Source: Haliotis asinina (lineage: Eukaryota). From it: a stretch of DNA of 64,000 nucleotides. Location of the stretch: the NCBI RefSeq assembly GCF_037392515.1, contig NC_090285.1, positions 70,653,515 through 70,717,514 on the forward strand, in the 5' to 3' direction. Positions 1-64,000 of the stretch are shown in pieces (within the stretch, counting starts at the first letter, position 1; the number at the start of each line of letters is the position of its first letter). Position numbers and translations under genes: made by a program. A model generated the notes under the pieces. The model did not search any database, was not told the DNA's origin, and saw nothing but the letters and a program-made list of their open reading frames with translations.

Positions 1-297
1 CGCTATACCGCCCCCGCGACTTCCTCTATCTTTACGAAACGGTAAATGATAATCTGGGATAGCTATATCACCATTTGGAATATTTTCTGTTAGCCATGTT
101 TCGGTGAGACAGATAACATCGTTAGAGTTGAACTCAGCGTGAATAATATCAATCTTTCCTTTGAGAGACCGCACGTTTAAATGGATAATTCTCAGATTAC
201 GTGGACCGGGATTTGGGTGAACATCTCCACAACAGAGCAGCAGTAAGATTATAATAACAGATATCGAGGGTGTATATAAACACCGTACTTTTGACAT
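1..297 (-). CDS. 5' part of a non-LTR retrotransposon ORF, continuing beyond the window start. A 32-aa N-terminal leader ends in a 2A-like motif (LLLCCGDVHPNPGP), followed by the start of an APE-type endonuclease domain (RNLRIIHLNVRSLKGKIDIIHAEFNSNDVICLTETWL).
   Basis: My own minus-strand translation: ATG is the complement of 295-297 and the frame stays open to position 1. The L-N-V/I-R-S-L ... D-I/V-x-x-L-T/S-E-T-W-L pattern is the standard N-terminal signature of L1/CR1/RTE-class apurinic endonucleases. The leader is T2A-like. Confidence 0.55.
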   Translation of the reverse strand, partial: MSKVRCLYTPSISVIIILLLLCCGDVHPNPGPRNLRIIHLNVRSLKGKIDIIHAEFNSNDVICLTETWLTENIPNGDIAIPDYHLPFRKDRGSRGGGIA

Positions 298-1194
298 ATA
301 AATAGAGATTAATAGTTTGTGCAATGATGAAGAGTGAAGCTTAACAGCAAATCTGCCCACTGCCTGCCTGTACTGGTTTATATCAACCGTCATCAATAAT
401 CACATAATATATATATGTGACAGAGGCAGTGAGTGTCAACGAAAGGACATGCATATATAAACCAGTCATTTGGTAAATCCAAAAATTCACAATTATGGAA
501 TCATAATGTTCATTTCTTGTTTCAGCTTTAAACCACAGGATAAATTGAGACAACAAACTAAAAAACAAAACAAACAATAACCTAGTCATGTGTGGTAAAA
601 GAAAAATACCAAGAAAACTTTGGGTATTCATAAACAGCAACAAATTATGGAGTGATTACTTACCAAAATATATTCAAAACGATCAATATGCAACTATAAG
701 GTATCAGATGTATAGTATATGCACATACATGACTGTTGTATGTAGAACAGTCGCAAAAACATCTATAACACTTACCGTCATTGATCACTCCTTCGTGGTA
801 AGTTTCACTAATTTTAACACGGAAGGTATTTTATATATAAATAAACGTCGATGTATTTTGAGCGAAAAGTTAAAAGAAAATTTGCTGTCCAACTATAGCA
901 ATATGTACCATGAGTCATTTACGTGTGGAAGACGAATACCACTTTCTATTAGCATGTCCATTCTACCATACAAATAGGATGCAGTTTATACCTGGGTGTT
1001 ATCATGCGAGTCTATCTGTTCTTAGGTTTAAGCAGTTTTTATGCATAAAATACAAAATATTATCAAAAGCCAAAGGAATCTATTTGAAGATACACTTACC
1101 TGTTTGACTGTTTTATACTGATGTACTATACTCCTGAATATGTATTGGATGCGCACAACAAAGAATTGTGCATATTTTGTACTCTGAATCACGT

Positions 1195-1245
1195 GGCCTC
1201 TCTCTCTTTCTCTCCCTTTCTCTCTCTCTCTCTCTCTCTCTCTCA
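1195..1245. repeat. (TC)n/(CT)n microsatellite
   Basis: Directly visible run ctctctctttctctccctttctctctctctctctctctctc. Confidence 0.9.
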
Positions 1246-4100
1246 TAACACCGTCTGTCTTGGTAATTTGTTTGACTGGCTTTATTAGAAGTTGGTGACT
1301 AATAAGAGAGAGTAAGATTCTTCATGAATAACAACTTCTTTATTTCATATGATGCGACGTTTCGGTATGGATCCTTATACCGTTGTCAAGCAAGAGTGGG
1401 GTAATACATCACAGAACAGACTTATATACATGGACAGGGATAAAACAATAACAACATGTAGGTATGAATCAAAGGGGGATTAACAACAGCAACAATGGAT
1501 GGTGGTGATGATCTGACAATAAGAAGAGTCCAATGGTGACTGCAGCCGATACAAAGTATACATGGCTGATAGGGTAATTACTAATGATGGCTGGTGAGCT
1601 CTAATCTGCTATCTATATCAGTTCATTGTATGCAGTTGGGATGTCTGTCTTGGAAGACTGGAGAATACTCAATTCGGTTTCTTTATTAGGTATAAATACT
1701 ATAAAGGCCAACGGTCCACGTGCAACACAATACAAATAAATCATTATAATGACAGATGGGAGTTTCTAAGAAACAGAGCTTCCTTCACAAACCTTGCAAC
1801 GTTAAACAAAATGTTCATTGATTACATGTTAGAAGAGTTTCAGACTTAAACATGGTCGGTGAATTATAATACTATCTAGGTGTATACATGTATTTTGATC
1901 TGAGATAGTATACAATGGACATTTTCGGGGGAAGTGATATTCATCTTCTACACAACCTTACGCACAAAATGTGTACACATTATGTTACAGCGGACAATGC
2001 CACACCTACCAGTATTCTCACATATATGTAATAAATATACATGTCGTCTGTATTATCTTTCTGAGAGGGCAGACATGTAATATTCAATTGACAATAGAGA
2101 TTTATACTCTTTATATTTACATGATTTTCTTCAATCACAAATTTTAGAGTACCCGTTTTCTTGATTGCAGTCTTTAAGTCTCTGTGCAAAAGTATTGAGA
2201 AACATGTTTTTATCACCCACTTCATGTGATCCACACTAAACCACAGCCATAACTATACAGTTGGTGTTCACCTTTGATTCTCAAATTATACGATTACATT
2301 CGTCTAATAATTTACATAATATATAACACTGTTTTGGATATCTAGCAGTTGGCATTGATAACAATTTTAACCAAAATGCAATACATCGTTTATGGTAATA
2401 AATAAACAGACCACATTCTTCAAAACAGCAACTTGTGAGACGTAATACCCCATCACCTAAAACATATTTACAACATTTAGTGTGAAATCGTTCAACATAT
2501 TGAATTTTGGAAAAATTCTCATATCTAAAGAAAAAATGGTTTTGTTTGCCCGTCAAGAACCTTAAACAAAACAGTGATAGAAGTATTCTTGAACTTATAC
2601 TGTAGGTGTTTAGCTGAAAATATAGCCCCAAACAGAACAGGTCTAAATATTGCAGACACCTGCTTCGTGTTGAATGTAAAGGTACAATGTGTAACAGTTG
2701 AAACATTTGTGCGCAACATTTAACCCTGAACCCACACAAACCCATACTGTCCGCCTAAAGATACCTTCTATCCCATGCACCTAGTACTTTGAACCCACGT
2801 TAGCTAGTACCTGGTACTTAGGTCGCAGCAGAGCTGGCTGAGTCGGAGTTCTGGGGATTTGCCCTGACTCTGTACAAAAACACTCACTGAACCATTGTCG
2901 CTTATGTAAAAGTATTAAGTATATTCTGTGTGAAAATATTGATTCGTTTGTTCCTAACTTAATTCAACCAGAACTTAATTCAACCAGAAACGGTCAAGGG
3001 TTCAACACTGGCACATCACTCGAAATTAATGAAATATCAGCAACATCCGAGTGTCCTTATGTATGCTAGTGATAGGGAGAAGGACACTGCGTTTGACACA
3101 ATATGTGGTAAGTTAGACGGTTTGGGGCAGTGGTTTTCGCGGGAAGGCTTCAAGAGATGATTCTCGGGAGTCATTCGGACTTATCTTGACGAGTAGAAAG
3201 TAAGTCATTTACTCCAAGTTGCTGCTCGGGCAGACGATGATTTCAGTTGCAGGCAGGCAGTGTTTTCAGGTCAGTGTTCACAAGGATAATTTAATCTCCC
3301 CCAGTTAGACTTTGCCAGCATGGCACCAAGACGTTGACAATGTTCCAGTTTGCTGTTACTTCTAAGATAGCTTTTGGAGGAGGAACTGGAGAACAACAGA
3401 TCTAAATGCTGAAAAGGATGGAGATTATATAGGATATTGTGCTTCAAATTCCTTTCAAAATTATGTTTTGAGTTTGTGAATTATGTCTCTTTTTCTTTCG
3501 GTCTAATTTGCGTATAGCCATGGAGAACCTTACAAAAACTGCCATGTGTGTATATCGGTCGGCAAATCAAATCCACTTGGGATTCATTTCTTCTGACCTT
3601 CTCTTTGGGTATACTCTTTGTAGACCATAGAAGCACTGGACGGATCACTGGGTGTTTATGATAATTCTGACAAGAGTTTGCACGATCACGTTTCCTTCTT
3701 TCGGACTAGACTTTTGAAAGCTTCTGGTGTTGTTTGGGATAATTCGAAAGGATCCCAGAACATGATGAAAATACACCGTGACAATGTGACAAGGAGTCTC
3801 GAGACAGTCCTGGCAAGATAGAGCTATTGTTTACCCTAGTCAGCCATTACAAGCTATGTACCATGGGCCATGTGTTACTGATAGGAAAGTCAGAGATACT
3901 ATGTTGTGTTAATACCAGGGTCTCCTTTCACAAAACACTGAGGTGATGGTAAGTCACTAAGGTAACCTTAGTGCAATGATAAAGAACTGGAGTTAAGGTC
4001 AACCTTAGGAAAGGTTGTTTCGTGAAAAGATCCCCAGGTCGTAGTAAACGGACACAGCTTTATATCTAACATGATAGCATGGACATAAACCGTGTGAGCA

Positions 4101-4436
4101 TTGTTTTTGAAACTGTCTCTTACCCATTACCAGTATGACTCAAAGTACACCAGCAAGTGTGACTTACTGAAGGGGTATTGGCAGATTCCACTGACAGAGA
4201 GTACCGAGCAGGTAACAGCTGTTGTATCACTACAAAGTACATGTATGCCAACTTCCAGCGGCGACAAGCTACTTCGAGTTGGCGCCTGTATGCCTGATAC
4301 CACCACTCACTCCATAGTCTTGGAAAACACTAAAGCCAAGTTGACAGAGAATTTATCAAAATGTCAGTTTGAACAGGTACGTGTACAGTATGTTGGTCAT
4401 GTGATAGGCCTAGATCAGTTCCTCAAAACAATATGA
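4101..4436 (+). pseudogene. Degenerate reverse-transcriptase fragment of an LTR (gypsy/BEL-like) retrotransposon
   Basis: ORF contains DLLKGYWQIPL (RT motif 'DL.sGYhQI') and KCQFEQVRVQYVGHVIG (the 'KC.F....v.yLGH.i' RT/RNase H junction). The YxDD core region between them is missing or deleted. Confidence 0.5.
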
Positions 4437-5738
4437 GTTTGGTGAATGGCTGACTTCTTGAAACTGGTAAAAAATCTCAAGTGCTGCGAGCCATCCTAGC
4501 AATTTGCTTTGCAAGAGATGGGAATTTCTTTTGAATTTCAACGGCCAGGGTCTCTTTAATGAACACCGTGGCCATCATCAATTGTCCTGTTCCTCCTTAA
4601 ACTGGCCATAGAGGCTAACCACGTTGCTTCTGGGGGTGTCCCGTTGCAAGAATATGCATCAGGCTTCCATCATCCTGTTTGTAATTTTTCAAGTTAATTT
4701 TCATAAACTTCAGATAAATCGTTCTACCATTGAAAGAGAAACTCTCGTTTTGTTATCAAATCTCCGGCAATTTGAAGTTGGTATCCTATTCAAGTGTACA
4801 CTCTTCACAATCAACTGATTTTTCTTCATTAAACGTAAGCATCTAATACGCTGGAGCTTGTCTCTACCGCAATTTGATGCAGACACTCTTTTCATTATTA
4901 TACTGGTATTTATCTAGCACTAAAGTCCACCGCACCTACATGAATGCTCAGAGCTCTTTGATTCTTCCCATCGAGCACTATGCCAATCTCAACTGCCTGG
5001 GCATCAGACATGTCGTTCAGTCTCCACGTGCACCAAGATTTAAAGTGGCTTTCCCAGCATAAGAGATTCTACCAAGTCACAGTTGGATGAACCGTCTCGA
5101 CAGTACGTAGTCCATGTTTACTGCACAATGCCGTACCGCAACTAGGTGTTTGCATGTATTCATGTGGCTACCATCTGGTCAACTGCCAACAGATTCGTGG
5201 GTTCTTCTAAGCGCACAGGGTTGTGTACTGTACACCAGGGGGTGTAACAACATGGAAAGGAGTCTGTCACAAAGCTCACTGCTATGTTTTTACACCATAT
5301 CACAGGTGGGCTGATCACGGCACCTCCAAACTCGCTGGATTACTAACCTTGCGCCTTAGACAGCTCGCCCACCTGGGAAAAACCCCGTACACGCTGATAA
5401 CGATGGTTGAATGTTTTGACAAGAATTTGTTGTTTAATTAGTAAAATGAGTGTTCTGATTACGTTCAAACTAATGTTTGTGGAACACGATTTAAACGGCC
5501 ATACAGAGAATGATCTGCTTGAGTGCAGTATATAAGGGGATATAGGTATTACCTCTCATTTCACATTTTAACCCAAGCCACACGAAGACCAGTATGCTGT
5601 TCTTCCATTTCAGACTACTAGTGTATCGTGTTGGTTATAGGTACTACATAGCTCATAGGGCCTCGAGGTACTAGGTACACTGGGACTGGTGCCTATAATA
5701 AAAATTGGATATGAGGGTCTCACCTTAGAGAAACCTCG

Positions 5739-5771
5739 TTGTATGTATGTGTGTATGTATGTATGTATGTA

Positions 5772-5845
<74 letters not shown>
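5739..5845. repeat. (TGTA)n followed by a long (TG)n microsatellite
   Basis: Directly visible. Confidence 0.9.
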
Positions 5846-5846
<1 letters not shown>

Positions 5847-8569
5847 TTACATGTTCTGTTTTATACCTTGTTTGCGAGCGCCAGTGAAGGTAACAATGCA
5901 CCATGTACCATCGTTTCACGTATTATATTATTCTGGCCACGGGGGCGGTAAAATATAACGTGTGTAGTTTTTACTTATCGAAATATAAACTTTGTAGAAT
6001 AGGACACTGGGACAAAGCATCATAAAGTTCCTATGCATCTGGGTTCTTGTCCTCCTTGCTATTGTGAGTGACCGAATGAGTGAGTGGGTTCACATTTGCG
6101 CCGCACTCTTCAATATTCCAGTTATATGGCAGTGCTTGGAAAATAAATTTAAGAGTTTAGTGGGCATCATCACTGTGTGGTGACCAATTTGTATCCAGCT
6201 TCTTTCATGACTTCAGGTCATCTGGTCTCGTTTCTCAGTCTCTGCTTTAGCACAACAACCTATCGCTTCATAGTCTATATTGATTGAACAGCTATAGTTT
6301 AACTGTCGCGTTGTTCTAATCGCACGCTAGACGTAGTATCGAACAGATACCTTGCTGATCGAGGATGGAGATATTCTTAGATAGACTAACGCATAGTTTA
6401 TTCATGAGGGACTACCGGCCCTGAATACATTGATATACAGCATGTCGTGACCACGCTTGCTCGGATAAAGTATAGAACAACTTTTCAGGTTGGTTGGGTT
6501 GGGATACGATGACATGTATCAGCTAAGCCAGCGAGCCTGACCACTCGATTCCGTTAGTCGCATTTGTGGGTTCTGAAGACCTATTACAATCCAGACCTTC
6601 GCGGGTCTTTCATACAGGAAAACATGGGTCATCAGAAATATATACTTAGAATGCTCATCTACAGGTTAGCGTCACTTTGAATTACCTGTGTGGTCTGCTC
6701 TGGAAATGGAGATTCAGTGTAATCGACCTGTATGGATACATTTCTTGATTTTGGATGTGTCTCCCAAATTACTGAACAGACGCTCCCATCAGGTTCCCAC
6801 GAGGAGTGCACGGTGCGCTCGTAAAATATGCCTCGCATTTCTAACTTCATACCTTTTGAAACCGCAGTTCTAAATAGCGTTCAGTAAACATTGCTCCAGT
6901 ATATTGTTTTCCGCTTACATGCCGCAGAATAGGCTTTCAGAAATATAAAATTCACCTCTGAAATTACCGCATTTATTTCAACTTAGACGCATTCCGCGGG
7001 TTTGTTTCCGTCGGAGCCCATGCAAGTCTAGCTCACTGTAGGTCACGTGGTTTTGTTGTGGAACTCTCTCGAGTGGAGTTAATATTGTGCACTCCGTGCG
7101 GTAACAGGTGCGAGGAGAGTGACTGAGAGAGTGCGGTAATTTTGAGCAGGAGATAGCACGCCAGTGATATGGACACTAATAAAGACTGAGACAGGGCTGT
7201 GTTGCCACCATGGAGTTAGGGAGAGCAACATTGCGCGGGAATGGACTTAATCTCCTTCTAAACGGTAAGATGTGTGAAATGTTTACTTTCGTGTGAACTT
7301 TGACAAGCGCTGTGGCATGGCTATTGCGTGATGTCGATCTGAATGGCCCATCAGTTGGTGTGTCTCCAGTTTGTTGATGCCTGTGTATAGACAATGATGG
7401 CATCACTTATAGTCCTGTCAGTGTGTTGTGTCAAGTCTCTGCTAACTGTCAGTGTATATTTTACCCTGAAACATAGCCTATCTTTGACAACATTTTGTCA
7501 CCAAATCAAAGCTGTCGCTGCTCTCAGCTTCTAATCAACCTGAGAACGGCCGTTTGTGTGTCGGTGTGTTTTCACGAGTTTGAATTGCCTGTTTTCGTTA
7601 CATTTTATGTATGAGATTAACAGTGTTGGTTTGTACAAATGTCCAGAGCCTAGTTTACAAACTTTTTGACTTGTGTGTACTAACAATTTTAAGTGAGTGA
7701 ATAATTCAGACCAATCCTAATGTTCAGTAGTTTAGCCGACCAGGTGTCATTATTGTTGTGATACAATGTATGAAAGTGTGCAGATCTCACTGGCGAGACA
7801 ACTACATTAGTTATACAGCGATGGCAATGTCTAAGGGGTGGCATCTGGTGATCATTAATTCGGTATCAAATTAATTTACATCTGTATTAATTGTTGACAA
7901 GCTGCCTTCCTCTTCTCAAGGAAATAGACTTTCTTTCTATAGCAAGATATGTTGGCCTATAATAGGCAATATGTAAATTACTGTGTAAAAACTGAGTCAC
8001 CAAATCAACATTATGTGTGTTTATTTCATGGTTAAATTATATCAATCATTTCATTAATTATATTCAATGCGATGGCCACTTTATCATACTTACTGGGATA
8101 GACGGAAAGTAACAAGAATCACAATCTATTGGTTCAAATTCAAATTTTTAACGTTCCTTCAAAACTGTACTTTGTCACTCAGACCTGGAATGAAAACTTC
8201 AAAGTGGAGTGCCCAGATGTAAAAGGCATCCTGTTATGTAGACAATAGACACACATCCACCAAGAATGTTAATGCTGTATTGTTTTTTACTCGTTGCTAA
8301 GCAACTGTTCAGGCTATGGACCTGCTGGCCATGTAAGCAGGCATAAGTACATGAGGCACACATGTCATCTGCCATGGGTGTTTGTTGACTTGTGGGAACT
8401 GGGATCTATTGTATAATGCATGGGGGATTTAACTTACAATGTTTGGCAAGTTTTAATTACGTTAAGTAGTTTGACATATGTCTTGGGGATGAATACTGTT
8501 TTCAGCATGTTCAGTGCTATGCATCAATGTTCCTTTTGGAATTAAATTGTGATAAGAAGAATTTTGCAC

Positions 8570-8755
8570 CCAAACTGAGTGAATCATGTCATCTGGCCGT
8601 GAGCTAGCTTAGCACAGCTTTTAGCAATATTCCAGCAATTTCCTGCAAGGTGACGTTAGTAATGGCCTTCACACATTGTACCCATGTGGGGGATGGAACC
8701 CTGGCCTTCAGCGTGATGAGCGAACATTTGAACCATGAGGCTACCGCACCACTTG
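8570..8755 (-). repeat. tRNA-derived SINE copy, same family as 56520..56687 and 62898..63056
   Basis: Reverse complement matches the SINE consensus seen elsewhere (ttagcaatattccagcaat ... cttcacacattgtacccatgtggg ... gaaccc). Confidence 0.55.
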
Positions 8756-11431
8756 GCCATGATGTTGAATGTCAGTGGCTGCAGTGTATGAGAGTGGTTC
8801 ATGTGTGTATGTCACTTTAAATTTTATCTCAGTCACTGTAGTGTGTATGTTTTTCTCATTCATCCTCGGGTGATTGTCTTATGAGCGATTTTCCAGTGTA
8901 TATTTGAACTTGGACCAGATTACACAGCCAAAATTATTGCATGTATGTGTATCACATCATTAACAGAGATGAGAGACCTGCATAACAAACATTTAGATTT
9001 AAACCAGACCAACAGGCCTGACAGACTACCACATGCAAGATTGGTCTCTCTAGCATTTGTCAAGACAAACAAACCTATATTCATTAGGACTCAAAAACTG
9101 TCACAGAATTCTCATTCGTGTTCATCTTTATGGCTTTTTTTATGTGTCTAAGTTTTCTTTAAAATTAAAAATTACAGACATCGGCACATGCCTAGTGGAC
9201 ACACAGGTGATCAAGTTATATGTATTTGATTTATTGTTTGTTATCCCCTCTTGTCAATGTGACACTGTCCCAGTTATGTGGAGTGTCTGTGTACACTGGG
9301 TGTATGAATGGAGATCTGAGAGGCTTTCACAGGTTGAAATAAAAATCTTCACTTAGTGTGGAGGGCGTCTCAAGGGACCCTCTGACAGTGATGGGAACGG
9401 ATGAGTAATTCTTTTAACATGACAGTGGTATTCCAAGGAGTATGTGACGCATACTTGTTGTTTGTTTACCAGTGTGAAATTCCTATTAATCTCCTTCATG
9501 TCTATGTGGCCAGCACTTGTTCAGTATCTCTGTAATTTGTTTGGAGTTATTTTCTGTTGGGTCGTGCTTGATGTGAGTCAGATAGCAGATTACATGAAAC
9601 AGTATTCTTTAAAAGAACAATGGCTCCTCTTGAAAGAATGAGTTAAGCTTGTAAGTATTACTTATTGTAATTAAAATTAACACACTTTTTCAAGAGGAGA
9701 TTTACCATTCTGTTATCTGACTTAAATCAAGCCTAATCCTACCTGCCACTGTAGATTTATGTATATTACTACACATGATATTGATAATTCTGTACTGAGA
9801 TGATGATGTATCAGGTACCAGATGTCCAGCTGGGCCACTCCAACCTCTGTCAGTATTCATCACTTCTGTTTCCCTACTGACTTCTTAAACTGCCGAAACA
9901 GTTTCAAGCAGGATGATATCTGTTTCCTTGAACAATTAATTAAAACAAAATCTAAACTTTGGCTTTGTGGAGTGAAAGTGAACTAGTCATGTGTGTTGTG
10001 ATGTATGGTTCTACAGTTCTGTCATGGTGAAGGACATTCTTCTAGGTGTAGGATATGTAGAATGAGGATCCCAAGTATTCACGTCAGATAATTTAGCATG
10101 TCATTGTTTGCCTGTAGTGACACAGTTCCCATAACGCCAGTTACATTCCTTCCGTATGATGCCAACTTTCCCACCCTGGAATAACTAAATAAAGATCTTT
10201 CTCTCTAAAAAGATAAACTGGCTGGGAGTAGCTGAGGTTTTTGCTGTTATTAAACAGTCATGCCCCATGTGTCTGAAGAAAGCTGCAGCACATCAGAGTG
10301 TATGTATGTGATGAAGGTGTTTTGTCAGAGGGTCACTTGTCTTACATTCTTTGTTCTGTTACTAAGTGTATGAGAACACAGCTTGACTGAGAAGTGTGAT
10401 ATGATGATCTACCCTGGTAGTTGAACATTCTGAGATGTACTGAATGTAAGGTAATCAATGTTTTCACTGAAAAGATTTGTCTTGACTAGTGTGCAACAAA
10501 CATTGGTGTTCAGAAACAGGAATGAAGAACTCAATATATTGCAAAATTGATAAAGTGAGGCTGTGACTGAATACACTAATAACAGGTCATGATGTGTTGT
10601 TGGGCGTGACTGTATTGAGCTAATTTGAAGATGTGGATTGCTTAGGAAAATATATCTGAAATTTTTGAGAATCAGAATTACAAACGAAACATTTTTGCTG
10701 CAGTTAGTGTGCAAAGGGCACTTTGTTCACAATTCTTCGTAAATCCCTTCCTTGTAATTTGTGTTGTGGTATGTGAATAGATGAAACAAAAATGAACTGT
10801 ACGTATTAGTGAATCTTAGCTTCGGAGATAATGATGGTTTCTGTCTACAGTTGCCGGATATTAGTATGGTTGTAAGAGGGCAAGCCAGTAGGATTGTTGT
10901 CATGGTCACCGTTGTGGCTGACATCAGGGGCTTATTGTTTCCTCATCCCTACTGAATGGCATCAAGAACTTAAGAGAACAGCCCCCTGTACACAGCAGCA
11001 GATCAGGGAGACTGGGATTAAGTGGCAAGGAGATTGAGACTGGGATTATGAACAACTGTAGCCATAATGCTGATTAGGGTCAGACATGATTGTGTGGACA
11101 TCAGGTATTGACAGTCCCCTCCAGATTTCCCTGTAGACAAAGGCTTGTCAAATATCTGTTGATACTTCATATTGTACAGGCTTCTATAACCTTACATGGT
11201 AACTGATAGTGAGAGAACTACTTAATTTTGATGGTGTGTTGAAAATGTGATCTCTTTAGACACTGTACTTTGTTGCTGTAAACAGGGTTTCTGATCTCTT
11301 CACTTTTAGAACATTCATATCATGGAAGATGTCCTTGAAGTTTTGAGATCCTTTCATTACAAGGAGGCAAAATGTCCGGTCTGGTTTTGCTATGTTCTGG
11401 TGACATTTGTCTCTAACCTAATGTCTGCAAC

Positions 11432-11788
11432 AGAGTATAGAGTATCAGTGCAATGGAGTATAGAGTATCCGTGCAATGGAGTAATGAGTATCAGTGCAAT
11501 GGAGTATGGAGTAATGAGTATCAGTGCAATGGAGTATAGAGTATCAGTGCAATGGAGTATGGAGTATAGAGTACCAGTGTAATAAAGTATAGAGTATCAG
11601 TGCAATGGAGTATAGAGTATCAGTGCAATGGAGTATAGAGTATCAGTGCAATAGAGTATAGAGTATCAGTGCAATAAAGTATAGAGTATTAGTACAATGG
11701 AGTATAGAGTATCAGTGCAATAAAGTATAGAGTATTAGTGCAGTGGACTGAAGAGTATCAGCGCAATAAAGTATAGAGTATCAGTGTG
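11432..11788. repeat. Minisatellite, ~27-28 bp unit (agtatagagtatcagtgcaatggagtat), ~13 copies
   Basis: Directly visible tandem repetition. Confidence 0.85.
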
Positions 11789-12522
11789 ATTGAATTATTC
11801 CATCATCATCATCTCTTGTGTTCTCATATTATCGTGGCAGAAAGTTTGAGTATTGTAAGTAAAATACTGACAGTGTATGGCCTGATCTAGGATATAAACA
11901 AGCTGTAACTCAGTGTACGTGTATGTTTGCATCTTGTTGTGTTATGTAATCAAGTTGTAAGTCATAACACTAAATCCATATTTAATCTTTGCAGGTGTTA
12001 GAGACCTTGAGTAAATCTAGCTTTGTAGTTACCTGCTTTATGGTTTAAACAAGGGATCAGGTGGATTGTATTATTTAGGCAAGTTTAGCTAAACTATAGG
12101 CCTCGTTGTGACTTAGACTTGTGGCCCTTAGATGCTTTAAAGAGAAAATTCTCATTTGGTGTTGAGCAGAGCGGAACTGTTACTCTGGTATTTGAAATAT
12201 TCGTGTGTACAATATGCTGGCCTGCTGTAATGTGGGTTGATAGTGTAACATGATGTTGCTGATAGTGAAACAGACATGGATCTGTGATTCCTTGTTGTTT
12301 GTTGTGTTTTCACTATTCCAGTAAACCCAGCATGTCAAACCCGAAATCATCGTCATGTATTGTACCATGGTGTTATGATAGGTATCGAATCCTGACTCTG
12401 GGTTTGACAAACACATCTTAACCACTAGTTAAGCAGCCACACTGTATCAGACTTACTTCACCTCATTCAGTCACATGGAAATATATGAATTGGATATTGC
12501 CAACTCAGAAACAGCTTGTGCG

Positions 12523-12684
12523 CTACTGCAGCTCACCTTTACAAGTGTGTGTATAAATACAGTTATAACAACATGGGAGACTTTTTGTGGTATCTCTGTT
12601 ATACAAGGCCTTCTGTAGCTCACCTTTGTAACTGTAGGTATAGGTACAGTTATAACATCAGAAACTTTTTATGGTATCTGTGTT
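12523..12684. repeat. Host ~77-bp satellite, about two monomers, abutting the left end of the Polinton-like element
   Basis: Same monomer family (ctgcagtagctcaccttcacaactgtgtgtataggtacagttataacatgggagagtttgatggtatctgtgttacacaagg) as the array at 28307..28921 and the monomer at 26977..27062. Confidence 0.8.
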
Positions 12685-12988
12685 AGTAGTATAGGGAATG
12701 ATAGTTCTGGCTCACTTTCAAGAAATGTCTCTACAAAGCCTTATTTACTAAATAAGGCTTTGGTTGGGTCATTAGCTCTTGCTACTATTACCCCTACTAC
12801 AAAAAAGTTGGCGGTAATTACTGTGCCTTGGTAGGAGGTAACACTGTGCCGTACGGTACGATCAATAATTCTTCTCTTACAAATCCCCTACCCGGCCCAT
12901 CCCTCAAGTAGTATAAGTTAGGTTCGTCGGCTTTCATATCCACTTTATCTATGTTGTAAGTTTTGACTGACCATATAGGATCGGTGGC
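12685..12988. repeat. Left terminal inverted repeat of the Polinton-like element
   Basis: 100% identical to the reverse complement of 26673..26976. Confidence 0.9.
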
Positions 12989-13783
12989 TCGCTTACGGCT
13001 ATCGCCCTCGTGTTCCCCCGGCTGGTATAGATACCTCACTAGGGCCCTATCTGGTATTTGTTTCTCCTTCCCACGCAATGGAGCGGCCGACTCTGCAACT
13101 ATTGATTTTAGTTTGATAGCGTCTGCCGGTTTCTTACCGGTGAGACGGGTGACTTCATGGTTGATTGCCGACACCACCTTGGGTAACCTCGTGACCCATT
13201 CAGTCGATCGTTTTCCAGGGGTGGTCATCTCCCTAGCATACTGATAGCCGAACAAGCGCTCAGCCAAAGTCCTATTAAATCTCTCAACTATGGCTTGGCT
13301 GCGATGGGCTCCGGCCGTGCCACGCCTGACCTTTGTATCGTGTTTGGCTAGCAGTTGTGACACGGCACCCATGAACTCCCGTCCGGGGTCAACTTGCAGC
13401 TCTGTTGGCCACGTCAGTGGGCTGCGTTTGTATATGCGTTCAAATCCTCTGGCTACCTGGGCCGAATCTTTCGTGGTCAAGGGTTCGGCTTCCTTGTAAC
13501 GACTGGCTACATCCACTACGGTTAAGGCATACTTGTACCTCTTGTCGTGGGGTAGGAACAGTAGGTCTGCCTGGTGAATGCTATTAGGTATGTTAATACC
13601 GAACCTCCTAGGCACGTAGCGTGGTGCCGGTAAATAGATCTGCCACAGGGCTTGTTTTTTAAGCCACGCTTTGGCTTCCTCCGGGGGTACTCGCGCTAGT
13701 TTAGCTAGCTTATCTACTGCGCTAGCTCCTTTCCAGTACCCACGCGGGCTGTAGTAAATAGCCTCAAATTTTTTCATGTCCAT
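12818..13783 (-). CDS. Retroviral-type (rve, DDE) integrase, 321 aa. The C-terminal ~57 aa (SH3/chromo-like?) are encoded inside the TIR.
   Basis: Catalytic signature in the ORF: HQADLLFL (D), TVVDVASRY (D), and the canonical ERFNRTL motif (E) in AIVERFNRTLAERL. Confidence 0.9.
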   Translation of the reverse strand: MDMKKFEAIYYSPRGYWKGASAVDKLAKLARVPPEEAKAWLKKQALWQIYLPAPRYVPRRFGINIPNSIHQADLLFLPHDKRYKYALTVVDVASRYKEAEPLTTKDSAQVARGFERIYKRSPLTWPTELQVDPGREFMGAVSQLLAKHDTKVRRGTAGAHRSQAIVERFNRTLAERLFGYQYAREMTTPGKRSTEWVTRLPKVVSAINHEVTRLTGKKPADAIKLKSIVAESAAPLRGKEKQIPDRALVRYLYQPGEHEGDSRKRATDPIWSVKTYNIDKVDMKADEPNLYYLRDGPGRGFVREELLIVPYGTVLPPTKAQ

Positions 13784-16700
13784 ACGCGTATGTGTTTATA
13801 CCATCAATAGCTATCCAACGTTTCGTGTCCATAGGCGATAGGGACGTCTTGTTTATAGTCAGTCCGTATATCTTATGCCCATCACTTCTAAGTGTGTTCA
13901 TTTTATGTCTAAAGGTACGGGTCTTGAACAGGGCTTCCTTGAATCTGGCGTGTTTGATGTGTTGTTTCACCACATACTTAACCCCCTTAGCCTTCCGGAT
14001 CTCACTATTGTCGGCTTTCAGTATGGAGTACATCTTAGGTCTCAAACCTATGTACTCGGCTATGGGCGTGCCAGCACACTCGTCCTTCATCTTACCTAGG
14101 ACCTTTTTATTTACCGTACTGTGTAGGGCATGGGTCTTAGGGTAGTCGCTGGTGTCGTATAAATCGAGGTGTTTTTTCATGTCCTCGTACACGTCCTCGG
14201 TTCGAATCTCCATCAGCAGGGAATCCGTGTCAGTGTACAGCACTTCACACCTGTCACCGTACTGTTTCTTGAGCTCGTTGTAGTAAAAGTCGTACATCAG
14301 GTGTTTGGATAAATCGAGGATGCTCATCCCCACGTAAACAGGCCGGTTGAATTTTATGTGGCTTTTCTTCATGTGTAGGGCAACCAGGTTGTCTGTGAAT
14401 ATCTTACTACGGTTGAATGCCGGACTGGCTATCAATTTCCTGAGCTTGTCTTCCTCACTAGATCTAACCAGCTTCACGGTCACGCGTTTCCTCAGGTTCT
14501 CCATAGTCTTACCAAACACCGAGTTGTTCATGAGCTTGTAGAGATTTTTCTCAAAATCACTGGTGGCTTTTTTTCGTAGGTCTGTGTTCATTCTGATGTA
14601 GGGCTCCATCCATGGGCTCTGGTCGAACATGAGCACCCTGTGTATTTTGGTCAGCCTCATACCCAACGACAGGTACAGCTGTAGGTTGCGATAGTGAACG
14701 ATATACTTGGTCTTATTCATTAAGTTAGGCACGAGTTTTTCAACGTCTGTCACACGCCCACCTAACAAGTTATGTTGGTACTCAGACATCCAGTCTGTAT
14801 TAACCCTCATACGTTCGGGTGCAAGGGGATAGCTGTTGTGCGATGTGTGTAATTCCTTGGGATACTCTAAGTCAACTTCGAGGATATACCCTTTGTTCGA
14901 ATCTGGTGCAACCTCCATAACATCAACGTGGGGTACCCATTCGAATCCCCCTGTAGGTAGATACTGGCTCATGGCCCAGCCGTACAGGTTGTTTGCGTCG
15001 AGGTAGAGAATGTGATTGGTTGGTTTGTTAGGATCGTAACCTTTCACGTATTGATTATTTGCTTTAGCGTATCGTTTGGATGCCATGGAAATCCCACCTC
15101 GCAAGCCTTTCTCAATGAATAGGTGCATGTCGTAATCTGTGAGCAATTCCAAATTAACTCCGGTCTTTTTAAGCAAGGCGTCCCACGACAGACCTGGGCT
15201 GGTGTAATACCATGCGGGGTCGAGTTTATACTGCTTTAAACATGTCTGCCGAAACGTTTCAAACACGTCGGCTAACAGCAGTACATCTGTCCTCAAGTAC
15301 AGGTCGTGATAATCACCCAGGTTCTTACAACCCAGTTTATTCCATACGTTAGTCGCGTGCGAGTAATCATCTCGTGAGACGGACGCCTCATTCAGCTTGC
15401 TATAAAAGCAGTCAATAGGGGGTAGTCTGGTCTCGGTGAACTTGGCCCAACTATCCATGTACTCATAGGGGTACACACCCTTCCTCATAAGCAGGGGTCT
15501 AGTCTCGGCGTCTGTGTATCGATCGGTGATAGGGAAGGTATTGTTGGCCTTGACCAGACTGTCGAGTGACGACAGGAGGAACTGAAACGAGTCAATGAAC
15601 CTAAGTCCGTTTAAGCTGAAGGAGATGTATCTCTCCATGTTGTTGGGGATGCACGTTATATTACCATCGATTTTCGCGATGGCCTGCATGATCAAGTGTG
15701 AGTCGTACCCTCTCAAGTTGTGAAAGACAACGGGGATGTTTATTGTCTTAGGGTTGATTTTAAGCTTGAGGTTGCACGCGTTGTGAGCGGCGCCTCTATA
15801 CTTACCAGTTATGTGGCAGTGATCTCTCACCGAATCACCGTTAAGTGGTGAGTCGCACACGTGACAGTTAGTGCTACTAGCGTGAGCTAGCCTGTCGGCT
15901 CGGGTCATACGCATGGGAGCGATTCTATACAATGCATTCCTAATAATTTTTTCTTCCTCCTGCAAACACTTTAGAAACCTTTCAGCCGCGTCAGGGCCCC
16001 TATACACTACCGGAGCTTTCGTTTCCCCGTCACAACGGACGACAATGTATCCAAACGAACAGGCTTTATGCTCTTGTGTCTTGTGGGTGAAGCTACCACT
16101 GGGAGCCTCGCCGGCGGCAGCACTGGGGTGTGTGGGGGATTCCCCCACAACTAAGGCTTCGAAGTCGGCGTATATAATATAAGGTACAGACATTTGGTTC
16201 TTGTGGTTACTGAATTTTAGGATATTTTCACCTTCCTTAGGCATGTCGACTCGTATGGCCGTCTGCCCCACACCTTGGCAATCATCCCGGTGGGATTCTA
16301 ATAAATCAGCTCGACTGAAACCGTGTAGGCATCGTACACAAAAGTGTTTTTCCCCAACGTGTTTCGACTGGTCGTGCAACAACCGGCTGAGATGTTTTAT
16401 CCACGTGTAGTGATACTTTTCACCTCGCTGGATCATGAATATATTGATAACTTGGCGATCCTTCACCGGGCTGACCCTGTGTACTATTGTTGTGTTACCT
16501 TCGTGCCCAAAGACATTTATAGCCAGATTATTCTGTTTTTCTACTTTAGTGATCTGGGATATTGGGGTGGGTTCATCTATACCATCCCAATTAAGCCCAT
16601 CGTCTTGGGGATAGCTAGAAAGCCTATCTGAATTCTTGCCAGCTGGAAATAAGGCTGACCTGATAGCTAACCTCAGGCAATCGTTTCCTCTATTCTTAAC

Positions 16701-17504
16701 GTTTACTATGGCATGTTTGTTCCTATAGTAGGGAGGCAAGGCTAGGTATGACCCGCCTCTGAACGGCACGTAGTTAGCTATGTCTAGATAGACATTATCG
16801 ATTTTATCTACAGCCCACCCGGACCCCAAGTGTGTGTAGCGTTCTAGGTATTCTCGTATCTGCTGAAAACTGGTATCGATTGATGCGTCAATGGTCTCTG
16901 CATGTGTGACGACCTCTTGTTTACCTCGGAAGTAAGGCTGAACATACTCAGTGGTACTCCCAACCTGCTTATCGAGCGACATTTTCACTGTGATCTGAAA
17001 CTTGATACTTCCTAGGTTATTTAGTTCCTGGTTGATCTTATCAGCTATCAGAGGCTTGATATCTGTAATGTCTATGTTTCTATCAACGCGCATGCGCCAA
17101 CCTCTCAAATAATTGCCTACGGCGTGCTCAGTGCGCACGAACTGTAGGTCAATAGCTCTATTCTGTCGTAATAATTCTATAAGCTGTGGTTTTCTCATAC
17201 GGGAATACCCGCCTAAACCCAAATCGTGTGCCTCGACTTTCAGTTGTTTTACAGTGGGAGGTTTTGCTACGGGGGCATGTGATAACAATGCGGTTAACCC
17301 GGCTCTCCCCAGGTTTGAATAACCCGTGTATCCAAGCTGTTTTGCTTGAGCTTTTAATTGTTTTATTGTAGGAGGGGCTTCTAAACCTAGTAATCTCAAC
17401 AATGCTGACTTCCGCATTCTAGAATACCCGATGACACCTCTCTGTTTTGCGACCCGCTTGAGCTCGCTTACAGTAGACATCGTGTTTACACCTAAGAGAA
17501 CCAA
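13764..17504 (-). CDS. Protein-primed family-B DNA polymerase (pPolB), 1246 aa. It carries three N-terminal HeH/Rho_N-like repeats and a Cys/His Zn-finger-like segment before the exonuclease domain.
   Basis: Exo I YIIYADFEALV. PolB motif A LYLDANNLYGWAMSQ (= Dx2SLYPS class). Motif C VLYTDTDSL (= YxDTDS). N-terminus ELKRVAKQRGVIGYSRMRKSALLRLL / QLKAQAKQLGYTGYSNLGRAGLTALL / QLKVEAHDLGLGGYSRMRKPQLIELL. The ORF overlaps the integrase ORF by 20 nt. Confidence 0.92.
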   Translation of the reverse strand: MVLLGVNTMSTVSELKRVAKQRGVIGYSRMRKSALLRLLGLEAPPTIKQLKAQAKQLGYTGYSNLGRAGLTALLSHAPVAKPPTVKQLKVEAHDLGLGGYSRMRKPQLIELLRQNRAIDLQFVRTEHAVGNYLRGWRMRVDRNIDITDIKPLIADKINQELNNLGSIKFQITVKMSLDKQVGSTTEYVQPYFRGKQEVVTHAETIDASIDTSFQQIREYLERYTHLGSGWAVDKIDNVYLDIANYVPFRGGSYLALPPYYRNKHAIVNVKNRGNDCLRLAIRSALFPAGKNSDRLSSYPQDDGLNWDGIDEPTPISQITKVEKQNNLAINVFGHEGNTTIVHRVSPVKDRQVINIFMIQRGEKYHYTWIKHLSRLLHDQSKHVGEKHFCVRCLHGFSRADLLESHRDDCQGVGQTAIRVDMPKEGENILKFSNHKNQMSVPYIIYADFEALVVGESPTHPSAAAGEAPSGSFTHKTQEHKACSFGYIVVRCDGETKAPVVYRGPDAAERFLKCLQEEEKIIRNALYRIAPMRMTRADRLAHASSTNCHVCDSPLNGDSVRDHCHITGKYRGAAHNACNLKLKINPKTINIPVVFHNLRGYDSHLIMQAIAKIDGNITCIPNNMERYISFSLNGLRFIDSFQFLLSSLDSLVKANNTFPITDRYTDAETRPLLMRKGVYPYEYMDSWAKFTETRLPPIDCFYSKLNEASVSRDDYSHATNVWNKLGCKNLGDYHDLYLRTDVLLLADVFETFRQTCLKQYKLDPAWYYTSPGLSWDALLKKTGVNLELLTDYDMHLFIEKGLRGGISMASKRYAKANNQYVKGYDPNKPTNHILYLDANNLYGWAMSQYLPTGGFEWVPHVDVMEVAPDSNKGYILEVDLEYPKELHTSHNSYPLAPERMRVNTDWMSEYQHNLLGGRVTDVEKLVPNLMNKTKYIVHYRNLQLYLSLGMRLTKIHRVLMFDQSPWMEPYIRMNTDLRKKATSDFEKNLYKLMNNSVFGKTMENLRKRVTVKLVRSSEEDKLRKLIASPAFNRSKIFTDNLVALHMKKSHIKFNRPVYVGMSILDLSKHLMYDFYYNELKKQYGDRCEVLYTDTDSLLMEIRTEDVYEDMKKHLDLYDTSDYPKTHALHSTVNKKVLGKMKDECAGTPIAEYIGLRPKMYSILKADNSEIRKAKGVKYVVKQHIKHARFKEALFKTRTFRHKMNTLRSDGHKIYGLTINKTSLSPMDTKRWIAIDGINTYAYGHEKI

Positions 17505-17538
17505 TGTCTAATTGGTTCACAGTAAGGGGAGGTAACCC

Positions 17539-17799
17539 TTAAGTGGCTATCTTGAGCAGTCGCCTACGTTCTTTTATGTAGCCTTTTTTATTCTCGTAGA
17601 TGAGTTGATGTCTGACTACGTTCGCTCCGTGAGCTTTACATAGACAGTAGTGTCCTTTAACCCCGATACCACACACAGAACACGTGTAGTTAGGACTTCC
17701 CATATGGAAACAACAGAACCCCTGATTCCTGCATTTCCTACCACAGGCCTCGGTCTTCCCCATAAGTATGTATTCGCATCGGTATGGAGCGGGTCTCAT
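17539..17799 (-). CDS. Small Cys-rich (probable zinc-binding) protein, 86 aa
   Basis: ORF has many paired Cys/His: CGRKC...CCFH...CSVC...HYCLCKAH. Same strand as the neighbouring genes. Confidence 0.4.
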   Translation of the reverse strand: MRPAPYRCEYILMGKTEACGRKCRNQGFCCFHMGSPNYTCSVCGIGVKGHYCLCKAHGANVVRHQLIYENKKGYIKERRRLLKIAT

Positions 17800-17818
17800 G
17801 TTTACTTATATAGGTATT

Positions 17819-18244
17819 TTAATTTAATTGCTTCGCAACCAACGCAGTAGCTGCTATACCCAACACTATGAAGCCCAGTTCACGATTCATTTGTCCCTTG
17901 GATGGTGTGTAGTACTGAGCGAGTGTGGGTTTATTGAGCGGTTCCAATTGTTTACCAGTTAGTAGATAGTATTCTTTCATTGCTTCATCGACATCGTTGA
18001 ATGTTTGAACGGCATGGTTTTCACGCTGGAGTTGTTCGTTAATAAAATCGATCCTCTGGAGGCGTTTTTTAGCGTACTCGGCCTGTGCTCTTTGTAATTT
18101 CTCAGTAGCGAGATCGTGTCGCTTCCTTTCTTCCTGTATTTCAGCCGCGTGATCATCTCGTAGTTTCGAGAAGAGGAAATTACTCCCGGAAAATGCCAGG
18201 GCATTCACTAACGCCCCACCGACCATCATAGCTATCGTGGCCAT
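17819..18244 (-). CDS. Hypothetical membrane protein, 141 aa. N-terminal TM (MATIAMMVGGALVNALAFSG), central coiled coil, C-terminal TM.
   Basis: ORF in the same transcriptional orientation as the rest of the left-arm gene block. The hydrophobic segments are readable in the translation. Confidence 0.4.
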   Translation of the reverse strand: MATIAMMVGGALVNALAFSGSNFLFSKLRDDHAAEIQEERKRHDLATEKLQRAQAEYAKKRLQRIDFINEQLQRENHAVQTFNDVDEAMKEYYLLTGKQLEPLNKPTLAQYYTPSKGQMNRELGFIVLGIAATALVAKQLN

Positions 18245-18252
18245 CCCTATAT

Positions 18253-18480
18253 TTATTTCATTATATTATCAGGTATTATTCCTTGTTTTACTAGGATGTC
18301 TTTTGTGGCCATCGCCATACCAAGGTTCATTATGAGCATACCCATATCCTGCAGGTTGAAATCTAGCTTGATAGTTGGTTGTTTAAGCACCATTTTAGTC
18401 AACCGAGCGTACCCTACTGCTAGACTGGCTACCACTGTGGCGTGGTATACGTCGTTGACGAACGTTTTCCCCTCAGACAT
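18253..18480 (-). CDS. Hypothetical small protein, 75 aa
   Basis: ORF in the gene block, with an AT-rich region upstream of its start (18481..18510). Confidence 0.3.
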   Translation of the reverse strand: MSEGKTFVNDVYHATVVASLAVGYARLTKMVLKQPTIKLDFNLQDMGMLIMNLGMAMATKDILVKQGIIPDNIMK

Positions 18481-18506
18481 TATGTATATGATATAAAATA
18501 TTAAAA

Positions 18507-18818
18507 TTATAACATGATATGCGGGTCGACAGTGGGGCCTGCCGGCGGCGTGTGGGGTACCCCCACACCCCCAGGGTTTCCCTCAGTTCCCTCACGTGTA
18601 TATAACCATGTTATAACCACGGCAGCAGTTACACCTACAGCCAACAACAGTCGGGTTGGGTTGGCCGCTTTATGTTGGTTACACCACCGTTTTTTACCGG
18701 CAGCTACTCTCTTAGGATTCTTCTGCCTGGTTACTGTTGGGGGTACCCCCACTGGTGTCACTGGTTCCTGTGAAGGGGTCTCCTCCACTGTTTCCACTGG
18801 TTCCTGTGCAGCATCCAT
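18507..18818 (-). CDS. Hypothetical Pro-rich membrane protein, 103 aa. It overlaps the 3' end of the next ORF in another frame.
   Basis: ORF with a TM segment (LLLAVGVTAAVVITWLY) and a Pro/Gly/Thr linker (GVGVPHTPPAGPTV). Confidence 0.3.
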   Translation of the reverse strand: MDAAQEPVETVEETPSQEPVTPVGVPPTVTRQKNPKRVAAGKKRWCNQHKAANPTRLLLAVGVTAAVVITWLYTREGTEGNPGGVGVPHTPPAGPTVDPHIML

Positions 18819-19401
18819 CTATACTATTATTATTATTCTTTCTCTCAAATTGGCAATGTTTTGCTGTGATAATCGCCGCCGTCACTGGAGCCAACAACAT
18901 ACCATATTTGTGGTACAGCCCGCAGCTGATAGAGCTCACGGCGTGTTCGATAAAAGGGTCTTTCTCGAGGTCCTCCCACAGGTAAAGTCGGCGCTCTGGT
19001 GGAATGGGAAGGAAGTGTGATACAATACCGGTGTATATCTGGGTCATAGCCGATCCTATTGTCTTTGTCATTTCTGCTCCGAGCCGGGACTCGTATCTAG
19101 CGTATAGCTTATCGATTTCTTCGGCTGACATTTTGTGAATTTTATCCGGAGTGTAGTCTCCAAAATAATGTTTGGCTTTGCCGCCAACAGCCAACGCCAC
19201 CAGTTTCTCTCGCTTGGGGGAATCCCCCACAGTGGGGCCTGCCGGCGGCGTTGGGGAGACCCCCAACTGTTCGAGTAATTCCTCACACTCCATCTTATAA
19301 TATAACAAGTAAGATTTAGTTTTAACTATATAATACCCGATGCAGACAAAACACAGAGAAATGAAGGTTAAGTTGCACACGACAAATACTTCAAATATCA
19401 T
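18712..19401 (-). CDS. Hypothetical protein, 229 aa (an internal start at MECEELLEQ is possible). Contains the TPPAGPTV linker and a G/S/T-rich C-terminus.
   Basis: ORF in the gene block. No motif I recognise. Confidence 0.35.
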   Translation of the reverse strand: MIFEVFVVCNLTFISLCFVCIGYYIVKTKSYLLYYKMECEELLEQLGVSPTPPAGPTVGDSPKREKLVALAVGGKAKHYFGDYTPDKIHKMSAEEIDKLYARYESRLGAEMTKTIGSAMTQIYTGIVSHFLPIPPERRLYLWEDLEKDPFIEHAVSSISCGLYHKYGMLLAPVTAAIITAKHCQFERKNNNNSIDGCCTGTSGNSGGDPFTGTSDTSGGTPNSNQAEES

Positions 19402-19455
19402 AGCTATGCTTAGCTTTGCTTAGCTATGCTTAGCTTTGCTTAGCTTTGCTTAGCA
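19401..19455. repeat. 10-bp tandem repeat (TTAGCTTTGC / TTAGCTATGC, ~5.5 copies) in the intergenic region between the ATPase gene's 3' end and the next gene's start
   Basis: Directly visible: tagctatgcttagctttgcttagctatgcttagctttgcttagctttgcttagcat. Confidence 0.85.
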
Positions 19456-20055
19456 TACTATATATGCTACTGGTTGGTCGGTCTTTAGAACGAGCTTAGC
19501 GTGTTTAGTTTCAGCGAGCTGTTTCTTCACCCGTTCCCGTTCTAATTTACTCATCACATTGTTCTCTCTCAAACACTCCTCGAACGAATCCCTGTCCTTG
19601 CAGTGAAATAAGGCCACCCATCGCGTCTGCTCCCTGAGGTCTTTCAACACCGAGTTGAACTTCTGCGTTAGCACCCAGACGCTGTGATTTGCATGCCGGC
19701 CGGAGAAGGCCAGGTACGATAGCATGTCTCTCTTTTTTGTTATCTCGCGATTAGCGCTGCAGTCGTCCAGTATGAACAGCGTCGGTTCCCCTTTAAATTT
19801 CTCGTGAAGAGCTTTCAACCAGTCCTGCAGGCGTGTTCCAGGGTCGATTTTGTGTACGTCCGGGTCCGTCATCACCCAAGGTCGCGCGTACGTTTTATTC
19901 ATGCTCAGAGTAGGGCACATGATAACGATGTTATCGAACACATCCTTGTAGTAACCCTCCAACATATCCAACACGAAAACGGTCTTCCCACAGCCAGTCT
20001 GCCCGCACACTATGGCGCAGTGTGGGTCAGTGGGTAACCCCAGGGGGTACCCCCA
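19450..20055 (-). CDS. A32/FtsK-HerA-like DNA-packaging ATPase. It has no in-frame ATG upstream of the Walker A motif. The frame is open back to a TGA at 20056-20058, which is also the stop codon of the upstream ORF.
   Basis: Walker A GQTGCGKT. Walker B LFILDDCS. GRHANHSVWVLTQ resembles the poxvirus A32 GRHLNTSIILLCQ block. My own translation of the upstream region: TGA WGYPLGLPTDPHCAIVCGQTGCGKT. Confidence 0.8.
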   Translation of the reverse strand, partial: WGYPLGLPTDPHCAIVCGQTGCGKTVFVLDMLEGYYKDVFDNIVIMCPTLSMNKTYARPWVMTDPDVHKIDPGTRLQDWLKALHEKFKGEPTLFILDDCSANREITKKRDMLSYLAFSGRHANHSVWVLTQKFNSVLKDLREQTRWVALFHCKDRDSFEECLRENNVMSKLERERVKKQLAETKHAKLVLKTDQPVAYIVC

Positions 20056-21312
20056 TCAGTAGATGGCTTGCACGAATCTCCCATTGTCTATATTAAGTTG
20101 CGCGTCCATAATAACGTACAGATATAATTTCAACTTACCAGCGGTTTGAGCCTTCTTAGTAATCTGGATGGTTATCCCTTCGCTGCCGTTATCTATACGG
20201 CGCCCGCTACCGTGCAGTTTATCATCATCCGTGGATCGCATGTCCAACCATAGGGCGTACTTGGTGGTCAGGTATTCACCGATCTGCACGGAGCCGAGAT
20301 CCAGGTCCTTTGTTATGTAGTCCCCCACTGGTAGCTTTTTTATCTCATCCCACTGCTGGTGTGGTCTCATACCATGACTGAACAGCTGGTTGGGCACGCC
20401 CTCGATGGTAACTTCCACCTTTTCAATCTCGGGGTTGAAAAACTTCTCGCTGTCCCTCCGGAATGGATCGTAATCCTCCACGGGGACGACCAGGATACCT
20501 TTCATCGATCGCGCCGGCACGTTCAGGTTGATATTCCACACAGTGTCGCTCTTATCTCGCACGACTGATCTATGCCTCAGTACGCGATCGTACAGGATAG
20601 CCATCTTCCCAGAGTACTGGTTTCGAACCTGCCTGGCCAGCTCCGGGCTAGTGACCATGTCGAACTCCAGAGAGATGTTGTCTATGGCATAACTGGCCTC
20701 ATCACCGTTTGGTGTACGCACTACTTTGCTATAGTCGTTAAACGTGAGCTCGTATTCGAGCCTATCACCCAGCGCGGCCTGGTAAAACGGCGCGTGTCCC
20801 GTGAGCAACTCGAAGTCGAGCGGCACGCAGAATCGATTTCCGTATGCTCGAGCGATGGCCTTTTCACCGTCCGATAGCTTGTCTTGCTGGTCTGTCGTGA
20901 AGACGTATCCTATGCGCGCCCGGGTTGATTTGCTGATGCCCTGGTACACATCATTGACTCGTTCTCTCTCGCTTTTCCAGAGATCCTTGTAGCAGTGAAA
21001 CACGTCGCTGTCGTCGATGCTCAGCACCTCGTTACCGCTGATCTTGACGGTCGTTTTCTTGATGATAGCTCGACCCACGTTCCGCACTAGCTCGCGTTTG
21101 TCGTTGTCGGAGATCAACGTGATATTGAACGCCAGTCGAACAGTGCCTGGTACAATGAGGTCATTCTCACCAAGGTTTGGAAATCTAACCAGCAGAGTTT
21201 GATTCTGGTCTATCTTGCTGGGATTGTTGGTGATGGTCACCGACTGTCGCACGGCTCTGGCCCCTAATGGCTCTCTCAATCTTCTGAAAGGATCTAATTT
21301 TCTGCCGTACAT
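20056..21312 (-). CDS. Candidate jelly-roll capsid protein (putative major capsid protein), ~419 aa from MYGRKLDP
   Basis: Size and position (adjacent to the packaging ATPase) fit Polinton major capsid proteins. The N-terminal region is beta-strand-like (TLLVRFPNLGENDLIVPGTVRLAFNITLIS). I see no sequence motif that confirms it. Confidence 0.35.
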   Translation of the reverse strand: MYGRKLDPFRRLREPLGARAVRQSVTITNNPSKIDQNQTLLVRFPNLGENDLIVPGTVRLAFNITLISDNDKRELVRNVGRAIIKKTTVKISGNEVLSIDDSDVFHCYKDLWKSERERVNDVYQGISKSTRARIGYVFTTDQQDKLSDGEKAIARAYGNRFCVPLDFELLTGHAPFYQAALGDRLEYELTFNDYSKVVRTPNGDEASYAIDNISLEFDMVTSPELARQVRNQYSGKMAILYDRVLRHRSVVRDKSDTVWNINLNVPARSMKGILVVPVEDYDPFRRDSEKFFNPEIEKVEVTIEGVPNQLFSHGMRPHQQWDEIKKLPVGDYITKDLDLGSVQIGEYLTTKYALWLDMRSTDDDKLHGSGRRIDNGSEGITIQITKKAQTAGKLKLYLYVIMDAQLNIDNGRFVQAIY

Positions 21313-21344
21313 TGTTATATAAAAGAAATATATTTTTAATACTA
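21313..21344. promoter_or_regulatory. 32-bp AT-rich divergent intergenic region with a TATA-like element (ttatataaaag) between the capsid candidate (-) and the 396-aa gene (+)
   Basis: Start codons at 21310-12 (complement) and 21345. The sequence between them is tgttatataaaagaaatatatttttaatacta. Confidence 0.4.
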
Positions 21345-22502
21345 ATGGATGAAGACATAGATATGACGGAGATGCCGGGCGATAGTGCCCAGGCATTCGA
21401 TGAGCAGGAGACCTCATTTACTAGTTCACCATTGAACCAAGAACTCTTGGAAACAACGGTAAATGATTATTACGAAAGTTTAAGAAGAGATAAAAACTAC
21501 GTTGAACCACAGGGTCGATACCATAAGAATTTTTTTATTGATACAAAGGGTGTTCTACGCCTTAAGTCTGACCCAGGGGTTGACCTCTTTAACAAGAGCA
21601 ATAAAAAACCACTGGCCTTGTCAACTCTAGCCAGCCGCCATGGTGTCGAATTTATCCGTAAAAATCTAAACATGAATGATTACGGTGGTGCAATACCTAA
21701 GGCCGTTAAAGAAGATCTGCAAGCTACCAGATCCCACCTCACCACTAGAGATGAAATGACACCACAGCGTGCTACAGAAGCCTCGGACAGCATAGAAAAA
21801 CTGTTGAGCACCTACTGGGACAAACCGTTACCGGGGTTTGACTTTCCGGTAAGGGAACTGCGCGGCTTAGACGAAGCCGTGAAACGCGTGCGTGGAGAAC
21901 TCGTGAACAACATGGGGAAACTGAACGAAATCGACGAGCACATCGCTAGGGAAAAAACCAAACTCAACGAAACTGAAAACGATGATATGAAGCGTCGTAT
22001 CAATGAACGAATACGTGATTTAGAAGACGAGAGACGTACACGATTGGAAGCCGCTTCCTCGAATCGTGAACAGCTTCGATCCCAGATCAGTCGTATTCGG
22101 GAAACAATCGATAGAATACTGAATGAGGATACAACTTTAGCCAACAGGATTCGGATATTGTTCCGGGAGCAAGGGATCACCATCGCCAGTATTCTGACTG
22201 CATTGGGTTTCATCATATCAACCCTGGTGGTGTCACTGGTGGGAGGAACCCCCACACCTGCCGGCGGGGGAACTCCCACAGGCGGCGGGGTTAAAGACTG
22301 GATAAAAAAACTCGGGGAAGGCCTAGCTAAACTGGCTGGTAAAGCCGCCGAAGCCCTTCCCGGCATCCTGGGTAGCATCGTCTCGTGGTTGTTGGGCGCT
22401 CTGTCTAAAACTGCCATGTGGCTCAGTCAAAACCTGTGGGCAGCCATAGTCGCCGTGGTGGGTCTGGTGTACGTAGCGGCTAAGAAATCTTTAACCAAAT
22501 AA
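21345..22502 (+). CDS. Hypothetical 385-aa protein. Acidic N-terminus, long coiled coil, then a multi-pass hydrophobic C-terminus interrupted by a GGTPTPAGGGTPTGGG linker.
   Basis: Long ORF that starts at the first ATG after the AT-rich region. Heptad-like charged region (KLNEIDEHIAREKTKLNETENDDMKRRINERIRDLEDERRTRLEAASSNREQLRSQISRIRETIDRIL). Hydrophobic stretches (IASILTALGFIISTLVVSLVGG ... ILGSIVSWLLGAL ... LWAAIVAVVGLVYVAA). Confidence 0.45.
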   Translation: MDEDIDMTEMPGDSAQAFDEQETSFTSSPLNQELLETTVNDYYESLRRDKNYVEPQGRYHKNFFIDTKGVLRLKSDPGVDLFNKSNKKPLALSTLASRHGVEFIRKNLNMNDYGGAIPKAVKEDLQATRSHLTTRDEMTPQRATEASDSIEKLLSTYWDKPLPGFDFPVRELRGLDEAVKRVRGELVNNMGKLNEIDEHIAREKTKLNETENDDMKRRINERIRDLEDERRTRLEAASSNREQLRSQISRIRETIDRILNEDTTLANRIRILFREQGITIASILTALGFIISTLVVSLVGGTPTPAGGGTPTGGGVKDWIKKLGEGLAKLAGKAAEALPGILGSIVSWLLGALSKTAMWLSQNLWAAIVAVVGLVYVAAKKSLTK

Positions 22503-23691
22503 GTCCCAAAGTTACCCCACCAACCACCAGGGCTGTTTTATTATCGATGTGATTGGAGGCCTGAATATGGGGGTGTGTGGGGGGCACATGAACTTTAGGC
22601 TCCGGAGGTGGCGCCACTATACCCTTTTCACGTGGTGGGATGTGTGGGATATAGGGGGTGTTAATATCGGGGTTGATACCCAACTTTTGGTCCGCCGTGG
22701 CTATGACTATTTTGTTGTTATAACCCACCACTTTTTTTATTCTCAGTTGCATATCACTCGGAGCCATGTACAACCCCACGCCGAATACGTAATTGACTTT
22801 CGATCTGGCGTATTCTAACACGTTTTGGTAGCGTTCGATGGCCCGCGGGAGATCAACTGGAGAATTAATAGCATCCTCAACGTTGGCAACGAACTGTTTC
22901 TGAGCGTCGTAAGCAGTTCCCTTACCGATGATGTTGGAACGCGTTTGCGACTGCGCACCCAACAGCGCCCACACGTACGTTCGAATCGAGTCGTTCAAGC
23001 GTATTGTACCAGCACGAGTGAATCCTTTCGACGTGTCCAGCATGAACATTTTCCACCCGTCTGCGGTTGACTGCTCCACTTTCTGGACTGTGAAAGCAAC
23101 ACCACCTTTAAAGTTCATACGATCATCCCTCCATTCATTACTCGACAAAGCAAAGTCCTGGCGTAGTATATCTCGTTTCAGTAAATCATCACTGACTTCT
23201 TTCACTGATCGCGCGCCATCATAAGGAATACCCAACCCGTGGTTCGGCCCCGGCAAACGCCAATCCGTCTTCGGGTTTATTTCGAATTCATTGCAAATAC
23301 GTTCGTAGGCCCGTCTATCGTACGGGTTGTTTGTTGCGCCCCACGCTTTGTCCTGTGGGAGGGGGGCGCTGATCTCTTTAAGGATACGTCTGACCTGGTA
23401 GTACACGTGGAACTTGAACACAGACTGACTCAGCGGTCCACGCCGAGTGTCGGCCAATGTCACACCACACCCCGTTGTAGCGCACCACATGGCAAAGTTG
23501 AATTGATTCTGCCAGAACTGCATAGGGTTGTTGAACCAAGCGTGGACTGCCTTGATGTTAGTCACCGAAAGCTTATACTTATCGAACACATCCAAAAGCT
23601 GGGCATTGAAATACAACTCAGGAGCAACCACGATCTTCATGGGGGAGAAATCTACGTCCAGTTTAGGGTAAAACACACCAGGGGAATACAT
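22480..23691 (-). CDS. Hypothetical ~403-aa protein with a Pro-rich linker and a C-terminal TM anchor (TALVVGGVTLGLIWL). Alternative capsid candidate.
   Basis: Uninterrupted 1.25-kb ORF, whereas the opposite strand is fragmented. Convergent with the 385-aa gene (23-nt overlap). Confidence 0.4.
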   Translation of the reverse strand: MYSPGVFYPKLDVDFSPMKIVVAPELYFNAQLLDVFDKYKLSVTNIKAVHAWFNNPMQFWQNQFNFAMWCATTGCGVTLADTRRGPLSQSVFKFHVYYQVRRILKEISAPLPQDKAWGATNNPYDRRAYERICNEFEINPKTDWRLPGPNHGLGIPYDGARSVKEVSDDLLKRDILRQDFALSSNEWRDDRMNFKGGVAFTVQKVEQSTADGWKMFMLDTSKGFTRAGTIRLNDSIRTYVWALLGAQSQTRSNIIGKGTAYDAQKQFVANVEDAINSPVDLPRAIERYQNVLEYARSKVNYVFGVGLYMAPSDMQLRIKKVVGYNNKIVIATADQKLGINPDINTPYIPHIPPREKGIVAPPPEPKVHVPPTHPHIQASNHIDNKTALVVGGVTLGLIWLKIS

Positions 23692-23725
23692 TTTAAAACT
23701 ATTATATAATAAATATATATGTAAT
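23692..23725. promoter_or_regulatory. AT-rich divergent intergenic region with TATA-like elements between the 403-aa gene (-) and the 217-aa gene (+)
   Basis: ttttaaaactattatataataaatatatatgtaat lies between the two start codons. Confidence 0.4.
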
Positions 23726-24379
23726 ATGTACATAACACTTCCAGGAATAACGAGCGGTGAGGCCGTTCAGCTGACGCACGCGATCGATAACACGTCAGGT
23801 CAACTCGAAGTCGCACTCTGCGATATCACCTACCTACCGCAATGGACTAACATCAATATCAGCAACAATAAGCTGTTCGTCAGTGGAACTCGCAGCCAGA
23901 TAACTGACGGCTACTACAGTGTGTGCTCTCTAAACGACGAGGTCTTCAAACCCCTGGGAGCCGAACTCAAGATGAACGACTCAAACGGTACAGTGGTGTT
24001 AATCAACAACGGAAGAACCTCATTGAGGCTCGGCCGACCATTAGCGAGGATACTCGGTATGTCTCCTGACGAGATAAAACCAACAACAACCATCACAGGC
24101 ACGAAGTTACCCGACCTAGTACCGTACCGAGAGCTGTACATTCATCTCGGTCAGGTGAGCACAACGTATAACATTCAAGGAGGTCACCCTTCCACTATAC
24201 TGAGAGCAGTGCCGGTGAAAACTGAGAAATTCAACGACGGTAGAACCGAGTCGTTTTCACCACGGCAGTATAAGAGATTAACCCAGGGCAACATACCTGA
24301 GTTGACAATATCGGTGTTAGATATAAATCATAATCCTGTAAATATAGGATACCTCAGCTTAACGCTTCATGTAAAATGA
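23726..24379 (+). CDS. Hypothetical beta-rich 217-aa protein (possible minor capsid/penton-like protein)
   Basis: ORF with alternating hydrophobic beta-strand-like patterning. First of four tandem + strand ORFs with short (-4 to +10 nt) junctions. Confidence 0.35.
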   Translation: MYITLPGITSGEAVQLTHAIDNTSGQLEVALCDITYLPQWTNINISNNKLFVSGTRSQITDGYYSVCSLNDEVFKPLGAELKMNDSNGTVVLINNGRTSLRLGRPLARILGMSPDEIKPTTTITGTKLPDLVPYRELYIHLGQVSTTYNIQGGHPSTILRAVPVKTEKFNDGRTESFSPRQYKRLTQGNIPELTISVLDINHNPVNIGYLSLTLHVK

Positions 24380-25287
24380 CCAGCGCACAAGGGCCCGGAG
24401 TGAAAAAATGCGTCAATATCGGGATCTCCGACCTTGGAGACACGCGCGGTTTCGACGCTCCCGGAGTAGATGGTAAATCGTACGCCTTGCAACTGAAAAA
24501 CAACATTTACAAACGCGTTGAAATCCCCTCCGGTGGAACCCTAAGTGATATAGTAGATACCACAAGAGCAACAGTCAACACTAAGTACACCCTTGTCAAC
24601 ACCGGTGATAATAATTGGGTAATATACCCATCGTTCGGAGGTAAACTGTTCGACTTAGACGATGTTGAGAGCACTACCGTCGCCCGAAACAAGCCATATA
24701 TGCTCGTCTTCACCGAAGATGACAAGTGGGTGTTGTTACCCGATAACAACTGGTTTATCAATATTAGACTCGTCTCCCCCTACGTGTTCACTGATAACAA
24801 AGACAACCACCTAAACAAAGTCGTGAACAATGGAACCCTGCTCGTGGCTTACGTCCCAACTCAGAGACGTAGCATAGTCGTCAGCCCAGTCAACACTATA
24901 GCAGCCCACATGCTATCGAGTAAACCAGCCATACAAAACGTGAAATTGCAGTTGGTGTCTGAATTCGAAGGTGTGGTCACTATACTAGAGGATCTACCGG
25001 CAAACTCAACACTGATCATCAAAGTCTACCTAGGGGAACCATCGGGGAATGATGTCGAGATCGTGAAGGGGATCAAACTCGGGTGGGTGAAACGACACCA
25101 GTATCAAGTTTGCAACGTTTACGTGCGGGTGGGTGTCGACTCCAAGACCAGTCTGCAGGGGGTCAACGTGATCGTGGAAAACAAGATATCACTAATCAAT
25201 ATCTTCCTGCCTGACAACATACACTTCATGGGTATGAAGTTAACCCCTGAATTATTATCAGAAAACCAGTTGGAAATTATATCGTAA
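24376..25287 (+). CDS. Hypothetical 303-aa protein. Paralog of the next ORF; they share an N-terminal DLGDTxGFDxPG motif.
   Basis: MTS...DLGDTRGFDAPGVDGKSYALQLKNNIYKRVEI versus MTS...DLGDTEGFDQPGEEDELYILHFKDNVYRRVSL. C-terminal ...NQLEIIS versus ...RQLEIFS. Confidence 0.4.
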   Translation: MTSAQGPGVKKCVNIGISDLGDTRGFDAPGVDGKSYALQLKNNIYKRVEIPSGGTLSDIVDTTRATVNTKYTLVNTGDNNWVIYPSFGGKLFDLDDVESTTVARNKPYMLVFTEDDKWVLLPDNNWFINIRLVSPYVFTDNKDNHLNKVVNNGTLLVAYVPTQRRSIVVSPVNTIAAHMLSSKPAIQNVKLQLVSEFEGVVTILEDLPANSTLIIKVYLGEPSGNDVEIVKGIKLGWVKRHQYQVCNVYVRVGVDSKTSLQGVNVIVENKISLINIFLPDNIHFMGMKLTPELLSENQLEIIS

Positions 25288-25297
25288 TAGTATAATA

Positions 25298-26002
25298 ATG
25301 ACCAGTCATCATCCCAACACTACGCTTAACGACCTAGGAGATACGGAGGGATTCGATCAGCCTGGTGAGGAAGATGAATTATACATCCTGCACTTCAAAG
25401 ACAACGTGTACAGACGGGTGTCGTTATCAGATTTAAAAGAACCCAAATGGCTGATCAACTTAACAATCGCCTCACCTTATATCACAACAAAAGAGGGGTG
25501 GAAGTTTATCTCTAAGATTAGGAATAACGGTATCTGGCCCGGGGATTTCATTACGGGGAATGAAGCAACAGCCTCGGTATATTTTTATGAAGGAAAAATT
25601 GGATTAATTTCTGGAATAGAAAGTAAATTAACATTTAGCAGTATGTATTTACACGAAAGGCAGCTTGAGATATTCTCCCCCTACACAATCATCATAGAAG
25701 TCATCTTTACGTATTTTGACCAGGAAAACTCCTCGAAAGGACGTCAATTTTTACCCGGGGTGGTATTACACTGGTTTACCGAACACTTAGATCAATATTG
25801 CCGTATTGTTATACAACGGGATACCCCCACGGGTTCTATAAAACGTTTAATAAGCCTCCCTGGGGTTTTTATTACAACAGAAAAGTCTATTAGCCTCTCA
25901 CCAATTATCATTAGTTATGATCTATTCCTTATAGGCTTCAAATACATTGATAGACTATTAACTGAAACCCAATTAAAATATTTTTCAAAATATATATTAT
26001 AG
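25298..26002 (+). CDS. Hypothetical 234-aa protein, paralog of the 24376..25287 ORF
   Basis: See the paralog comparison above. Confidence 0.4.
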   Translation: MTSHHPNTTLNDLGDTEGFDQPGEEDELYILHFKDNVYRRVSLSDLKEPKWLINLTIASPYITTKEGWKFISKIRNNGIWPGDFITGNEATASVYFYEGKIGLISGIESKLTFSSMYLHERQLEIFSPYTIIIEVIFTYFDQENSSKGRQFLPGVVLHWFTEHLDQYCRIVIQRDTPTGSIKRLISLPGVFITTEKSISLSPIIISYDLFLIGFKYIDRLLTETQLKYFSKYIL

Positions 26003-26003
26003 G

Positions 26004-26621
26004 ATGGGTCTGTACCCAGTCGTAGAGGAAGTAGCGAAGACGCTGGAAACCGTAGATGGGTTCCGCTTGAGGCAGTTATGTGATGTGAAACGTCAACTAG
26101 AACAAGACCGTGACACGCGGAAAGCACTATGTAAAAAGTACAATAGAGCTTTCAATATCGTGGACGGGGTTGACACTACCCTTATGGCAACCAGCATGGG
26201 ACTAGGGGCGGCAGGTGTTGGATTGTTAGCTACCATCGTGGCTGCACCTATAGTGCTAGGTATTGAAATAACGGCTGGGGTGACAGGGTTGGTAGGGTTG
26301 GCGCTTAAGTTAGTATCACGCAGACTTAATCGTAAGGCATTGAAACACGACGAGATCAGGGTTCTGGCCGAAGCAAAGCTGAACACAGTGAGTGAGCGAA
26401 TTTCCACGGCACTCTCTGACAGTAAGATCTCAGAAGAGGAGTTTCGTTCAATCCTATCTGAACTCAAAAAATATAACGGAATGAAACAAGATATTCGGTC
26501 CAAGTCTCGTAAGTCTGCTATCAGCGAGGACGAGAAAAAAAAGTACATAGAACAGGGGATACAAAAAGCCCAGCAAGCCTTTATTATGAACACCAAAGAG
26601 ATCGTAGGCGGTTCACGTTAA
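26004..26621 (+). CDS. Hypothetical 205-aa membrane protein with a coiled coil. Ends ...EIVGGSR.
   Basis: ORF. Hydrophobic core (LMATSMGLGAAGVGLLATIVAAPIVLGIEITAGVTGLVGLAL) followed by a charged helical region. Confidence 0.4.
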   Translation: MGLYPVVEEVAKTLETVDGFRLRQLCDVKRQLEQDRDTRKALCKKYNRAFNIVDGVDTTLMATSMGLGAAGVGLLATIVAAPIVLGIEITAGVTGLVGLALKLVSRRLNRKALKHDEIRVLAEAKLNTVSERISTALSDSKISEEEFRSILSELKKYNGMKQDIRSKSRKSAISEDEKKKYIEQGIQKAQQAFIMNTKEIVGGSR

Positions 26622-26672
26622 ACTGTTTCATCGATATAAACATGACACAGGCACAGACGTTAAGTAGTAGGG

Positions 26673-26976
26673 GCCACCGATCCTATATGGTCAGTCAAAA
26701 CTTACAACATAGATAAAGTGGATATGAAAGCCGACGAACCTAACTTATACTACTTGAGGGATGGGCCGGGTAGGGGATTTGTAAGAGAAGAATTATTGAT
26801 CGTACCGTACGGCACAGTGTTACCTCCTACCAAGGCACAGTAATTACCGCCAACTTTTTTGTAGTAGGGGTAATAGTAGCAAGAGCTAATGACCCAACCA
26901 AAGCCTTATTTAGTAAATAAGGCTTTGTAGAGACATTTCTTGAAAGTGAGCCAGAACTATCATTCCCTATACTACT
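26673..26976. repeat. Right TIR of the Polinton-like element. It carries an orphan copy (no start codon) of the last 57 integrase codons plus the stop.
   Basis: Reverse-complement identity with 12685..12988. My + strand translation of 26673.. gives ATDPIWSVKTYNIDKVDMKADEPNLYYLRDGPGRGFVREELLIVPYGTVLPPTKAQ*. Confidence 0.9.
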
Positions 26977-27062
26977 GTGTTCCACAAGGACTACTGTAGC
27001 TCACCTTCATAATTATGTGTATAGGTACAGTTATAACATGGGAGACTTTTGATGGTGTTTTT
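26977..27062. repeat. Host ~77-bp satellite monomer immediately right of the element. It completes the monomer interrupted at 12684.
   Basis: gtgttccacaaggactactgtagctcaccttcataattatgtgtataggtacagttataacatgggagacttttgatggtg matches the satellite consensus. Confidence 0.8.
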
Positions 27063-28306
27063 GTTACATAAGGCAGGGGTGGAAAAGTCCCATTGCCCGA
27101 TGTACCAGTCTAGTCCTTTTTTCTGTTGGGCAAGCTAATTTGTTTATCACACTGTACCGGTGTTCAGTTGACTTTCCATTGTTAATTATGTTGTTTATTT
27201 TAATGATCAACAAGACAATTGGCTGGTATAATGGAAAAATTATCAGGGCAAGTGATTTTACAAGTGCCAGTGTACCGGGGTGCATTAGCAAATTCAAGAA
27301 TTATTTCCATCCCAGTACGGGCTTCGGTAACTCACCTTCACAACTGTGTGTATATATGAGGACTGTCCCCAAAGTGTTTGACCTCACCTGGACAGTTATG
27401 AAAATGGGACTGTTTTTATGTTTTATTTTTCTACATATCATCTGTGAAGCTCAAGCAAATTGTTTTTACCATGTCCCAGCCTCATGTTCCCCGTTTTGTT
27501 TCACTTTTTATCTTGGTACCCCCAGAAAACGCAAAATTAGCAATAAATTTATTATGAACTTCAGGAAACCAAACATGAAAGAAACATTTTGTGTGTTAGA
27601 GATAAGCAGAGGTCCCCTATAATTAAACGTAGCTATTAAAGTGCATAAAAATGCAATATGAAACTACAGTCACTTGTTAAAGTGACTCCGCACCGTGATG
27701 TTTACAGACAGAGCTTTTGGAAACACTACACACCCCCACTTTCAGATGACGTTAACAAAGGGGCATAACTAATTCTAATGTTTTCACTTATTCATGCATG
27801 ATGCCAAGGGTTCAAACAAAATACTGAATGGTCACACAGGAGTCAGCTCCTAATATGTTGTAAACACTGCCGACTTGAATTATCTGAACAAAATAATTTT
27901 GAAAGATTAAAATGGGTGTGTCCTTTAAAAACAACATCATCTAACTATAAATCAAGCGATCGAAAATTTTGAATGGTGATTATGACGTGAAGTCATCCAT
28001 ACCATACTGAACATATTTTATGTCATATTCTTTCTGAGCTCATGCCATCATTCAACTTGAATTTCAAGAGGTACCAAATGACTGATTGTTTTTCACATTC
28101 TGCAATGTTTAAAGAAATATTACACCCCAATGTGTTGAGATGACAAATATCTTGTGAACCACATAAACCACATTTATGAAATTCTGCATATACCTTTGCT
28201 AATGATTCTTTCAAAACTAAATAGAGCTTTTCTAGCATTGGACTTCGAGAATATAGTGAGGATGACCACTTTTTGGATACCCCTCTTAGGTAAGGTTGGA
28301 AAAGAC

Positions 28307-28921
28307 AGTTTGATGGTATCTGTGTTACACAAGGGCTACAGTAGCTCACCTTCACAACTGTGTGTATAAGTATAGTTATAACTTGGGAGAGTTTTGATGG
28401 TATCTGTGTTACACAAAGGCTGCAGTAGCTCACCTTCATAACTCTGTATACGTACAGTTATAACATGGGAGAGTTTGATCGTATCTGTGTTACACAAGGG
28501 CTGCAGTAGCTCACCTTCACAACTGTGTGTAAAGGTATAGTTATAGCATGGGAGAGTTTGATGGTATCTGTGTTACACAAGGGCTACAGTAGCTCACCTT
28601 CACAACTGTGTGTATACGTACAGTTATAACATGGGAGAGTTTGATGGTATCTGTGTTACACAAAGGCTGCAGTAGCTCACCTTCACAACTGTGTGTATAG
28701 GTACAGTTATAACAGGGGAGAGTTTTGATGGTATCTATGTTACACAAAGGCTGCAGTAGCTCACCTTCACAACTGTGTGTATACGTACAGTTATAACATG
28801 GGAGAGTTTGATCGTGTCTGTGTTACACAAGGGCTGCAGTAGCTCACCTTCACAACTGTGTGTATAGGTACAGTTATAACAGGGGAGAGTTTTGATCAGG
28901 ATACAGGAAAACTGTAGCTCT
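28307..28921. repeat. Tandem array (~8 monomers) of the same ~77-bp satellite
   Basis: Directly visible periodicity. The ORFs called here (28023..28439, 28541..28747) are repeat translations. Confidence 0.9.
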
Positions 28922-31900
28922 TCTTTTCAGATATTATAAGAAGGTGGTTTGATGTTATCTGTTCAACAATACCCTGCTTTCAGTATGAGATCTATTGTAA
29001 AAACACTAGCTCTGTGTATATGTATATGTTTATGTTAAAACTTGTGTAGTATAAACGGGATGCAGCTCAGGAAGGGAGGCAGCTGACACGACTGAGGAAC
29101 CAAACACAATGGCAATGCATACACACTGTGGCGTCACACGTACTCTCCTGCACATTACATGACAATATTAGCATTTGTTCTCCATTAGCACGCTCGTTGC
29201 AGTTGCTTCAGACTGTGTAAAATATTTAGTTTTGATGTGGAAAAGTTTGATGTCAACAAAGCCGCTATTTAGCATTTGACATTTAGATGTACAACATGAA
29301 TTTTCAATCCTGAGTATGTGATTTTCTGGCATGGGATTGATGGTCTTCCAAACCTGTGATGTTATTTACACCTGCGTTATAATAATATTGCCCATTCATA
29401 TTGCTGCCGTACTAAACAACAACAACCTGTCTGTATCACATGTGTTTTTCACTGACAGTTGACTCACTGTAGACTATATGCAGGATGTGTAGTACAGTAC
29501 ACAAAGACGTCACAATTGTGCAGTTAATATTTACACAGTGAATAAGGTTAGGAGCTGTTCAGGTTTGATAGAAAACCATTATTCATACATAACCTGATGT
29601 TTTATCATAGACCAAGATCTGAAATACGAAAGGAACATATTTGCTGAATAGATCAGTTATCTCCCAACAATACAGTCAACCAAGAGTCATTTTTACTTTA
29701 AGAATGTGAAACTGCAGTTTTCTGGAGTTGCCAATTATTTTTATGTAACATGAACTGTATTGGAGAGGTTAGTTTCAGTTTCTGTATGGCAGACTGGGTT
29801 TGTCAGGAAATCGGAATGTTAATTGAAGTGTTCATGCAAAAATACGTATCCCTGCTACACCAAAGTTGAGGGGGATATGAAAACGATTCCCGGCTACTAG
29901 TAGCTGTGTGTCCCACTTTGTCCGAAACATATCTCCTGAACTTTAGCCAAACTTTTTACCCATGTCAACCATGATCGTTATGCCTTTGGGGGAGTTAGAC
30001 ACAGATATGGATAGGTATGAATTTTACTTTTTGTGGTTTCCATGGAAACGTGACTTAGGTTGTGGCTATGGGAATGTTATAATGTCCAGGACAGAACTTT
30101 GAAACTGTTCAGTATTTCTTCACCAAACTTAGCACATAGTTAGGTCTGATGGTATACTGGTGCCTTTTGATTCTCATGTTGTTGATCATTGGATTATCAG
30201 GTCCAGATTTTGTTACTTATAGACAGCTGGAATATTGCTGAGTGTTGCAGAAAACTAAACTCACTCACACACTGCTATGTACTTACCAGAACGTTTTACA
30301 TAGTTGTAACCTACTGACCTGTTCATGAAATGTATTTTGCCATTGTGTGGGATATGATGACTGTCTTCCTGTTGTTTTGGCATCATCAACATCTGATCTA
30401 TTCAAATATTCCCAATCTAGGGGCACAAACATTCATTTTGCATGTTTTATGATGAGAATATAAAATGAGAACGGTCACATTATGATGACTGTCTGAAGAT
30501 TGGGATCCCAGCCATGACAAAGCAGTTGATTTAGTTTGCTGTTGTTGTTACACATTCATTGATGTGTGGAAACATTTGCCATTGCATATGTTACTGTGGT
30601 TATTGCCTGGCAGGTCATGTGATCAACAGCAATATGTGTGTGGTAAAGTGTTGATGTAGTTTGATGGCAGGTAGGTAGTGGTGGGGTGCTGCAGACTAGG
30701 GTCGGTGTGGAAGTAGAAACACGTTGTTTGTTACAGGAAGTAGCTCTGTGACATTGGATCTGTGCAGTTGATGTACCTATGGGTTGATGTACAAGAAGGT
30801 TCGAATTCACAGCATAAGTTTTTAAGGACTAGAATAGAATTAACTGCCCATATTGAGCTTAAGTTGGATACCTAATATGCTGTGAAATTTAATGCCAACA
30901 CCCACAGTTTTAGAAACATTACTGTTCAATACAATGCATGGGTTGATATTGTAAGAAACTGTCATCTTGTGATTGATCTCTTTAGTGACTAGAAGATTCG
31001 TTTTCATGGTTCTGGTGGTCTTTGAAGTCTGTTCTTGGAATGTTCACTTCCACATAGCCTGCGAATAGTTCCTAGGTGACTTCAGGGTGAAGGGGCTACC
31101 AAGTGTGACTCAAATTGGACCACAGGCGGTGTTACTTACATTGACTGACTCATGTTCAAATGCCCCTTAAGATATTCTGTGGAGATTTGAAAGATTGTAA
31201 GATATTCTGGGAAGATTTATGAGATTTCTAGGTCAGTGTTTCTGTGTGGTGCCTCTGTGGTATAGTGGTTGAAGTGTCTATCCGGCATGGGGAAGGTCGC
31301 GGGTTCGATCCCCAGCTGCAGCCGCATCATACCAAAAGACATAAAAATATGGTACATGTTGGTCCCTGTCTGACGCTCAGCATTAATGGGTTCAGCAAGG
31401 ACTGGTGAGCTCCGAGTTAGTGTAATGTGTCTGAGTGGGGTATTTTTACTTGACTGCAACACAGTATTGCTAAGGTAGCAATATAAAACCAGCTTACATC
31501 TGGGCTAGTACAGGGAGCCACACTTACACACGAGTGAAATATACTTAAGTGCTCCTAGGACTGCGCAATATAATATAACTGGTTTACTGGCTCAGATATG
31601 AACATGATACCTGTTGTGATATGCTGATTGAAAACATGCATTTGGACAACTTCATAACACTCGGAAGTCTATGGATATTTCGTGTTTTTTCCACAGATGT
31701 CTTAAGCTGTGTTTTTAATTTTTGTTCAAGCGTTTCCAATCTGAAGGTTTTAAATATTTACTCATTAATGATCGGGTATCTCGGAATCATTGTGACCACG
31801 TCAAATTGCTGTCTAAAGTTTCAGGACTGTTGTTAAGAGTGGAGAAAGTAGTTCACAACAGTAACCAGTGTGTTGGTGTTAAATTGTTCTTACTTTTTTC

Positions 31901-32184
31901 ATTTCTGCCAGATATTATTCACATAATATTTTGTCACAATTCAAGGGTGTTTTTTTTTAAGCTTAATCAAGAATAGTGATTTTATTGTGTTTTTGTTTTA
32001 TAAATCAAGCATTGACTCGATTGTAGGTATTTTATTTGGTGGGAAAAAAGTTCTGCAATACATATTGCAAGACATCCATTTAGATTTTAGTTTGGAATTT
32101 TAGAGGAATCGTTCGGTGGCAGAAGTGTCATGGCGTGGGGTGCTAGTAAGATGGCCTTTCGCAGTGACCTTGTCGTCATTCATG

Positions 32185-32530
32185 TAGGACTAAAGGCTCC
32201 CCGATATGTGGAGGCCGATACATTCTGAGGCCTGTTCTCCTACTGCTCCTCCATGGACCCTGATGTCTCTTCCGTCCTTTCCAATGCCAGCATGACAATG
32301 CCAGACCACACAGCAAAACTCATGAGAGATTTTCTCCAACAATCTGGCATCAGCGTGATTGATTGGCCCTCTGTTTTGCCAGATCTTAACCCCATTGAGC
32401 ATCTGTGAGATGAGCTGAGATGTCATGTTTGACAACATCAACGACCACCAAACGTCATGGAATTGTCTGTGGTGTTACACCAGGAGTGGAAGCACATCAC
32501 TTAGAGCTTTATTTGTCACCTGTTTGAGTC
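32185..32530 (+). pseudogene. Tc1/mariner transposase fragment (C-terminal DDE region), frameshifted
   Basis: + strand translation gives QHDNARPH ... DWP.VLPDLNPIEHLWDEL (the Tc1 'DNA..H' second Asp and the 'SPDLNPIE..W' Glu region), with a stop/frameshift in between. Confidence 0.75.
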
Positions 32531-33923
32531 CATGCCTCACTGTCCATGAGTGTGAACATGCATATGGTGACCACACAATGTACTGACTGTTCTGTAATGT
32601 GTGTGTTGGGGGGAGGGTTTGTGTCTCTTACGGTTGCAGTGACACAAGTGACAGGATATTCCATAGTGAAGTGTCATTTCATGGACCGTTGATTTCTCCT
32701 TGGCCCTCTGATAAATTTGGTTCACATATATCCGGTATTTTCTTGTAATTTCAATTTGAACTTGGTGTTGCGCGTTTCCACCGGGTTTCAGTATTTATCG
32801 CAATATCCAAATTCTCTGCAATACCCAGCCCTAGGTGCTACATTAAACACCATTTCACCTCACCTCATCTGATGTGTGGACACAAAATAATCTCCAGTAG
32901 AACCGTCTAGTTTTAGTTAGTGTACTGAAAAGGTGACACAAACAAGACTTGACCTGAATGCAGCATCGTGGGGCTGGCTTCTGTGTTGACATCTTCTTCC
33001 CATGTCTGTCTCCTTGTCACGTCTCCGCGTCGCGTCTCCGCGTCACGTCAGTTTGAACAATCATGTATGTCTCCTACCTCCACACAGGACTGAAAGCTGA
33101 TGAAGGGAGGGGTGGGTAGGCGTTGTGGGAGATAACACTCATTCTTTTCTGGTTGCAATACCTTGCCAAGACTTGGATCTGACGGTCGGTCTGTTGTTGA
33201 GTGATGACAGGTTTAAAGACGAGATGAACATGAAAGATTGCTTGTAAATAGTGGTATGACTAGATGATTTTGGTATTAGAGAGTGGAATCCATTATTCTT
33301 TAGTGTGGTGCATAGGTTTACTGTTTGTGCCCAAAGTGATTGGGAGTTTAGGGTATGAGTGCCACTTATGTGAAAAAAATATGTTTGAAATAGGAATTTT
33401 TGCCATTGTAGAACGTGGAAGTTGATATGTTTTCCGGTTTGTATGACTACATACTGGATTGGAAGGTTCAGGATCAGGTTCCAGAGTATAACTCTAAGTC
33501 TGTTAGTGTTCCTCATCAAAGTTTGTATGTGCAGTTTATATGTTTGTTTGGTAGATAACAGTTTAGCCATTACATGTGCCATTTTCTGTTTAGGAAATAT
33601 TTGTATTGTAGGTTTTTGTTTATCAATGCATGATGATGAATTCCAACCATGATACACACAACAAATCACTCAAGTGATGACTCAGTATCTTTTTGATTTT
33701 GTAAGTCTTGTGTTTTTGTGTAATTCCATGAAAAACAAATGAAGAAGCTCTTTGTATCCAGTGATGACCACTGCTTGATAGTGATATGTATGGATAAAAA
33801 ATATACTTGATAATGTAGGACAATTTAGAAAACGTAGCAGATACGAACCACAGCAAAGGTATACATTCTTAAAATCATTTGCAGACTTATTTGTGTGTAT
33901 TGTGCTATATTTTATTGACCTCT

Positions 33924-34511
33924 TTACACAAGTGCAGCTATTTTGTGGTGCATATATTCTATCATGCAGAAATTTAATAAGGTCACGTGATTTGCTTCCA
34001 GCCAGGTCAAGGTGTGAATTGATTTGTGGATCATTGCATTATCTTGTTGAAGTTGGAATGGGATTCCACTTTGACCTATGTGGGAATCTAGTACGCCTTG
34101 CTGTAAAATATCACAGTATTTGCGAGAATCAAATCTGCCCTCCATCTTCATCAGAGGCGTCACACCGAGTTTACTGATGCCACCCCACACCATGACACTT
34201 GGAGAATAATTTGGTACCATTTTCAAGCACTTTCCTCCCTTAGACCACCTCTTCCTCGTTATTCTGTAAAACTGAAATTCATTCTCGTCTGTGAAAATCG
34301 CATTGGAAAATTCCTGGCAGCCATACTTTCTACACCATTCAAGTCGTTTAGCCTTATGGTGATCTGTCATCAAGGGGACTTTTTTCGGTACCTGTTTAGC
34401 ATATCCAGAGTGTTTTAATGAGCGTTGAATTGTCCGTTCTGATACGTCAGGGCCGCCTTGACTTGATGCTTTGACAGCAATCTGTTTGGCAGACCAGTTC
34501 GGATGCAGCAC
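33924..34511 (-). pseudogene. Tc1/mariner transposase fragment (HTH plus first two thirds of the DDE domain, C-terminally truncated)
   Basis: ORF contains FTDENEF (first D), SVMVWGGIS and QQDNAMIH (second D). The downstream Glu region is absent. Confidence 0.75.
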
Positions 34512-35420
34512 AGCGAGGCGCGCAACCCTCCTCCTGTCATTAGGCCCCAGGCTCGAGCTACATCCTGATCAAGGTTTACGTCGTACGCCAACTCCTGCTT
34601 CGATTCTTTTCAAAATTCTGTAAACTGATGCCCTACTAAGGCCTGACAACTTCACAGGTTTCTTCACTGATCACACGCTGGATTTATACAATGCCTGAAG
34701 TCTACTTCTTTGAGTCGTATTTACCATTTCGTCCATTCTGTCATCTGCTAACAACAAGGTCACGTGACCAAACCGAAAGTGCATGTAAGGGATATAAGCA
34801 CTTGACAACATGGGAAGACAACTCCAATAGCCTATATTAGTGTTTGGCAATCTATTCGCATATATTATCAATTTTCATATATGTAACGTGTGTCTCATTT
34901 TTTCTGCTCGATGCTATGTAAAATGAAACTAGATTACTGGTAGAGAGTATGAACTCCTGATGTTGAAAAATGATCTGGAGCCGTGCCACTGATGTTCTGC
35001 CAGTTATCATCTCTAGCGCTAGTCTGCAATGTGAAAGATATGAAAGATATGATGAAGACAGGCATGGGTACTGTCTTTATGTGTTGGGTTACCATGGTTA
35101 CAATAAGCTGACATGAATAATGTGATTTGTGTGTGTTGTGTTGAGTTTACTGTTGCTGTGTTCCAGGTATACATCCCCGACATGGGTTGGTGTGGACGGA
35201 TGGGAAGGTCATCTACCTAGCTCCTGTCAGGCTGTATGGCAACAACATCGACAACGCCAAGTCAGTCAAGCTTGGAGAATTTGAGTATGTGTTTTGAAGA
35301 AATGATACTTTGAACTGTGAAATTATAGCAAACACAATCATGTTGACTGATCTTTGGTGTGAAGACATGTGTCATACTAATTATGTTGGTTTCTAACACC
35401 AGACATCCTAGACCTCTTAT

Positions 35421-35620
35421 GGACATGACTGTGTAGGCATGTGAATATGTGGATGTGACTTTGTAGACATGTGACTTTATATACAAGTAATCTTGTAGAC
35501 ATGTGACTTTATAGACATGTAACTTTGTAGACATGTGACTTTGTAGACATGTGACTTTGTAGACATGTGACTTTGTAGACATGTGACTTTATAGACATGT
35601 AACTTTGTAGACATGTGACC
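35421..35620. repeat. Tandem repeat, ~17 bp unit (tagacatgtgactttg), ~11 copies
   Basis: Directly visible. Confidence 0.85.
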
Positions 35621-36718
35621 TTGCTTGTTGAGAAATACAGATGGGGTGTGTGTTCATTCAAGCTCACTCAGGGAAGATGTGTTGTTATGCTCAAGTGCAC
35701 CCTTTCTCTTCGTCAGCTGTTAATATACTTACTGAAACCTATATATCTGGTCGGTCTTGTGATCAGTGAAGCGTCCACCGACCGTGACAGCTGCTGTACT
35801 AGTGTCTTAGCTCCGTTGTGTGTACCCAACATGCCAAGTGTTGTACTGAGACTGTATATCCCGAGTGTCATGCTGATACATGAATCATGTACGGCTTGGG
35901 TAACGGCAGTCTTCGGATGTTCAGTCACTGTTGACATTTCATTCAGTCATCACGGCACAAATGCCTGTGATGTTTATTGGAACTTTTAAGACATTGTTTG
36001 AACTTTCTCCAGTATAAATACTTTTTTTTACGATGATCTTTTATCTATTACTGTGATAACCATACGTGAATGACTTCCTTCATGGACATAGACCTAATGT
36101 ATGTGGACAGAAGAGGTAGACATGTTTGTCTGGTGTCAACATGAAGTGTATCCTGTGGGACATTCAGGTATTTCCTATCAGTTGAGACATTGACAACTGA
36201 TCACAGCATGGGACTAGGGTTAACTGCTAGCACAATTCATTGCAGAAAGTTTGCAGAAAAAAGGCAAATATTGAACAGAGAGAAAGGTCAACCATTTTGT
36301 TCTAGGATGAAGAAATACAGTTCCCTTTACTACTGTGTATAGTGTAATAAAGCACACTTTCACCTTGAATTATGATAGCTGAAGCAAGAGGATGCCATCG
36401 CCTTGTGACGTGATTATTGTCTGATAAAGTGCTGTCTGCGCTTATAATCTTTCACTGAAGCATCTTAGAATTGTATATAAAGTGATGTCCCTCTCGTTCA
36501 TTGTGACCAGGTCTGACTGATGTGACCAGGAAACTGTATTTGGCAAACACTAAGTCATCATTTCTCTTTTCACAAGTTTGGATATGCTGTGACTGTCAAG
36601 TATTAAGGGAGACAATTAATGCCCCGGCATCTAGTGTCAAGGTCTAGACATGGCAGTGTGGTCATTGTTTGGACAACAAATATGATACTAGTGACTGACA
36701 AGTGGTTATCATTCTGTT

Positions 36719-36988
36719 GGGTGGTGAGGTAGCCCAATGGTTAAAGTGTATACTTGTCTTGCAACATATGTCATGTTTGGGATTTCACGTTCTTAGTAAC
36801 GAATATGACATATGTTGCATTTGACCACTTTCTAAATGGCATAGTGTAATCATATACTTGTCTTGTTGAAGACCTGGGTTCGATTACCCAAATAGTTACA
36901 ATGTGTGCATGCCATTTCTGGTGCCCTCCATTGTAATATTGTTGAAATATTGCTGGAAGCTTTTTAAAATCATACTCACTCACTGACT
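36719..36988 (+). repeat. tRNA-derived SINE copy carrying a nested ~115-bp insert. The insert contains a 58-bp perfect-stem palindrome (gcaacatatgtcat...atgacatatgttgc).
   Basis: Head ggtgaggtagcccaatggttaaagtg ... cctgggttcgattaccc and tail catactcactcactga match the other SINE copies. The insert is flanked by a duplicated tatacttgtcttg. Confidence 0.5.
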
Positions 36989-37586
36989 GTTGGATATTGT
37001 TATGTGTTAGTGGTTGACAAGTGTTTATCATTCTGTTGAGTATGAGAACACATAGAACACACCTCCATGAATGAACAACCCTCCACCCCACTCTGACGTA
37101 AGATAACTAAGGAGGTACATGTAGCCCAGTGGTGTATGTTCCTGCTACACTGTGTAGAGTTGTCACATGATAATGATCAGGTGTTATACCCTGTTAGTGA
37201 GACAACCTATTAATGAGACACCCAATTGTAAGGTAGTTGAGTAGGGTGATTAAACAAACATAGCCACATCTTTACAATGGACACAGCCCGTCATGAGTGG
37301 TTAATTAAGGAGAGTAGACCAATAATTCTGTTTTGAAGATTCTCAGGGAGTATGGAGTTAAGAAACTGTAAAATACTAGTAGGGATAGTCTACTCAAACA
37401 TTGCTGAACATGCATGTTTTCTTAATTGTTACTTAGTACACATATAAATTCACCCTAGTTTGTGAACATCTCACAGTCATGGCTGGTTTGCACCAAGTCA
37501 AGTATATTACAAGTCAGAGAGGTACTTTCCAGGTCCTGCTCTATCAGGGATATCTTCACTACAAGAACAAAGTCTAACAGACTTGT

Positions 37587-38471
37587 ATGCACTGGCAATG
37601 TGTCGTGAAGACCTGCAATAACAAATGCACAACAGTTGGAAAATGTGTCAGAAAGTTCACTGAACACAACCATCCAGGAGAAGATACTGGAAGAGTGCAG
37701 TTCCTTGGCAGCTTGAGAAAGAGAGCAAGAGAAAAACCAACCACTCCAATGTCAGCCCTACACGATCCTGAGGCCACAGCTGCATTCCTGTCATTTAACT
37801 GTGTTGGCAGTGTCACGTACAGACATCGTAGTCACAACATTCAAAAACTCCCAGAAACAAGAGCTGAAGTTCACATCACAGCACAATGGAGAGGGGTTCA
37901 TGATGGTGACAGGTTTTTGCTGTTTGAAGATGGCAGGTTTTTGCTGTTTGAAGATGGCAAAGAAGACACGATGGTCATATTTTCCACTGACGAACAACTC
38001 AGAGTCCTCCAGTCAACCTCCACTGTGTACATGGATGGCACTTTCTCCGCATGTCCTAATCTCTGGAATCAGCTTTATATCCTTCATGCACGGAAAGGGA
38101 GCATTACCTATCTTCTTGTCTATGCCTTGCTTCCTGATTGCTGGACTACAACGTACCAACGCCTTTTTGTCCAGTTGAAGGTCCAACAATTGTTGAACTG
38201 TGGGATTGAGTCCATGAACCAGTCACCCAATGTGCCGAGTGCTGACGACTTCAACAAATACATAGTCACAAATTGGGTAGATTTTTATGCCAGAGTCCCT
38301 CTTTTGCTGTGGAACCATCACCAGACATCAGGCCCAAGAACAAACAACAACTTGGTGGGTTTCCACAATTGCCTTAATGCTTCCCTGAGCGACTCAAGGA
38401 TCAGCTTTCCCAGGGTGTCAAGACTCCACTCCAGTTCTTGGATGCCGCTGGCACTTATGAAGATGGGCTAA
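37587..38471 (+). CDS. MULE (Mutator-like) transposase-related ORF with an N-terminal FLYWCH-type zinc finger, 294 aa. Probably truncated.
   Basis: FLYWCH-like W-x-C-x5-C-x2-K-C ... H-N-H (MHWQCVVKTCNNKC...TEHNHP). VYMDGTFSACP resembles the start of the MULE transposase domain. Not checked against a database. Confidence 0.4.
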   Translation: MHWQCVVKTCNNKCTTVGKCVRKFTEHNHPGEDTGRVQFLGSLRKRAREKPTTPMSALHDPEATAAFLSFNCVGSVTYRHRSHNIQKLPETRAEVHITAQWRGVHDGDRFLLFEDGRFLLFEDGKEDTMVIFSTDEQLRVLQSTSTVYMDGTFSACPNLWNQLYILHARKGSITYLLVYALLPDCWTTTYQRLFVQLKVQQLLNCGIESMNQSPNVPSADDFNKYIVTNWVDFYARVPLLLWNHHQTSGPRTNNNLVGFHNCLNASLSDSRISFPRVSRLHSSSWMPLALMKMG

Positions 38472-40767
38472 AGTCTGCTTCTGTGTGATATGGACTGAAT
38501 TATGAACTGTAACTGAATATGTGTCAGTTCATTATCAATTATTATTGTAAAGGACTGGTCAAATATATTTGAGTCCTTGTTCTATTTCCTTTCTTCTGGA
38601 TGGGTTCATAGTAAGACAAGCCCATTTTCAGGAGAGGGGTTAATTACTTCTTTAATGAGTGCACTCAGCTGTGACATTGTTGTTTTAAAGTGTCTTGCTA
38701 ATGTGATGTCTTGCTAATGGGAGGACACCTGATCAGGTGTTCAAATCCCAGTTGAACTTGTGTGTTTCAAGGTCAGCATCATACACTCACAATGCTTGGA
38801 TTATAGATGGTGCGTTCAAGAGGTAGACAATGTTTTCAAACATGGCTGTTGTGTGGATAAGTCTTTATTGTGGATACAAGTTCATATGCTTTGTGACACG
38901 TCAGACGTTTCTGTTATATTTCATGTGGAGTAGGGATATGATAAAATAATGTTTATTTCCTTCCTGGTGTACATGTACCCATACTCATACAAAGAACAAT
39001 TTCTATATGTCTCCTTGACCACCCAGGCTGTCAAGAACACCTTCTGTTAGTTCCCCTTACTCACCTGTGGCAGTTTTTGGCAAGTTGGTCATGGATTTAC
39101 CAGGTTGCCTGATCTGCTTTGACAGGCAATTAGAGGCTGTCATTGTGTGGCCTGCTTGAGCCAGATGAGGATCAAGCTGCCCTGTGTTAACCTTGCCTTA
39201 AAAAGTGAACAATCAATATTCAATTTGTCTGCAGGCCTATGTTTCATCTGTCTGCCAGGTCACAGAGAGCTGCTGTGTCTACATTAAACAAAACTATTTG
39301 CCTATTGCATGGTAAATCTTTGGACAAACTCATTCAAGTTTACTAGCTAAAATATTTGCAAGTTGAGGTAAGCGTGCTACCGTGATCTAAGTTTATGAGA
39401 AAGTAATGAGATTGTAACAGAATGTGTTGTGGCATATTTGCTGAAATGACAGGCTTACCATGACTTCCACAGACTGCATGATGATGGAGGGACTCTCTGG
39501 AGGGCTCACAGTTGGCTGTTCGCCTGCGCAACCTGTGAAGCATGCAGGTCTGTTTAGATGTGCTACAAATGAAATTCTTTGAGTTAATGACAGAAGGTTT
39601 CAGGGGAAGTTTACTACATGTGAAAACTTCACCATGTCTATCATTATTCAGCCAGCCAGTCATCTTTTCTAAACAGGAGCATTAACATAAACATCAACAT
39701 TGACACTGATAAACCCTTTCCCAAGACCATCAGTACAGTATTGTTTTCACACCACAGTAACAAAAATATTTAACAGCATTCCTGCCATGTGAAAGGAGCC
39801 TGCAGATGTTCAGGTTTGGATGAGATGAAGCAGTGGTCAGTGTTATTAGTGATGGTGCTTTGATTATTTGAAATAATGAAAGATTAGTCACAATGACATC
39901 ATTAAACTAAAACAATTTTGGGACACGTATTTGCATTAATAATCCTTTTCACAAAGTTGTTTGTGTCTATTACATTTCATAAGCGCTACCAGCTTAGTGA
40001 AGATTAACTTGTCTTAAAGACTCCAGGAAATTTGTTCCAAACATTCTATCACCCTTTAAAGATGTGATATTTGCAAACACACCGAAGAACTACATGTTTT
40101 TTTATATCATTTTTCATATATTAACAAACAACCAGGAAAATTAGATGAATGATGCTGACCAGTTATGTCCGATGATTGAGTGGTTGTAATGAACCAATCA
40201 TCAAATATGAGACTTTACCAATTCACAACACTAGCTCCGTGCAGCATCTCAGTGAACACAGATGCAAGGTCATCAGTGCACGTGCAAGGTCATCAGTGCA
40301 TGCATGCAACTTGTCGGTGTAGAAATGACACTGATTTCATATAACATGCATGTCAAAAGTAAACTTGTGTATCTACTAGAAGTAAGTATAAAGTAGTGAT
40401 AAAAAAGAAAGTATTTTACACATCAAAATACATATTCATTTCATGCAAGTATTCATTTGACCCAATAACAGTGTGTATTGTATACGAAAGGTACATTGCA
40501 TCCTGGCTCTGATATGGAGGTTTCCACACCTGTCTGACAACACACATCTGTGCAATTATATCAAGGTGTTACACAAACATGCAGTGACATGTAGCTGCAC
40601 CATTATGTACAGGCATGTACCTGTTAGTGCACAGGATCAACCTCTATATACATAAAACAAACTTTGTTGACTTGCTGGGCATGTAGCCATGGCAACTATG
40701 GTTGTAGTAGTGAGAGCACACAGAAACACTTGACATCATCAGCCAGCAGTATCCAGCACAAGTGTAG

Positions 40768-41390
40768 CAGCTTGTCTGTTAAAGGTCTGTGTACAGCTGC
40801 ATCAAGGCTGCTTGTCTGTGGTCTATGTACATCTGTATCTTGGCAGCTTGTCTGATCTATGTACAGCTGTATTGTGGCAGCTTGTCTGTGATCTATGTAC
40901 AGCTGCATCAAGGCAGCTTGTCTGTGATCTATGTACAGCTGTATCTTGGCAGCTTGTCTGTGATCTATGTACAGCTGCATCAAGGCAGCTTGTCTGTGAT
41001 CTATGTACAACTGCATCAAAGCAGCTTGTCTGTGATCTATGTACAGCTGTATCTTGGCAGCTTGTCTGTGATCTATGTACAGCTGCATTAAGGCAGCTTG
41101 TCTGTGATCTATGTACAGCTGCATCAAGGCAGCTTGTCTGTGATCTATGTACAACTGCATCAAAGCAGCTTGTCTGTGATCTATTTACAGCTGCATTAAG
41201 GCAGCTTGTCTGTGATCTATGTACAGCTGCATTAAGGCAGCTTGTCTGTGATCTGTGTACAGCTGTATCTTGGCAGCTTGTCTGATCTGTGTATAGCTGT
41301 ATCTTGGCAGCTTGTCTGTGATCTGTATGTACAGTTGTATCTTGGCAACATGTCTGTGATCAATGTACAGCTGTATCTTGACATCTTGTT
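40768..41390. repeat. 36-bp tandem repeat (gcagcttgtctgtgatctatgtacagctgcatcaag), ~17 copies
   Basis: Directly visible. The three overlapping ORFs called here are repeat translations. Confidence 0.9.
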
Positions 41391-43430
41391 ACCTGTCTGG
41401 TCTGGGACAAGCAGTCATATGGTTGATATCATGAGCAGCAGGTCCAACTGTTGGAGGTTGTATTCTTTGTTTGTTAACAACATCACTGCTGATGTGCTGG
41501 ATCTAATGTGGAATAAAAATTTAATGACTGAATAAAATAGTAATCTGGATTTAGAATTATTAGTGGGATGTTCGAGTTTAAGGCATGTGTGACTTGAAGC
41601 TGCATGAAGAAGCTTCTGATTTAATCTTTAAACCTGAGGTAGAAACGATTGTTTCACAGATTGGTGAAACTTTGAAATTAATGCCAGTAGGTTTCATGTT
41701 TATTTTAGCTGTTGTTTTGTGTTCTGCGTATTTGTGTGATGTGTTCAAGCTGTTGTAATGCTTCACATAGGAGACAGGATACAGTCTATGCCTGCTCACC
41801 CACAAGCTGATACGTCAGTTAGAAGAGGGTTTCAACCCAGAAACTGTTCACTAAGTTACAGTCTGCCATAGGTTTACAAAGGTCATAACACAGCAAACTT
41901 TTAGTGGATGTGGACCCAGGATACTCACAGTCTCAGCAATCAGCCTGGCTGGACCAGCCTCTGTATACCTGTTGCACTACTGCAACAATCACAGGATGGC
42001 AGGTGCTGGCTGTGTTGTGTCAAGCAGTGATTTTGACATTTTGTGAAGCATGAGGCAGATGATGTCCCAGAAATCAGTCATGATCAATAATGGATGATTG
42101 GCAAAATATTTTTTGTCAACCATCAGGCTTAGCCTAGATGTATCATTTTCTTGTCCTTCTCATCGGACACAGAACTATTTAGCATATCCATGTGTGAGAT
42201 TGAACAGCTCTGTCATCTTCAGACAAATATCAGGCATTACTTCGTCTTACACTGTTGATGATACATTATTCTAGAAGCAGTTTTTAGCACTTGATCCTCA
42301 ATGCTTCATTTATTTTATCTGATTTTTGTAATATACTTTTTGATCAAGTTTAAGAGGTAACCTGATATATGTGTCATGCAGCATATGTCATATTTGGGAT
42401 TTCACTTTCTTAGCAAAGTGCAAATTCTAGTACTTTTATGGTTGAGTCCCATCCGGGTCTCAAACCCACACCCTCTGAGTCAGGCACCTAATTGCCAGCA
42501 CACAAAGTGAGCCACCTATCCCGCTCATGTTTGAAACGTAACGTGATGTTCGTGTTTGAAAAATAACCAGATTCAGCATGGCAAGTTTTTTAGTATGTTG
42601 AAAATCCCAGGTTTAAACAAAGAGGATTCCAGGTCACACTGACACTTGAGCAAACCTTGACAGGGATTTTGTGGTAAGACTGCATTATTACTGACCCTCT
42701 TGTATCTGTGCAAGAGTTGGTTTTACCAGTACAAGAGAGTCTGAGTTGCTGTATTTTCTGCGTTTCCATCAATATCCTCCATAAACTGTTGTAATTTGGT
42801 ATGCATATTTGGGAAGGCAACAACTTGACCTTATATGAAGGGTATTTTTCTGGTATTTTTTGGTTAACTGAACTGCATTTTCTTCTGGGAGCCCACATCA
42901 GTGAAACAAATTGCTTCTTAGACCTGCCTGTTTGTCAGCGGCGGTAGGTGACATTGAACAAGAGTGTTTTTCACCCAGTGTACCACAGACAGGAATCAAA
43001 GTATGACTATCTTTGTCGACTCAACTACCTCACACCATTAAGTGCAGTGGTTAAAAGGTTATGTCAAACCAGTGTATGAAATAAGGCCCATCTGACCATC
43101 GGAGACTAGATTTCTGATGGATGGTCAAAATAAACAGCTAGCCAGCTGGATGGTCTGGTAAAATTTTCAGCTGTCCCATTCGTCTGGGTAAATTCACCAG
43201 GTTTGGTCTGGTGAAATCCTTTTAAAAGCCTATGCCTGGCTGGGGATTTAGCTTACTTCATACACACTTGTAAAACTGTACTTATGCTTGTGAAAATGGG
43301 GAAAGTGTTGAACCTGTTCAGTGTAAGCCATTCATGAGTAAAGAGCCTTCAGTTTTTAGTAGTTGATTTCCAGGTGAATACTATCAAGTTTGTGTGGTCA
43401 CAGGGTATGATGATGATCATGTTGATGGTG

Positions 43431-43432
<2 letters not shown>

Positions 43433-43462
<30 letters not shown>
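43433..43462. repeat. (CTG)10 microsatellite
   Basis: Directly visible. Confidence 0.9.
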
Positions 43463-43463
<1 letters not shown>

Positions 43464-43638
43464 ATGTCCTGAAGCCTGGGAACATTATTAATGCTGTCAC
43501 CCTGGGTCGACCTTGACCTGATGAGTTAAGAATTTGTGAAAACTGGGGATGTAACTGTTCTTGTTGTTATAGAACCTGTCTGCAAACTAGTCTGCCACCT
43601 AACCATAATCCCTTGTCTTCATCATGTTGTGTTCGCAG

Positions 43639-43799
43639 CAATGTGCGGAGTCTGCACTGGAGTGTTGACGTGGACAGCGACACCTGCTTCCTGTGTGCCA
43701 TCCATAAGCAGAACGTCACGGTATGGAAAGTCACAGGGCTGGCTCCAAAACTTGGATTCAAGCAAGTCCGCAAACTCAATGTGCAACCCATTCCTCAAG
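43639..43799 (+). CDS. Putative internal exon of an unidentified host gene (WD-repeat-like: NVRSLHWSVDVDSDTCFLCAIHKQNVTVWKV)
   Basis: Acceptor ...ttcgcag | donor | gtaaag. The open frame joins in phase with the next putative exon at 45518..45631 (acceptor gatgcag, donor gtgagt). Confidence 0.3.
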
Positions 43800-44094
43800 G
43801 TAAAGATGTCTAGAGATTTCATGAAGATTTTGATAACCTGATAGTTCAATTAGAACCTTCACTGAATGCTATAATATCTGGATATCATTACTTTTGTCTA
43901 CAGCATACTTGCAGTAGATGTTAGTGGGACATTGTGGGAGGTACCCTGGCTATATTGGGGGTATAATGGTGTGCATATTTTCCCATGTCATCAAGTAGTG
44001 GTTTGTCAAGAACCTGGTATACTCTCAGGTGCATTTAATTGTCTTTGTTGGCACTCTCTGATGGTGGTATTAGACTGTAATATGACTGTGAAAT

Positions 44095-44690
44095 AGAGCT
44101 GTGTATCGTGACCTAAGTGGCAAGATGATATAACCTGATACCAGGCCAGTGCTGTGTATCATGGCCTAATGATATATCCTGATACCAGGTCAATGCTGTG
44201 TATCGTGGCCTAATGATATATCCTGATACCATGTGAATGCTGTGTATCGTGGCCTAATGATATGTCCCGATACCAGGTCAATGCTGTGTATCGTGGCCTA
44301 ATGATGTATCCCGATACCAGGTCAGTGCTGTGTATCGTGGCCTAAAGATAAATCCCGATACCCTGTCAATGCTGTGTATCGTGGCCTAAGTGGCGAGATG
44401 ATATATCCCGATACCCTGTCAATGTTGTGTATTGTGGCCTAAGTGGCGAGATGATATATCCCGATACCCTGTCAATGTTGTGTATCGTGGCCTAAGTGGT
44501 GAGATGATATATCCCGATACCCTGTCAATGTTGTGTATCGTGGCCTAAGTGGCGAGATGATATATCCCGATACCATGTCAATGCTGTGTATCGTGGCTTC
44601 ATAATATATCCCGATACCAGGTCAGTGCTGTATATCGTGGCCTAAGTGGCGAGATGATATATCCCGATAACAGGTTAATGCTGTGAGAAG
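44095..44690. repeat. ~60-bp tandem repeat (gtgtatcgtggcctaagtggcgagatgatatatcccgataccctgtcaatgttgt), ~10 copies
   Basis: Directly visible. Confidence 0.85.
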
Positions 44691-45759
44691 ATAACAGTGT
44701 ATTGTCAATGGTGGCCATAAGATATATATCCTGATACGTTACAATTTCTAATAACAGAACATATGATAGATAAAATGACTGAAACTTTATTTGTTATACA
44801 TCCACACACACTGCTGTTCAGCTAATAAGGTTTCAGCATTTAACGTGTAAGAAAGTATAGTCAAACATTCAATATACCTTGATCTAAAATATATAAATTT
44901 GAAACTGAAGTTTCCCTTGCATTGTTGTGTTTCTACACCAGTGCTTTCACTAGCAATTCAGTGTAATTCATATCAGAATTCAGAATCTCTGAAAAAAGCT
45001 TTTAAGTTTGCATTCTAATTGTTATCCTCTCTTTGTTCTCTTTCTTAACTAGGCTGAGACTTCATTCTTAGTTCTATTTAAATGGTGTATTTTGTCAAAA
45101 CATGTTTCAGTTATTTGAAGACAAGTATTCTACAGTTCACAGAGTTTGAAAAATGTTCACATTCTGTCACATATTTTAACTCCTTTGTTCATGTAAGAAA
45201 CAGCAGACACAAACAAGTTCCTATAGGGTTCTATTTGTTTTTATATTCAGATAAATTTCAAAGAGGCTCACTTCCTATTCCCAGTTCGGTGCTATTTAAG
45301 GTGTATCGGGATATATCATCTCTTGTGGCAGTATATTGATGTATCATGGACCCTCGCTTTATAATTATCCTGATATATAGCCTAAATGTGTTTTGTATCT
45401 GTGTGCTTGTATTGTATAGTTAGCAATGCATCACTGCTATCAGTGTAACAGCACTACTGTGAAGTAAGGAAGACACATGAACCCTGTCCCACTGTATACT
45501 GTCTGTTCGTGATGCAGGATGTCTGTGGCATCCCCAGAGGGACATCTTGTGTCTGTTGAGTCAGCAGCAGTGCAGTTTCTACTTCCGACATGCTAACAAC
45601 AAGAGCAGCTATGCTTTCCCTCAGCTGGAAAGGTGAGTTCATTTTGGAGGTGTAAGTTTGACCCCTCACTCCATTTTGTCCACTCCTTAAAACTCCATCC
45701 ATATATGATTCCTCTTCTCATTTGTCCACCTTCATTGACCCTCCCCTGACATATCCACT

Positions 45760-46045
45760 GAGCTCTCCCACTGCACCCCGAGCTGTTCCCTGTGTAGTGT
45801 GAGCTGTACTCCGAACTGTCCCCTGAGCTGCATCCTGAACTGTCCAATGAGCTGCACCCTGAGCTCTCCCACTACACCCTGAGCTGTGCCCTGGTCTTTA
45901 TGAGCTATTCCTTGAGCCGTACCCTGACCTGTCCCCTGAACCGTACCCTAAGCTGTACCCTGAACTGTAAGAGCTGTACCCTAAAATATACCTTGAGCTG
46001 TACTGAGCTGTACCCCGACACCCTGAACTGTACCTTGAGCTGCAT
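45760..46045. repeat. Degenerate ~21-bp tandem repeat (gagctgtaccctgaactgtcc-like)
   Basis: Directly visible. Confidence 0.7.
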
Positions 46046-47631
46046 GACTGCACTTAGCACTGTGTGTGTGAACCACTGTATGAACCTGCATGTGCATCAA
46101 TACTTTTATTTCCTCCCCTGTACCGGCACCTTGATCATATTGATGATTGACTGCGGTCTGACAGCTCTTGTCAGTTAATTGTTGTAATCAAATGATTTGT
46201 AGTCTAACAAGGACATTTAGATCTCATTTTCAGATTCAATTTCCTCACAGCATGGTGATAATGTAAATCTAAACTTTTGTATGTTCAAGGTTGTTAAAAG
46301 AAGTAAGTTTCACTACTCGGTGACTAATACCTCAGTTATTTTGAAAACATTGATTTGATAAGTGGGATGGTGTTTCATAAATTAAATCTGTGTAAGTTTC
46401 TGTGTAAGATGACAGGTTTAGTTTTTGCCAGTTTGTGTTGTTTTTTGTGAATTATGTGGAATTTGTTTGAAACCTAGCAAGATTTCTAATCATAAGTCAG
46501 CTGTAAATAGCTGTTGACTATCCCAAGCACAGTGGGCCTCCTGGAAGATAATATGCTGTTGTGTTTCCACCCCTCTTCTCACTGTCACCCCTTGCCCCCT
46601 GTTGTTACAAGCTACGAATTAGTAAATCTAGCCCTTTGCCTGGCTGATTTCTTAGCTGATAATGGTTCTGTAAACTCCCCCAATATAGTCGATCTGTTTA
46701 TGTTTGTTTCAGTGGCAGAATCACCTGCGGTACATGGTCAGAAGATGGACAGAGGCTGGTGTTATGTGTGGGCGCAGTGGTGTTGGTAAGACTACCTCCA
46801 GCACTCAGCAAACGGTCATCTGTTTTGGTGCCTTGAGTGTGAACCCTCAAAAATACCAGAATGGGAACTTGACAGAGAAAGCATGATACCAATCATGACA
46901 TAAGCCTCTGATGTATGAGCATATACACAACAACATGACAGAAGTCAATTTTTCTACATTAATACATGTACAGTAAATGTTATGTAGACTATATAGTTCA
47001 TCACCCCAAACTGTTGAAGTGCGGACGGTATGAAATTAGTGATGTCTCTTGGCAGAGTAATGGAACTCAAGCACCTGCCCACTACAGTGCACTCTGTCTA
47101 ATTCGAACTGGCTTGGGACCAACTAAAAAGTCTGAATTAGACCCGAGTTCCACAGAAATTTGATATAAAGAAGGATTACGTCGGGATTGTAAGTTCAGTC
47201 TGAGTTTGGCAGCAATCTAAGAAAGAAAGAGTCTGAGTTTGGCAGAATGCACTGTGTATCACCAGCCATACAATAGTTTCAACCCAAGGGTAGAGTAGGG
47301 TCCCAGGTCCTACTGCATCTGTGGATTTAAATGTAAATCAATCAAAGATGGAACCTGTTGGGGGCCTGCAGCCCCAAGACCCCAAGCTGATTTTCAGCTG
47401 AAATCATTTCACCTATTGCCATCTCTGCTATTTGGACCTAAGGACAGAGTAGGGTCCCAGCTCCCAGTGCATGCTCCTTAGAGGGAATTGAAGGGCAGAT
47501 TGAGCTCCTAACATCTGGGTATGTCATCTGTTTGTTTCAGGTGTACATATGGCCAAACATCGAGACTTCAATATCTGACTTCACCCCCGCAGCCTGGAAG
47601 GTCCCTGGGTAAGGCGCTATAAAATAGGATG

Positions 47632-49175
47632 CTGATTCACTAAGTACCAAGTACACACGGATGGGCATACACTAAGTACCCAGTACACCCAGGTGGGGAT
47701 TCACCAAGTACCCTGTACACCCAGGTGGGGATTCGCCAAGTACCCAGTACACCCAGCAGGGGATTCACCAAGTACCCAGTAACCAAGGTGGGGATTCACT
47801 AAGTACCCAGTACACCAGGGTGGGGATTTACCAAGTACCCAGTATTCTAGAGTGGAGATTCATTAAGTACCAAGTACACAAGGGCATGGTCTCTAAGTAC
47901 CCAGTACACCAGGGTGGGGATTCACTAAGTACCCAGTACACCAGGGTTGGGATTCACCAAGTACCCAGTATTTTAGGGTGGAGATTCGTTAAGTACCAAG
48001 TACACAAGGGTGGGGTCTCTTAAGTACCCAGTACACCAGGATGGGGATTCACCAAGTACCCAGTATTTTAGGGTGGAGATTCGTTAAGTACCAAGTACAC
48101 AAGGGTGGGGTCTCTTAAGTACCCAGTACATCAGGATGGGGATTCACCAAGTACCCAGTATTTTAGGGTGGAGATTCGTTAAGTACCAAGTACACAAGGG
48201 TGGGGTCTCTTAAGTACCCAGTACACCAGGATGGGGATTCACCAAGTACCCAGTATTTTAGGGTGGAGATTCGTTAAGTACCAAGTACACAAGGGTGGGG
48301 TCTCTTAAGTACCCAGTACACCCAGCAGGGGATTCACCAAGTACCCAGTACACCCAGGTGGGGATTCACAAAGTGCCCAGTACACCAGGGTGGGGATTCA
48401 TTAAGTACCCAATACACCAGATCAGCGGATTTACCATGTATCAAGTGGACCAGGTGGGGCATTCACTAACTACCATGGTAGTACACCATGGTAGACAATC
48501 GCCAAGTACCCACTACATGGTGGGGATTTTCTATGTACCCAGTAAACCAGGGTGGGGATTCACTAGGTTAATAGTACACCAAGGTGGAGATTTATTATGT
48601 ACCCAGTAAACCAGGGTGGGGATTCACTAAGTACCCAGTACACCAGGTTGGCAATTTACTATGCATCCAGTGGACCAGGAGGGGGATTCACTTAGTACCC
48701 AGTACACCAGGGTGAGGATTTATCAAGTACCCAGTCCATTAGGAGGGGGATTCACTTAGTACCCAGTACAATGTACACCAGGGTGAGGATTTATCAAGTA
48801 CCCAGTCCATTAGGAGGGGGATTCACTTAGTACCCAGTACACCAGGGTGAGGATTTATCAAGTACCCAGTCCATTAGGAGGGGGATTCACTTAGTACCCA
48901 GTACACCAGGGTCGGGATTTATCAAGTACCCAGTCCATTAGGAGGGGGATTCACTTAGTACCCAGTACACCAGGGTGAGGATTTATCAAGTACCCAGTCC
49001 ATTAGGAGGGGGATTCACTTAGTACCCAGTACACCAGGGTGAGGATTTATCAAGTACCCAGTCCATTAGGAGGGGAATTCACTTAGTACCCAGTACACCA
49101 GGGTGAGGATTTATCAAGTACCCAGTCCATTAGGAGTCGGATTCACTAAGTGCCCAGTACACCAGGGAATTCACT
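47632..49175. repeat. Complex satellite, 1.5 kb. ~32-bp subunit (gggattcaccaagtacccagtacaccagggtg), organised in ~96-bp and ~63-bp higher-order repeats.
   Basis: Directly visible. The ORFs at 47820..48023 and 48295..48609 are repeat translations. Confidence 0.9.
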
Positions 49176-52100
49176 ATTTGTTGTAAAATGTTATTTCAGA
49201 TGCCACATTCTAGATGACACATAGGATCGAAATGTATCATAGTGCACTGATCCATATAGATATTTGAGCAGACTGGAGACATGTCCACCAGCTGTGCTTA
49301 ATACAGTGTAACTAATCGTTCAGTGTATTGAGCGTTGCTGCGTCAGCAATGCAGCATACCAGATATAAGTAAATTCTGGAATTATATGTGTCAGTCCACA
49401 TCCATTCATACTTGAGCATGTTGACTGTACAGCTGCTAGGATCACACAACAGAAACGTCAGAGATCCTTATTACCCTGTACTTTTAGGAGGTTATATTTA
49501 AGCCATATATTTGTTATGGGAAAAGTGTCCCACATGCTCACCCTTGCTCACAATGATATACCCATTGTAAAAATTAGGTGTACATCCATGTAGGACAACT
49601 TATAATAGCCTTTCATTATCCTTCCATGTGCAGACACCATGTACCGATATCTACACAGGTCAAAACTACATAACTGCCAATATGAAGAAGATATTGCACT
49701 AGTTCTATTAAGCTTGTTTGGAGAATTATTTCAGATACGTCCACTAGGCCTTAATACACTTACAAATCAAGGGACTTAATGTTTGGTTTGCTTGTGGTAA
49801 CTGACAGCATGGGTTGTTGGTCCTAATATCACCCCCTAGATTGACATATATTGTGTATGTCTATATTCAACTCATCTTGTGTCTTGACTGTTGCTATGTT
49901 CTGCTTTGTCCTGAACACTGCTGTCAGGTGTGGAGTTGTTATCTCACCTGTGTTGCACACATCAAGGATGATGATGTAGACATGCTGTTGTTATGTTGCA
50001 GCCTGGACGGCAGCATCACCTCCATCGTGTCCCTGTCCCATGATTCCCTTGTGTGTGCGACTGAGTTGCCGCTAGAGTCACTGTGTAAACAGCGGGACAT
50101 GTTTGTTGTGCCAGGTAACCTCACTCCATGTGAAGACGTCAAGTAATTGTTGTTGCTTATTGTAAGAGTTAATATCATATCAGACATTTTATGTGACCTG
50201 AATTGTTGTTGTCATATGGTCTGATGTAATTCTGTATGTCATAGGGACATCATGCCTCGTATACCACCCTGAGGCATGCAAGGAGACTGGTATGTTTCAG
50301 TACATTAAAAAAGAATTACAATTCCAGATGTGGTGAGCTCCAGCGAGGACCGTACCATGAATGGGTCTGATGATGTCATTGCCCCTAGAGGAAGCCAGGT
50401 GTCAGCAAAGGACAGCCTCCTGAATCTGGAGAGAAACCCACAGGTAGAGTGTGTTGACCTGCATTATCTTGTTTTTCACCTGTCGGAAGTCCAAAGTAGA
50501 GTTGGCCCCCAGTTCTGTCCATTGGTGAGACCCACAGGCTTGGTTGTTGTAAGATGATGTGGACTCATGATCAAGTAGCAGCATTGTCACGCATCTGGAA
50601 TACTGCTCAGTCAGGTGTAAAACAACAAACAAAGCTGGCTTTTATGTAGTCTTTTATGCTTAAGATCATAGGAGACAGTTTAGAATTGTGTAGTTTTGCG
50701 ATTTATTTTCAGTACCTCAAAAAACAGTGACTGCCTCCATCCTCACCACCTGCCTTACTCAAAGAAAACTGAAATTTTACAACCTTAATGCCTCTTACGT
50801 CAGAAAGACATTTACTAAGAAATATTTGTGTAAAGTTTGTTTTCATTCTGCGAAAAACATGTGACAACAGTATGACTGTGACATTAATGTTGTTGCCATG
50901 GTGATGTTCAGAGCCTGGTGCAGGATACGTCACAATTGGTGGTGATTCAACTCCATGACAAGCTGCAGGACCCCAGCGTCGTCAGCCGCACCAACGTCAG
51001 GGGCGTCCTTGTGCCATATGTGCTTACACATGAGGTCAGTGGATATTTATTGAAAAATGCAGGGCCTAGATTTTTTAAGACCTCTTAGCTCTAAGATAGT
51101 CGTACATTCCATACATAACTTACAACTGTCTTAGCACCATGAGAGCTTTGAAAATCTAGGCCCAGCTCTTTGAAGGTCACATGCAGCAGTTATGACTCAT
51201 TTATGGTATAAAAACAGCATTGCTGATTAAGAAAAAGAACCAAATAATCAGAATTTTATGCGTATAATTACAAATCAAAAGTGCAATATTTTGTACTTGG
51301 GTTTACCTTTCTTGAAACAATGCAGCTGCGATACCGAACCCAGTCAGAGCTGGTGGTCGTGCACTCAGGTGTGAAAAAGCCTTTGCATTGGCCACTGGTT
51401 CATTTGCCAATATACTTAGTTGGCTCTGTGTTAATTTCAAACTGAATGTGGTCAATGATTGAAGTTGTGTATGGCATATTGTTAGTAGCAAACAGGCAGG
51501 CAGACGTATAGGTGTCAATGAACCAGACATGGAGTTTTCTCTGTTGTTACGGTGAATAATAACCATGAGGTGTAAGAAAGGTGTAAGAAATCCTCTCAGA
51601 ACTGGCAAAATATAACACTGAGAAGTCTAAAATTTCCAATAATTTTGTATTAACAGAAAGCAAGATACAAAGATTCTCAATAATAATTCCATTTGTATAG
51701 CACCCTGTATCCAATCACCAAGTGGTTGCTCATGGCGTTGACTTATGTACATATTTACAAACAGGAGTTCATTTAGAGGTCATAGTGCTTTTTGAACAGA
51801 AAAGTCTTTAAGTTCGACTGAAAGCTGGCTATGAACCAGACAGGAGTTTTTCTCTGTCGTTATGGTAATAATAACCATGAGGTGTAAGAAAGGTGTAAGA
51901 AATCCCCTCAGAACTGGCAAAATGGTGCTTGGTCATTGTACCAGCCTTTATATATATATATATATTCAGTCATTGATTCCAGATTATTCCAGCAAAGCTT
52001 GGAACTTTTGCCATTAACAAAGAATTCTCTCGGCCAGCCTCCTGGAAGTCAAAAGTTAATCAAAACACATAGTAAAGGGGAGTTAACTCTCTAAAGTGCT

Positions 52101-53217
52101 ACCTTAAAGCCTGCTGCCAAAATACAAAAAGTACCGAACGTGTATGATACGAAATTTGACCCAAAATAATTATCATTCAAAACACTAAACATTGTGACCC
52201 AATGATATTTATTACTTAATAACTTAATTAATAATACAATTTATGTAACGAGTAGATTATTTTGCTTGTTTGTGTACCTCATAGTCATACTCCAGGCAGG
52301 CATACTGTTTCAAGCACCATGAACCTATGAGTGCTTTTTCCCCCAATTCTGGGAGAAGAATCGTTTCCACTCTGAATGGTTTTTTTAATCACGTTCTTTT
52401 TCAACATCATAGGTTGAATTGGCATTTTTTGATGATTTGTGGTGTTTTGTGGTGCATGTGAACTTTAAGATTTTGATCTTTTGTTCCTAACATATTACCC
52501 CATGGCAAGGTGAGATGACCAACTTAAGGGACGAATGGTCAGTGTCCACAACACCAGTCACTGGATTATCTGGTCTGGATTTGATTATTTACAGACCTCT
52601 GTCTTGGAGCTGTAGAACTGTCCATAGTGCAGCATTAAACAGCAAGTATGAACTGAGTAGTGTTCTGAGCACTGTTTGGCTACAGGTGTTCCTGCTCAAT
52701 GCAGGTGGTCAGGCTGGCTGACTTGTATCCCAATTAGATCGATGGTCATGCAGTCTAGATTATCAAACCTATACTTGATTTTTTTCCAGACTGCCCCTGG
52801 AATACTGCTGGATGTGGCTTTAAACAACAAACAAATGTGTGTATTCAGCTCTTGTAAATATTTGTTAAATGTTTCACACAGCCGCGGACCAATTCTGTCA
52901 TCGTCGGGGGCAACAACCAGAGTCTGCTGCAGATCTTTACTTTCCTGGGTGAAGAGTTACACAAAGTCTCAGACATTGTGAGTATTCCGTCTTGTCTTCA
53001 TCTGTAATAGCCATTCACATATTAGTGGCAGCAGAGACAGCAGGGTGTTCTTCCTCGAAGAAATGACTGGTAATGCACACCCTCACACCCACCCACCCCC
53101 TTCACACGCACACAGAGAGAGAAAGAGATGTCTCAAATTGATTCAATGCAACTAGAGGATGGAAGGTAAGATGTTTGTCTTCAAGTAAGGCGCATTCTAG
53201 TTGTTGATTTTTTTCAG

Positions 53218-53395
53218 CAACTTGAGAAACATCATCGGCCCAAGGGATCCTGTAGACTACCTCCCATCTTTTCCCAGACAACCTCTGGTGTCCTGGTGAT
53301 GGTAGGCGAGAGAGATATTGCCGATTCAGCATTTCCTTCGTCCACCAATGAAGCAAGGTTTACTCTACTTATCAAATACTTCCCAATCAAAATAG
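53218..53395 (+). CDS. Putative exon of the unidentified + strand host gene
   Basis: Acceptor tttttcag | donor aatag|gtaaga. Open frame QQLEKHHRPKGSCRLPPIFSQTTSGVLVMVGERDIADSAFPSSTNEARFTLLIKYFPIKI. Confidence 0.35.
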
Positions 53396-53618
53396 GTAAG
53401 AAAATGTCTCAGGAAATATGGAAGACGTTATCTGAAAGTATTTAGTGCAGCTGGAGTCAAAATAGATAGGAGAAGATGTAAGAATGTTTTCACACAGTTT
53501 GTGAATTGATTTAATAGATGCTCATTATCCCATGCTTGAAGGATTCTCTGTTGTCCCTATCTCTGAATGGGTGTTCTTTGTCACACTGTTAAAATGCAAT
53601 AACTCCTTCACATTTCAG

Positions 53619-54167
53619 ACAAATCTCACCTTCGTAACAGTTTCTCTGTGATGCCCAGCAACTTGACATCAGACACCAAACAACAAGAACAGAAGATGAA
53701 GAGCCTGAGTGGTTCCAACCTTCCAACCAGAACTCCTTCCAAGTCCAGAGTTACCTCCCTTTCAGTGGCTACACATGAAGCAAGTAATATCAAGATCTCA
53801 GTGCCCCCTTCTTCTCGGTCGTGTAGAGATGGGGGAAACACCAACAGACTTGTGGTGGACCTAAGCTCTAATGGAAAAGCAGAAAGTCTGGAAACAGAAA
53901 CAGTGCAATTTTCAAGTCAGGCTCCCAAATTCCAGAATTCTGATGTGGATAAATTCTTTGATTCTGTGGACAATGGAAGGAAGGTGAATGGTTGTAGAAA
54001 TTTGACAGTGAATGCTGAGCGGGACTTGCCGAGTGATATGAGTTGTGTGAGGAGAGTGGAGCAAGATGATGTGTGTGTAGTTGAGAGCTACACTCCCAGC
54101 GGCTCCAACAGTGAGCATACACAGGAAGAATCTGGATGTGACCAGTTGGTGCAGCTTGTCAACTCAC
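53619..54167 (+). CDS. Putative large Ser/Thr-rich exon of the same host gene
   Basis: Acceptor catttcag at 53611-18. Donor cag|gtcagt at 54168. 549-nt open frame matching ORF 53648..54196. Confidence 0.4.
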
Positions 54168-55337
54168 AGGTCAGTATCCAGGTCAAAGTCTTTTAATAAG
54201 CTGAAGGGATGGTAAAACAATTGCTTTCTAGACGACTGAGGTTCAGTAAATTTACTTCCTTTTTAACTGAAATTGTCCCGTGCAGACAGGTTTCATTAAT
54301 CAATGAATTGGAAATTTTCATGGTTTTGTTTCTGATTTATTTGATGTGATTGTTTTTCAGAAAGATCAGATTGCTGCATTGCAGAAGAAAATCGATATGT
54401 TATCTCAGTAAGTATTGATCTCTTGCTTGGTACAGTGGTATGTAGGTTCACCTGTCACAGGGACACGTGTTGTGGTTATTCAGAGGTCATTAAATGAAAC
54501 TCTTGTGTGAAATCACTTTATCCACTAATGTAACATGTTTTATTTAGGATGACACTTTATCAGTATTGATACCTGTACTTTTGTTGCATTGAATCCAGAT
54601 GCCTAACTGCTCTCCCAGCGTGGAAGCTTTCTAAATGGCATTGTGTATTCGTCACTTCACTAGACGAGACTACCCCAATACCCACACATTTAGAGGTTTC
54701 AGTAGGTACACCTGGAGTCAAGCTTGATGTCGCACCATAATGCAGGCATATTGCTGACTGTGGCATGAAACTAAACATACTGTAAAATGTGAGGTTGATG
54801 TTATATTAGCAAAGTGTTCCATCTGTCTGTTCTAGAGCTGTAGAAAACACATCATGTATATTCCCAACAAGATACCAGAGTCCTGAGCAACCAGGTGAGT
54901 CTTGTTCAGAGTGCAGTTGCTTCTTTGGACTCATTGTCTCTCATTTTGAAATCAGTTGTAGCTTGTAATTGAAGTGTCCTGGCTGCTAAGTGCTCAGATA
55001 TTATGTGAGCTGTTGAGAGTTATCTCCCATGGACATTTCAAAACAAATGAGTTCTTTTTTATTCTTCCTTGATTTTGCTTAAACTAAAGTGATGAAATGT
55101 CTTGTGTTTGCACCACCTGCTTTCCTGTCTAGTGACCCACACCCATATGACTGAAATGCCATTCAAACTTACATTAACTGAAACTCACTTGTGACAAATT
55201 GAGCTTGCCTTTGATTTCCATGAAAGCACTAATGTCACTATCATCTACCAGGAAATTATTCAAAGTCAGTTTCCCTAGATTTTTCATTAGCTTGCCTAGA
55301 TGTTTGTAATAGTGTGCTTTGTTATTTTGACTCTCAG

Positions 55338-55469
55338 AGAAGGTGAAGGTTATCTGTGAGACATCTGATGGCCACACTCTGACCAGGTCATTCCTGCTAG
55401 ACTCTGGCCGACTGCAACTCGATCCTGTCAAACAAGCATTTGGTCTTGCCACAGTTGAACTTATCATGG
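55338..55469 (+). CDS. Putative exon of the same host gene
   Basis: Acceptor ctctcag. Donor atg g|gtgagt. Frame EKVKVICETSDGHTLTRSFLLDSGRLQLDPVKQAFGLATVELIMG. Confidence 0.35.
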
Positions 55470-55759
55470 GTGAGTACAGTGAACCTCTCTCTTCAGTGGT
55501 CATACAGGTCACAACTGGGATCAGGCTGCTGAAATACTGCAGCAGTTAGACATGTGCTCTCATTAGTTGATGTGTCCCTCGTTTACATATCAACAGACAG
55601 AAATACTAATTCGTTTTATCAAGGGTCAACTTAGGATGGGTGTTTAACTTTATTTAGGGCATAATATTTCCATGCACATTAGATATTGGCTGTAGTTAGT
55701 CTTGCATCTCATGTATTCAGATGTGTAATGTTGTATGAGTTGTCCCCCTTTGTTGTCAG

Positions 55760-55932
55760 ATGGTGAGCCGTGTGTTCTTGGGGCTAATATTGATGGCTAC
55801 ATCCCAATGAAGTTTGGTGCTGGATCCACTCTCAGGATCACAGGTGTCCCAGCATGCATCTCGCCATCCTCACCAAGGGAGACAAACGGTGTGCTGGACA
55901 AGGATCTGGTGTCTGGAGCCAGCAGGTGCTAG
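55760..55932 (+). CDS. Putative terminal coding exon (ends in TAG) of the same host gene
   Basis: Acceptor ttgtcag. In phase with the previous exon (IM-D-GEPCVLGANIDGYIPMKFGAGSTLRITGVP...). Stop at 55930-32. Confidence 0.35.
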
Positions 55933-56519
55933 CTCCACCCCATCTACATGTCATGTGGACTTGGTTACCCTGGGTGAAAGAAATTAGGACAGTGTTTCAT
56001 TCCCTGCCATGATATTGTGTGAATGATGGTAAAGATCGCAGGCCCATACTCTTTTCTCTCAAATTTGTCTACAACTGATGGTAGTTGACAGATTTTGAGG
56101 GTCTTCGCAATGTTCTATGTCTGAGGTGCAATAAACAAATAAATTTGAACAAACAGCTGTTTAGAAAATTCTGAAGATTCTGAATGGAACCAACTGGAAA
56201 TAATGTGACACAGTCAGAGAGTTGAGCAAACAGATATGTTCTTCTTTATGTGACCTGGAAACGACAGAATTTATTTTTGAACAGCATAGCTTCTGAAAGG
56301 ACCTGATATGATTAGACTTGTAACATGTATTGTAGAGTTGATAAACCAGGGGGAGACAAGACCACTTGTATGTGATCAGTGAGTCTGTGGCAGCTTCATC
56401 AGTGACAGCTTCATCTCCTGCACAACAGCGTTGACATCGCCATACACAATACAAGAATGACATGTTAGAGTGGGGTCAGTCTGCAGAAAATGTGCATTTG
56501 TAGGACTTGTTCCATTGAG

Positions 56520-56687
56520 TGAGTGAGTGAGTTTAATTTTACGCTGTTTTTAGCAATATCCCAGCAATATCACGGCGGGGGACACCAGAAAATGGGCTTC
56601 ACACATTGTACCCATGTGGGAAATCGAACCTGAGTCCTCTGCATGACGAGCGGATGCTTTAACCACTAGGCTACCCCCCACCCCTGT
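56520..56687 (-). repeat. tRNA-derived SINE copy flanked by an 8-bp target-site duplication (CCATTGAG)
   Basis: Reverse complement of the family consensus. tccattgag lies immediately before and cccattgag immediately after the copy. Confidence 0.7.
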
Positions 56688-57649
56688 CCCATTGAGACAC
56701 ACTGAGATATGACATCTTTGTCAGCTGCTGCTGAATCTCTCACGTCTCTCAACTTGTCTGTTGTATAAGTCAGTTAACACATGTATATACCTCCTGAATC
56801 TGAATCCTCTTGTATTGTATGTATTATTACATGTGTATAAACTTACAGTGTTTTAGATTGATGCTTAATCATTTGTCATCATATTCTTAATTTGCTTGTT
56901 TTCCAAAGAATAGATTTTTTGGGTTTGTCCAATATATGTTTATATTTTATCAAGCTCCTTATACATTCTGTCCCACATTTCACTCTGTGCTACACATATA
57001 TTTATGTAGATCTTCATGTATTGTATACCCAAGTCCAGATGCTGTCTTCATGTGGAATCATTGCACCAGTTTTATGGATTGTAGTTAAAATACCCAGCTG
57101 CATCGTGAAACTATTGTCCTTCTGGACAATGACAAGAGTCACGTTCCAAGGTTCTGATGATCACATGCTTCAATGGTGTTCCTCACCATTAAATGGAAAT
57201 ATGAACTTTGTCACTAAGCAGTCACTGTTTTCTGGTTTTGAACCTTGTACAGACAGTTCATGTTTTTTCTGCTCCGCATCTGTTTTTCCAAACATGCCAC
57301 TGGCAGACTGTTTCCATGGTAATGTGTGAGTCTAAGCATCTGCTGGTTTTAGTTTGTTCTATTTACAATGGTGAACATTGAGATTTTATGTTATACTTGT
57401 ATATTAGATTCCGATACATCATTGTTACTGCTTGTATGCATTTAAACAACATGAACAAATATATTATTGTATGAATTTATTGTGATGCTTTGTGTGATAA
57501 TTTGAGTTTTTCTTGGATTTATTACATGGTTGCGTTTTTTTATTTGATGTTGCACATACACATGAGCGTTGATAAGCACCACCTGAATCCAGATACGTTT
57601 TTACAGTTTTTGTCCAAACGGACAGTCATACCCCTGCACATGATCAGGA

Positions 57650-58790
57650 CATTTGTATACATGTAGTGACAGGGCAGACAGGGCAGACAGACAGGGCAGA
57701 CAGGGCAGACATACATGTAGTGACAGGGCAGACAGGGCAGACATTTGTATACATGTAGTGACAGGGCAGACAGGGTTAGCATACAAGTATCAGTCAGTGT
57801 TGACAATGCCGACATTTGTATACATGTAGTGACAGGGCAGACAGGGCAGACATACATGTAGTGACAGGGCAGACAGGGCAGACATACATGTAGTGACACG
57901 GCAGACATTTGTATACATGTAGTGACAGGGCAGACAGGGTTAGCATACAAGTATCAGTCAGTGTTGACAATGCCGACATTTGTATACATGTAGTGACATA
58001 GCAGACAGGGCAGACAGGGTTAGCATACAAGTATCAGTCAGTGTTGACAATGCCGACATTTGTATACATGTAGTGACATAGCAGACAGGGCAGACAGGGT
58101 TAGCATACAAGTATCAGTCAGTGTTGACAATGCCGACATTTGTATACATGTAGTGACATAGCAGACAGGGTTAGCATACAAGTATCAGTCAATGTTGACA
58201 ATGCCGACATTTGCATACATGTAGTGACATAGCAGACAGGGTTGACAGGGTTAGCATACAAGTATCAGTCAATGTTGACAATGCCGACATTTGCATACAT
58301 GTAGTGACATAGCAGACAGGGTTGACAGGGTTAGCATACAAGTATCAGTCAATGTTGACAATGCCGACATTTGCATACATGTAGTGACATAGCAGACAGG
58401 TTTAGCATACAAGTATCAGTCAATGTTGACAATGCCGACATTTGCATACATGTAGTGACATAGCAGACAGGGTTGACAGGGTTAGCATACAAGTATCAGT
58501 CAATGTTGACAATGCCGACATTTGCATACATGTAGTGACATAGCAGACAGGGTTGACAGGGTTAGCATACAAGTATCAGTCAATGTTGACAATGCCGACA
58601 TTTGCATACATGTAGTGACATAGCAGACAGGGTTGACAGGGTTAGCATACAAGTATCAGTCAATGTTGACAATGCCGACATTTGCATACATGTAGTGACA
58701 TAGCAGACAGGGTTAGCATACAAGTATCAGTCAATGTTGACAATGCCGACATTTGCATACAAGTATCAGTCAATGTTGACAATGCAGACG
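57650..58790. repeat. Satellite array with two sub-families: (gggcagaca)-containing units at 57650..57960, then 62-80-bp units (gttagcatacaagtatcagtcaatgttgacaatgccgacatttgcatacatgtagtgacatagcagacaggg)
   Basis: Directly visible. The Cys-rich ORFs called at 57540..58030 are repeat translations. Confidence 0.9.
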
Positions 58791-59949
58791 TTAGTGTGCA
58801 TGTTAGTCATTGTTGACAAGAACATTAGTATACATGTTAGTCAGTGTTGACAATAAGGGCATTAGTATACGAGTGTTGACAGTGGGGGCATGTATACATA
58901 TCGCCTGAATATTGAGAGTGATAGTAGCATCGATTCTACTAAGCACTTGATTTGTTCAGACAGGATCAGTCTTGACAGGATATTGGAGAAGTTATGACTC
59001 TTGTTGTATAAACAGGATGCTATTTGCGTGTATTAAGTTTCATATTTGGTAACAACACACAAGTGTGACTTCTTGTAAATATGTAAGTGGACAGACTGTG
59101 TCGATTGCAGCAATTGTGTTGAAATGCAGGGAATAATTTATCTTCACTCCTCTCATAATCAAGGATAAGTTAAGCACCGACCTGACAATTGACCCGTATT
59201 AGCATGTATGTGTGGCACTCGCCATTGTGAGGGGAAGGGCCCCAAGTAGTAATCAAGTATAGTGGGATGGGTGTGTTAGAGTAGGGCATGCCCAGCTATG
59301 TGCGGAATCCATTTCATCATAATGCACAGCATGAGTATTAGCTTATTTCTGCTCTCCCTTTCACAATCCAAATGGGTTTTCTCATTGCAAAGCACCGCCT
59401 ACTTCTCGTAAACACGTTCTCTGCGGTGGTCCAGCTATCCTTGTTTGCCAGTAATTCTCAAGTTCTGAGAAGTTTCAGAAGTCTGCCCAGAAATTACTAA
59501 TGCAAAAGGCAGTGGTCCAAAATATGTTTTCTTTTTTTCAGTGAGTATTTGACAGCTGACTTATCCCGACCTCCTCAGTTGTCTTTTTCCTTTTTATTTC
59601 AAGATTCATTAGTACTTGATATGCTTGTTATTAATGAACACAAAGTCTGGGAAAGTAAATAGTCCATAACATGATGTCTTAACAATAATTAGTCGTCAGG
59701 AATGCATAACATCATCTGGTGTGGGTGGAATGGGGCTAAGTCTCTGCTTCTCACCATTTCACTCTGGACAGCCTAGGCTTTTGGAGCCTTGGCACTGTCA
59801 CTGCTTTGTTCACACGATCAATGACTTTTAGATTTACAACAAACTTGTTAATTTTATATCTCTTTTTTATTTATTGCTTTCACACACATTTCCATTGCAA
59901 ATTGATGCACATGTCAGCATGCAACGTTTTACACACTCCTTAATTTACC

Positions 59950-60215
59950 AACTTCTCATTTTGAAACCATGACAACTGGAGCTGGGTATACCATCAAACG
60001 TCTTTCATTTTGAAACCATGACAACTGGAACTGGGTATACCATCAAACGTCTTTCATTTTGAAACCATGACAACTGGAGCTGGGTGTACCATCAAATTTC
60101 TTTCACTGTGTAACCATGACAACTGGAGCTGGGTACACCATCAAACTTATTTCATTGTGTAACCATTACAACTAGGGCTGGATATACCATGAAACATTTG
60201 ACACTGTGTAACCAT
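59950..60215. repeat. 49-bp tandem repeat (cattttgaaaccatgacaactggagctgggtataccatcaaacgtcttt), ~5 copies
   Basis: Directly visible. Confidence 0.85.
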
Positions 60216-60992
60216 GACACTGGAGTAGAACATGCGATTGAACTTGTCACACTTTGTTACCATGATAACTGCAACTCTTCATGCATTCCTTCTGTTGTGT
60301 AGCCCTGGCACAGTTTACCATGGTCTATAGCTATAGTCTGTGTCTGAATCTGGAGCTGGCAGTCTGGAACTGGAACAAACATATACAACTAGGGCCAGGA
60401 TATCCGCTTCAACTTGATTTTTTTGTTGGGTGTTTCTTTTGGCGAGTCGGGTACCACCTGCAGACAAACAAAGCTGTGTAACCGGTAGAATATTATGCGT
60501 GTGTAAGAGACATAACGCCTACTACTACAACTATATCACTAACACCCTAAACTACTGATATCACATTCATTAGTAAACAATAATTATTAGGTTGATGAGT
60601 GAGTGAGTTTAATTTTACACCAAACTGAGCAATATGCCAGCTATAAGGTGCCAGTCTGTAAATAATCGAGTCTGGACCAGACATTCCGGTGATCTACAGC
60701 ATGAGCATCGATCTGCACAAATGAGAACTGAAGACATGTCAACCCAGTCAGCAAGCCTGACCACCCGATCCCATGATTTGTCTCTTAGTCCTATGACAAG
60801 CATAGTGGCCTTTTGTGGTTTGGAGGCAAGCATGAGTTGCAGAAGACCTATTTTACCCTGGATCTTCAGGGGTCTATTAGGTGAGATACTTTGTGTGTTT
60901 ATGCACTGTGGACATTGAGAATTGATCAGATAGTAAATAAATTGTCCTGTTTAGATAACAGTTCTGCCACCTGGAATACTTTTGATCCATCT

Positions 60993-61416
60993 TCAAAAAT
61001 GGACTTGTACTGATATTATATTAATTGTAACCATGGTTACCTTGTTTATGTTCTCCTGTACATTCTTCATCTCAACATCTCCATTCTCTTTCACTTTCGA
61101 GAGTTTCCCTTCACTTGGCGATTCTAAATGTTTGTTAATTAACTTAATAGTACTATTTGTACTTGGTTTCTTTTCTTTACAATCAGCTGTTGGAGACATT
61201 GTAATTTTCACAATCTTCTTGGACAGCGTGGAAATGTCTTGAGATGCTGATTTAGTCGGAGAACCTAGTGTGGTTGACTTAGACCCCGATCCAAGCCTGA
61301 TCACCTTTCTACTTGCATCAATACAAGAGGGTGGGGGCTTGAGACGGTCAAAAACACCCTTGCTGGTATCATTGAATGATGTTAAGAAACGAGATGTGGA
61401 ATCTGACCCAGTCATA
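60993..61416 (-). CDS. Possible Ser/Lys-rich terminal exon of the - strand host gene (same gene as the Ashwin-like exon?)
   Basis: The minus-strand acceptor tttcag precedes AAAACAGAATATGACTGG. The open frame runs to the stop at 60993. The S/K/T-rich composition suits a nuclear protein tail. Weak. Confidence 0.25.
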
Positions 61417-62101
61417 TTCTGTTTTCTGAAATGCAGGAGATCAACACAAATAATGTGAAATGTCAAGACATATTTCAAATTATAAAAACATTGCTAAAGG
61501 TGTTATATGTATGACTCACAAAGCTTGGTTGTTGCTAACACAGGTCTTAAGCTACACAATGATCAACACTGTGACAGTCTGGCATGAACAATGTCACCTC
61601 CAACATCATGGGGCAAACTCAAACTGAATGTGCTCCCTGTAATCATGGTAATAACATGAGGGTTTAATATACATGATTATCTATCAGTACTGCGGAAATG
61701 CTGACATCCTCATGTGCCTTCACCCTGATCATATTTCTAATGCAAAACAGCTCCCTTGTCCTGCTTGATTTGTTGCCAGCCATTGTACGAACTATTTTCA
61801 GCAACACAAACAATCTATAAAGTCCCTATGTTCACACAATCTGAATCAAACATCTTCCTATATGGTTTGAAAAATGGAAAAGACATAAATCAGTCAAACT
61901 AGGAATGGAATTCAAATTATCTCTGTTAGATTAGTCAACATCCAAAATATTGGTTTTCAAAATACCTGGCAGTTGAACAGGAAATGACACCTGTGATGAC
62001 ATCTTTAACTATGGTTAGTAATAAGGTAACTAACAGATATTTGGCATGATCACATAAAATAAGATATGGATGGATACATGTAAGTATGAGAGAATACATA
62101 C

Positions 62102-62295
62102 TTGTGAGGAGGTTCATCCATGTCAGAAGCATTGATGCGTCTCTTCTTGGCCATAAGGATTTGTTTCTTGGTCAGGTCCTGTCCACGGCGGTTCTGGCGG
62201 TACCTCCTCTGAGGGAGGGGCAGGATGTACTTGTAGTAAAGCTGGAGAAGCTCTTCCTTGTCCAGGCCCCGCAGGTTGGACATCTGGATGTACCT
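62102..62295 (-). CDS. Exon of an Ashwin-like gene (RYIQMSNLRGLDKEELLQLYYKYILPLPQRRYRQNRRGQDLTKKQILMAKKRRINASDMDEPPH)
   Basis: Minus-strand acceptor tttttcag|AGGTAC and donor CACAA|gtatgt. The YxxxxIPLPQR(4-5)R(R/W)G block resembles the conserved N-terminal region of Ashwin proteins as I remember it. Not verified. Confidence 0.4.
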
Positions 62296-62897
62296 CTGAA
62301 AAACACACAATACATGTTCATCTGTGGATCTTATGAGGATGAGGAGCAGGAATGGTATTGATAACCACACTCACTTTAACTTGGATGATGATGAGTAAAT
62401 ACTGAGGTGAGGAGAAAGGTATTTAATGTCGTACCTAAGAATAGATGAGAAAATATGAATTAGTCTTTTCCAGTAAGTTCAATGGTTGGTTAACGGTAAT
62501 AACACTTGTGCTCAAACTCTTTGATAAGTTATCTCCAAATGGCACCAGTGAACACTGACAAATGCTGAATCTCGTGGGTATCTTAGTGTCAACATTCATA
62601 TAAAGGTGTTATACCAATAACACATCTTTGCCAAGATTGTAGTCAAAAGGGACGAAGGACAAAAGATCAAAAAACAAAATTTGGCAGAAGGGCTGAGGCT
62701 AAAAGTCATATGGGCAGAAATGAAAATTCAAAAAGCCCGAAAAAAAGGGCTATAGCCATAACCATCTTATTAATGTTATGCTGATATTAGGTTTCAATGC
62801 TATGCATGTCAATAAATAATGTAAAACCTTTCGAAACTGTTTTTCTGTTTGGTCTATATTAGTAGGAATACGGCCTTGTTTTACCTCTTGTCATTTG

Positions 62898-63056
62898 GGG
62901 GCGGTGGGGTAGCCTAGTGGTTAAAGCGTCACGCCCGAAGACCCGGGTTCGATTCCCCACATGGGTACAATGTGTGAAGCCCATTTTCTGGAGTCCCCTG
63001 ACATGATATTGCTGGAATATTGCTAAAAGCGGCATAAAACTAAACTCACTCACACA
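62898..63056 (+). repeat. Full-length tRNA-derived SINE (tRNA-like head ggggtagcctagtggttaaagc...cccgggttcgattcccc, then a ...aaactaaactcactcacaca tail), flanked by a perfect 13-bp target-site duplication CTCTTGTCATTTG
   Basis: Target-site duplication at 62885..62897 and 63057..63069. The same family occurs at 8570..8755(-), 36719..36988(+) and 56520..56687(-). Confidence 0.8.
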
Positions 63057-64000
63057 CTCTTGTCATTTGACTTTCACCTCAGCCCTTTTGTCCTTCAGCC
63101 CACTTAACTAGTTCCAATTAAAGCTGCCAAAAAACACTAAGATATCTTAAGTTTACAACTGTTATGCAGTGTAAAACGCTCAACACTCTGACTAATCTAT
63201 TTTCACTTTAATTCTATTTTTGTTTTGCACAAATGTAAACAGTGTAGACAGTTTTCACAACACTGTAGTCTTATTGTGACTATAACGATAAACTAGCAAT
63301 AGGTGTTGCAAATGCAGCCTATCAACTGGCAACTTAGAATTCAAATATAACAATAGGCTGTAGAATATACAACCACTTGCGAGTATAACGCTATGTTTTA
63401 GGATAGATCATTGAAAAACATGACTGCTCAAGTCTGAAGTTCTCACCACTCTGTTCAAAACTGCTCCAATGTGGTTCACTCAGTGAAATTCCGCAAAGTA
63501 AATAGCATTTTTGCAAATGTTTGTATTCAAGAAACAAAAATGTACACAAATATTCTATGCATACTAAAACAGTTCTGTCTCCTGAGCAGCAACCTGAGGC
63601 AAGGTCAGGCATGTATTACAAGCTTCAAATGGGACTCAAGAGTCACTCGAAAGACAATCCTATTTATACGTAATGTGAAGGAACAAAATTCAAGTGAGTA
63701 GTTTCTTGAAGCACAAGGAAATAAAGATCCAGCCAATCACACCACCAAGACATTGGTTTTACTGATTAAGACTTATGGCGACTTGATAATCAGTCCATAC
63801 AAAATGGGAGCCTACATAATCAAACAGAATGCCCTTCTTGTTTATTTGGTTGGGACTTAAGCAGCATGTTTACATGCTATAGCCAAGACCGAGACTTTCT
63901 TGTCAACATGGTCAACAGAAAAGCAGAACTAGATGGCAGGCTGCTTTAAAATCAATTTATGAATAAAGACTATTCCTTCACAAATGAAAATGATTAGATG

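Follow-up and report, generated by a model that had tools for sequence, protein, structure and literature searches.

The closest described systems to the locus reported here are the Polinton/Maverick elements with (AGT)2//(ACT)2 termini of Kapitonov and Jurka (2006) and, among animal-associated Polinton-like genomes with virion genes, the adintoviruses of Starrett et al. (2021) and the Polintons of molluscs. In vertebrate Mavericks, the (AGT)2//(ACT)2 end motif has been reported together with a perfect 6-bp target-site duplication (Barreat & Katzourakis 2021, PMC8097293). For Polintons the stated range is 5-8 bp (Jeong et al. 2023, PMC10748475).

We analysed a window of 64,000 nucleotides from Haliotis asinina and found that the element it carries is a further member of this known group. 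Its 14.3 kb, long terminal inverted repeats (TIRs), AGTAGT...ACTACT ends and mostly intronless open reading frames (ORFs) match the Polinton/Maverick plan, as does a gene set of protein-primed DNA polymerase (pPolB), retroviral-type integrase, A32-type ATPase and double jelly-roll major capsid protein. The Polinton identity proposed in the first-pass annotation is supported by the TIRs, the polymerase, the ATPase, the capsid fold and an integrase of the retroviral DDE type (Pfam rve match). One difference from known Polintons/Mavericks is that the 3′ end of its integrase gene lies inside the TIR. Pfam and PHROGs returned no maturation protease (Adenain/Ulp1-like) in any ORF, and the relatives' genes likewise have no precomputed protease matches. 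Among homologs that carry a name, the nearest belong to Elysia marginata and to contigs in the bins of lucinid-clam symbionts. The main genes are listed below; L004, L005 and L006 are three related elements from another assembly.

12818-13783, minus strand: retroviral-type integrase, 321 aa, DD35E residues D73/D132/E167 (Pfam, homolog alignment, Foldseek)
13764-17480, minus strand: protein-primed DNA polymerase of family B, some 1238 aa counted from its ATG (homology to an L006 protein, Pfam, motifs)
19450-20084, minus strand: A32/FtsK-type packaging ATPase (Pfam Pox_A32, PF04665, E=3e-8; frame analysis)
20056-21312, minus strand: double jelly-roll major capsid protein, 418 aa (homologs, AF2 fold matches)

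The polymerase shares 61% identity over 1146 aa with an L006 protein bearing a PF03175 match, and its motifs A, B and C read YLDANNLYG, KLMNNSVFGK and YTDTDS in the translation; a direct Pfam scan of the window polymerase did not return PF03175. The same protein has three Rho_N/SAP-like repeats at its N terminus and an insert of the Endonuclease VII/HNH type (Pfam Rho_N, Endonuclease_7). Described pPolB2 inserts are of the VSR type in molluscs and of the HNH type only in oomycetes and terrestrial nematodes (PMC10748475), whereas the window pPolB, which may belong to pPolB1 or pPolB2, carries an Endonuclease VII/HNH-type insert. Searches of the integrase and polymerase against PDB sequences with phmmer gave nothing useful.

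A UniRef entry from Elysia named "Major capsid protein" is among the homologs of the window capsid protein, whose AF2 model (pLDDT 60.8) matches the capsid proteins of PBCV-1, SGIV, Sputnik, mavirus and PRD1, with E down to 2e-12. In the ATPase, the ORF containing the Walker A motif spans 19450-20055 and the conserved ATG at 20084 is out of frame with it, apparently through a frameshift of 1 nt among G/C homopolymers. Because this leaves no in-frame start codon, the copy may not be fully functional.

We place the element at 12685-26976 (14,292 bp); the span of 12523-27062 given at first pass takes in flanking repeat monomers. The two TIRs are 304 nt long and 100% identical, the termini read 5′-AGTAGT...ACTACT-3′, and GTGTT flanks either end. 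At the left junction, ...tatggtatctGTGTT (12680-12684) meets AGTAGTATAGGG (from 12685); at the right junction, CCCTATACTACT (to 26976) meets GTGTTccacaagg (26977-26981). Within the left TIR, nucleotides 134-304 coincide with the 3′-terminal part of the integrase gene. An Rfam scan at gathering thresholds returned no matches. The termini and their surroundings are arranged as follows.

12522-12684, plus strand: left flank, about two monomers of the 83-bp repeat, ending at consensus position 20 (blastn, nhmmer of the consensus)
12680-12684, no strand: left copy of the target-site duplication, GTGTT, 5 bp (read from the sequence, junctions compared with relatives)
12685-12988, plus strand: left TIR, 304 nt (inverted-repeat match)
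26673-26976, plus strand: right TIR, with a duplicated integrase 3′ fragment at 26673-26843 (inverted-repeat match, tblastn)
26977-26981, no strand: right copy of the target-site duplication, GTGTT, 5 bp (read from the sequence, junctions compared with relatives)
26977-27073, plus strand: right flank, the remainder of the interrupted monomer, taken up again at consensus position 16, and a portion of the next (blastn/nhmmer, joined-site alignment)
28304-28892, plus strand: uninterrupted array, 7.1 copies at a period of 83 bp, 94-97% identical to the consensus (TRF, blastn)

The flanks reconstitute the site before insertion. Positions 12480-12684 joined to 26982-27110 align gap-free across the junction and in register with the repeat consensus, and removal of the element with one GTGTT restores a gap-free, in-register monomer, which bears out the earlier reading of an insertion within one satellite monomer. 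The predicted empty site reads ...ctttttatggtatctGTGTTccacaaggactactg..., and the joined site, TGGTATCTGTGTTCCACAAGG, agrees with the motif TGGTATCTGTGTTNCACAAGG, of which the window holds eight uninterrupted occurrences (at most 3 mismatches) against 0.01 expected by chance. The same motif had no matches in a metagenome scan. The monomer, described at first as 77 bp, has a period of 83 bp by TRF (7.1 copies), with the motif spaced at 81-84 bp, and the left-flank monomers are 81-82% identical to the array consensus. By blastn, the repeat amounts to about 163 + 97 + 36 + 589 bp in the window, which makes some 11 monomers grouped into two short blocks. The same small array is interrupted at least once more, by 245 bp at 27074-27318. 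Reading 27074-28303 as simple insertions into one continuous array was rejected for its part of about 880 bp, because the repeat phase does not carry on across it.

The 83-bp "satellite" could itself be a set of tandem repeats internal to a different mobile element, akin to the MITE- or Helitron/Helentron-borne arrays described in bivalves, which would make this a Polinton nested in a transposon. At about 2+1 and 7 monomers the arrays are very short, about 1.2 kb of non-repeat DNA lies between them, a 17-nt motif (AGGCAGGGGTGGAAAAG / AGGTAAGGTTGGAAAAG) recurs at two repeat/non-repeat junctions, and other short arrays fill the window. In C. gigas the satellitome is described as highly scattered, in a genome with extremely little heterochromatin built mostly of DNA transposons (PMC8268682). 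However, no second copy of the flanks was found that would define such an element, and neither a literature search with four 19-20-mers of the monomer nor database comparison yielded a match to it. We consider nesting possible, if doubtful.

The probability that 5 bp would match perfectly on both sides by chance is about 1/1024, and resumption of the repeat in the correct phase adds about 1/83. At the GTGTT site alone, a duplication of 5-7 bp is readable because the last TIR bases, ct, also fit the repeat consensus. The relatives with identical termini fix the length: L004, L005 and L006 have perfect 5-bp duplications (TTTCT, ATACT and CCACG), and a 6-bp reading is impossible in L005 and L006. 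The length first read as 5-6 bp narrows to exactly 5 bp for this lineage. A duplication of 88 bp (5+83) was ruled out, as the 88 bp to the left and to the right differ at many positions.

Judged by its integrase (73% identity), L010 is the nearest relative; it shares the termini, but its TIRs are more diverged (88.7%) and it has no duplication (ctata on one side, gggtc on the other). The 5-bp rule thus holds in four of the five elements examined. L001, L002, L003, L007, L008 and L009 were left out for want of a usable pair of ends: their termini differ, the locus end cuts them, or the copies are degraded or disrupted. The terminus AGTAGTATA, together with GTTCTG at nt 20-25, is common to elements from five other assemblies. 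The lineage of the window element, L010 excepted, makes 5-bp duplications, in contrast to the 6 bp of vertebrate Mavericks. Even close relatives differ in how the polymerase and integrase genes are ordered and oriented.

A free viral or episomal Polinton-like genome, mis-joined into a repeat-rich host contig during assembly, could equally present perfect TIRs, mostly open reading frames and a GC content (45-49%) unlike that of its flanks (38-41%), and many relatives lie on contigs of 12-19 kb, each of which might be a free genome. A mis-join would not, however, place both junctions in the same monomer, in phase and with a 5-bp duplication; that pattern is the mark left by integrase chemistry. 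Relatives also occur integrated in contigs of Mb scale, where their junctions are built in the same way. We regard an assembly artefact as hardly credible.

The locus is very probably explained by the recent integration of an adintovirus-like Polinton/Maverick, a self-synthesising transposon of virus-like character, within a single monomer of a short host tandem repeat of 83 bp. The element's own protein-primed polymerase would make a linear double-stranded copy, and the DD35E integrase, recognising the conserved termini (AGTAGTATA...GTTCTG), would join it to the target by attacking the two strands 5 bp apart; gap repair would then duplicate GTGTT. This proposed chemistry draws on homology with retroviral integrases. 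Retroviral integration, such as that of HIV-1 with its 5-bp duplication, shares with this locus a DD35E integrase whose NTD-CCD-CTD-like model matches intasomes, a short duplication of fixed length and conserved terminal nucleotides. It differs in substrate, a reverse transcript as opposed to a DNA-replicated, TIR-bearing genome, and in its ends, TG...CA as opposed to AG...CT.

The only Pfam family matched by the integrase is rve (PF00665), at E=2e-10, and D73, D132 and E167 are invariant across 45 integrase homologs. In Foldseek, its AF2 model matches the PFV, HIV and RSV integrases (PFV E about 1e-12) and aligns end to end with retroviral intasome integrases over 315-357 columns. Strands occupy residues 248-309 with no helix after them, and the protein stops 12 residues past the last beta-strand of the C-terminal domain (CTD).

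Chromodomain integrases, comprising those of chromoviruses and the Polinton "c-integrases" reportedly described by Gao and Voytas in 2005, belong to the same superfamily. Some Polinton c-integrases have been reported to carry chromodomains. The window integrase had also been called chromo-like, yet no chromodomain is detectable in its sequence or model: Pfam gave no Chromo match, the C-terminal 86 residues stayed blank even at E<=10, and hhalign of the CTD against chromodomains was insignificant (probability 0.2%). The hhalign reference sets (chromodomain and HIV C-terminal domain) were typed by hand and both comparisons were insignificant, so this null fails to support a chromodomain and is no proof of an SH3-like fold.

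If a chromodomain or other tethering domain steered Polintons of this lineage towards DNA that is satellite or heterochromatic, the location would be a property of the element. Insertion within a tandem-repeat monomer would follow naturally, and the same small array does hold at least one other interruption, the 245-bp block. The integrase evidence runs counter to this, as do the relatives: none of the three with clean duplications (L004-L006) is inserted in a tandem repeat, L005 sits between two fragments of a 2-Hacid_dh_C host gene, and the four duplication sequences (GTGTT, TTTCT, ATACT and CCACG) have no common motif. The neighbourhood includes many unrelated short tandem arrays and a Tc1/mariner transposase remnant, and this short-array context gives no evidence of heterochromatin, contrary to the suggestion of a heterochromatic satellite landing. 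Targeted integration is very unlikely, and the repeat is most likely an incidental landing site. The insertion has no bearing on open questions about heterochromatin targeting.

The insertion is probably young. Neither the integrase nor the 205-aa ORF had an identical sequence on record, and scans of viral and metagenome contigs with the 22-nt TIR terminus gave 0 matches. Neither a second copy of the exact family nor an empty allele was retrieved by these routes, so the evidence for recent activity consists of the TIR identity and the open reading frames. In a protein-primed replicon, TIR identity may reflect end repair in the last replication cycle and not age alone. A further-reaching reading, which we think unlikely, is a currently active and possibly infectious Polinton lineage of marine invertebrates. 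Its marks would be the AGTAGTATA termini and a duplication fixed at 5 bp, unlike the 6-bp one in vertebrate Mavericks, and short tandem arrays would be its tolerated "safe-harbour" landing sites.

The locus is an unusually clean example of Polinton integration. Its ends and its 5-bp duplication are exact and the empty site can be reconstructed, so that it offers a ready presence/absence marker for mobility of the family in its host. Annotation pipelines that insist on 6 bp gain a small, concrete refinement from the consistent 5-bp duplication beside the (AGT)2 end motif of vertebrate Mavericks.

The remaining ORFs are as follows.

17539-19401, minus strand: small conserved ORFs of 86, 141, about 70 and 229 aa (tblastn, syntenic with relatives)
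21312-24379, both strands: three conserved ORFs of 396 aa (plus), 417 aa (minus) and 217 aa (plus) (tblastn, synteny with L004-L006)
24376-26002, plus strand: two tandem paralogous ORFs of 303 and 234 aa (blastp between the pair, E about 1e-9 to 1e-12)
26004-26621, plus strand: conserved ORF of 205 aa whose translation shows a hydrophobic stretch at its centre (tblastn)

Pfam and PHROGs gave no matches for the ORFs at 17539-19401 and no significant family matches for those at 21312-24379. Relatives yielded no counterparts of the 303- and 234-aa ORFs by tblastn. The translation of the 396-aa ORF reads as a coiled coil with a hydrophobic C-terminal tail. The 217-aa ORF (23726-24379), conserved in relatives, is a candidate penton (minor capsid protein), a guess at this stage. 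The 205-aa ORF is 44-47% identical to the terminal genes of L004-L006.

The left junction reads as repeat sequence ...tatggtatctGTGTT up to 12684 and then AGTAGTATAGGG; at the right, CCCTATACTACT runs to 26976 and is followed by GTGTTccacaaggactactgtagctcacc. Between them lie terminal inverted repeats (TIRs) of 304 nt, 100% complementary (12685–12988 and 26673–26976), so that junctions and TIRs together delimit a 14,292-bp element at 12685–26976. Conservation of AGTAGTATA at nt 1–9 and GTTCTG at nt 20–25 at element ends in five other assemblies sets the same boundaries. The first-pass annotation rightly placed the insertion within a repeat monomer, flanked by GTGTT, but its coordinates, 12523–27062, took in flanking monomers, and the inverted repeat it quoted was too short. 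GC content is 45–49% in the element versus 38–41% in the flanks. The left TIR includes the final 171 nt of the integrase gene (12818–12988), which recur at the right end (26673–26843).

The element is a Polinton/Maverick, as initially assigned, with TIRs and four recognised genes:

12818–13783, minus strand: DD35E integrase (IN), 321-aa ORF, rve core
13764–17504, minus strand: family B DNA polymerase (PolB), 1246-aa ORF, sharing 61% identity across 1146 aa with a DNA_pol_B_2-matching protein from a relative
19450–20010, minus strand: A32-type ATPase, by family match
20056–21312, minus strand: double jelly-roll major capsid protein (MCP), by homologs and AF2 model

Integrase residues D73, D132 and E167 form the DD35E triad and are invariant across 45 homologs, and the AF2 model (pLDDT 67.7) matches PFV, HIV, RSV and MMTV intasome integrases over 315–357 columns. 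Family B motifs are present in the PolB translation. Among the MCP homologs is an Elysia marginata protein listed in UniRef as 'Major capsid protein', and the MCP model matches capsid proteins of PBCV-1, SGIV, Sputnik, mavirus and PRD1. Named homologs of the element's proteins come from Elysia and from contigs binned with lucinid-clam symbionts, suggesting a mollusc host. The remaining ORFs are mostly syntenic with relatives; no protease was recognised in any ORF with Pfam or PHROGs. Vertebrate Mavericks share the (AGT)2//(ACT)2 end motif with this element but have 6-bp rather than 5-bp duplications (PMC8097293), and 5–8 bp is quoted for Polintons in general (PMC10748475). The element is an ordinary Polinton of a known kind.

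GTGTT flanks the element at both ends as a perfect match. The site alone can be read as a 5-, 6- or 7-bp duplication, since the repeat consensus (CTGTGTT) also contains the 'ct' with which the TIR ends. An 88-bp (5+83) duplication was rejected, as the 88 bp on either side differ at many positions. We settled the ambiguity with relatives, following MCP homologs to whole-element loci. Three loci from one other assembly start with AGTAGTATACAGAGG and end in ...CTGTATACTACT, the same terminus as here:

L004, 3522–19405: duplication TTTCT
L005, 3736–18607: duplication ATACT
L006, 3920–19523: duplication CCACG

L005 and L006 do not permit a 6-bp reading; of the 5–6 bp originally proposed, only 5 bp stands. 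The closest relative by integrase (73%), L010 (1500–15888), has the same AGTAGTATA termini, lacks a target-site duplication (ctata| |gggtc) and has TIRs only 88.7% identical; it is probably an old or recombined copy. Of the five elements examined, four thus follow the 5-bp rule. A more distant relative, L002 (4555–20614), has different, G-rich termini (GGGGGGGCCGG...), a duplication made ambiguous by a C homopolymer (possibly CCACCA), and Rho_N and AAA_30 matches in its largest gene, where PolB annotation is usual.

Tandem Repeats Finder puts the period of the host repeat at 83 bp (7.1 copies, 28307–28892, 91% matches), with target motifs spaced 81–84 bp apart, in place of the 77 bp first suggested. 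Other consensus matches lie at 12522–12685 and 26975–27073, with a fragment at 27319–27354. Removing the element and one GTGTT joins 12480–12684 to 26982–27110 in a gap-free alignment, in register with the consensus; the joined 21-mer matches motif TGGTATCTGTGTTNCACAAGG, which occurs uninterrupted eight times in the window at ≤3 mismatches (0.01 expected). The empty site proposed earlier is thereby borne out. A perfect 5-bp flanking repeat has a chance of ~1/1024 and resumption in the correct phase ~1/83; together they are far beyond chance. Exact look-ups of the integrase and a 205-aa ORF found no exact copy on record, and scanning viral and metagenome contigs with the 22-nt TIR terminus gave 0 matches; these searches turned up neither a further copy nor an empty allele. 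For the monomer, a metagenome scan with the target motif (0 matches) and a literature search with four 19–20-mers found nothing.

The original observation is therefore confirmed, with coordinates, period and duplication length corrected; its interpretation is partly supported. The integrase had been called chromo-like, yet Pfam returned no Chromo match, even when the 86 residues at the C-terminus were searched at E≤10, hhalign against chromodomains was insignificant, and the model has beta-strands at 248–309 with no helix after them. Nor is a heterochromatic satellite supported: the repeat totals <1 kb in two short blocks. Many unrelated short arrays are scattered through the window, making the region generally tandem-repeat-rich, and a Tc1/mariner transposase remnant is present (33924–34511, minus strand; HTH_Tnp_Tc3_2, E=1.2e-15). 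The arrays lie at 11426–11786, 35426–35623, 40786–41389 and 44125–44685, and at 47634–49167, 57648–58870 and 59956–60225, with periods of 23, 16, 36, 44–53, 32, 80 and 49 bp. The 83-bp repeat may itself be transposon-borne, as described for scattered bivalve satDNAs (PMC8268682). Against the implied targeting, L004, L005 and L006, whose duplications are all clean, lie outside tandem repeats, and no motif is common to the four duplication sequences.

Judging by its retroviral homologs, the DD35E integrase would take a linear copy synthesised by the protein-primed polymerase (pPolB), bind its conserved termini and join both 3' ends to target phosphates with a 5-bp stagger; gap repair would then duplicate GTGTT. 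A recent arrival is suggested by the perfect TIRs and duplication, the open reading frames and the GC contrast, although in a protein-primed replicon TIR identity may also stem from end repair during replication. The insertion is a clean marker with which present-day mobility of Polintons can be tested.

Several further features accompany the element. The conserved ATPase ATG (20084–20082) opens a frame that stops at 20012–20010 (minus strand), and the Walker-A ORF, which has no ATG, shares the frame of the MCP and follows straight after the MCP stop (20058–20056). A 1-nt shift within G5/C5/G4 runs would restore the gene, so the break reflects a genuine frameshift or else an assembly error in a homopolymer. 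Residues 1–115 of pPolB hold three Rho_N/SAP-like repeats, and residues 534–580 an Endonuclease VII/HNH-type insert (Pfam E=1.8e-5), kept in L006 and placed between Exo I and Exo II by motifs in the translation; HNH inserts are described as confined to the pPolB2 of oomycetes and terrestrial nematodes, with VSR inserts in mollusc pPolB2 (PMC10748475). Replication-module order varies among close relatives: IN-> <-PolB in L004–L006, PolB-> <-IN in L010 and PolB-> IN-> here. Two tandem paralogous ORFs of 303 and 234 aa (24376–26002, plus strand), with LxDLGDTxGFDxPG as a shared N-terminal motif, lack counterparts in related elements and resemble an accessory module specific to this lineage. Also within the element, a 10-bp tandem repeat (TAGCTTTGCT x5.4) occupies 19401–19454, where it separates the stop codon of the ATPase from the beginning of a 229-aa ORF. 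Outside the element, the monomer that comes next in the interrupted 83-bp array is split by a MITE-like 245-bp non-repeat block (27074–27318), whose 12-nt terminal inverted repeats are imperfect (CAGGGGTGGAAA / TTTCCATCCCAG); no clean duplication was seen. At 28288–28304, just before the downstream array, sits a similar 17-mer, AGGTAAGGTTGGAAAAG.

Follow-up and report, generated by a model that had tools for sequence, protein, structure and literature searches.

The protein-primed DNA polymerases (PolB) of Polintons combine a terminal protein with a vOTU domain (PMC11161782), and the pairing of an OTU-like domain with a PF03175-type polymerase corresponds to the 'Alpha' type of Starrett et al. 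Krupovic et al. 2014 (PMC4028283) detected the protease in no more than 74% of Polintons, and the Nematostella elements Polinton-N1/N1A/N1B_NV and Polinton-3_NV, which measure 14.4-16.6 kb, were scored as protease-negative (PMC4028283, Table S1). The major capsid protein (MCP) of the PLV PgVV clusters with Nematostella Polinton MCPs (Krupovic 2014, PMC4028283). Two further assemblages have been described: meldviruses, in which an adintovirus-type PolB and integrase are joined to megavirus-like virion proteins (10.1101/2024.03.25.586562), and the animal-associated 'Group 2 Maverick-Polintons', in which pPolB is often swapped for SF1/SF3 helicase fusions (10.64898/2026.06.19.733378).

The element analysed here occupies positions 12685-26976 (14,292 bp, ~95% coding) of a 64,000-nucleotide stretch of DNA, referred to as the window. 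It belongs to a known kind, the protease-lacking sub-group that has been catalogued from a sea anemone and abounds in data from marine invertebrates. It is very probably an endogenous polintovirus (Polinton/Maverick) of the protease-less sub-lineage represented by Nematostella Polinton-N1/N1A/N1B_NV and Polinton-3_NV, and recently integrated. An earlier note on this DNA had recognized a Polinton/Maverick-type virus-transposon from its rve integrase, protein-primed PolB and A32-type ATPase; all three are real, and the ORF coordinates given there were correct (Table 1).

Table 1. Features of the element and its insertion site (window coordinates).
Feature	Position	Strand	Basis
Left TSD copy, GTGTT	12680..12684	.	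Comparison with intact repeat units
Left TIR, 304 bp, 5' start AGTAGTATAG	12685..12988	.	100% complementary to right arm
RVE (retrovirus-type DDE) integrase, 321 aa	12818..13783	-	Pfam rve, DDE residues
Protein-primed PolB	13764..17480	-	Motifs and transitive PF03175 homology
p86cys, small Cys-rich, zinc-finger-like protein	17539..17799	-	Homologues beside PolB
p141, small; hydrophobic ends, central coiled coil	17819..18244	-	Homologues
p75, small hydrophobic protein	18253..18480	-	41-55% identity, 13 loci
p103, small membrane protein	18507..18818	-	Positional homologues
p229, conserved protein	18712..19293	-	Homologues in 17 loci
A32/FtsK-type genome-packaging ATPase, 1-nt frameshift just past ATG	19450..20056	-	Pox_A32, Walker motifs
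DJR MCP	20056..21312	-	Structure and similarity to RepBase Polinton MCPs
p385cc	21345..22502	+	Homologues in 15 loci
p404	22480..23694	-	Conserved family
p217, PX-family penton	23726..24379	+	Profile of p217 family
p303, occupant of variable slot beside penton	24376..25287	+	Position
p234, tandem paralogue of p303	25298..26002	+	blastp
p205, coiled-coil protein, long central hydrophobic (TM) segment	26004..26621	+	Homologues
Right TIR, 304 bp, 3' end ...CTATACTACT	26673..26976	.	Inverted-repeat search
Right TSD copy, GTGTT	26977..26981	.	Comparison with intact repeat units

The perfect identity of the TIRs claimed earlier was confirmed. They are the only long inverted-repeat pair found in 11000-29000, and the length of the arms excludes a chance origin. 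ORF-dense DNA in the window is confined to the element, which has a G+C content of ~47% as against ~38-40% in the flanks, and no further copy lies within the window. The element has AG...CT ends, is bordered on both sides by a 5-bp target-site duplication and sits within an 83-bp satellite repeat (7 uninterrupted copies, GGTATCTGTGTTACACAAGG), of which both flanks are units. The junction reads ...GGTATCTGTGTT, element, GTGTTCCACAAGG; because intact units read CTGTGTTACACAAGG, GTGTT is single in the empty site. Integrase-mediated insertion is marked by the gene for a DDE integrase, by perfect TIRs that end in AG...CT and by the duplicated 5 bp. Since the TIRs are identical and the duplication is intact, the element very probably entered this satellite repeat of a eukaryotic genome, probably that of a marine invertebrate, recently, in line with the very recent insertion proposed previously.

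An assembly chimera, in which a free viral genome was misjoined to host DNA or the TIRs are artefactual, had been named as an alternative and is exceedingly improbable. The exact protein sequences of the element have no match in a collection of 15 billion proteins, and the assembly may contain homopolymer-type indels, both of which would fit such an error. However, both flanks come from one 83-bp repeat and rebuild the empty site with exactly one GTGTT, an outcome that would not be expected from an assembler, and the related locus L002 is similarly placed between non-viral flanks. No clear TSD was found around L002; the terminal decamer AGTAGTATAG is common to the element, L002 and L012.

The integrase exceeds the Pfam rve cutoff (E=2e-10, 41.3 bits, cutoff 32.6) and has the complete DDE triad (D73, D132 and E167). 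Its final ~57 codons fall within the left TIR, and the integrases of related loci are 60-73% identical to it. In PolB, the full exonuclease and polymerase motif set (Exo I-III, Pol A-C) was located. Its catalytic domain was not directly recognized in Pfam, NCBIfam or PDB sequence searches, and the polymerase domain lies under the Pfam reporting threshold, so that the assignment is transitive: PolB shares 64% identity across 1,148 aa with P0242, a protein that matches PF03175 (9.2e-16, profile positions 12-461 of 468), as do 8 of 20 aligned family members (best 1.8e-18). Elysia homologues carry the UniRef name 'DNA-directed DNA polymerase'. Thus, the profile support anticipated for PolB, integrase and ATPase was direct for rve and Pox_A32, both above Pfam cutoffs, and came for PolB only through PF03175-matching relatives. 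The N-terminal part of PolB contains Rho_N/SAP-like repeats (Pfam Rho_N 2.5e-13), and an Endonuclease VII-like insert is present at 15765-15905 (Pfam Endonuclease_7 1.8e-5). The putative OTU-like domain has the Cys motif GNDC, and Cys and His are at least 90% conserved in the corresponding alignment columns. Protein-primed replication would copy the genome from the TIR ends, with the N-terminal part of PolB serving as a predicted terminal protein that the OTU-like Cys protease domain may release. Homologues of p86cys, which has no match in Pfam, adjoin PolB in L002, L005, L006, L011, L012 and L020.

Canonical (Group 1) Polintons/Mavericks and adintoviruses likewise encode a pPolB with an OTU-like domain and a PF03175-type polymerase. 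They also share with the element the RVE integrase, TIRs, TSD, AG...CT ends, A32/FtsK ATPase, DJR MCP and PX penton, and their size range of 13-25 kb includes it. In contrast to them, the element lacks an adenain/Ulp1 protease, and its MCP has no detectable sequence similarity to those of Polinton-1_DR or Polinton-4_NV. The survey of Starrett et al. would miss this lineage, because Adenain served as bait. Mavirus-type virophages also combine pPolB, RVE integrase, DJR MCP, penton, ATPase and TIRs. The likeness to Group 2, by description only, lies in the variable replication module: in the relative L006, an SF1-helicase protein (AAA_30, 7e-11) replaces PolB. A phospholipase domain, which is described as common in Group 2, was not found in the element.

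Both the double-jelly-roll MCP and the penton that the earlier note suggested looking for are present. The MCP aligns over its full length with those of Polinton-N1A_NV (34% identity, E=1.7e-84) and Polinton-3_NV (32%, E=1.8e-78), and structurally it resembles giant-virus MCPs more than the entries for adintovirus or adenovirus hexons; it is a compact capsid protein of the PLV/giant-virus-like type. The p217-family profile matches all 10 reference PX pentons with 50.5 to 18.3 bits (E from 2e-16 to 1.4e-6, computed on a set of 14 sequences) and none of the MCPs, and p217 alone finds PX_Polinton-1_SP by blastp (4.7e-7). None of the 15 genes matches a peptidase family, in agreement with the missing adenain/Ulp1-type protease noted before. 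The comparison with the Nematostella elements rests on MCP type, PX penton, ATPase, absence of the protease and size (14.3 kb here), all of which are shared or similar. Since MCP identity is only about one-third, the element represents a different branch of that clade. The 'N' in the RepBase names suggests non-autonomous elements, whereas full PolB and integrase genes are present here.

With PLVs such as PgVV (PMC4642659), the element shares a minimal morphogenetic module of MCP, penton and ATPase without a protease, and a maturation protease may be as unnecessary here as it is in PLVs. In contrast, PLVs lack an RVE integrase (with 1 exception), often use helicase-primase replicases and are mostly protist or metagenomic viruses, whereas the element encodes RVE together with pPolB and resides in a genome of animal-like character. 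The giant-virus-like capsid and the absence of a protease, as in PLVs (PMC4642659), could also suit a virophage-like or defensive integrated PLV that stays silent until giant-virus infection and is then transcribed by the giant-virus machinery. PLVs act as defences in protists (PMC12220804). In addition, 9 of 15 genes have a TATA-like A/T motif at most 40 nt from the ATG, compared with 4.6% of random 40-mers; the motif is probably too near the ATG to be a Pol II TATA box. This motif is missing upstream of PolB, ATPase and p303. We nevertheless consider this reading very unlikely: distant relatives show no clear conservation of the motif, PolB and integrase are encoded by the element itself, there is no giant-virus sequence linked to it, and a search of IMG/VR viral contigs found no relative. 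Moreover, animal Polintons are generally regarded as autonomous.

The packaging ATPase of this copy passes the Pox_A32 cutoff (E=3e-8, 33.9 bits, cutoff 22.8) and has Walker A (GQTGCGKT) and Walker B (LFILDD) motifs. Its ATG (20056-20054) overlaps the MCP stop codon (cTGATGg) and opens a frame of only 9 codons (MGVPPGVTH*), after which homology resumes in the +1 frame. The break lies in a G5/C5/G4 homopolymer tract at about 20036-20054, 4-7 codons past the ATG; removing one base from the C5 run yields a 201-aa ORF, the N-terminus of which then matches all 20 relatives examined. The 186-aa ORF listed earlier begins with an internal GTG, with Walker A already at residues 3-10, and this GTG is not plausible as a natural start. 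The statement that all long ORFs are uninterrupted therefore fails for the ATPase and holds for the other genes, which are full length compared with their homologues. A status as 'intact and active' is thus unsupported, and the suggestion of a still-active element is weakened. If the frameshift is real, the copy would be unable to package DNA by itself, while PolB and integrase could still copy or move it, or sister copies could complement it. A decaying, non-infectious copy that carries a true mutation and persists only as a transposon or genomic fossil is a serious possibility, which we rate somewhat below an even chance. The continuous ATPase ORF in all 20 relatives speaks for it, and it fits the continuum between viral and transposon states described in PMC4028283; however, the ATPase is the sole defect among 15 genes, the TIRs are still identical, and tracts of this kind are probably where sequencing indels arise most readily.

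The earlier note had considered the gene set unusual for Polintons, which was overstated: the MCP had been missed, and protease-negative Polintons were already listed. It had further interpreted the unmatched right-hand block as either a virion/entry module or an undescribed accessory system. A virion module is supported, and the block contains the penton, whereas synteny in the relatives argues against the latter. Gene order is the same in L002, L004, L005, L006, L011, L012 and L018, and that of p385cc, p404, p205, p229, p141, p75 and p103 is kept in each of the examined related loci that are long enough; these are therefore core genes of the lineage and not accessories of this copy.

The coiled-coil and multi-TM proteins reported for the block were found. 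p385cc has an N-terminal domain followed by a coiled coil of ~100 aa and by a multi-TM C-terminus rich in Gly (TM segments 276-304 and 357-384). It is 39-52% identical in its 15 loci and in every case divergent from MCP, matches nothing in Pfam and NCBIfam beyond coiled-coil noise, and is a candidate virion membrane protein. p404, with about 1,455 homologues, comprises a helical conserved domain (residues 1-290), a Pro-rich disordered linker and a C-terminal TM anchor; it is a candidate membrane-anchored minor virion protein, a role that is only a guess, because fold comparison found no structural relative. p205 (TM segment 60-101) is 42-61% identical in 7 loci and the outermost gene of its end in all of them. 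p141 has a hydrophobic segment at its N-terminus and 51-58% identity across 13 loci. p103 carries the basic motif KNPKRVAAGKK, a single TM segment at residues 54-75 and a C-terminal DPHIML; its positional homologues (8 loci) have K(N/D)PKKVAAG, a TM segment and a DPFxM(E/D)-type C-terminus. p229 probably starts at M37 (19293), where the homologue alignment begins, within a long ORF that reaches 19401, and matched no family in Pfam, NCBIfam and further family searches. The small TM proteins p385cc, p404, p205, p141, p103, p75 and possibly p229 may build an internal membrane like that of other DJR viruses.

It is very unlikely that the content of this Polinton-like element is genuinely non-canonical, with a right half that would be an accessory or entry system, lineage-specific or undescribed, and would distinguish it from known Polintons. 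p404, p385cc, p205, p303 and p234 match no family in Pfam, PHROG, NCBIfam or PDB, and the lack of a fold relative for p404 and the small p303 family (72 clusters among 1.84 billion representatives) point in the same direction. Against this, the penton lies within the block, the block is syntenic with MCP and ATPase in all relatives, and the capsid ties the element to the protease-negative Polinton-N1A_NV and 3_NV. Comparable chimeras have also been described as meldviruses (10.1101/2024.03.25.586562; Buck and co-workers), the architecture of which, compared by description, matches that of the element; the example Meld23486 differs in having a Beta-class PolB with poxvirus-like virion genes.

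The paralogous pair noticed before, p303 and p234, is related with a blastp E=5.6e-12 and additionally shows 49% identity over the N-terminal 37 aa; in L002, the slot contains a single copy. p303 has no detectable relationship to the MSIFG-type fibres of relatives. From its hyper-variable position beside the penton, p303 (with p234) is a candidate vertex fibre or receptor-binding/host-recognition protein. In other relatives, the slot is occupied by T7-tail-fibre-like and C1q-like proteins (Phage_T7_tail 1e-11 in L005; C1q 6e-4 in L018).

The element is delimited by the only long inverted repeat between positions 11000 and 29000, whose two arms of 304 nt are 100% complementary. It measures 14,292 bp, is ~95% coding and represents the sole ORF-dense part of the 64-kb window, with a G+C content of ~47% vs ~38-40% on either side. 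Its termini read 5'-AGTAGTATAG...CTATACTACT-3' (AGTAG...CTACT) and thus show the 5'-AG...CT-3' ends that Kapitonov and Jurka are said to have described for Polintons in 2006. Both total length and terminal inverted repeats (TIRs) lie within the ranges given for Polintons, i.e. 13-25 kb and 100-1500 bp (10.1101/2023.08.22.554363). The flanks on both sides consist of units of an 83-bp satellite, which is also present as a 7-copy array 1.3 kb downstream, and seven unbroken units in the window (GGTATCTGTGTTACACAAGG) served as paralogous empty sites. Comparing the insertion junctions (...GGTATCTGTGTT before and GTGTTCCACAAGG after the element) with these uninterrupted units revealed that GTGTT alone is duplicated. 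This 5-bp duplication fits the 5-8 bp quoted for Polintons (10.1101/2023.08.22.554363), which was the range applied here, with 6 bp as the typical length. The reconstructed empty site is a strong argument against an assembly chimera, a possibility raised in the earlier note, and that note was right in identifying a 14.3-kb young Polinton/Maverick with identical 304-bp TIRs. No second copy or fragment of the element was found elsewhere in the 64-kb window. The 0 differences across 2 x 304 bp of TIR imply an insertion age below ~3/(608 x mu), or ~0.5-2.5 million years if between 1e-8 and 2e-9 changes per site and year are assumed for mu, a rate that is not host-specific and an estimate that gene conversion between the arms would bias.

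Positions of features in the window and in the related loci
Feature	Sequence	Position	Strand	Details
83-bp satellite, left flank	window	12589-12684
Element	window	12685-26976
TIR, left arm	window	12685-12988
INT codons within TIR	window	12818-12988
INT (rve integrase)	window	12818-13783	-
PolB	window	13764-17480	-
Endonuclease VII-like insert of PolB	window	15765-15905	-
Rho_N/SAP-like N-terminus of PolB	window	17140-17480	-
Genes, most with A+T-rich 40 nt upstream	window	17800-26010
Non-coding gap	window	19294-19449		156 bp
Tandem repeat of gap	window	19401-19454		5.4 copies of 10 bp
ATPase, from its ATG (1-nt frameshift)	window	19450-20056	-
MCP	window	20056-21312		from M36
A+T-rich upstream stretch	window	21313-21344
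p385cc	window	21345-22502	+
p404	window	22480-23694	-
A+T-rich upstream stretch	window	23695-23725
p217	window	23726-24379	+
p303	window	24376-25287	+
p234	window	25298-26002	+
p205	window	26004-26621	+
TIR, right arm	window	26673-26976
Second copy of INT C-terminus	window	26673-26843
83-bp satellite, right flank	window	26977-27062
83-bp satellite array	window	28307-28892		7 copies
Tc1/mariner transposase remnant	window	33924-34511	-
Minisatellite	window	40786-41389		36 bp x 16
Minisatellite	window	44125-44685		44-53 bp x 7-11
Minisatellite	window	47634-49167		32 bp x 48
Minisatellite	window	57648-58765		80 bp x 13
INT, convergent with PolB	L002	14761-15714
Fibre slot, SGD(T/S)MTG repeats	L004	55-900	-
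Fibre slot, T7-tail-fibre/C1q-like	L005	941-2218	-
Fibre slot, SGD(T/S)MTG repeats	L006	677-1435	-
Fibre slot, SGD(T/S)MTG repeats	L012	910-1788	-
Fibre slot, C1q match	L018	1178-1705	-
SF1-helicase protein	L006	9967-13596	-	1,209 aa
ORF upstream of integrase	L006	8755-9138
ORF upstream of integrase	L011	7357-7764
ORF upstream of integrase	L012	8978-9307
ORF upstream of integrase	L018	9114-9407
ORF upstream of integrase	L020	3297-3704
Divergent relative	L016	1-9110

The integrase INT lies above the Pfam rve cutoff (E=2e-10, 41.3 bits vs 32.6), retains the residues D73, D132 and E167 and is the RVE DDE integrase that counts among the Polinton criteria. Because its last ~57 codons sit inside the TIR, the INT C-terminus is copied at the opposite end of the element. 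PolB contains the Exo I, Exo II and Exo III motifs as well as Pol A and Pol C. Its polymerase domain stayed below the Pfam threshold, both at full length and for the catalytic part, and was not found by NCBIfam, phmmer against PDB, the family profile against PDB or tblastn of phage records. The assignment to the PF03175-type polymerases (DNA_pol_B_2) is transitive, via family members: over 1,148 residues, PolB shares 64% identity with the homologous protein P0242, for which PF03175 gives a match of 9.2e-16 (profile positions 12-461 out of 468), and 8 of the 20 aligned family members match the same profile (best E 1.8e-18). Homologues from Elysia are named DNA-directed DNA polymerase in UniRef. 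The PolB/INT/ATPase core proposed in the earlier note is thus supported by profile homology, for PolB only transitively.

Direct Pfam matches in PolB are confined to Rho_N repeats and an Endonuclease VII-like (HNH-type) insert between Exo I and Exo II (E=1.8e-5); 19 of the 20 relatives aligned have this insert. Jeong et al. described an HNH insert as specific to pPolB2 of oomycetes and terrestrial nematodes, and a VSR insert for mollusc pPolB2. The N-terminus contains repeated Rho_N/SAP-like helix motifs (Rho_N 2.5e-13), two stretches being matched by Pfam and a third suggested by eye. This extension is specific to the branch comprising the window element, the locus L002 and the PolB homologue P0241, because most relatives align only from residue ~120 onward. 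PolB also carries the motif NRGNDCLRLAIRSAL (GNDC, with Cys276) and a conserved His in 'HYTWIK', which mark a candidate OTU-like domain; Pfam gave no match to an OTU family in PolB.

The ATPase passes the Pox_A32 model (Pfam E=3e-8) and contains Walker A and B motifs. The listed ORF takes a GTG as its first codon, which places the Walker A loop at residues 3-10, while its homologues are 25-40 residues longer. The stop codon of the capsid gene overlaps an ATG (cTGATGg), the frame of which reads ATG GGG GTA CCC CCT GGG GTT ACC CAC TGA, and the ATPase homology (GLPTDPHCAIVCGQTGCGKT...) continues in the +1 frame relative to this ATG. Deleting one C from the C5 run yields a 201-aa ATPase (MGVPLGLPTDPHCAIVCGQTGCGKT...), whose N-terminus matches 20/20 relatives, each with an uninterrupted ATG-initiated ORF. 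Judged from sequence comparison, the 1-nt frameshift would be a genuine insertion that inactivates the gene, or else an assembly error in the homopolymer. The claim that all long ORFs are uninterrupted therefore holds for the remaining 14 of the 15 genes, which are full length in comparison to their homologues, but not for the ATPase, where the frame is broken just after the ATG.

The major capsid protein (MCP) was identified by structure, and p217 by the Polinton PX (penton family) references of a paper supplement. The MCP is encoded by the 453-aa ORF adjoining the ATPase, with M36 as its true start; as a capsid gene it had been missed in the earlier note. It has 1,637 homologues, with 60-66% identity among the 120 matches listed, and one of them, from Elysia, is called 'Major capsid protein' in UniRef. 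In a structural search of BFVD, the best matches were compact giant-virus-type MCPs (E=4.8e-16), followed at rank 28 by an 'Adintovirus sp.' entry (E=2e-11). Capsid_N of Pfam is matched by 47 of 49 MCP family members, always below threshold. PDB sequence searches with MCP, p404 and p217 gave no match, and IMG/VR contained no MCP relatives by the patterns used. The p217-family profile matches all ten reference PX pentons (50.5-18.3 bits) and none of the MCPs, and p217 is for this reason assigned, at the profile level, as the single jelly-roll penton.

No window ORF matched a peptidase family, and in this respect the earlier note, which had recognized no adenain/Ulp1-like protease, was correct. 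A peptidase was likewise absent from the precomputed Pfam matches of the related loci L001-L003 and from any unassigned ORF of the relatives, and p404, which is helical, showed no papain-like match. We treated this protease as typical rather than obligatory, and it is identifiable in only 74% of RepBase Polintons (PMC4028283). With the RepBase Polinton capsid sequences of Krupovic, Bamford & Koonin 2014 (Additional file 5; PMC4028283), the MCP aligned by blastp to that of Polinton-N1A_NV (34% over 416 aa, E=1.7e-84) and that of Polinton-3_NV (32% over 423 aa, E=1.8e-78), and its family profile scored 314.7 and 283.5 bits against these two types. No similarity was detected to the other Polinton MCPs, including those of the canonical Polinton-1_DR and Polinton-4_NV. 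Polinton-N1_NV, N1A_NV and N1B_NV (14.4-15.0 kb) are scored positive for MCP, penton and ATPase and negative for the protease, and Polinton-3_NV (16.6 kb) is also protease-negative (PMC4028283 Table S1). Absence of adenain is thus a known trait of this Nematostella branch, with which the element shares the MCP type (by pairwise and profile similarity), the missing protease, the ATPase and a size of 14-17 kb. The capsid of the Polinton-like virus (PLV) PgVV groups with Nematostella Polinton capsids (PMC4028283). The element belongs, in a good state of preservation, to a branch of Polintons catalogued in 2014 that lacks the protease and has a PLV-like capsid, and the notion that its gene content is unusual for Polintons is not sustained.

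PLVs (Aquintoviricetes) share with the element a minimal morphogenetic module (MCP, mCP, ATPase) without protease (PMC4642659), but, with one known exception, they lack an RVE integrase and have a tyrosine recombinase or none, whereas the element carries an apparently intact RVE integrase. Adintoviruses in the Starrett/Buck definition have a hexon that reciprocal BLASTp links to the reference hexons of Mayetiola (Alpha) or Terrapene (Beta), and they were surveyed with the Adenain protease as bait (PMC8502044); the element lacks this protease, and its branch would escape such surveys for the same reason. Mavirus-type virophages are characterized by a virophage-type MCP plus a maturation protease, which is not what the element contains. 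Meldviruses, described in a later survey, combine virion proteins resembling those of megaviruses with an adintovirus-like PolB and integrase (10.1101/2024.03.25.586562).

For comparison, 32 related loci were collected. Among relatives, the hosts that carry a name are sea slugs and sea anemones as well as a stony coral and a nemertean. Every sufficiently long relative has the gene order p205 - [variable gene] - p217 - p404 - p385cc - MCP - ATPase - p229 - [p103-like] - p75 - p141, followed by a rearrangeable PolB/integrase block with at least three arrangements among the relatives. The suggestion that the unmatched block is an undescribed accessory system is not supported: it contains the penton and keeps the same gene order in relatives. 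The closest full relative is L002 (INT 73%, PolB 66%), which has the same terminal decamer, also present in L012, and TIRs that have drifted to ~93%. L002 belongs to the same lineage and was inserted earlier; no clear target-site duplication was found for it. The closest copy, with 88% nucleotide identity, is a fragment in run SRR5986943. In the otherwise syntenic L006, PolB is replaced by an SF1-helicase protein (AAA_30 7e-11, AAA_19 2.6e-9), which shows that replication modules are exchanged within the lineage; swaps of this kind are described for 'Group 2 Maverick-Polintons' (10.64898/2026.06.19.733378).

The orientation of INT relative to PolB also varies: in the window the two genes lie in tandem, in L002 they converge, and in L011, L012 and L020 an inverted PolB comes after a leading integrase. 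In the alternative PolB/INT arrangement, a conserved ORF of ~100-135 aa (MGLPEELYFALIEVG...) lies upstream of the integrase in five loci, and the window element has no counterpart. L016 is a divergent, A+T-rich relative with a PolB of only 38% identity. It has an additional A32-like ATPase gene (360 aa, Pox_A32 2e-7) and, between p141 and PolB, an ORF of 125 aa that is rich in Cys.

Between p205 and the penton, relatives encode different proteins. The gene in L005 combines a T7-tail-fibre N-terminal match (Phage_T7_tail E=1e-11) with a C1q-like tail, that in L018 has a sub-threshold C1q match (6e-4), and those in L012, L004 and L006 share related 'SGD(T/S)MTG' repeats ('SGDTMTGDLNM'). The variable gene next to the penton is thus a putative vertex-fibre or receptor-binding slot. 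C1q families are large in bivalves, and an animal Polinton fibre with a phage-tail-fibre motif and a C1q-like head is noteworthy in this context. In the window, the slot is occupied by p303 and p234 (E=5.6e-12 to each other), the paralogous pair recognized in the earlier note, which are arranged in tandem and, by position, are assigned as fibre or host-recognition proteins. The p303 family comprises 72 clusters among 1.84 billion representatives. That p303 might be a diverged form of the MSIFG-type fibre of relatives was rejected, as no similarity was seen in either direction.

PHROGs and NCBIfam returned nothing for the unmatched ORFs of the element. Membrane proteins are predicted for p404, p385cc, p205, p141, p103 and p75, and by analogy with other viruses with a double-jelly-roll (DJR) capsid this set may represent internal virion membrane components. 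p103 at first seemed to be an unconserved gene, an impression overturned by positional homologues, which have in common the basic motif K(N/D)PKKVAAG, one TM segment each and a C-terminus of the form DPFxM(E/D). p404 has >1,000 homologues; its fold is predicted with confidence and has no PDB relative, and it gave no structural or family match. Many Trp and Gln are (near-)invariant in its family, as are C71, C76, H83, H96 and C134, a pattern that hints at a metal site. Neither p404 nor the p303/p234 family makes the element a system of a new kind.

A+T reaches 75-93% in the 40 nt that precede most virion-module genes, compared to an element mean of 53%, and in 9 of the 15 genes TATA[AT]A or T[AT]TATA occurs no more than 40 nt from the ATG, vs 4.6% of random 40-mers; PolB, ATPase and p303 are not preceded by such a motif. 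The motif is significant in the window and not clearly conserved in distant relatives. It probably lies too near the ATG to be a TATA box of Pol II and may thus be a promoter of viral type. The one sizeable non-coding gap of the element, between ATPase and p229, contains a tandem repeat of TAGCTTTGCT, has a ~250-bp equivalent at the same place in L002 and may be a regulatory region.

The element combines integrase-type insertion signatures with a complete Polinton-type replication and capsid gene set, the ATPase frame being broken by 1 nt. The terminal-protein/OTU-like architecture of polinton PolBs (PMC11161782), together with the GNDC Cys276 and conserved His motifs, suggests that replication would be protein-primed from the TIRs and that an OTU-like protease domain would release the N-terminal terminal-protein region of PolB. 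From the anatomy of the element, MCP trimers and p217 pentamers would form an icosahedral shell over a membrane with small TM proteins, p303 and p234 would be located at the vertices, and the ATPase would package the linear genome. There is only a slim chance that the conserved unannotated half (p404, p385cc, p205, small TM proteins and the cassette-like fibre slot) is a virion membrane/entry apparatus undescribed for any polintovirus, the A/T motif a virus-type late promoter, and the elements virophage-like dependants of a giant virus of marine invertebrates. In such a slot, T7-tail-fibre-like, C1q-like and p303-type proteins would be exchanged.

A central part in the origin of eukaryotic DNA viruses is ascribed to Polintons, and, to our knowledge, no Polinton virion has ever been seen. 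Since its TIRs are identical, its target-site duplication is intact and 14 of its 15 genes are full length, the element offers a practical start for testing whether particles are still formed by animal Polintons; one base of the ATPase probably needs repair, or may be a read error. The analysis also yields a cleaner map of the genes in that branch of animal Polintons which is PLV-like and lacks the protease, with capsid, penton, a conserved membrane set and a variable fibre slot, and p404 stands out as the most worthwhile unknown. Current ideas are unaltered: this lineage has been in the catalogue since 2014, and elements like it account for a large share of some invertebrate genomes; Polinton- and PLV-type regions reach up to 16% of some bivalve genomes (10.1101/2025.04.19.649669).

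The window itself is repeat-rich, non-coding eukaryotic DNA, in which searches for tRNAs and Rfam families gave no matches. It contains four minisatellite arrays and the remnant of a Tc1/mariner transposase (HTH_Tnp_Tc3_2 1.2e-15, weak DDE_3), which belongs to a second, unrelated transposon family.

Follow-up and report, generated by a model that had tools for sequence, protein, structure and literature searches.

Results

A complete Polinton/Maverick element inserted in a satellite

We analysed a 64,000-nt stretch of the Haliotis asinina genome (GCF_037392515.1, contig NC_090285.1, 70,653,515-70,717,514, forward strand), hereafter the window, and all positions given below are counted from its first nucleotide. 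On the basis of its terminal inverted repeats (TIRs), its gene set and an empty-site reconstruction, a complete Polinton/Maverick-type element of 14,292 bp, with every ORF intact, occupies positions 12685-26976. The host site is an 83-bp satellite; when the two flanks were joined through a single GTGTT, as present once in the satellite consensus at this point, they gave an unbroken alignment to the 83-bp units at 28307-28892. This match proves the borders at 12685 and 26976 as well as the 5-bp target-site duplication, GTGTT, whose left and right copies lie at 12680-12684 and 26977-26981. The tips of the element read AGTAGT...ACTACT, i.e. (AGT)2//(ACT)2. With an rve integrase, a family B DNA polymerase (PolB) recognized by homology, TIRs ending in these tips and a target duplication, the element is a Polinton/Maverick, of adintovirus-like type. 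Its intact ORFs, together with the perfect identity of its two arms, indicate either a recent insertion or a recent event, and the element is probably active. No other copy and no solo end of it was found in the 64-kb window; a tip-like string at 36311-36334, considered as a further copy, was discarded as a chance match (E=3.5).

The left end is occupied by the integrase gene (12818-13783, minus strand), which encodes a 321-aa protein of the rve family (retroviral type; Pfam PF00665, E=2e-10, over the curated cut-off) and points outward, so that residues 266-321 and the stop codon fall within the TIR. Its start overlaps by 20 nt the 3' end of the PolB gene (13764-17504, minus strand), the product of which (1246 aa) is of the protein-primed type by homology: it is 57-68% identical to proteins with PF03175 (DNA_pol_B_2, the polinton-type PolB family), the polymerase itself giving no hmmscan match to PF03175 at E<=0.01, and its membership of the family rests on this homology. 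The only Pfam matches in its N-terminal half were Rho_N/SAP-like repeats and an Endonuclease_7-like segment. Further inward on the minus strand lie an A32-like packaging ATPase (19450-20010; PF04665, E=3e-8) and the major capsid protein (MCP; 20056-21312), with homologs at 60-66% identity, one of which, from the sea slug Elysia, carries the UniRef name 'Major capsid protein'. About eight further conserved ORFs lie between the arms, and Pfam identified neither a protease nor a minor capsid protein among the ORFs of the element. The terminal gene of the right end, p205 (26004-26621, plus strand; 35-61% identity in relatives), also faces outward, and a unique 51-nt spacer (26622-26672, plus strand), which has no counterpart at the left end, separates its stop codon from the right arm.

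The 3' end of the integrase gene lies within the terminal repeat

The left TIR arm (12685-12988, plus strand) and the right arm (26673-26976, minus strand) are perfectly complementary over their whole length (304/304), lie 13,684 nt apart and form the sole inverted repeat returned by a repeat search in 10-30 kb. The first 38 nt of the repeat occur at two sites only in the 64-kb window (0 expected). The left arm consists of 133 nt of non-coding sequence followed by the last 171 nt of the integrase ORF, the stop codon (12818-12820) being 133 nt from the left tip and the 171 nt corresponding to 56 codons plus the stop. A preliminary description of this DNA had placed the end of the integrase ORF at 12818 and the inner limit of the perfect repeat at 12988, with 171 nt of coding sequence inside it, all of which we confirmed. 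The perfect identity of the arms is in itself uninformative on constraint.

The outermost part of the repeat is the tip motif AGTAGTATAGGGAATGATAGTTCTGG (12685-12710, plus strand; mirrored at 26951-26976), which begins with (AGT)2. It is the sole part of the TIR common to the relatives L042, L047 and L013, which share AGTAGTATAG..AATG...GTTCTG with the window element over ~26 nt and show no similarity to it further inward. This outer ~26-nt tip is probably the site at which predicted integrase recognition and the predicted replication origin reside. More internally, still within the non-coding part, a palindrome with a perfect 14-bp stem (CAAAGCCTTATTTA-c-TAAATAAGGCTTTG, 12734-12762; mirrored at 26899-26927) contains AGTAAA/AATAAG hexamers on both strands, and its region has a stable predicted single-strand fold (z = -4.1). 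Since both terminal genes point outward, the repeat may provide their 3'-end signals, and this palindrome may be the predicted signal common to the two. The last 9 nt of the element recur as the string TATACTACT at 26746-54 and, in the left arm, at 12907-15; as a candidate signal this string was discarded, because it codes for the invariant L-Y-Y-L of the integrase.

The right arm holds a truncated copy of the integrase C-terminus

As the mirror image of the coding part of the left arm, the right arm contains an orphan copy of the integrase 3' end, codons 266-321 with the stop (26673-26843, plus strand), the translation of which (ATDPIWS...LPPTKAQ*) is identical to integrase residues 266-321. 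The identity of this duplicate had been correctly recognized in the preliminary description, and its length, given there as 57 aa plus stop, is 56 aa plus stop, i.e. 57 codons. Likewise, the absence of an in-frame ATG holds upstream of the fragment, where a TAA lies in its frame at 26661-63, and does not hold within it: an ATG that lies in frame inside the fragment (26724; the M of DKVDMKAD) opens a 39-aa ORF, and the ORF listing contains a GTG-started ORF of 41 aa at 26718-26843.

To place the fragment in the protein, we used an AlphaFold model of the integrase (pLDDT 66), which aligned with the full-length integrases of PFV, RSV and HIV over ~300 columns (Foldseek E=1e-9 to 2e-11) and which has a small beta-barrel at approximately residues 246-312. 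This agrees with the SH3/chromo-like C-terminal domain proposed earlier, except that the repeat does not contain the domain as a unit and cuts through it: it begins at residue 266, past the first barrel strand, so that the orphan lacks that strand and, as judged from the model, is not a complete domain. The integrase part that lies in the repeat (ATDPIWS...YYL.DGP.RGFVREELL.VP..T.LPP) was conserved in 30/30 aligned homologs. Thus, the C-terminus in the left arm is native and conserved and the right copy is truncated, which shows that copying went from left to right.

Gene order and repeat borders vary among relatives

We mapped 57 loci using the window proteins, and about 15 relatives, with 57-77% protein identity, were used for comparison. 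They derive from mollusc, cnidarian and nemertean data, and some of them are host contigs wrongly labelled as clam-symbiont MAGs. The collections searched held no record with the exact integrase sequence and no copy of the same family, the best identities being 73% for the integrase, 61-68% for PolB (77% over part of it) and 66% for the MCP. An MCP profile had no matches among IMG/VR viral contigs and retrieved one short irrelevant contig only from GTDB genome contigs.

Three arrangements were found at the polymerase end. The most common (type A; L003, L010, L012, L013, L025, L030, L043, L044, L046, L048 and L050) reads ...p141> INT> <POLB <p86 [tip], with an internal integrase gene whose 3' end overlaps that of PolB. 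The closest relatives, L042 and L047 (INT 73%, PolB 65-77%), form type B, ...p141> p86> POLB> <INT [tip], in which the integrase is terminal and inward-pointing, with its ATG ~174-190 nt and its 3' end >1 kb from the tip. Type C, ...p141> p86> POLB> INT> [tip], with a terminal, outward integrase, was found in the window element only. Overall, integrase and PolB are convergent (INT> <POLB) in ~13 relatives, the integrase being internal or, in L042 and L047, terminal and inward, and its 3' end faces the tip in the window element alone and in 0 of the sampled relatives. A helicase module takes the place of PolB in L002 and L049, and the integrase is absent from L005, L017 and L045. Had the integrase flipped along with its former 3' flank, part of the PolB C-terminus should still lie downstream of the integrase stop, but no such remnant was found there. 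The outward-facing arrangement, unique among the sampled relatives, may have a selected function. An integrase gene that faces the tip is a precondition for the overlap, since a repeat growing inward then reaches the 3' end of the integrase.

TIR extents in related elements were likewise variable: about 88 nt in L043, at least 131 nt in L013, about 155-165 nt in L047 (arms 88% identical), 208 nt in L002 (with a 5-bp target duplication, GAGGG) and at least 432 nt in L005, where the right arm ends at the contig end. The inner borders lie at arbitrary places. The repeat arms of the window element are identical over sequence that is unconserved among relatives and their inner border is of the variable kind, as is characteristic of TIRs made by copying of ends. 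Both arms could be read, at least in part, in seven elements (six relatives and the window element), and in two of these, the window element and L005, the TIR overlaps the 3' end of a terminal gene. The preliminary description, which called both of its explanations for the overlap unusual, therefore overstated the case, all the more as published Maverick TIRs span 46-1,447 bp (PMC8097293).

The second of these cases, L005 (Ga0209962_1000379), is a metagenomic element whose MCP and PolB are 63% and 62% identical to those of the window, and its contig begins at the tip, GTAGTAGTTAGC... The TIR covers the stop and the final 38 codons of its p205 homolog (314-937, minus strand), and the opposite end holds an orphan copy of exactly those codons (13102-13221). 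No direct repeat or tip-like motif was found at the novel junction of L005. The two elements are alike in that the 3' codons of a terminal, outward gene lie in the TIR and have an orphan at the far end; they differ in the gene affected, which in L005 encodes the p205 homolog and lies at the other end, and in the absence of an integrase from L005. The phenomenon thus recurs in the family, in this case involving another gene, another end and an element lacking integrase.

A repeated 10-mer brackets the copied stretch

The 10-mer GTAGTAGGGG straddles the inner border of the right arm (26664-26673, plus strand) and occurs a second time within that arm (26861-26870, plus strand), 17 nt past the orphan stop, so that the stretch derived from the integrase is exactly framed by the two copies at the right end. 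At the left end its complement, CCCCTACTAC (12791-12800, minus strand), is the proposed inner end of an older TIR of 116 nt. Interior 10-mers with such a local direct copy account for 0.32% of positions and, with offsets and the two borders allowed for, the bracketing has a chance value of ~0.02-0.04, which is of modest significance. This one 10-mer suggests a precursor with a 116-nt repeat, to which 187-188 nt were added by copying from the left end. Together with the preceding A, the copy at the border reads AGTAGTAGGGG and is tip-like (AGTAGTA-GGG); starting at 26663, it lies within 2 edits of the tip AGTAGTATAGGG, as do only 2 other independent non-tip sites in the element when both strands are considered.

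The novel junction itself (12988/12989 versus 26672/26673) showed no microhomology >1 nt. Simple panhandle priming at this place is thus not supported.

Discussion

These data show that the 3' end of an intact, conserved integrase gene forms the inner part of a TIR in a complete Polinton/Maverick element, and that its truncated mirror copy was acquired from left to right. Of the two explanations put forward in the preliminary description, inward expansion of the TIR is the one that the comparison upholds, given that relatives share ~26 nt only, that their repeat borders vary, that L005 offers a parallel, that copying proceeded from left to right and that a 10-mer brackets the copied segment. 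We consider it likely that a one-way templated repair or regeneration of the right end extended the repeat and thereby generated a passive duplicate of the integrase tail.

According to this scenario, the TIR beyond its outer ~26 nt would be lineage-specific sequence, and copying of one end onto the other would keep the arms identical. The starting point would have been an older repeat of ~116 nt (12685-12800), comparable in length to those of relatives, with its inner end at GTAGTAGGGG. Its right arm would have been broken or truncated 10 nt inside the older repeat and, with the left end serving as template, synthesis would have run 187-188 nt beyond the old border, through the 17 nt 3' of the integrase gene, its stop and its last 56 codons. 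Rejoining of the newly made strand, with <=1 nt of homology, would then have left GTAGTAGGGG on either side of the new segment. Overshooting repair synthesis followed by end joining gives a duplicated stub of exactly the observed kind. The process might have taken place on a free linear genome, where protein-primed replication could have involved a switch of strands or the regeneration of an end through a panhandle, or in the chromosome, through break repair with the other arm as inverted template. The orphan would ride in the presumed 3' UTR of p205 and, as part of the same scenario, is likely a by-product devoid of function.

The other explanation raised in the preliminary description was that the terminal DNA bound by the integrase doubles as its own coding sequence. 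The C-terminal domain of the integrase would bind the subterminal repeat that encodes it, the overlap would be selected, and a second copy would be required for symmetric synapsis of both ends. The integrase does model as a retroviral-type enzyme with a C-terminal small beta-barrel, the C-terminal domain contacts the viral DNA ends in retroviral intasomes, and the two arms are identical across the coding part. However, the coding part occupies positions 134-304 counted from the tip, whereas conservation among relatives ends after ~26 nt; no integrase sequence is present in the repeats of relatives that have this tip motif and integrases at 60-73% identity; the closest of them, L042 and L047, have the integrase gene reversed and yet retain the tip motif; and the overlap in L005 involves a non-integrase gene in an element that encodes no integrase. 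We therefore regard such dual use as very improbable. A further alternative is expression of the orphan, either as an exon fused to p205 or as the 39-aa peptide, perhaps as a truncated integrase-domain regulator. The orphan shares the frame of p205, has the internal ATG at 26724, is preceded by AG dinucleotides at 26663-70 and is followed by poly(A)-signal-like hexamers in the TIR. Frame sharing has, however, a 1-in-3 probability by chance, and four in-frame stops separate p205 from the orphan; the candidate GT donors in frame near the p205 stop (26611 and 26617), with T at +3, are poor matches to GTRAGT, the genes of the element and of its relatives are all single uninterrupted ORFs, and the fragment lacks the first barrel strand, all of which makes its expression very improbable.

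A different origin of the right end is conceivable from the tip-like character of the junction, namely that the right 314 nt (26663-26976) are a tip-to-tip mini-derivative (AGTAGTAGGG...CCCTATACTACT), in which a broken-off left end acquired a second tip and was then fused or integrated beside the p205 end, the composite later transposing via its outermost tips. Consistently with this, the match of AGTAGTAGGGG to the tip within 2 edits is rare elsewhere in the element, and the minus-strand junction resembles an element 3' end joined to target (CCCTACTACT/TAACGT). Nevertheless, the 314-nt segment has no target duplication of its own (CGTTA versus GTGTT), no free mini-elements were found in the 64-kb window, several steps would be required, and GTAGTAGGGG is more simply accounted for as the inner end of the older TIR; we hold this origin to be unlikely. 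A related and broader possibility, to which we give a small, if slightly better, chance, is that recombination is active at the ends of animal Polintons, where the tip sequence would itself serve as a signal for breakage and joining. AGTAGTAGGGG, which lies exactly at the junction, would then be the trace of such a reaction, with the integrase or protein-primed initiation as its driving force; a broken-off end may have healed to give a tip-to-tip mini-replicon, or an end may have been captured. Models in which a single event both flipped the integrase and extended the repeat (tip-YYL inversion, copy-back synthesis, autointegration and one-ended integration) were considered as thought experiments only, and none reproduced the observed junctions. 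Finally, terminal repeats are a recognised source of assembly errors, and the right arm of L005 is cut at a contig end, so that collapsed or mis-joined reads from both ends might have shifted the repeat border. Against this, the arms lie in unique flanks, which when joined restore one continuous satellite unit and show a clean target duplication of 5 bp, and each inner junction has unique sequence on its two sides, which renders an artefact extremely improbable.

Templated end copying, the reading we favour, has practical consequences for annotation: the inner TIR border of a Polinton/Maverick is not a gene boundary, and a gene fragment that lacks a start at an element end is to be annotated as spill-over of the repeat rather than as a further exon, a pseudogene or a second integrase. 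With its intact ORFs, perfect repeats, proven target duplication and unusual outward integrase, the present element is a clean specimen for such studies. Moreover, the bracketing 10-mer predicts sister copies in which the repeat measures 116 nt and the junction reads U-GTAGTAGGGG-TAATAG, and precursor copies would have a right end of the form ...ACGTTAAGTAGTAGGGGTAATAGTAGC, without the integrase fragment. If precursor and product copies are both present in the host genome, they would constitute direct evidence for end regeneration in elements that have never been cultured. Were the tips themselves break-and-join signals, as in the recombination-zone possibility, this would explain integrase flipping, PolB/helicase swaps and the capture of gene 3' ends together, and would provide a concrete mechanism for the 'end-module turnover' of polinton-like viruses.

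Comparison with known systems

To our knowledge, Polinton replication has never been shown experimentally. In classic adenovirus end-regeneration experiments, one end was reportedly rebuilt from the other. For protein-primed inverted terminal repeats, panhandle formation and homology-restoring mechanisms are an established model, in which the two ends of a displaced strand pair, or related copying takes place, and the terminal repeats are restored or kept identical (PMC11886824). Adenovirus and PRD1 (PMC11886824) thus resemble the process proposed here, in that copying between the two ends keeps these identical and can restore or extend them; short repeats reiterated at the tips, which would permit jumping-back initiation, are a further feature in common with the window element. 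Unlike the TIR of the window element, adenovirus repeats are normally non-coding.

Gene content in terminal repeats is familiar from other replicons: in the repeats of poxviruses, other large DNA viruses and kalilo-type plasmids, inner borders move and whole or partial genes are duplicated. The TIRs of entomopoxviruses, for instance, contain genes (PMC11296320). Poxviruses and the fungal mitochondrial linear plasmids (kalilo) are replicons unrelated to the present one, and the likeness consists in gene fragments copied to the far end; kalilo-type plasmids have gene 5' ends in the repeat, whereas the window element has a 3' end, and poxvirus ends are hairpins rather than protein-capped. In the literature that we examined, which excluded the founding Polinton/Maverick papers, we found no description of a Polinton TIR overlapping integrase coding sequence.

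With animal Polintons/Mavericks (PMC8097293, PMC10748475), the window element has in common the rve integrase, the protein-primed-type PolB, the MCP and the A32-like ATPase, as well as a size of ~14 kb, a 5-6 bp target duplication, (AGT)2//(ACT)2 ends, also the end motif of vertebrate Mavericks (PMC8097293), and a TIR within the published ~46-1,500 bp. The class is generally marked by TIRs of about 50-1,500 bp that have 5'-AG...CT-3' tips, often (AGT)2, and by target duplications of 5-6(-8) bp, to all of which the window element conforms. It differs from them in that PolB and integrase are co-directional and that the integrase is outermost and outward-facing. Adintoviruses, or midsize eukaryotic linear dsDNA viruses (PMC8502044), are animal-associated and, like the window element, have ITR-bounded linear genomes that encode PolB and integrase, the window copy being integrated, not free. 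They also carry an adenovirus-like morphogenesis module, of which the MCP and the ATPase were recognized here, and the proposed group is further marked by an OTU-like domain at the PolB N-terminus and by an adenain-type protease. The overlap described here is most likely a by-product of repeat dynamics in this known class of elements, and not a new kind of system.

Gene orders at the polymerase end

Comparison of window 12818-17799 with the related loci L003, L012, L013, L042, L047 and others revealed, for this Polinton lineage, three gene orders at the polymerase end, involving the integrase (INT), the family B DNA polymerase (POLB) and the ORF p86 (> and <, gene direction; [tip], element end): type A, INT> <POLB <p86 [tip]; type B, p86> POLB> <INT [tip]; and type C, p86> POLB> INT> [tip], the last seen in the window only. 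Type B corresponds to type A with the whole three-gene block (p86, POLB and INT) inverted, and type C to type B with only the integrase turned round. The PolB stop and the integrase start overlap by 20 nt in the window.

The 9-mer found at the element tips (AGTAGTATA / TATACTACT) recurred inside the integrase coding region (window 12907-12915 and 26746-26754), 222 nt from each element end, where it forms the codons of an invariant Leu-Tyr-Tyr-Leu of the integrase; this internal occurrence is probably a coding coincidence.

Other ORFs and protein domains

The PolB N-terminus (gene at 13764-17504) gave two Rho_N/SAP-like matches, with three similar stretches (VxxLKxxAKxxGxxGYSxxxKxxL) visible there, and an Endonuclease_7-like segment lay in the N-terminal half of the protein, at residues 534-580. 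Among the relatives, this N-terminal Rho_N domain was confined to the closest ones, L042, L045 and L047. Two other ORFs of the element, p303 (24376-25287) and p234 (25298-26002), shared 24% identity over 200 aa, rising to 49% in an N-terminal 37-aa stretch (DLGDT.GFD.PG), and are tandem paralogs; one gene of this type is the usual number in relatives.

Outside the element, two neighbouring ORFs on the minus strand (window 33139-34511) carried a Tc3-type HTH (PF01498, E=1e-15), matched DDE_3 weakly, and together represent a degraded Tc1/mariner transposase.

Insertion site

The element was inserted into an 83-bp satellite, with seven copies (91% matches) at window 28307-28892 and partial units at 12516-12684 and 26977-27075; the duplicated target GTGTT sits within the satellite-unit motif GGTATCTGTGTTACACAAGG. 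A little upstream of the insertion site was a 23-bp minisatellite (ATGGAGTATAGAGTATCAGTGCA, ~12 copies, window 11506-11786).

Related elements with altered modules

L047, a complete type-B relative, had clear tips (1500, 15888), flanks (CTATA vs GGGTC) that gave no matching target duplication and an arm identity of only 88%; its insertion could be an old one, or one that has been rearranged. At L045:7310-7400, two tip-like TATACTACT motifs stood within ~30-70 nt past the PolB stop with no integrase after them; the major capsid protein and packaging ATPase genes were also missing, and L045 may therefore derive from a larger element by deletion and have a different end. Two otherwise collinear relatives (L002:15215-18779 and L049:11021-14785) had, in place of the PolB end module, a superfamily-1 helicase (AAA_30/AAA_19) protein, followed in L002 by an extra 500-aa ORF; this exchange exemplifies replication-module swapping at the element end. 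The integrase was wholly absent from L005 (1-13235, Ga0209962_1000379) and L017, in which PolB directly followed the ORF p141; L005, with a tip at the contig start and a TIR at least 432 nt long, resembles a linear genome in the free state. Integrase-less relatives thus coexist with integrating ones.

Follow-up and report, generated by a model that had tools for sequence, protein, structure and literature searches.

The 64-kb stretch of Haliotis asinina DNA analysed here (NC_090285.1:70,653,515-70,717,514, forward strand; hereafter the window, within which all positions are given) carries short GC-rich palindromes that recur in several genes of one integrated element. This raises the question of whether the palindromes were copied as DNA or arose by convergence of linker peptides, and whether they serve a function.

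GC-rich palindromic modules in a Maverick-like element

Every module lies in an integrated Maverick/Polinton-like element of ~14.3 kb (12685-26976, minus strand), which is bounded by terminal inverted repeats of 304 nt each (12685-12988 and 26673-26976; 100% complementary) and has AG...CT termini and a GTGTT duplicated in the flank. The minus strand holds most of its genes, including those for a protein-primed polymerase (13764-17504), an rve integrase, an A32-like packaging ATPase (19450-20085; Pfam Pox_A32, E = 3e-8) and a double-jelly-roll major capsid protein (20056-21312). The capsid assignment is based on 1754 homologues, one of which, from Elysia, is named 'Major capsid protein', and on Foldseek, where a low-confidence model (pLDDT 56.7) had the SGIV, PBCV-1 Vp54 and mavirus capsid proteins as top matches (E about 1e-11). 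Modules were also found in o6 (18507-18818, minus strand), o7 (18712-19401, minus strand) and o10 (21345-22502, plus strand). The element had been described as AT-rich, which is inaccurate given its GC content of 46.8% compared to 39-41% in the host flanks, and we found no basis for calling its reading frames late.

A pattern scan of the window for G4+N0-4C4+ identified six modules, all inside the element (shuffle mean 0.64, maximum 4), and none in the 49.7 kb of host flank. Units are ~18-27 nt long, with a core of G4-5, 2-3 bases and C4-5 that usually has (CA)GTG at one flank and CAC(TG) at the other, and they are spread over at least seven sites in six genes, in both orientations. GGGGGTACCCCC occurs exactly at 18739-18750 and 20043-20054 and with one mismatch, as TGGGGTACCCCC, at 18553-18564 (three matches of this type compared to 0.04 expected from dinucleotide shuffles). 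Related modules are GGGGGAATCCCCC at 19216, GGGGAGACCCCC at 19253 and a degenerate pair at 22241 and 22266. Exact search thus bore out the repeated palindromes of the first-pass annotation with small offsets (18738 became 18739, 18546 became 18553 and 19254 became 19253), as well as its ~36-bp direct repeat encoding the same peptide in two proteins: the repeat is 37 nt long (18529-18565 versus 19229-19265, 89% identity) and is read as TPPAGPTV in both o6 and o7.

In the polymerase gene, the module TGTGGGGGATTCCCCCACA (16131-16149, minus strand; hairpin of -8.7 kcal/mol) is read as VVGESPTH; the loop that contains it is variable and gapped and is bordered by the conserved YADFE and EHKAC segments. 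This seventh copy includes TGTGGGGGATTCCCCCA (16131-16147), which matches the reverse complement of 19215-19231 exactly over 17 nt. A composite block close to the o6 C-terminus (18529-18573, minus strand) contains the first copy of the 37-nt repeat, GGGGTACCCCC and CCCCCACACCCCCA and is read as GGVGVPHTPPAGPTV; distant homologues have an unrelated linker, followed by a conserved C-terminal (I/V)(N/D)P..ML motif. CCCCCACACCCCCA, a related block located at 18560, has an inverted copy with one mismatch in the o11 C-terminal region (TGGGGGTGTGTGGG, 22568-22581, minus strand, read as VPPTHPH). Where the C-terminal tail of o7 overlaps the N-terminus of o6 (site C, 18732-18831, minus strand), the first GGGGGTACCCCC copy is read as SGGTPN in the o7 frame and PVGVPPT in the o6 frame, and a degenerate 36-nt tandem pair is present (18739-18774 and 18775-18810). 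The N-terminal linker of o7 (site B, 19213-19272, minus strand) contains GGGGGAATCCCCC, the second copy of the 37-nt repeat and GGGGAGACCCCC, and is read as QLGVSPTPPAGPTVGDSPK. At the junction of the capsid stop and ATPase start (site A, 20034-20061, minus strand), the second GGGGGTACCCCC copy lies one base past the capsid stop codon (20058-20056), within the N-terminal linker of the ATPase. The o10 linker (22236-22290, plus strand) carries the degenerate modules GGGAGGAACCCCCACACCTGCCGGCGGGGGAACTCCCACAGGCGGCGGGG, read as LVGGTPTPAGGGTPTGGG, and the best non-self matches of this linker DNA within the element are other module sites. Not listed in the first-pass annotation were the polymerase copy, the CCCCCACACCCCCA pair and an inverted 19-nt match between 18732-18750 and 20043-20061.

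Turnover of modules between close copies

The close relatives available for comparison were one with DNA (L004, 1.58 kb) and one protein (P0122, from H. asinina), so rates and direction of events rest on two or three copies. Gene cores of the window and L004 are 96.3-98.9% identical with zero gaps, compared to only 61-72% identity with indels at sites A, B and C, where the module arrays are completely rearranged. Site B has 61% identity and two 9-nt gaps, site C has 67% identity and gaps of 3, 21 and 6 nt, and the variable segment of site A measures 23 nt in the window versus 84 nt in L004. Coding indels, including all those at sites B and C, are multiples of three, with the capsid/ATPase junction as the exception. 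P0122 has an unchanged core yet another module arrangement. L004 carries the module family at the same three sites as the window (5 modules in 1.58 kb versus 0.18 expected) and uses the same nucleotide blocks, so the modules are neither absent from this close copy nor replaced there by unrelated codons. The presence of modules at the same three sites in both close copies could mean selection for presence and not mere tolerance. Among seven related elements with 60-70% identity, module counts were at background with no enrichment; the enrichment is specific to this element and its lineage.

The rearranged sites encode permissive protein segments. In o7, residues 46-59 (site B) and 183-229, with the C-terminal tail at site C, have pLDDT < 50, and the ATPase linker ahead of the P-loop is 8 to 47 residues long in 112 homologues (mode 21-23). 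Protein-level constraint acts as a filter, with modules confined to variable or disordered linkers and coding indels to multiples of three. The window ATPase, 98% identical to P0175 of L004, departs from this pattern: its ATG at 20085 and its P-loop are in different frames, the shift falling at site A, whereas the ATPases of L004 and of L001 and L003 are in frame. Dropping 14 nt (GGGGGTACCCCCTG, with GGG microhomology) from the window sequence gives an in-frame 22-residue leader, the same length as in L001. No canonical slippery heptamer was found at the junction. Because the L004 ATPase is in frame, no bypass or recoding is needed there, and a defect or assembly error accounts for the window frameshift more simply than bypass.

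Origin of the modules

In agreement with the core of the first-pass annotation, the modules recur through duplication and recombination at the DNA level; convergence in linker composition is not enough to explain them. When synonymous codons were shuffled (n = 2000), the mean was 1.2 modules and the maximum 5, and none of the shuffles reached the 7 observed. Translation of one 12-mer gives GGTP, GVP(P) and GYP, using codon phases 0, 1 and 2. The exact 17-nt inverted pair falls in two genes that are both on the minus strand; in L004, genes of a single strand contain two sense copies and one antisense copy of CCCCCACACCCCCA, which there belongs to an exact inverted match of 22 nt. The linker of o10, a plus-strand gene, matches the linkers of minus-strand genes in the same DNA orientation. 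The o10 linker is also conserved at the protein level, with GG(A/S)TP followed by a Pro-rich stretch kept in position and length across the family, so this site is at least partly a protein-level feature. As a whole, the modules are a real DNA-level repeat family for which no function was found.

We consider it somewhat probable that the modules are GC-rich palindromic micro-repeats forming a hypermutable, lineage-specific family, and that ectopic conversion seeded by the palindromes, or template switching, spreads them while protein tolerance filters the outcome. They occupy segments of this abalone-type Maverick that encode variable or disordered linkers. Since the core equals its reverse complement, pairing is possible between any two copies in either orientation, and slippage, replicative template switching or non-allelic gene conversion could copy the core and a few flanking bases between sites, flipping blocks and expanding or contracting arrays. 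Protein selection would act only as a filter, sparing variants that keep the frame where the protein accepts a disordered Gly/Pro/Thr/His-rich stretch, whatever its length. In the window copy, a single contraction at the capsid/ATPase junction may have put the ATPase out of frame; alternatively, a G5 or C5 run at the junction may have been mis-assembled. The copying mechanism is inferred and not observed, since the comparison showed no clean empty versus filled site and no consistent target duplication. The modules probably lack a dedicated function, although they may have one, given that all fit a kappa-B-like consensus and three lie < 50 nt from a stop codon.

An unlikely alternative is a self-propagating mini-element of the GC-cluster type, in which a nuclease or ribozyme-like activity would insert a defined palindromic unit at preferred targets, with coding insertions either in frame or bypassed in translation like the mitochondrial 'byps' of Magnusiomyces. 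Compared with the modal ATPase N-terminus of the family, site A amounts to a net insertion (the 14-nt removal restores a 22-residue leader), and the 12-mers at 18739 and 20043 have seven further flanking bases in common, inverted (TACTG(T/A)T), giving an inverted match over 19 nt (18732-18750 versus 20043-20061). The polymerase also has an Endonuclease_7 (His-Me finger) domain match (E = 1.8e-5), but an endonuclease-like domain is likewise present in L003, an element without modules. Yeast GC clusters behave similarly, with in-frame var1 insertions, merging and shuffling, and recombination hot spots (PMC8811140). Nonetheless, module length is not constant, there is no consistent terminal repeat, target duplication or clean filled/empty pair, and the in-frame L004 ATPase removes the need for bypass there.

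It is more doubtful that the modules are candidate cis-regulatory binding sites within coding sequence that couple element expression to host state, bound by a dimeric Rel/NF-kappaB-like or KLF/Sp-like host factor or by the element's Cys-rich 86-aa protein. As double-stranded DNA the modules are near-perfect dyads, CACACCC boxes recur, and GGGGATTCCCC, which we take to be the classical MHC class I kappa-B site, lies inside the 16134 and 19216 modules. Matches to GGGRNWYYCC number 8 in the element versus 1 in 50 kb of flank, but this fit follows automatically from the G-run/A-T/C-run architecture and is not independent evidence. Several modules are kept at the same three sites in both close copies despite turnover, but their position, spacing and number are not conserved between these 97%-identical copies, and the 60-70% identity relatives show no enrichment. 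The functional half of the first-pass interpretation, which suggested protein-binding or packaging sites or RNA hairpins, is not supported: neither position nor sequence is conserved even between near-identical copies, the 60-70% identity relatives lack enrichment, the two exact 12-mers make poor hairpins and Rfam gives no match.

DNA or RNA hairpins acting in transcript 3'-end formation (the mimivirus 'hairpin rule'), as a packaging signal or as a stimulator of capsid/ATPase recoding are improbable. Three modules do come within 50 nt of a stop codon (capsid gene, o7 and o6), the ATPase frame change is required exactly at a module, and 8-bp stems (-8.7 to -9.0 kcal/mol) are predicted for modules that have GTGT/ACAC flanks and a 3-nt spacer. 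However, energies across modules are unremarkable, at -3 to -9.5 kcal/mol (z +0.7 to -3.1), with both exact 12-mers, which have 2-nt centres, folding poorly (-3.0 and -3.8 kcal/mol; z = +0.4 and +0.7). No Rfam family matches the modules, the structures are not positionally conserved in L004, the L004 ATPase does not require recoding, and the junction has no canonical slippery heptamer; nothing points to a fixed structured element.

Selection on protein alone, with Gly/Pro/Thr linkers and a GGG/CCC codon preference yielding palindromes by chance, is highly improbable: Gly-x-Pro peptides can give such strings (GGGGGTCCCC encodes the conserved capsid EGVP in L001 and L002, at a position where the window capsid has GGC GTG CCC), the element often uses GGG and CCC codons and GG(A/S)TP is conserved in o10, but the reading is largely refuted by the codon shuffles, the use of three frames and both strands, and the exact inverted matches of 17-22 nt, including that of CCCCCACACCCCCA in L004, and module counts are at background in distant relatives that resemble the element in codon usage and GC content.

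Known systems with similar repeats

The closest known counterparts of the modules are yeast mitochondrial GC clusters. Like the modules, fungal GC clusters are short palindromes of high GC content scattered through a lower-GC genome, some of them inside coding sequence and translated in frame, that evolve fast by substitution, merger and shuffling and form recombination or deletion hot spots as single units or arrays (PMC8811140). The modules differ in having no sequence homology to GC clusters and units of ~12-27 nt, in residing in a nuclear-integrated virus-like transposon of a mollusc instead of an organelle genome, and in showing no AG/TAG-type terminal repeats or target duplication. Nearly all of them fall in coding linkers, in contrast to the predominantly intergenic GC clusters (PMC8811140), and the translational bypass of the Magnusiomyces capitatus 'byps' is not supported for them. 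Rickettsia palindromic elements are likewise in-frame palindromic repeats in unrelated ORFs that add peptide segments where the protein fold tolerates them, but they are ~100-150 bp long and fall into defined families, each coding a conserved peptide in one frame (PMC10969869). By comparison, the modules are ~10x shorter, use all frames and both strands, and are hypervariable between close copies.

The modules also resemble baculovirus homologous regions and kappa-B-type palindromic enhancer sites of viral genomes, which are likewise imperfect palindromes scattered over the genome of a DNA virus; the module cores fit GGGRNWYYCC. Homologous regions are intergenic arrays of palindromes of ~30 bp for which enhancer and origin activity have been demonstrated; the modules are intragenic and not positionally conserved. 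Coding minisatellites (VNTRs) and contingency-type homopolymer tracts are known in viral and bacterial genes. Unlike minisatellites, the modules are not simple head-to-tail arrays; they are dispersed in both orientations and exchange sequence between sites. As in these tracts, hypervariable length between near-identical genomes is restricted to coding segments that tolerate it, most indels are multiples of three, and G/C homopolymer runs can toggle the frame, as in the window ATPase and in a run of G17 versus G6 in L001 and L002.

The element and its gene content

The palindromic modules lie in a 14.3-kb element (12685–26976) bounded by terminal inverted repeats of 304 nt that are 100% complementary to each other (12685–12988 and 26673–26976). 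Its ends read AGTAGT...ACTACT (AG...CT) and GTGTT is duplicated on both sides. Target-site duplications of Polintons/Mavericks are typically 6 bp; here 5 bp are clear and a 6-bp duplication is not exact. The insertion site is a nuclear host satellite with a period of ~83 bp (families D8/D12/D15; 12520–12684 and 26977–28950). The element had been described as AT-rich in the first-pass annotation, but its GC content is 46.8%, compared to 39–41% in the host flanks.

Among its 15 ORFs we identified an rve integrase (12818–13783; PF00665, E = 2e-10), an A32-like packaging ATPase (PF04665 Pox_A32, E = 3e-8) that is frame-shifted in the window copy, a polymerase of 1246 aa (13764–17504) and a capsid protein of 418 aa (20056–21312), with five small and six further ORFs remaining. 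The polymerase is collinear with genes of two related elements (L006 and L009) whose products match PF03175 DNA_pol_B_2, and it keeps the exonuclease motif YADFE. Pfam returned only Rho_N and Endonuclease_7 for the window polymerase itself, namely repeated Rho_N/SAP-like motifs at the N-terminus (PF07498, E = 2.5e-13) and a match of residues 534–580 to Recombination endonuclease VII (PF02945, E = 1.8e-5) with the motif DHCHITGKYRGAAHNACN, which is also found in related element L003. A predicted junction- or cruciform-cutting nuclease domain beside palindromic repeats is suggestive, with an occurrence that does not correlate with that of the modules. The capsid has 1754 homologues, one of which, in the sea slug Elysia, is named 'Major capsid protein'. 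Its AlphaFold model is of low confidence (pLDDT 56.7, pTM 0.57), and the top Foldseek matches were the double-jelly-roll capsids of SGIV, PBCV-1 and mavirus (E ~1e-11). With its polymerase, rve integrase, terminal inverted repeats and duplication, capsid and ATPase, the element is a Maverick/Polinton. No ORF of the 15 gave a Pfam or PHROGs match to an adenain-like cysteine protease or a penton (minor capsid), and PHROGs and PDB sequence searches with the unassigned ORFs and the capsid returned nothing useful.

A conserved set of small predicted membrane proteins (o4, o5, o6 and o7), together with the Cys-rich 86-aa o3 and the coiled-coil o10 with two membrane helices, is syntenic throughout the mollusc Maverick family (coordinates for the set include 17539–17799, 17819–18244, 18253–18480, 21345–22502 and 26004–26621). 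These six ORFs have no Pfam or PHROGs annotation and may encode internal-membrane or virion components. In two related elements (L002, 10644–13805; L008, 11129–13768), a superfamily-1 helicase-like gene (AAA_19/AAA_30) replaces the protein-primed polymerase, indicating that the replication module has been exchanged within the capsid family.

Repeats of other kinds were also seen. A 10-nt tandem repeat (GCTTAGCTTT/GCTAAGCAAA, ~5 copies, 19401–19454) between the ATPase stop and the o7 start has fewer copies in the closely related contig L004 (alignment gaps of 4 nt and 9 nt). Compared to L004, the long form of o7 also carries a TATA-rich 21-nt insertion (19297–19317; ATCTTACTTGTTATATTATAA on the minus strand), so that an extra SYLLYYK separates the predicted N-terminal membrane helix from MECEELLEQL. 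The host flanks contain direct and inverted tRNA-derived SINE-like repeats, for example GGGTAGCCTAGTGGTTAAAGCGTC (8617–8745, 56517–56684 and 62899–63059), and many minisatellites (5724–5867, 11388–11809, 35421–35644, 40745–41428, 44117–44685, 47641–49225, 57629–58882 and 59907–60219).

Census and coding context of the modules

Recurrence of a perfect palindromic 12-mer, which the first-pass annotation had pointed out, was borne out: GGGGGTACCCCC occurs exactly at 18739 and 20043 and with one mismatch at 18553 (three matches versus 0.04 expected). The direct repeat reported with it measures 37 nt with 89% identity (18529–18565 and 19229–19265) and does encode the peptide TPPAGPTV in both o6 and o7. 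Scanning the 64-kb window with the regular expression G4+N0-4C4+ yielded six modules, all of them inside the element, including one in the polymerase gene (16134) that had been overlooked. First-order shuffles gave an expectation of 0.64 in the element and of 0.06 and 0.48 in the two flanks, where none was observed. The family consensus with flanks is roughly (CA)GT(G/T)GGGG(G)-N2-3-CCCCCAC(A/T)(G), and degenerate members are found at 22241, 22266 and 22568. Module units span 12–27 nt and blocks up to 37 nt. The overlap of the o7 tail with o6 (site C, 18732–18831) holds a degenerate 36-nt tandem pair with 78% identity, and the same site in L004 holds ~3 units, as in a simple head-to-tail tandem repeat (VNTR); most copies, however, are dispersed and some are inverted. 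Around the modules we found no consistent flanking repeat, only microhomology of GGG or TGGGG at the capsid/ATPase junction (site A, 20034–20061) and of ACTG at 18735/18751. Telomere-like TTGGGG, KpnI sites and a cloning-vector polylinker were dismissed as trivial sources, since each unit stands singly and the same family is present on a metagenome contig of independent origin.

The first-pass annotation had also proposed that the modules arose at the DNA level and not merely through convergent linker composition, and this is supported by four tests. First, synonymous codons were shuffled ORF by ORF in all 15 ORFs, leaving the proteins and per-ORF codon usage intact; seven modules were observed compared to a mean of 1.2 and a maximum of 5 over 2000 trials. 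Second, the core is translated in all three codon phases, as GGTP in the o7 tail, GVP(P/H) in o6 and GYP in the ATPase frame (other readings are GDSP, GESP and GVSP), and the 18739 module is translated in two frames simultaneously in the o7/o6 overlap. Third, copies occur in both orientations: although the polymerase gene and o7 are both minus-strand genes, TGTGGGGGATTCCCCCA in the former reverse-complements the o7 copy exactly over 17 nt, and 18732–18750 forms a 19-nt inverted match with 20043–20061. The linker of o10, a plus-strand gene (21345–22502), has its best alignments, without inversion of the DNA, to linkers of genes on the minus strand. Fourth, the modules occupy places where the proteins tolerate change, as judged from predicted structure for o7 and from homologue gaps and lengths for the polymerase and ATPase. 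Those of o7 fall at residues 46–59 and 183–229, where AlphaFold pLDDT is <50 (51-sequence alignment; core pLDDT 84–93), the polymerase module is within a gapped loop between YADFE and EHKAC and the ATPase module is in an N-terminal leader that spans 8–47 residues ahead of the P-loop among 112 homologues.

Turnover among related elements

Large and associated with molluscs, the capsid family has members from ENA, Logan and JGI contigs, Elysia and lucinid-symbiont metagenome bins, and identity to the window capsid is at most 66% throughout. We compared seven of its elements (L001–L003 and L006–L009). All are syntenic with the window element, L003 most of all, and contain modules at background frequency only. 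In these distant elements, linkers homologous to the module sites have unrelated sequence, for example the acidic LNEQSNDEPSEEDDR in o7. One exception is GGGGGGTAGCCCCCC in the o5 homologue of L001 (12312) and L002 (8327), with G17 in the former versus G6 in the latter. It reads MGGSPP in these two elements and KGPAP in the others, and G17 cuts the L001 ORF short. Because the L001 contig has 3x coverage, this G17 may be either an error or a contingency-like tract.

Searching with o7 recovered two close relatives, the H. asinina protein P0122 and a protein (P0121) on L004, a 1581-nt JGI contig. An abalone is the probable host of the window element. L004 and the window are identical at 98.9% of positions in the capsid 3' end, 97.8% in the ATPase core and 96.3% in the o7 core, with zero gaps, compared to 61–72% with many indels at sites A, B (the o7 N-terminal linker, 19213–19272) and C. 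Strict modules number five in the 1.58 kb of L004 versus 0.18 expected, and GGGGGTACCCCC is present twice among them. L004 holds three copies of the 14-mer CCCCCACACCCCCA, in sense at sites A and C and in antisense at site B; the 14-mer belongs to an exact inverted match of 22 nt, and in the window it lies at a fourth site, the o6 C-terminus. Indels at the coding sites B and C are of 9, 9, 3, 21 and 6 nt, so that reading frames are preserved, including the o7/o6 overlap. Absence of the modules from other copies, which would have spoken against the first-pass reading, was not seen in L004, where the same family is shuffled between sites and orientations. The module family is common to close copies, where it has been redistributed, and is not enriched in more distant lineages. 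Additional close copies were sought in several ways: exact-protein look-ups (window capsid, o5, o4 and P0122) gave no match, a metagenome scan with o7 gave a single distant locus and no further close copy, a conserved 29-nt DNA pattern was absent from the viral contigs and prokaryotic genomes searched, and L004 alone exceeded 71% identity in an ATPase protein search.

At site A, the start ATG of the relatives' ATPases overlaps the capsid gene end and is in frame through to the P-loop. In the window, the frame of the homologous ATG (20085) ends at a stop at 20013–20011 after 24 codons on the minus strand, and the P-loop frame has no ATG downstream of the capsid stop codon. The segment from ...GCCATCTACT to CCCACTGACCCACAC... 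is 23 nt long in the window versus 84 nt in L004, and this 61-nt difference breaks the ATPase frame. Deleting 14 nt (GGGGGTACCCCCTG) would yield MGDSCKPSTDGLPTDPHCAIVCGQ, giving a leader as long as that of L001 and in the modal class of the family; one added G or C would likewise restore the frame, as MGDSCKPSTDGGYPLGLPTDPH. The window copy otherwise appears intact, with perfect inverted repeats and 14 other open ORFs. We therefore take site A to be either a genuine, inactivating shortening of the module array or an assembly error in the G5/C5 homopolymers.

Several ways of rescuing the window ATPase failed to convince. A 41-nt GT...AG mini-intron that connects the ATG frame with the P-loop was rejected, as it would remove the beta-strand HCAIV, which is kept before the P-loop in all relatives. 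A –1 ribosomal frameshift or a 13–14-nt ribosome hop at 20043 is unlikely, as there is no slippery heptamer, take-off and landing codons do not fit and the frame is intact in L004. A capsid–ATPase fusion by stop-codon read-through is also unlikely given that the relatives' ATPases have their own ATG overlapping the capsid end. L004 itself (95–160) has TTA rather than TGA at the capsid stop position, so its array is translated in two frames at once, as a 22-residue C-terminal extension of the capsid and as the ATPase N-terminus.

Explanations and known systems

In the best-supported account, which we hold with moderate confidence, the modules are palindromic micro-repeats that form a hypermutable, lineage-specific family. 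Self-complementarity of the core would let copies pair in either orientation, and slippage, template switching or ectopic conversion would then move the core plus flanks between sites. Protein-level selection would act only as a filter on outcomes, through linker tolerance and frame preservation. Such pairing and copying between sites would produce dispersed direct and inverted blocks, changes in array size and divergence concentrated at module sites. We infer the copying mechanism; in the one close DNA relative compared, L004, neither a clean filled/empty site nor a target duplication was seen.

A true mobile mini-element of the GC-cluster type is unlikely. Yeast mitochondrial GC clusters are short GC-rich palindromes that include in-frame insertions in var1, are rapidly shuffled and merged and promote recombination; in one yeast, ribosomes bypass them (PMC8811140). 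They are the closest analogue of the modules, which are likewise short, palindromic and rich in GC, occur dispersed at higher frequency than in the surrounding sequence and turn over rapidly, with merging, shuffling and hot-spot-like recombination between close genomes: window and L004 cores are ungapped at 96–99% identity, while module sites are rearranged and blocks are common to different sites and orientations. Unlike GC clusters, the modules have no terminal repeats that read as target duplications and no defined element classes, share no sequence homology with them and reside in a nuclear virus-like replicon rather than an organelle. The resemblance is one of analogy, not membership.

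That the modules are dyad protein-binding sites is somewhat more doubtful. All cores match the kappa-B consensus GGGRNWYYCC, with eight sites in the element versus one in 50 kb of flank, but this is only a lead of little weight because any G-run/A-T/C-run string would match. Functional hairpins are improbable. In single-stranded DNA folding, 8-bp stems of –8.7 to –9.0 kcal/mol (z about –2) are predicted for modules that have GTGT/ACAC flanks and a 3-nt centre; the folds of the two exact 12-mers are poor (–3.0 and –3.8 kcal/mol, z > 0). An Rfam scan of the element gave no match at E up to 1. Purely protein-level convergence is very improbable, being largely refuted by the codon shuffle, the inverted matches in L004 and the reading in three phases.

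Three of the modules have a stop codon within 50 nt, which is not significant for six modules among tightly packed, overlapping genes. Linkers as adenovirus-type protease sites, (M/I/L)XGG-X, were rejected, as LVGG-T in o10 is the sole fit and the ORF searches turned up no protease gene.

More speculatively, and about as doubtful as dyad sites, the modules could be an undescribed class of self-spreading palindromic mini-inserts, a nuclear or viral counterpart of GC clusters that colonises coding linkers in either orientation, perhaps via cleavage of extruded cruciforms by the Endonuclease VII-like domain of the polymerase and perhaps doubling as kappa-B-like dyads or as frame-toggling contingency tracts that switch the ATPase on and off. 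Rickettsia palindromic elements, of ~100–150 bp, insert in frame in unrelated ORFs and encode one conserved peptide (PMC10969869), unlike the modules of 12–27 nt, whose readings span three phases and both strands. What the modules have in common with both known families is behaviour and not ancestry or defining anatomy, being much shorter and lacking terminal repeats. A full-text literature search found no description of such modules in Polintons/Mavericks, which is weak evidence of absence.

Gene-by-gene comparison is the usual approach to Mavericks/Polintons, and little has been described of how they mutate at a fine scale. In the present lineage, at least six genes have linkers remodelled by a family of palindromic micro-repeats, namely those encoding the polymerase, the ATPase, three small membrane/virion-type proteins and a coiled-coil membrane protein. 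This remodelling far outpaces point substitution and can break a core gene. If the pattern is general, such modules would be sensitive markers of copy identity and recent activity; they would rapidly diversify virion-associated proteins, inactivate endogenous copies and give a separate, nuclear case of palindrome-seeded spread like that of mitochondrial GC clusters. The family is useful for copy-level typing and for caution in annotation, as G5/C5 palindromes mislead gene callers and the assembly of long reads. A case in point is the chimeric capsid–o7 gene model P0122 in Haliotis asinina, which over its first ~123 residues shows full identity to the window capsid (by eye), while the rest matches the o7 core. 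The NCBI model joins the C-terminal third of the capsid to o7 via a predicted intron that skips the ATPase, and the fusion is an annotation artefact typical of endogenous Mavericks.
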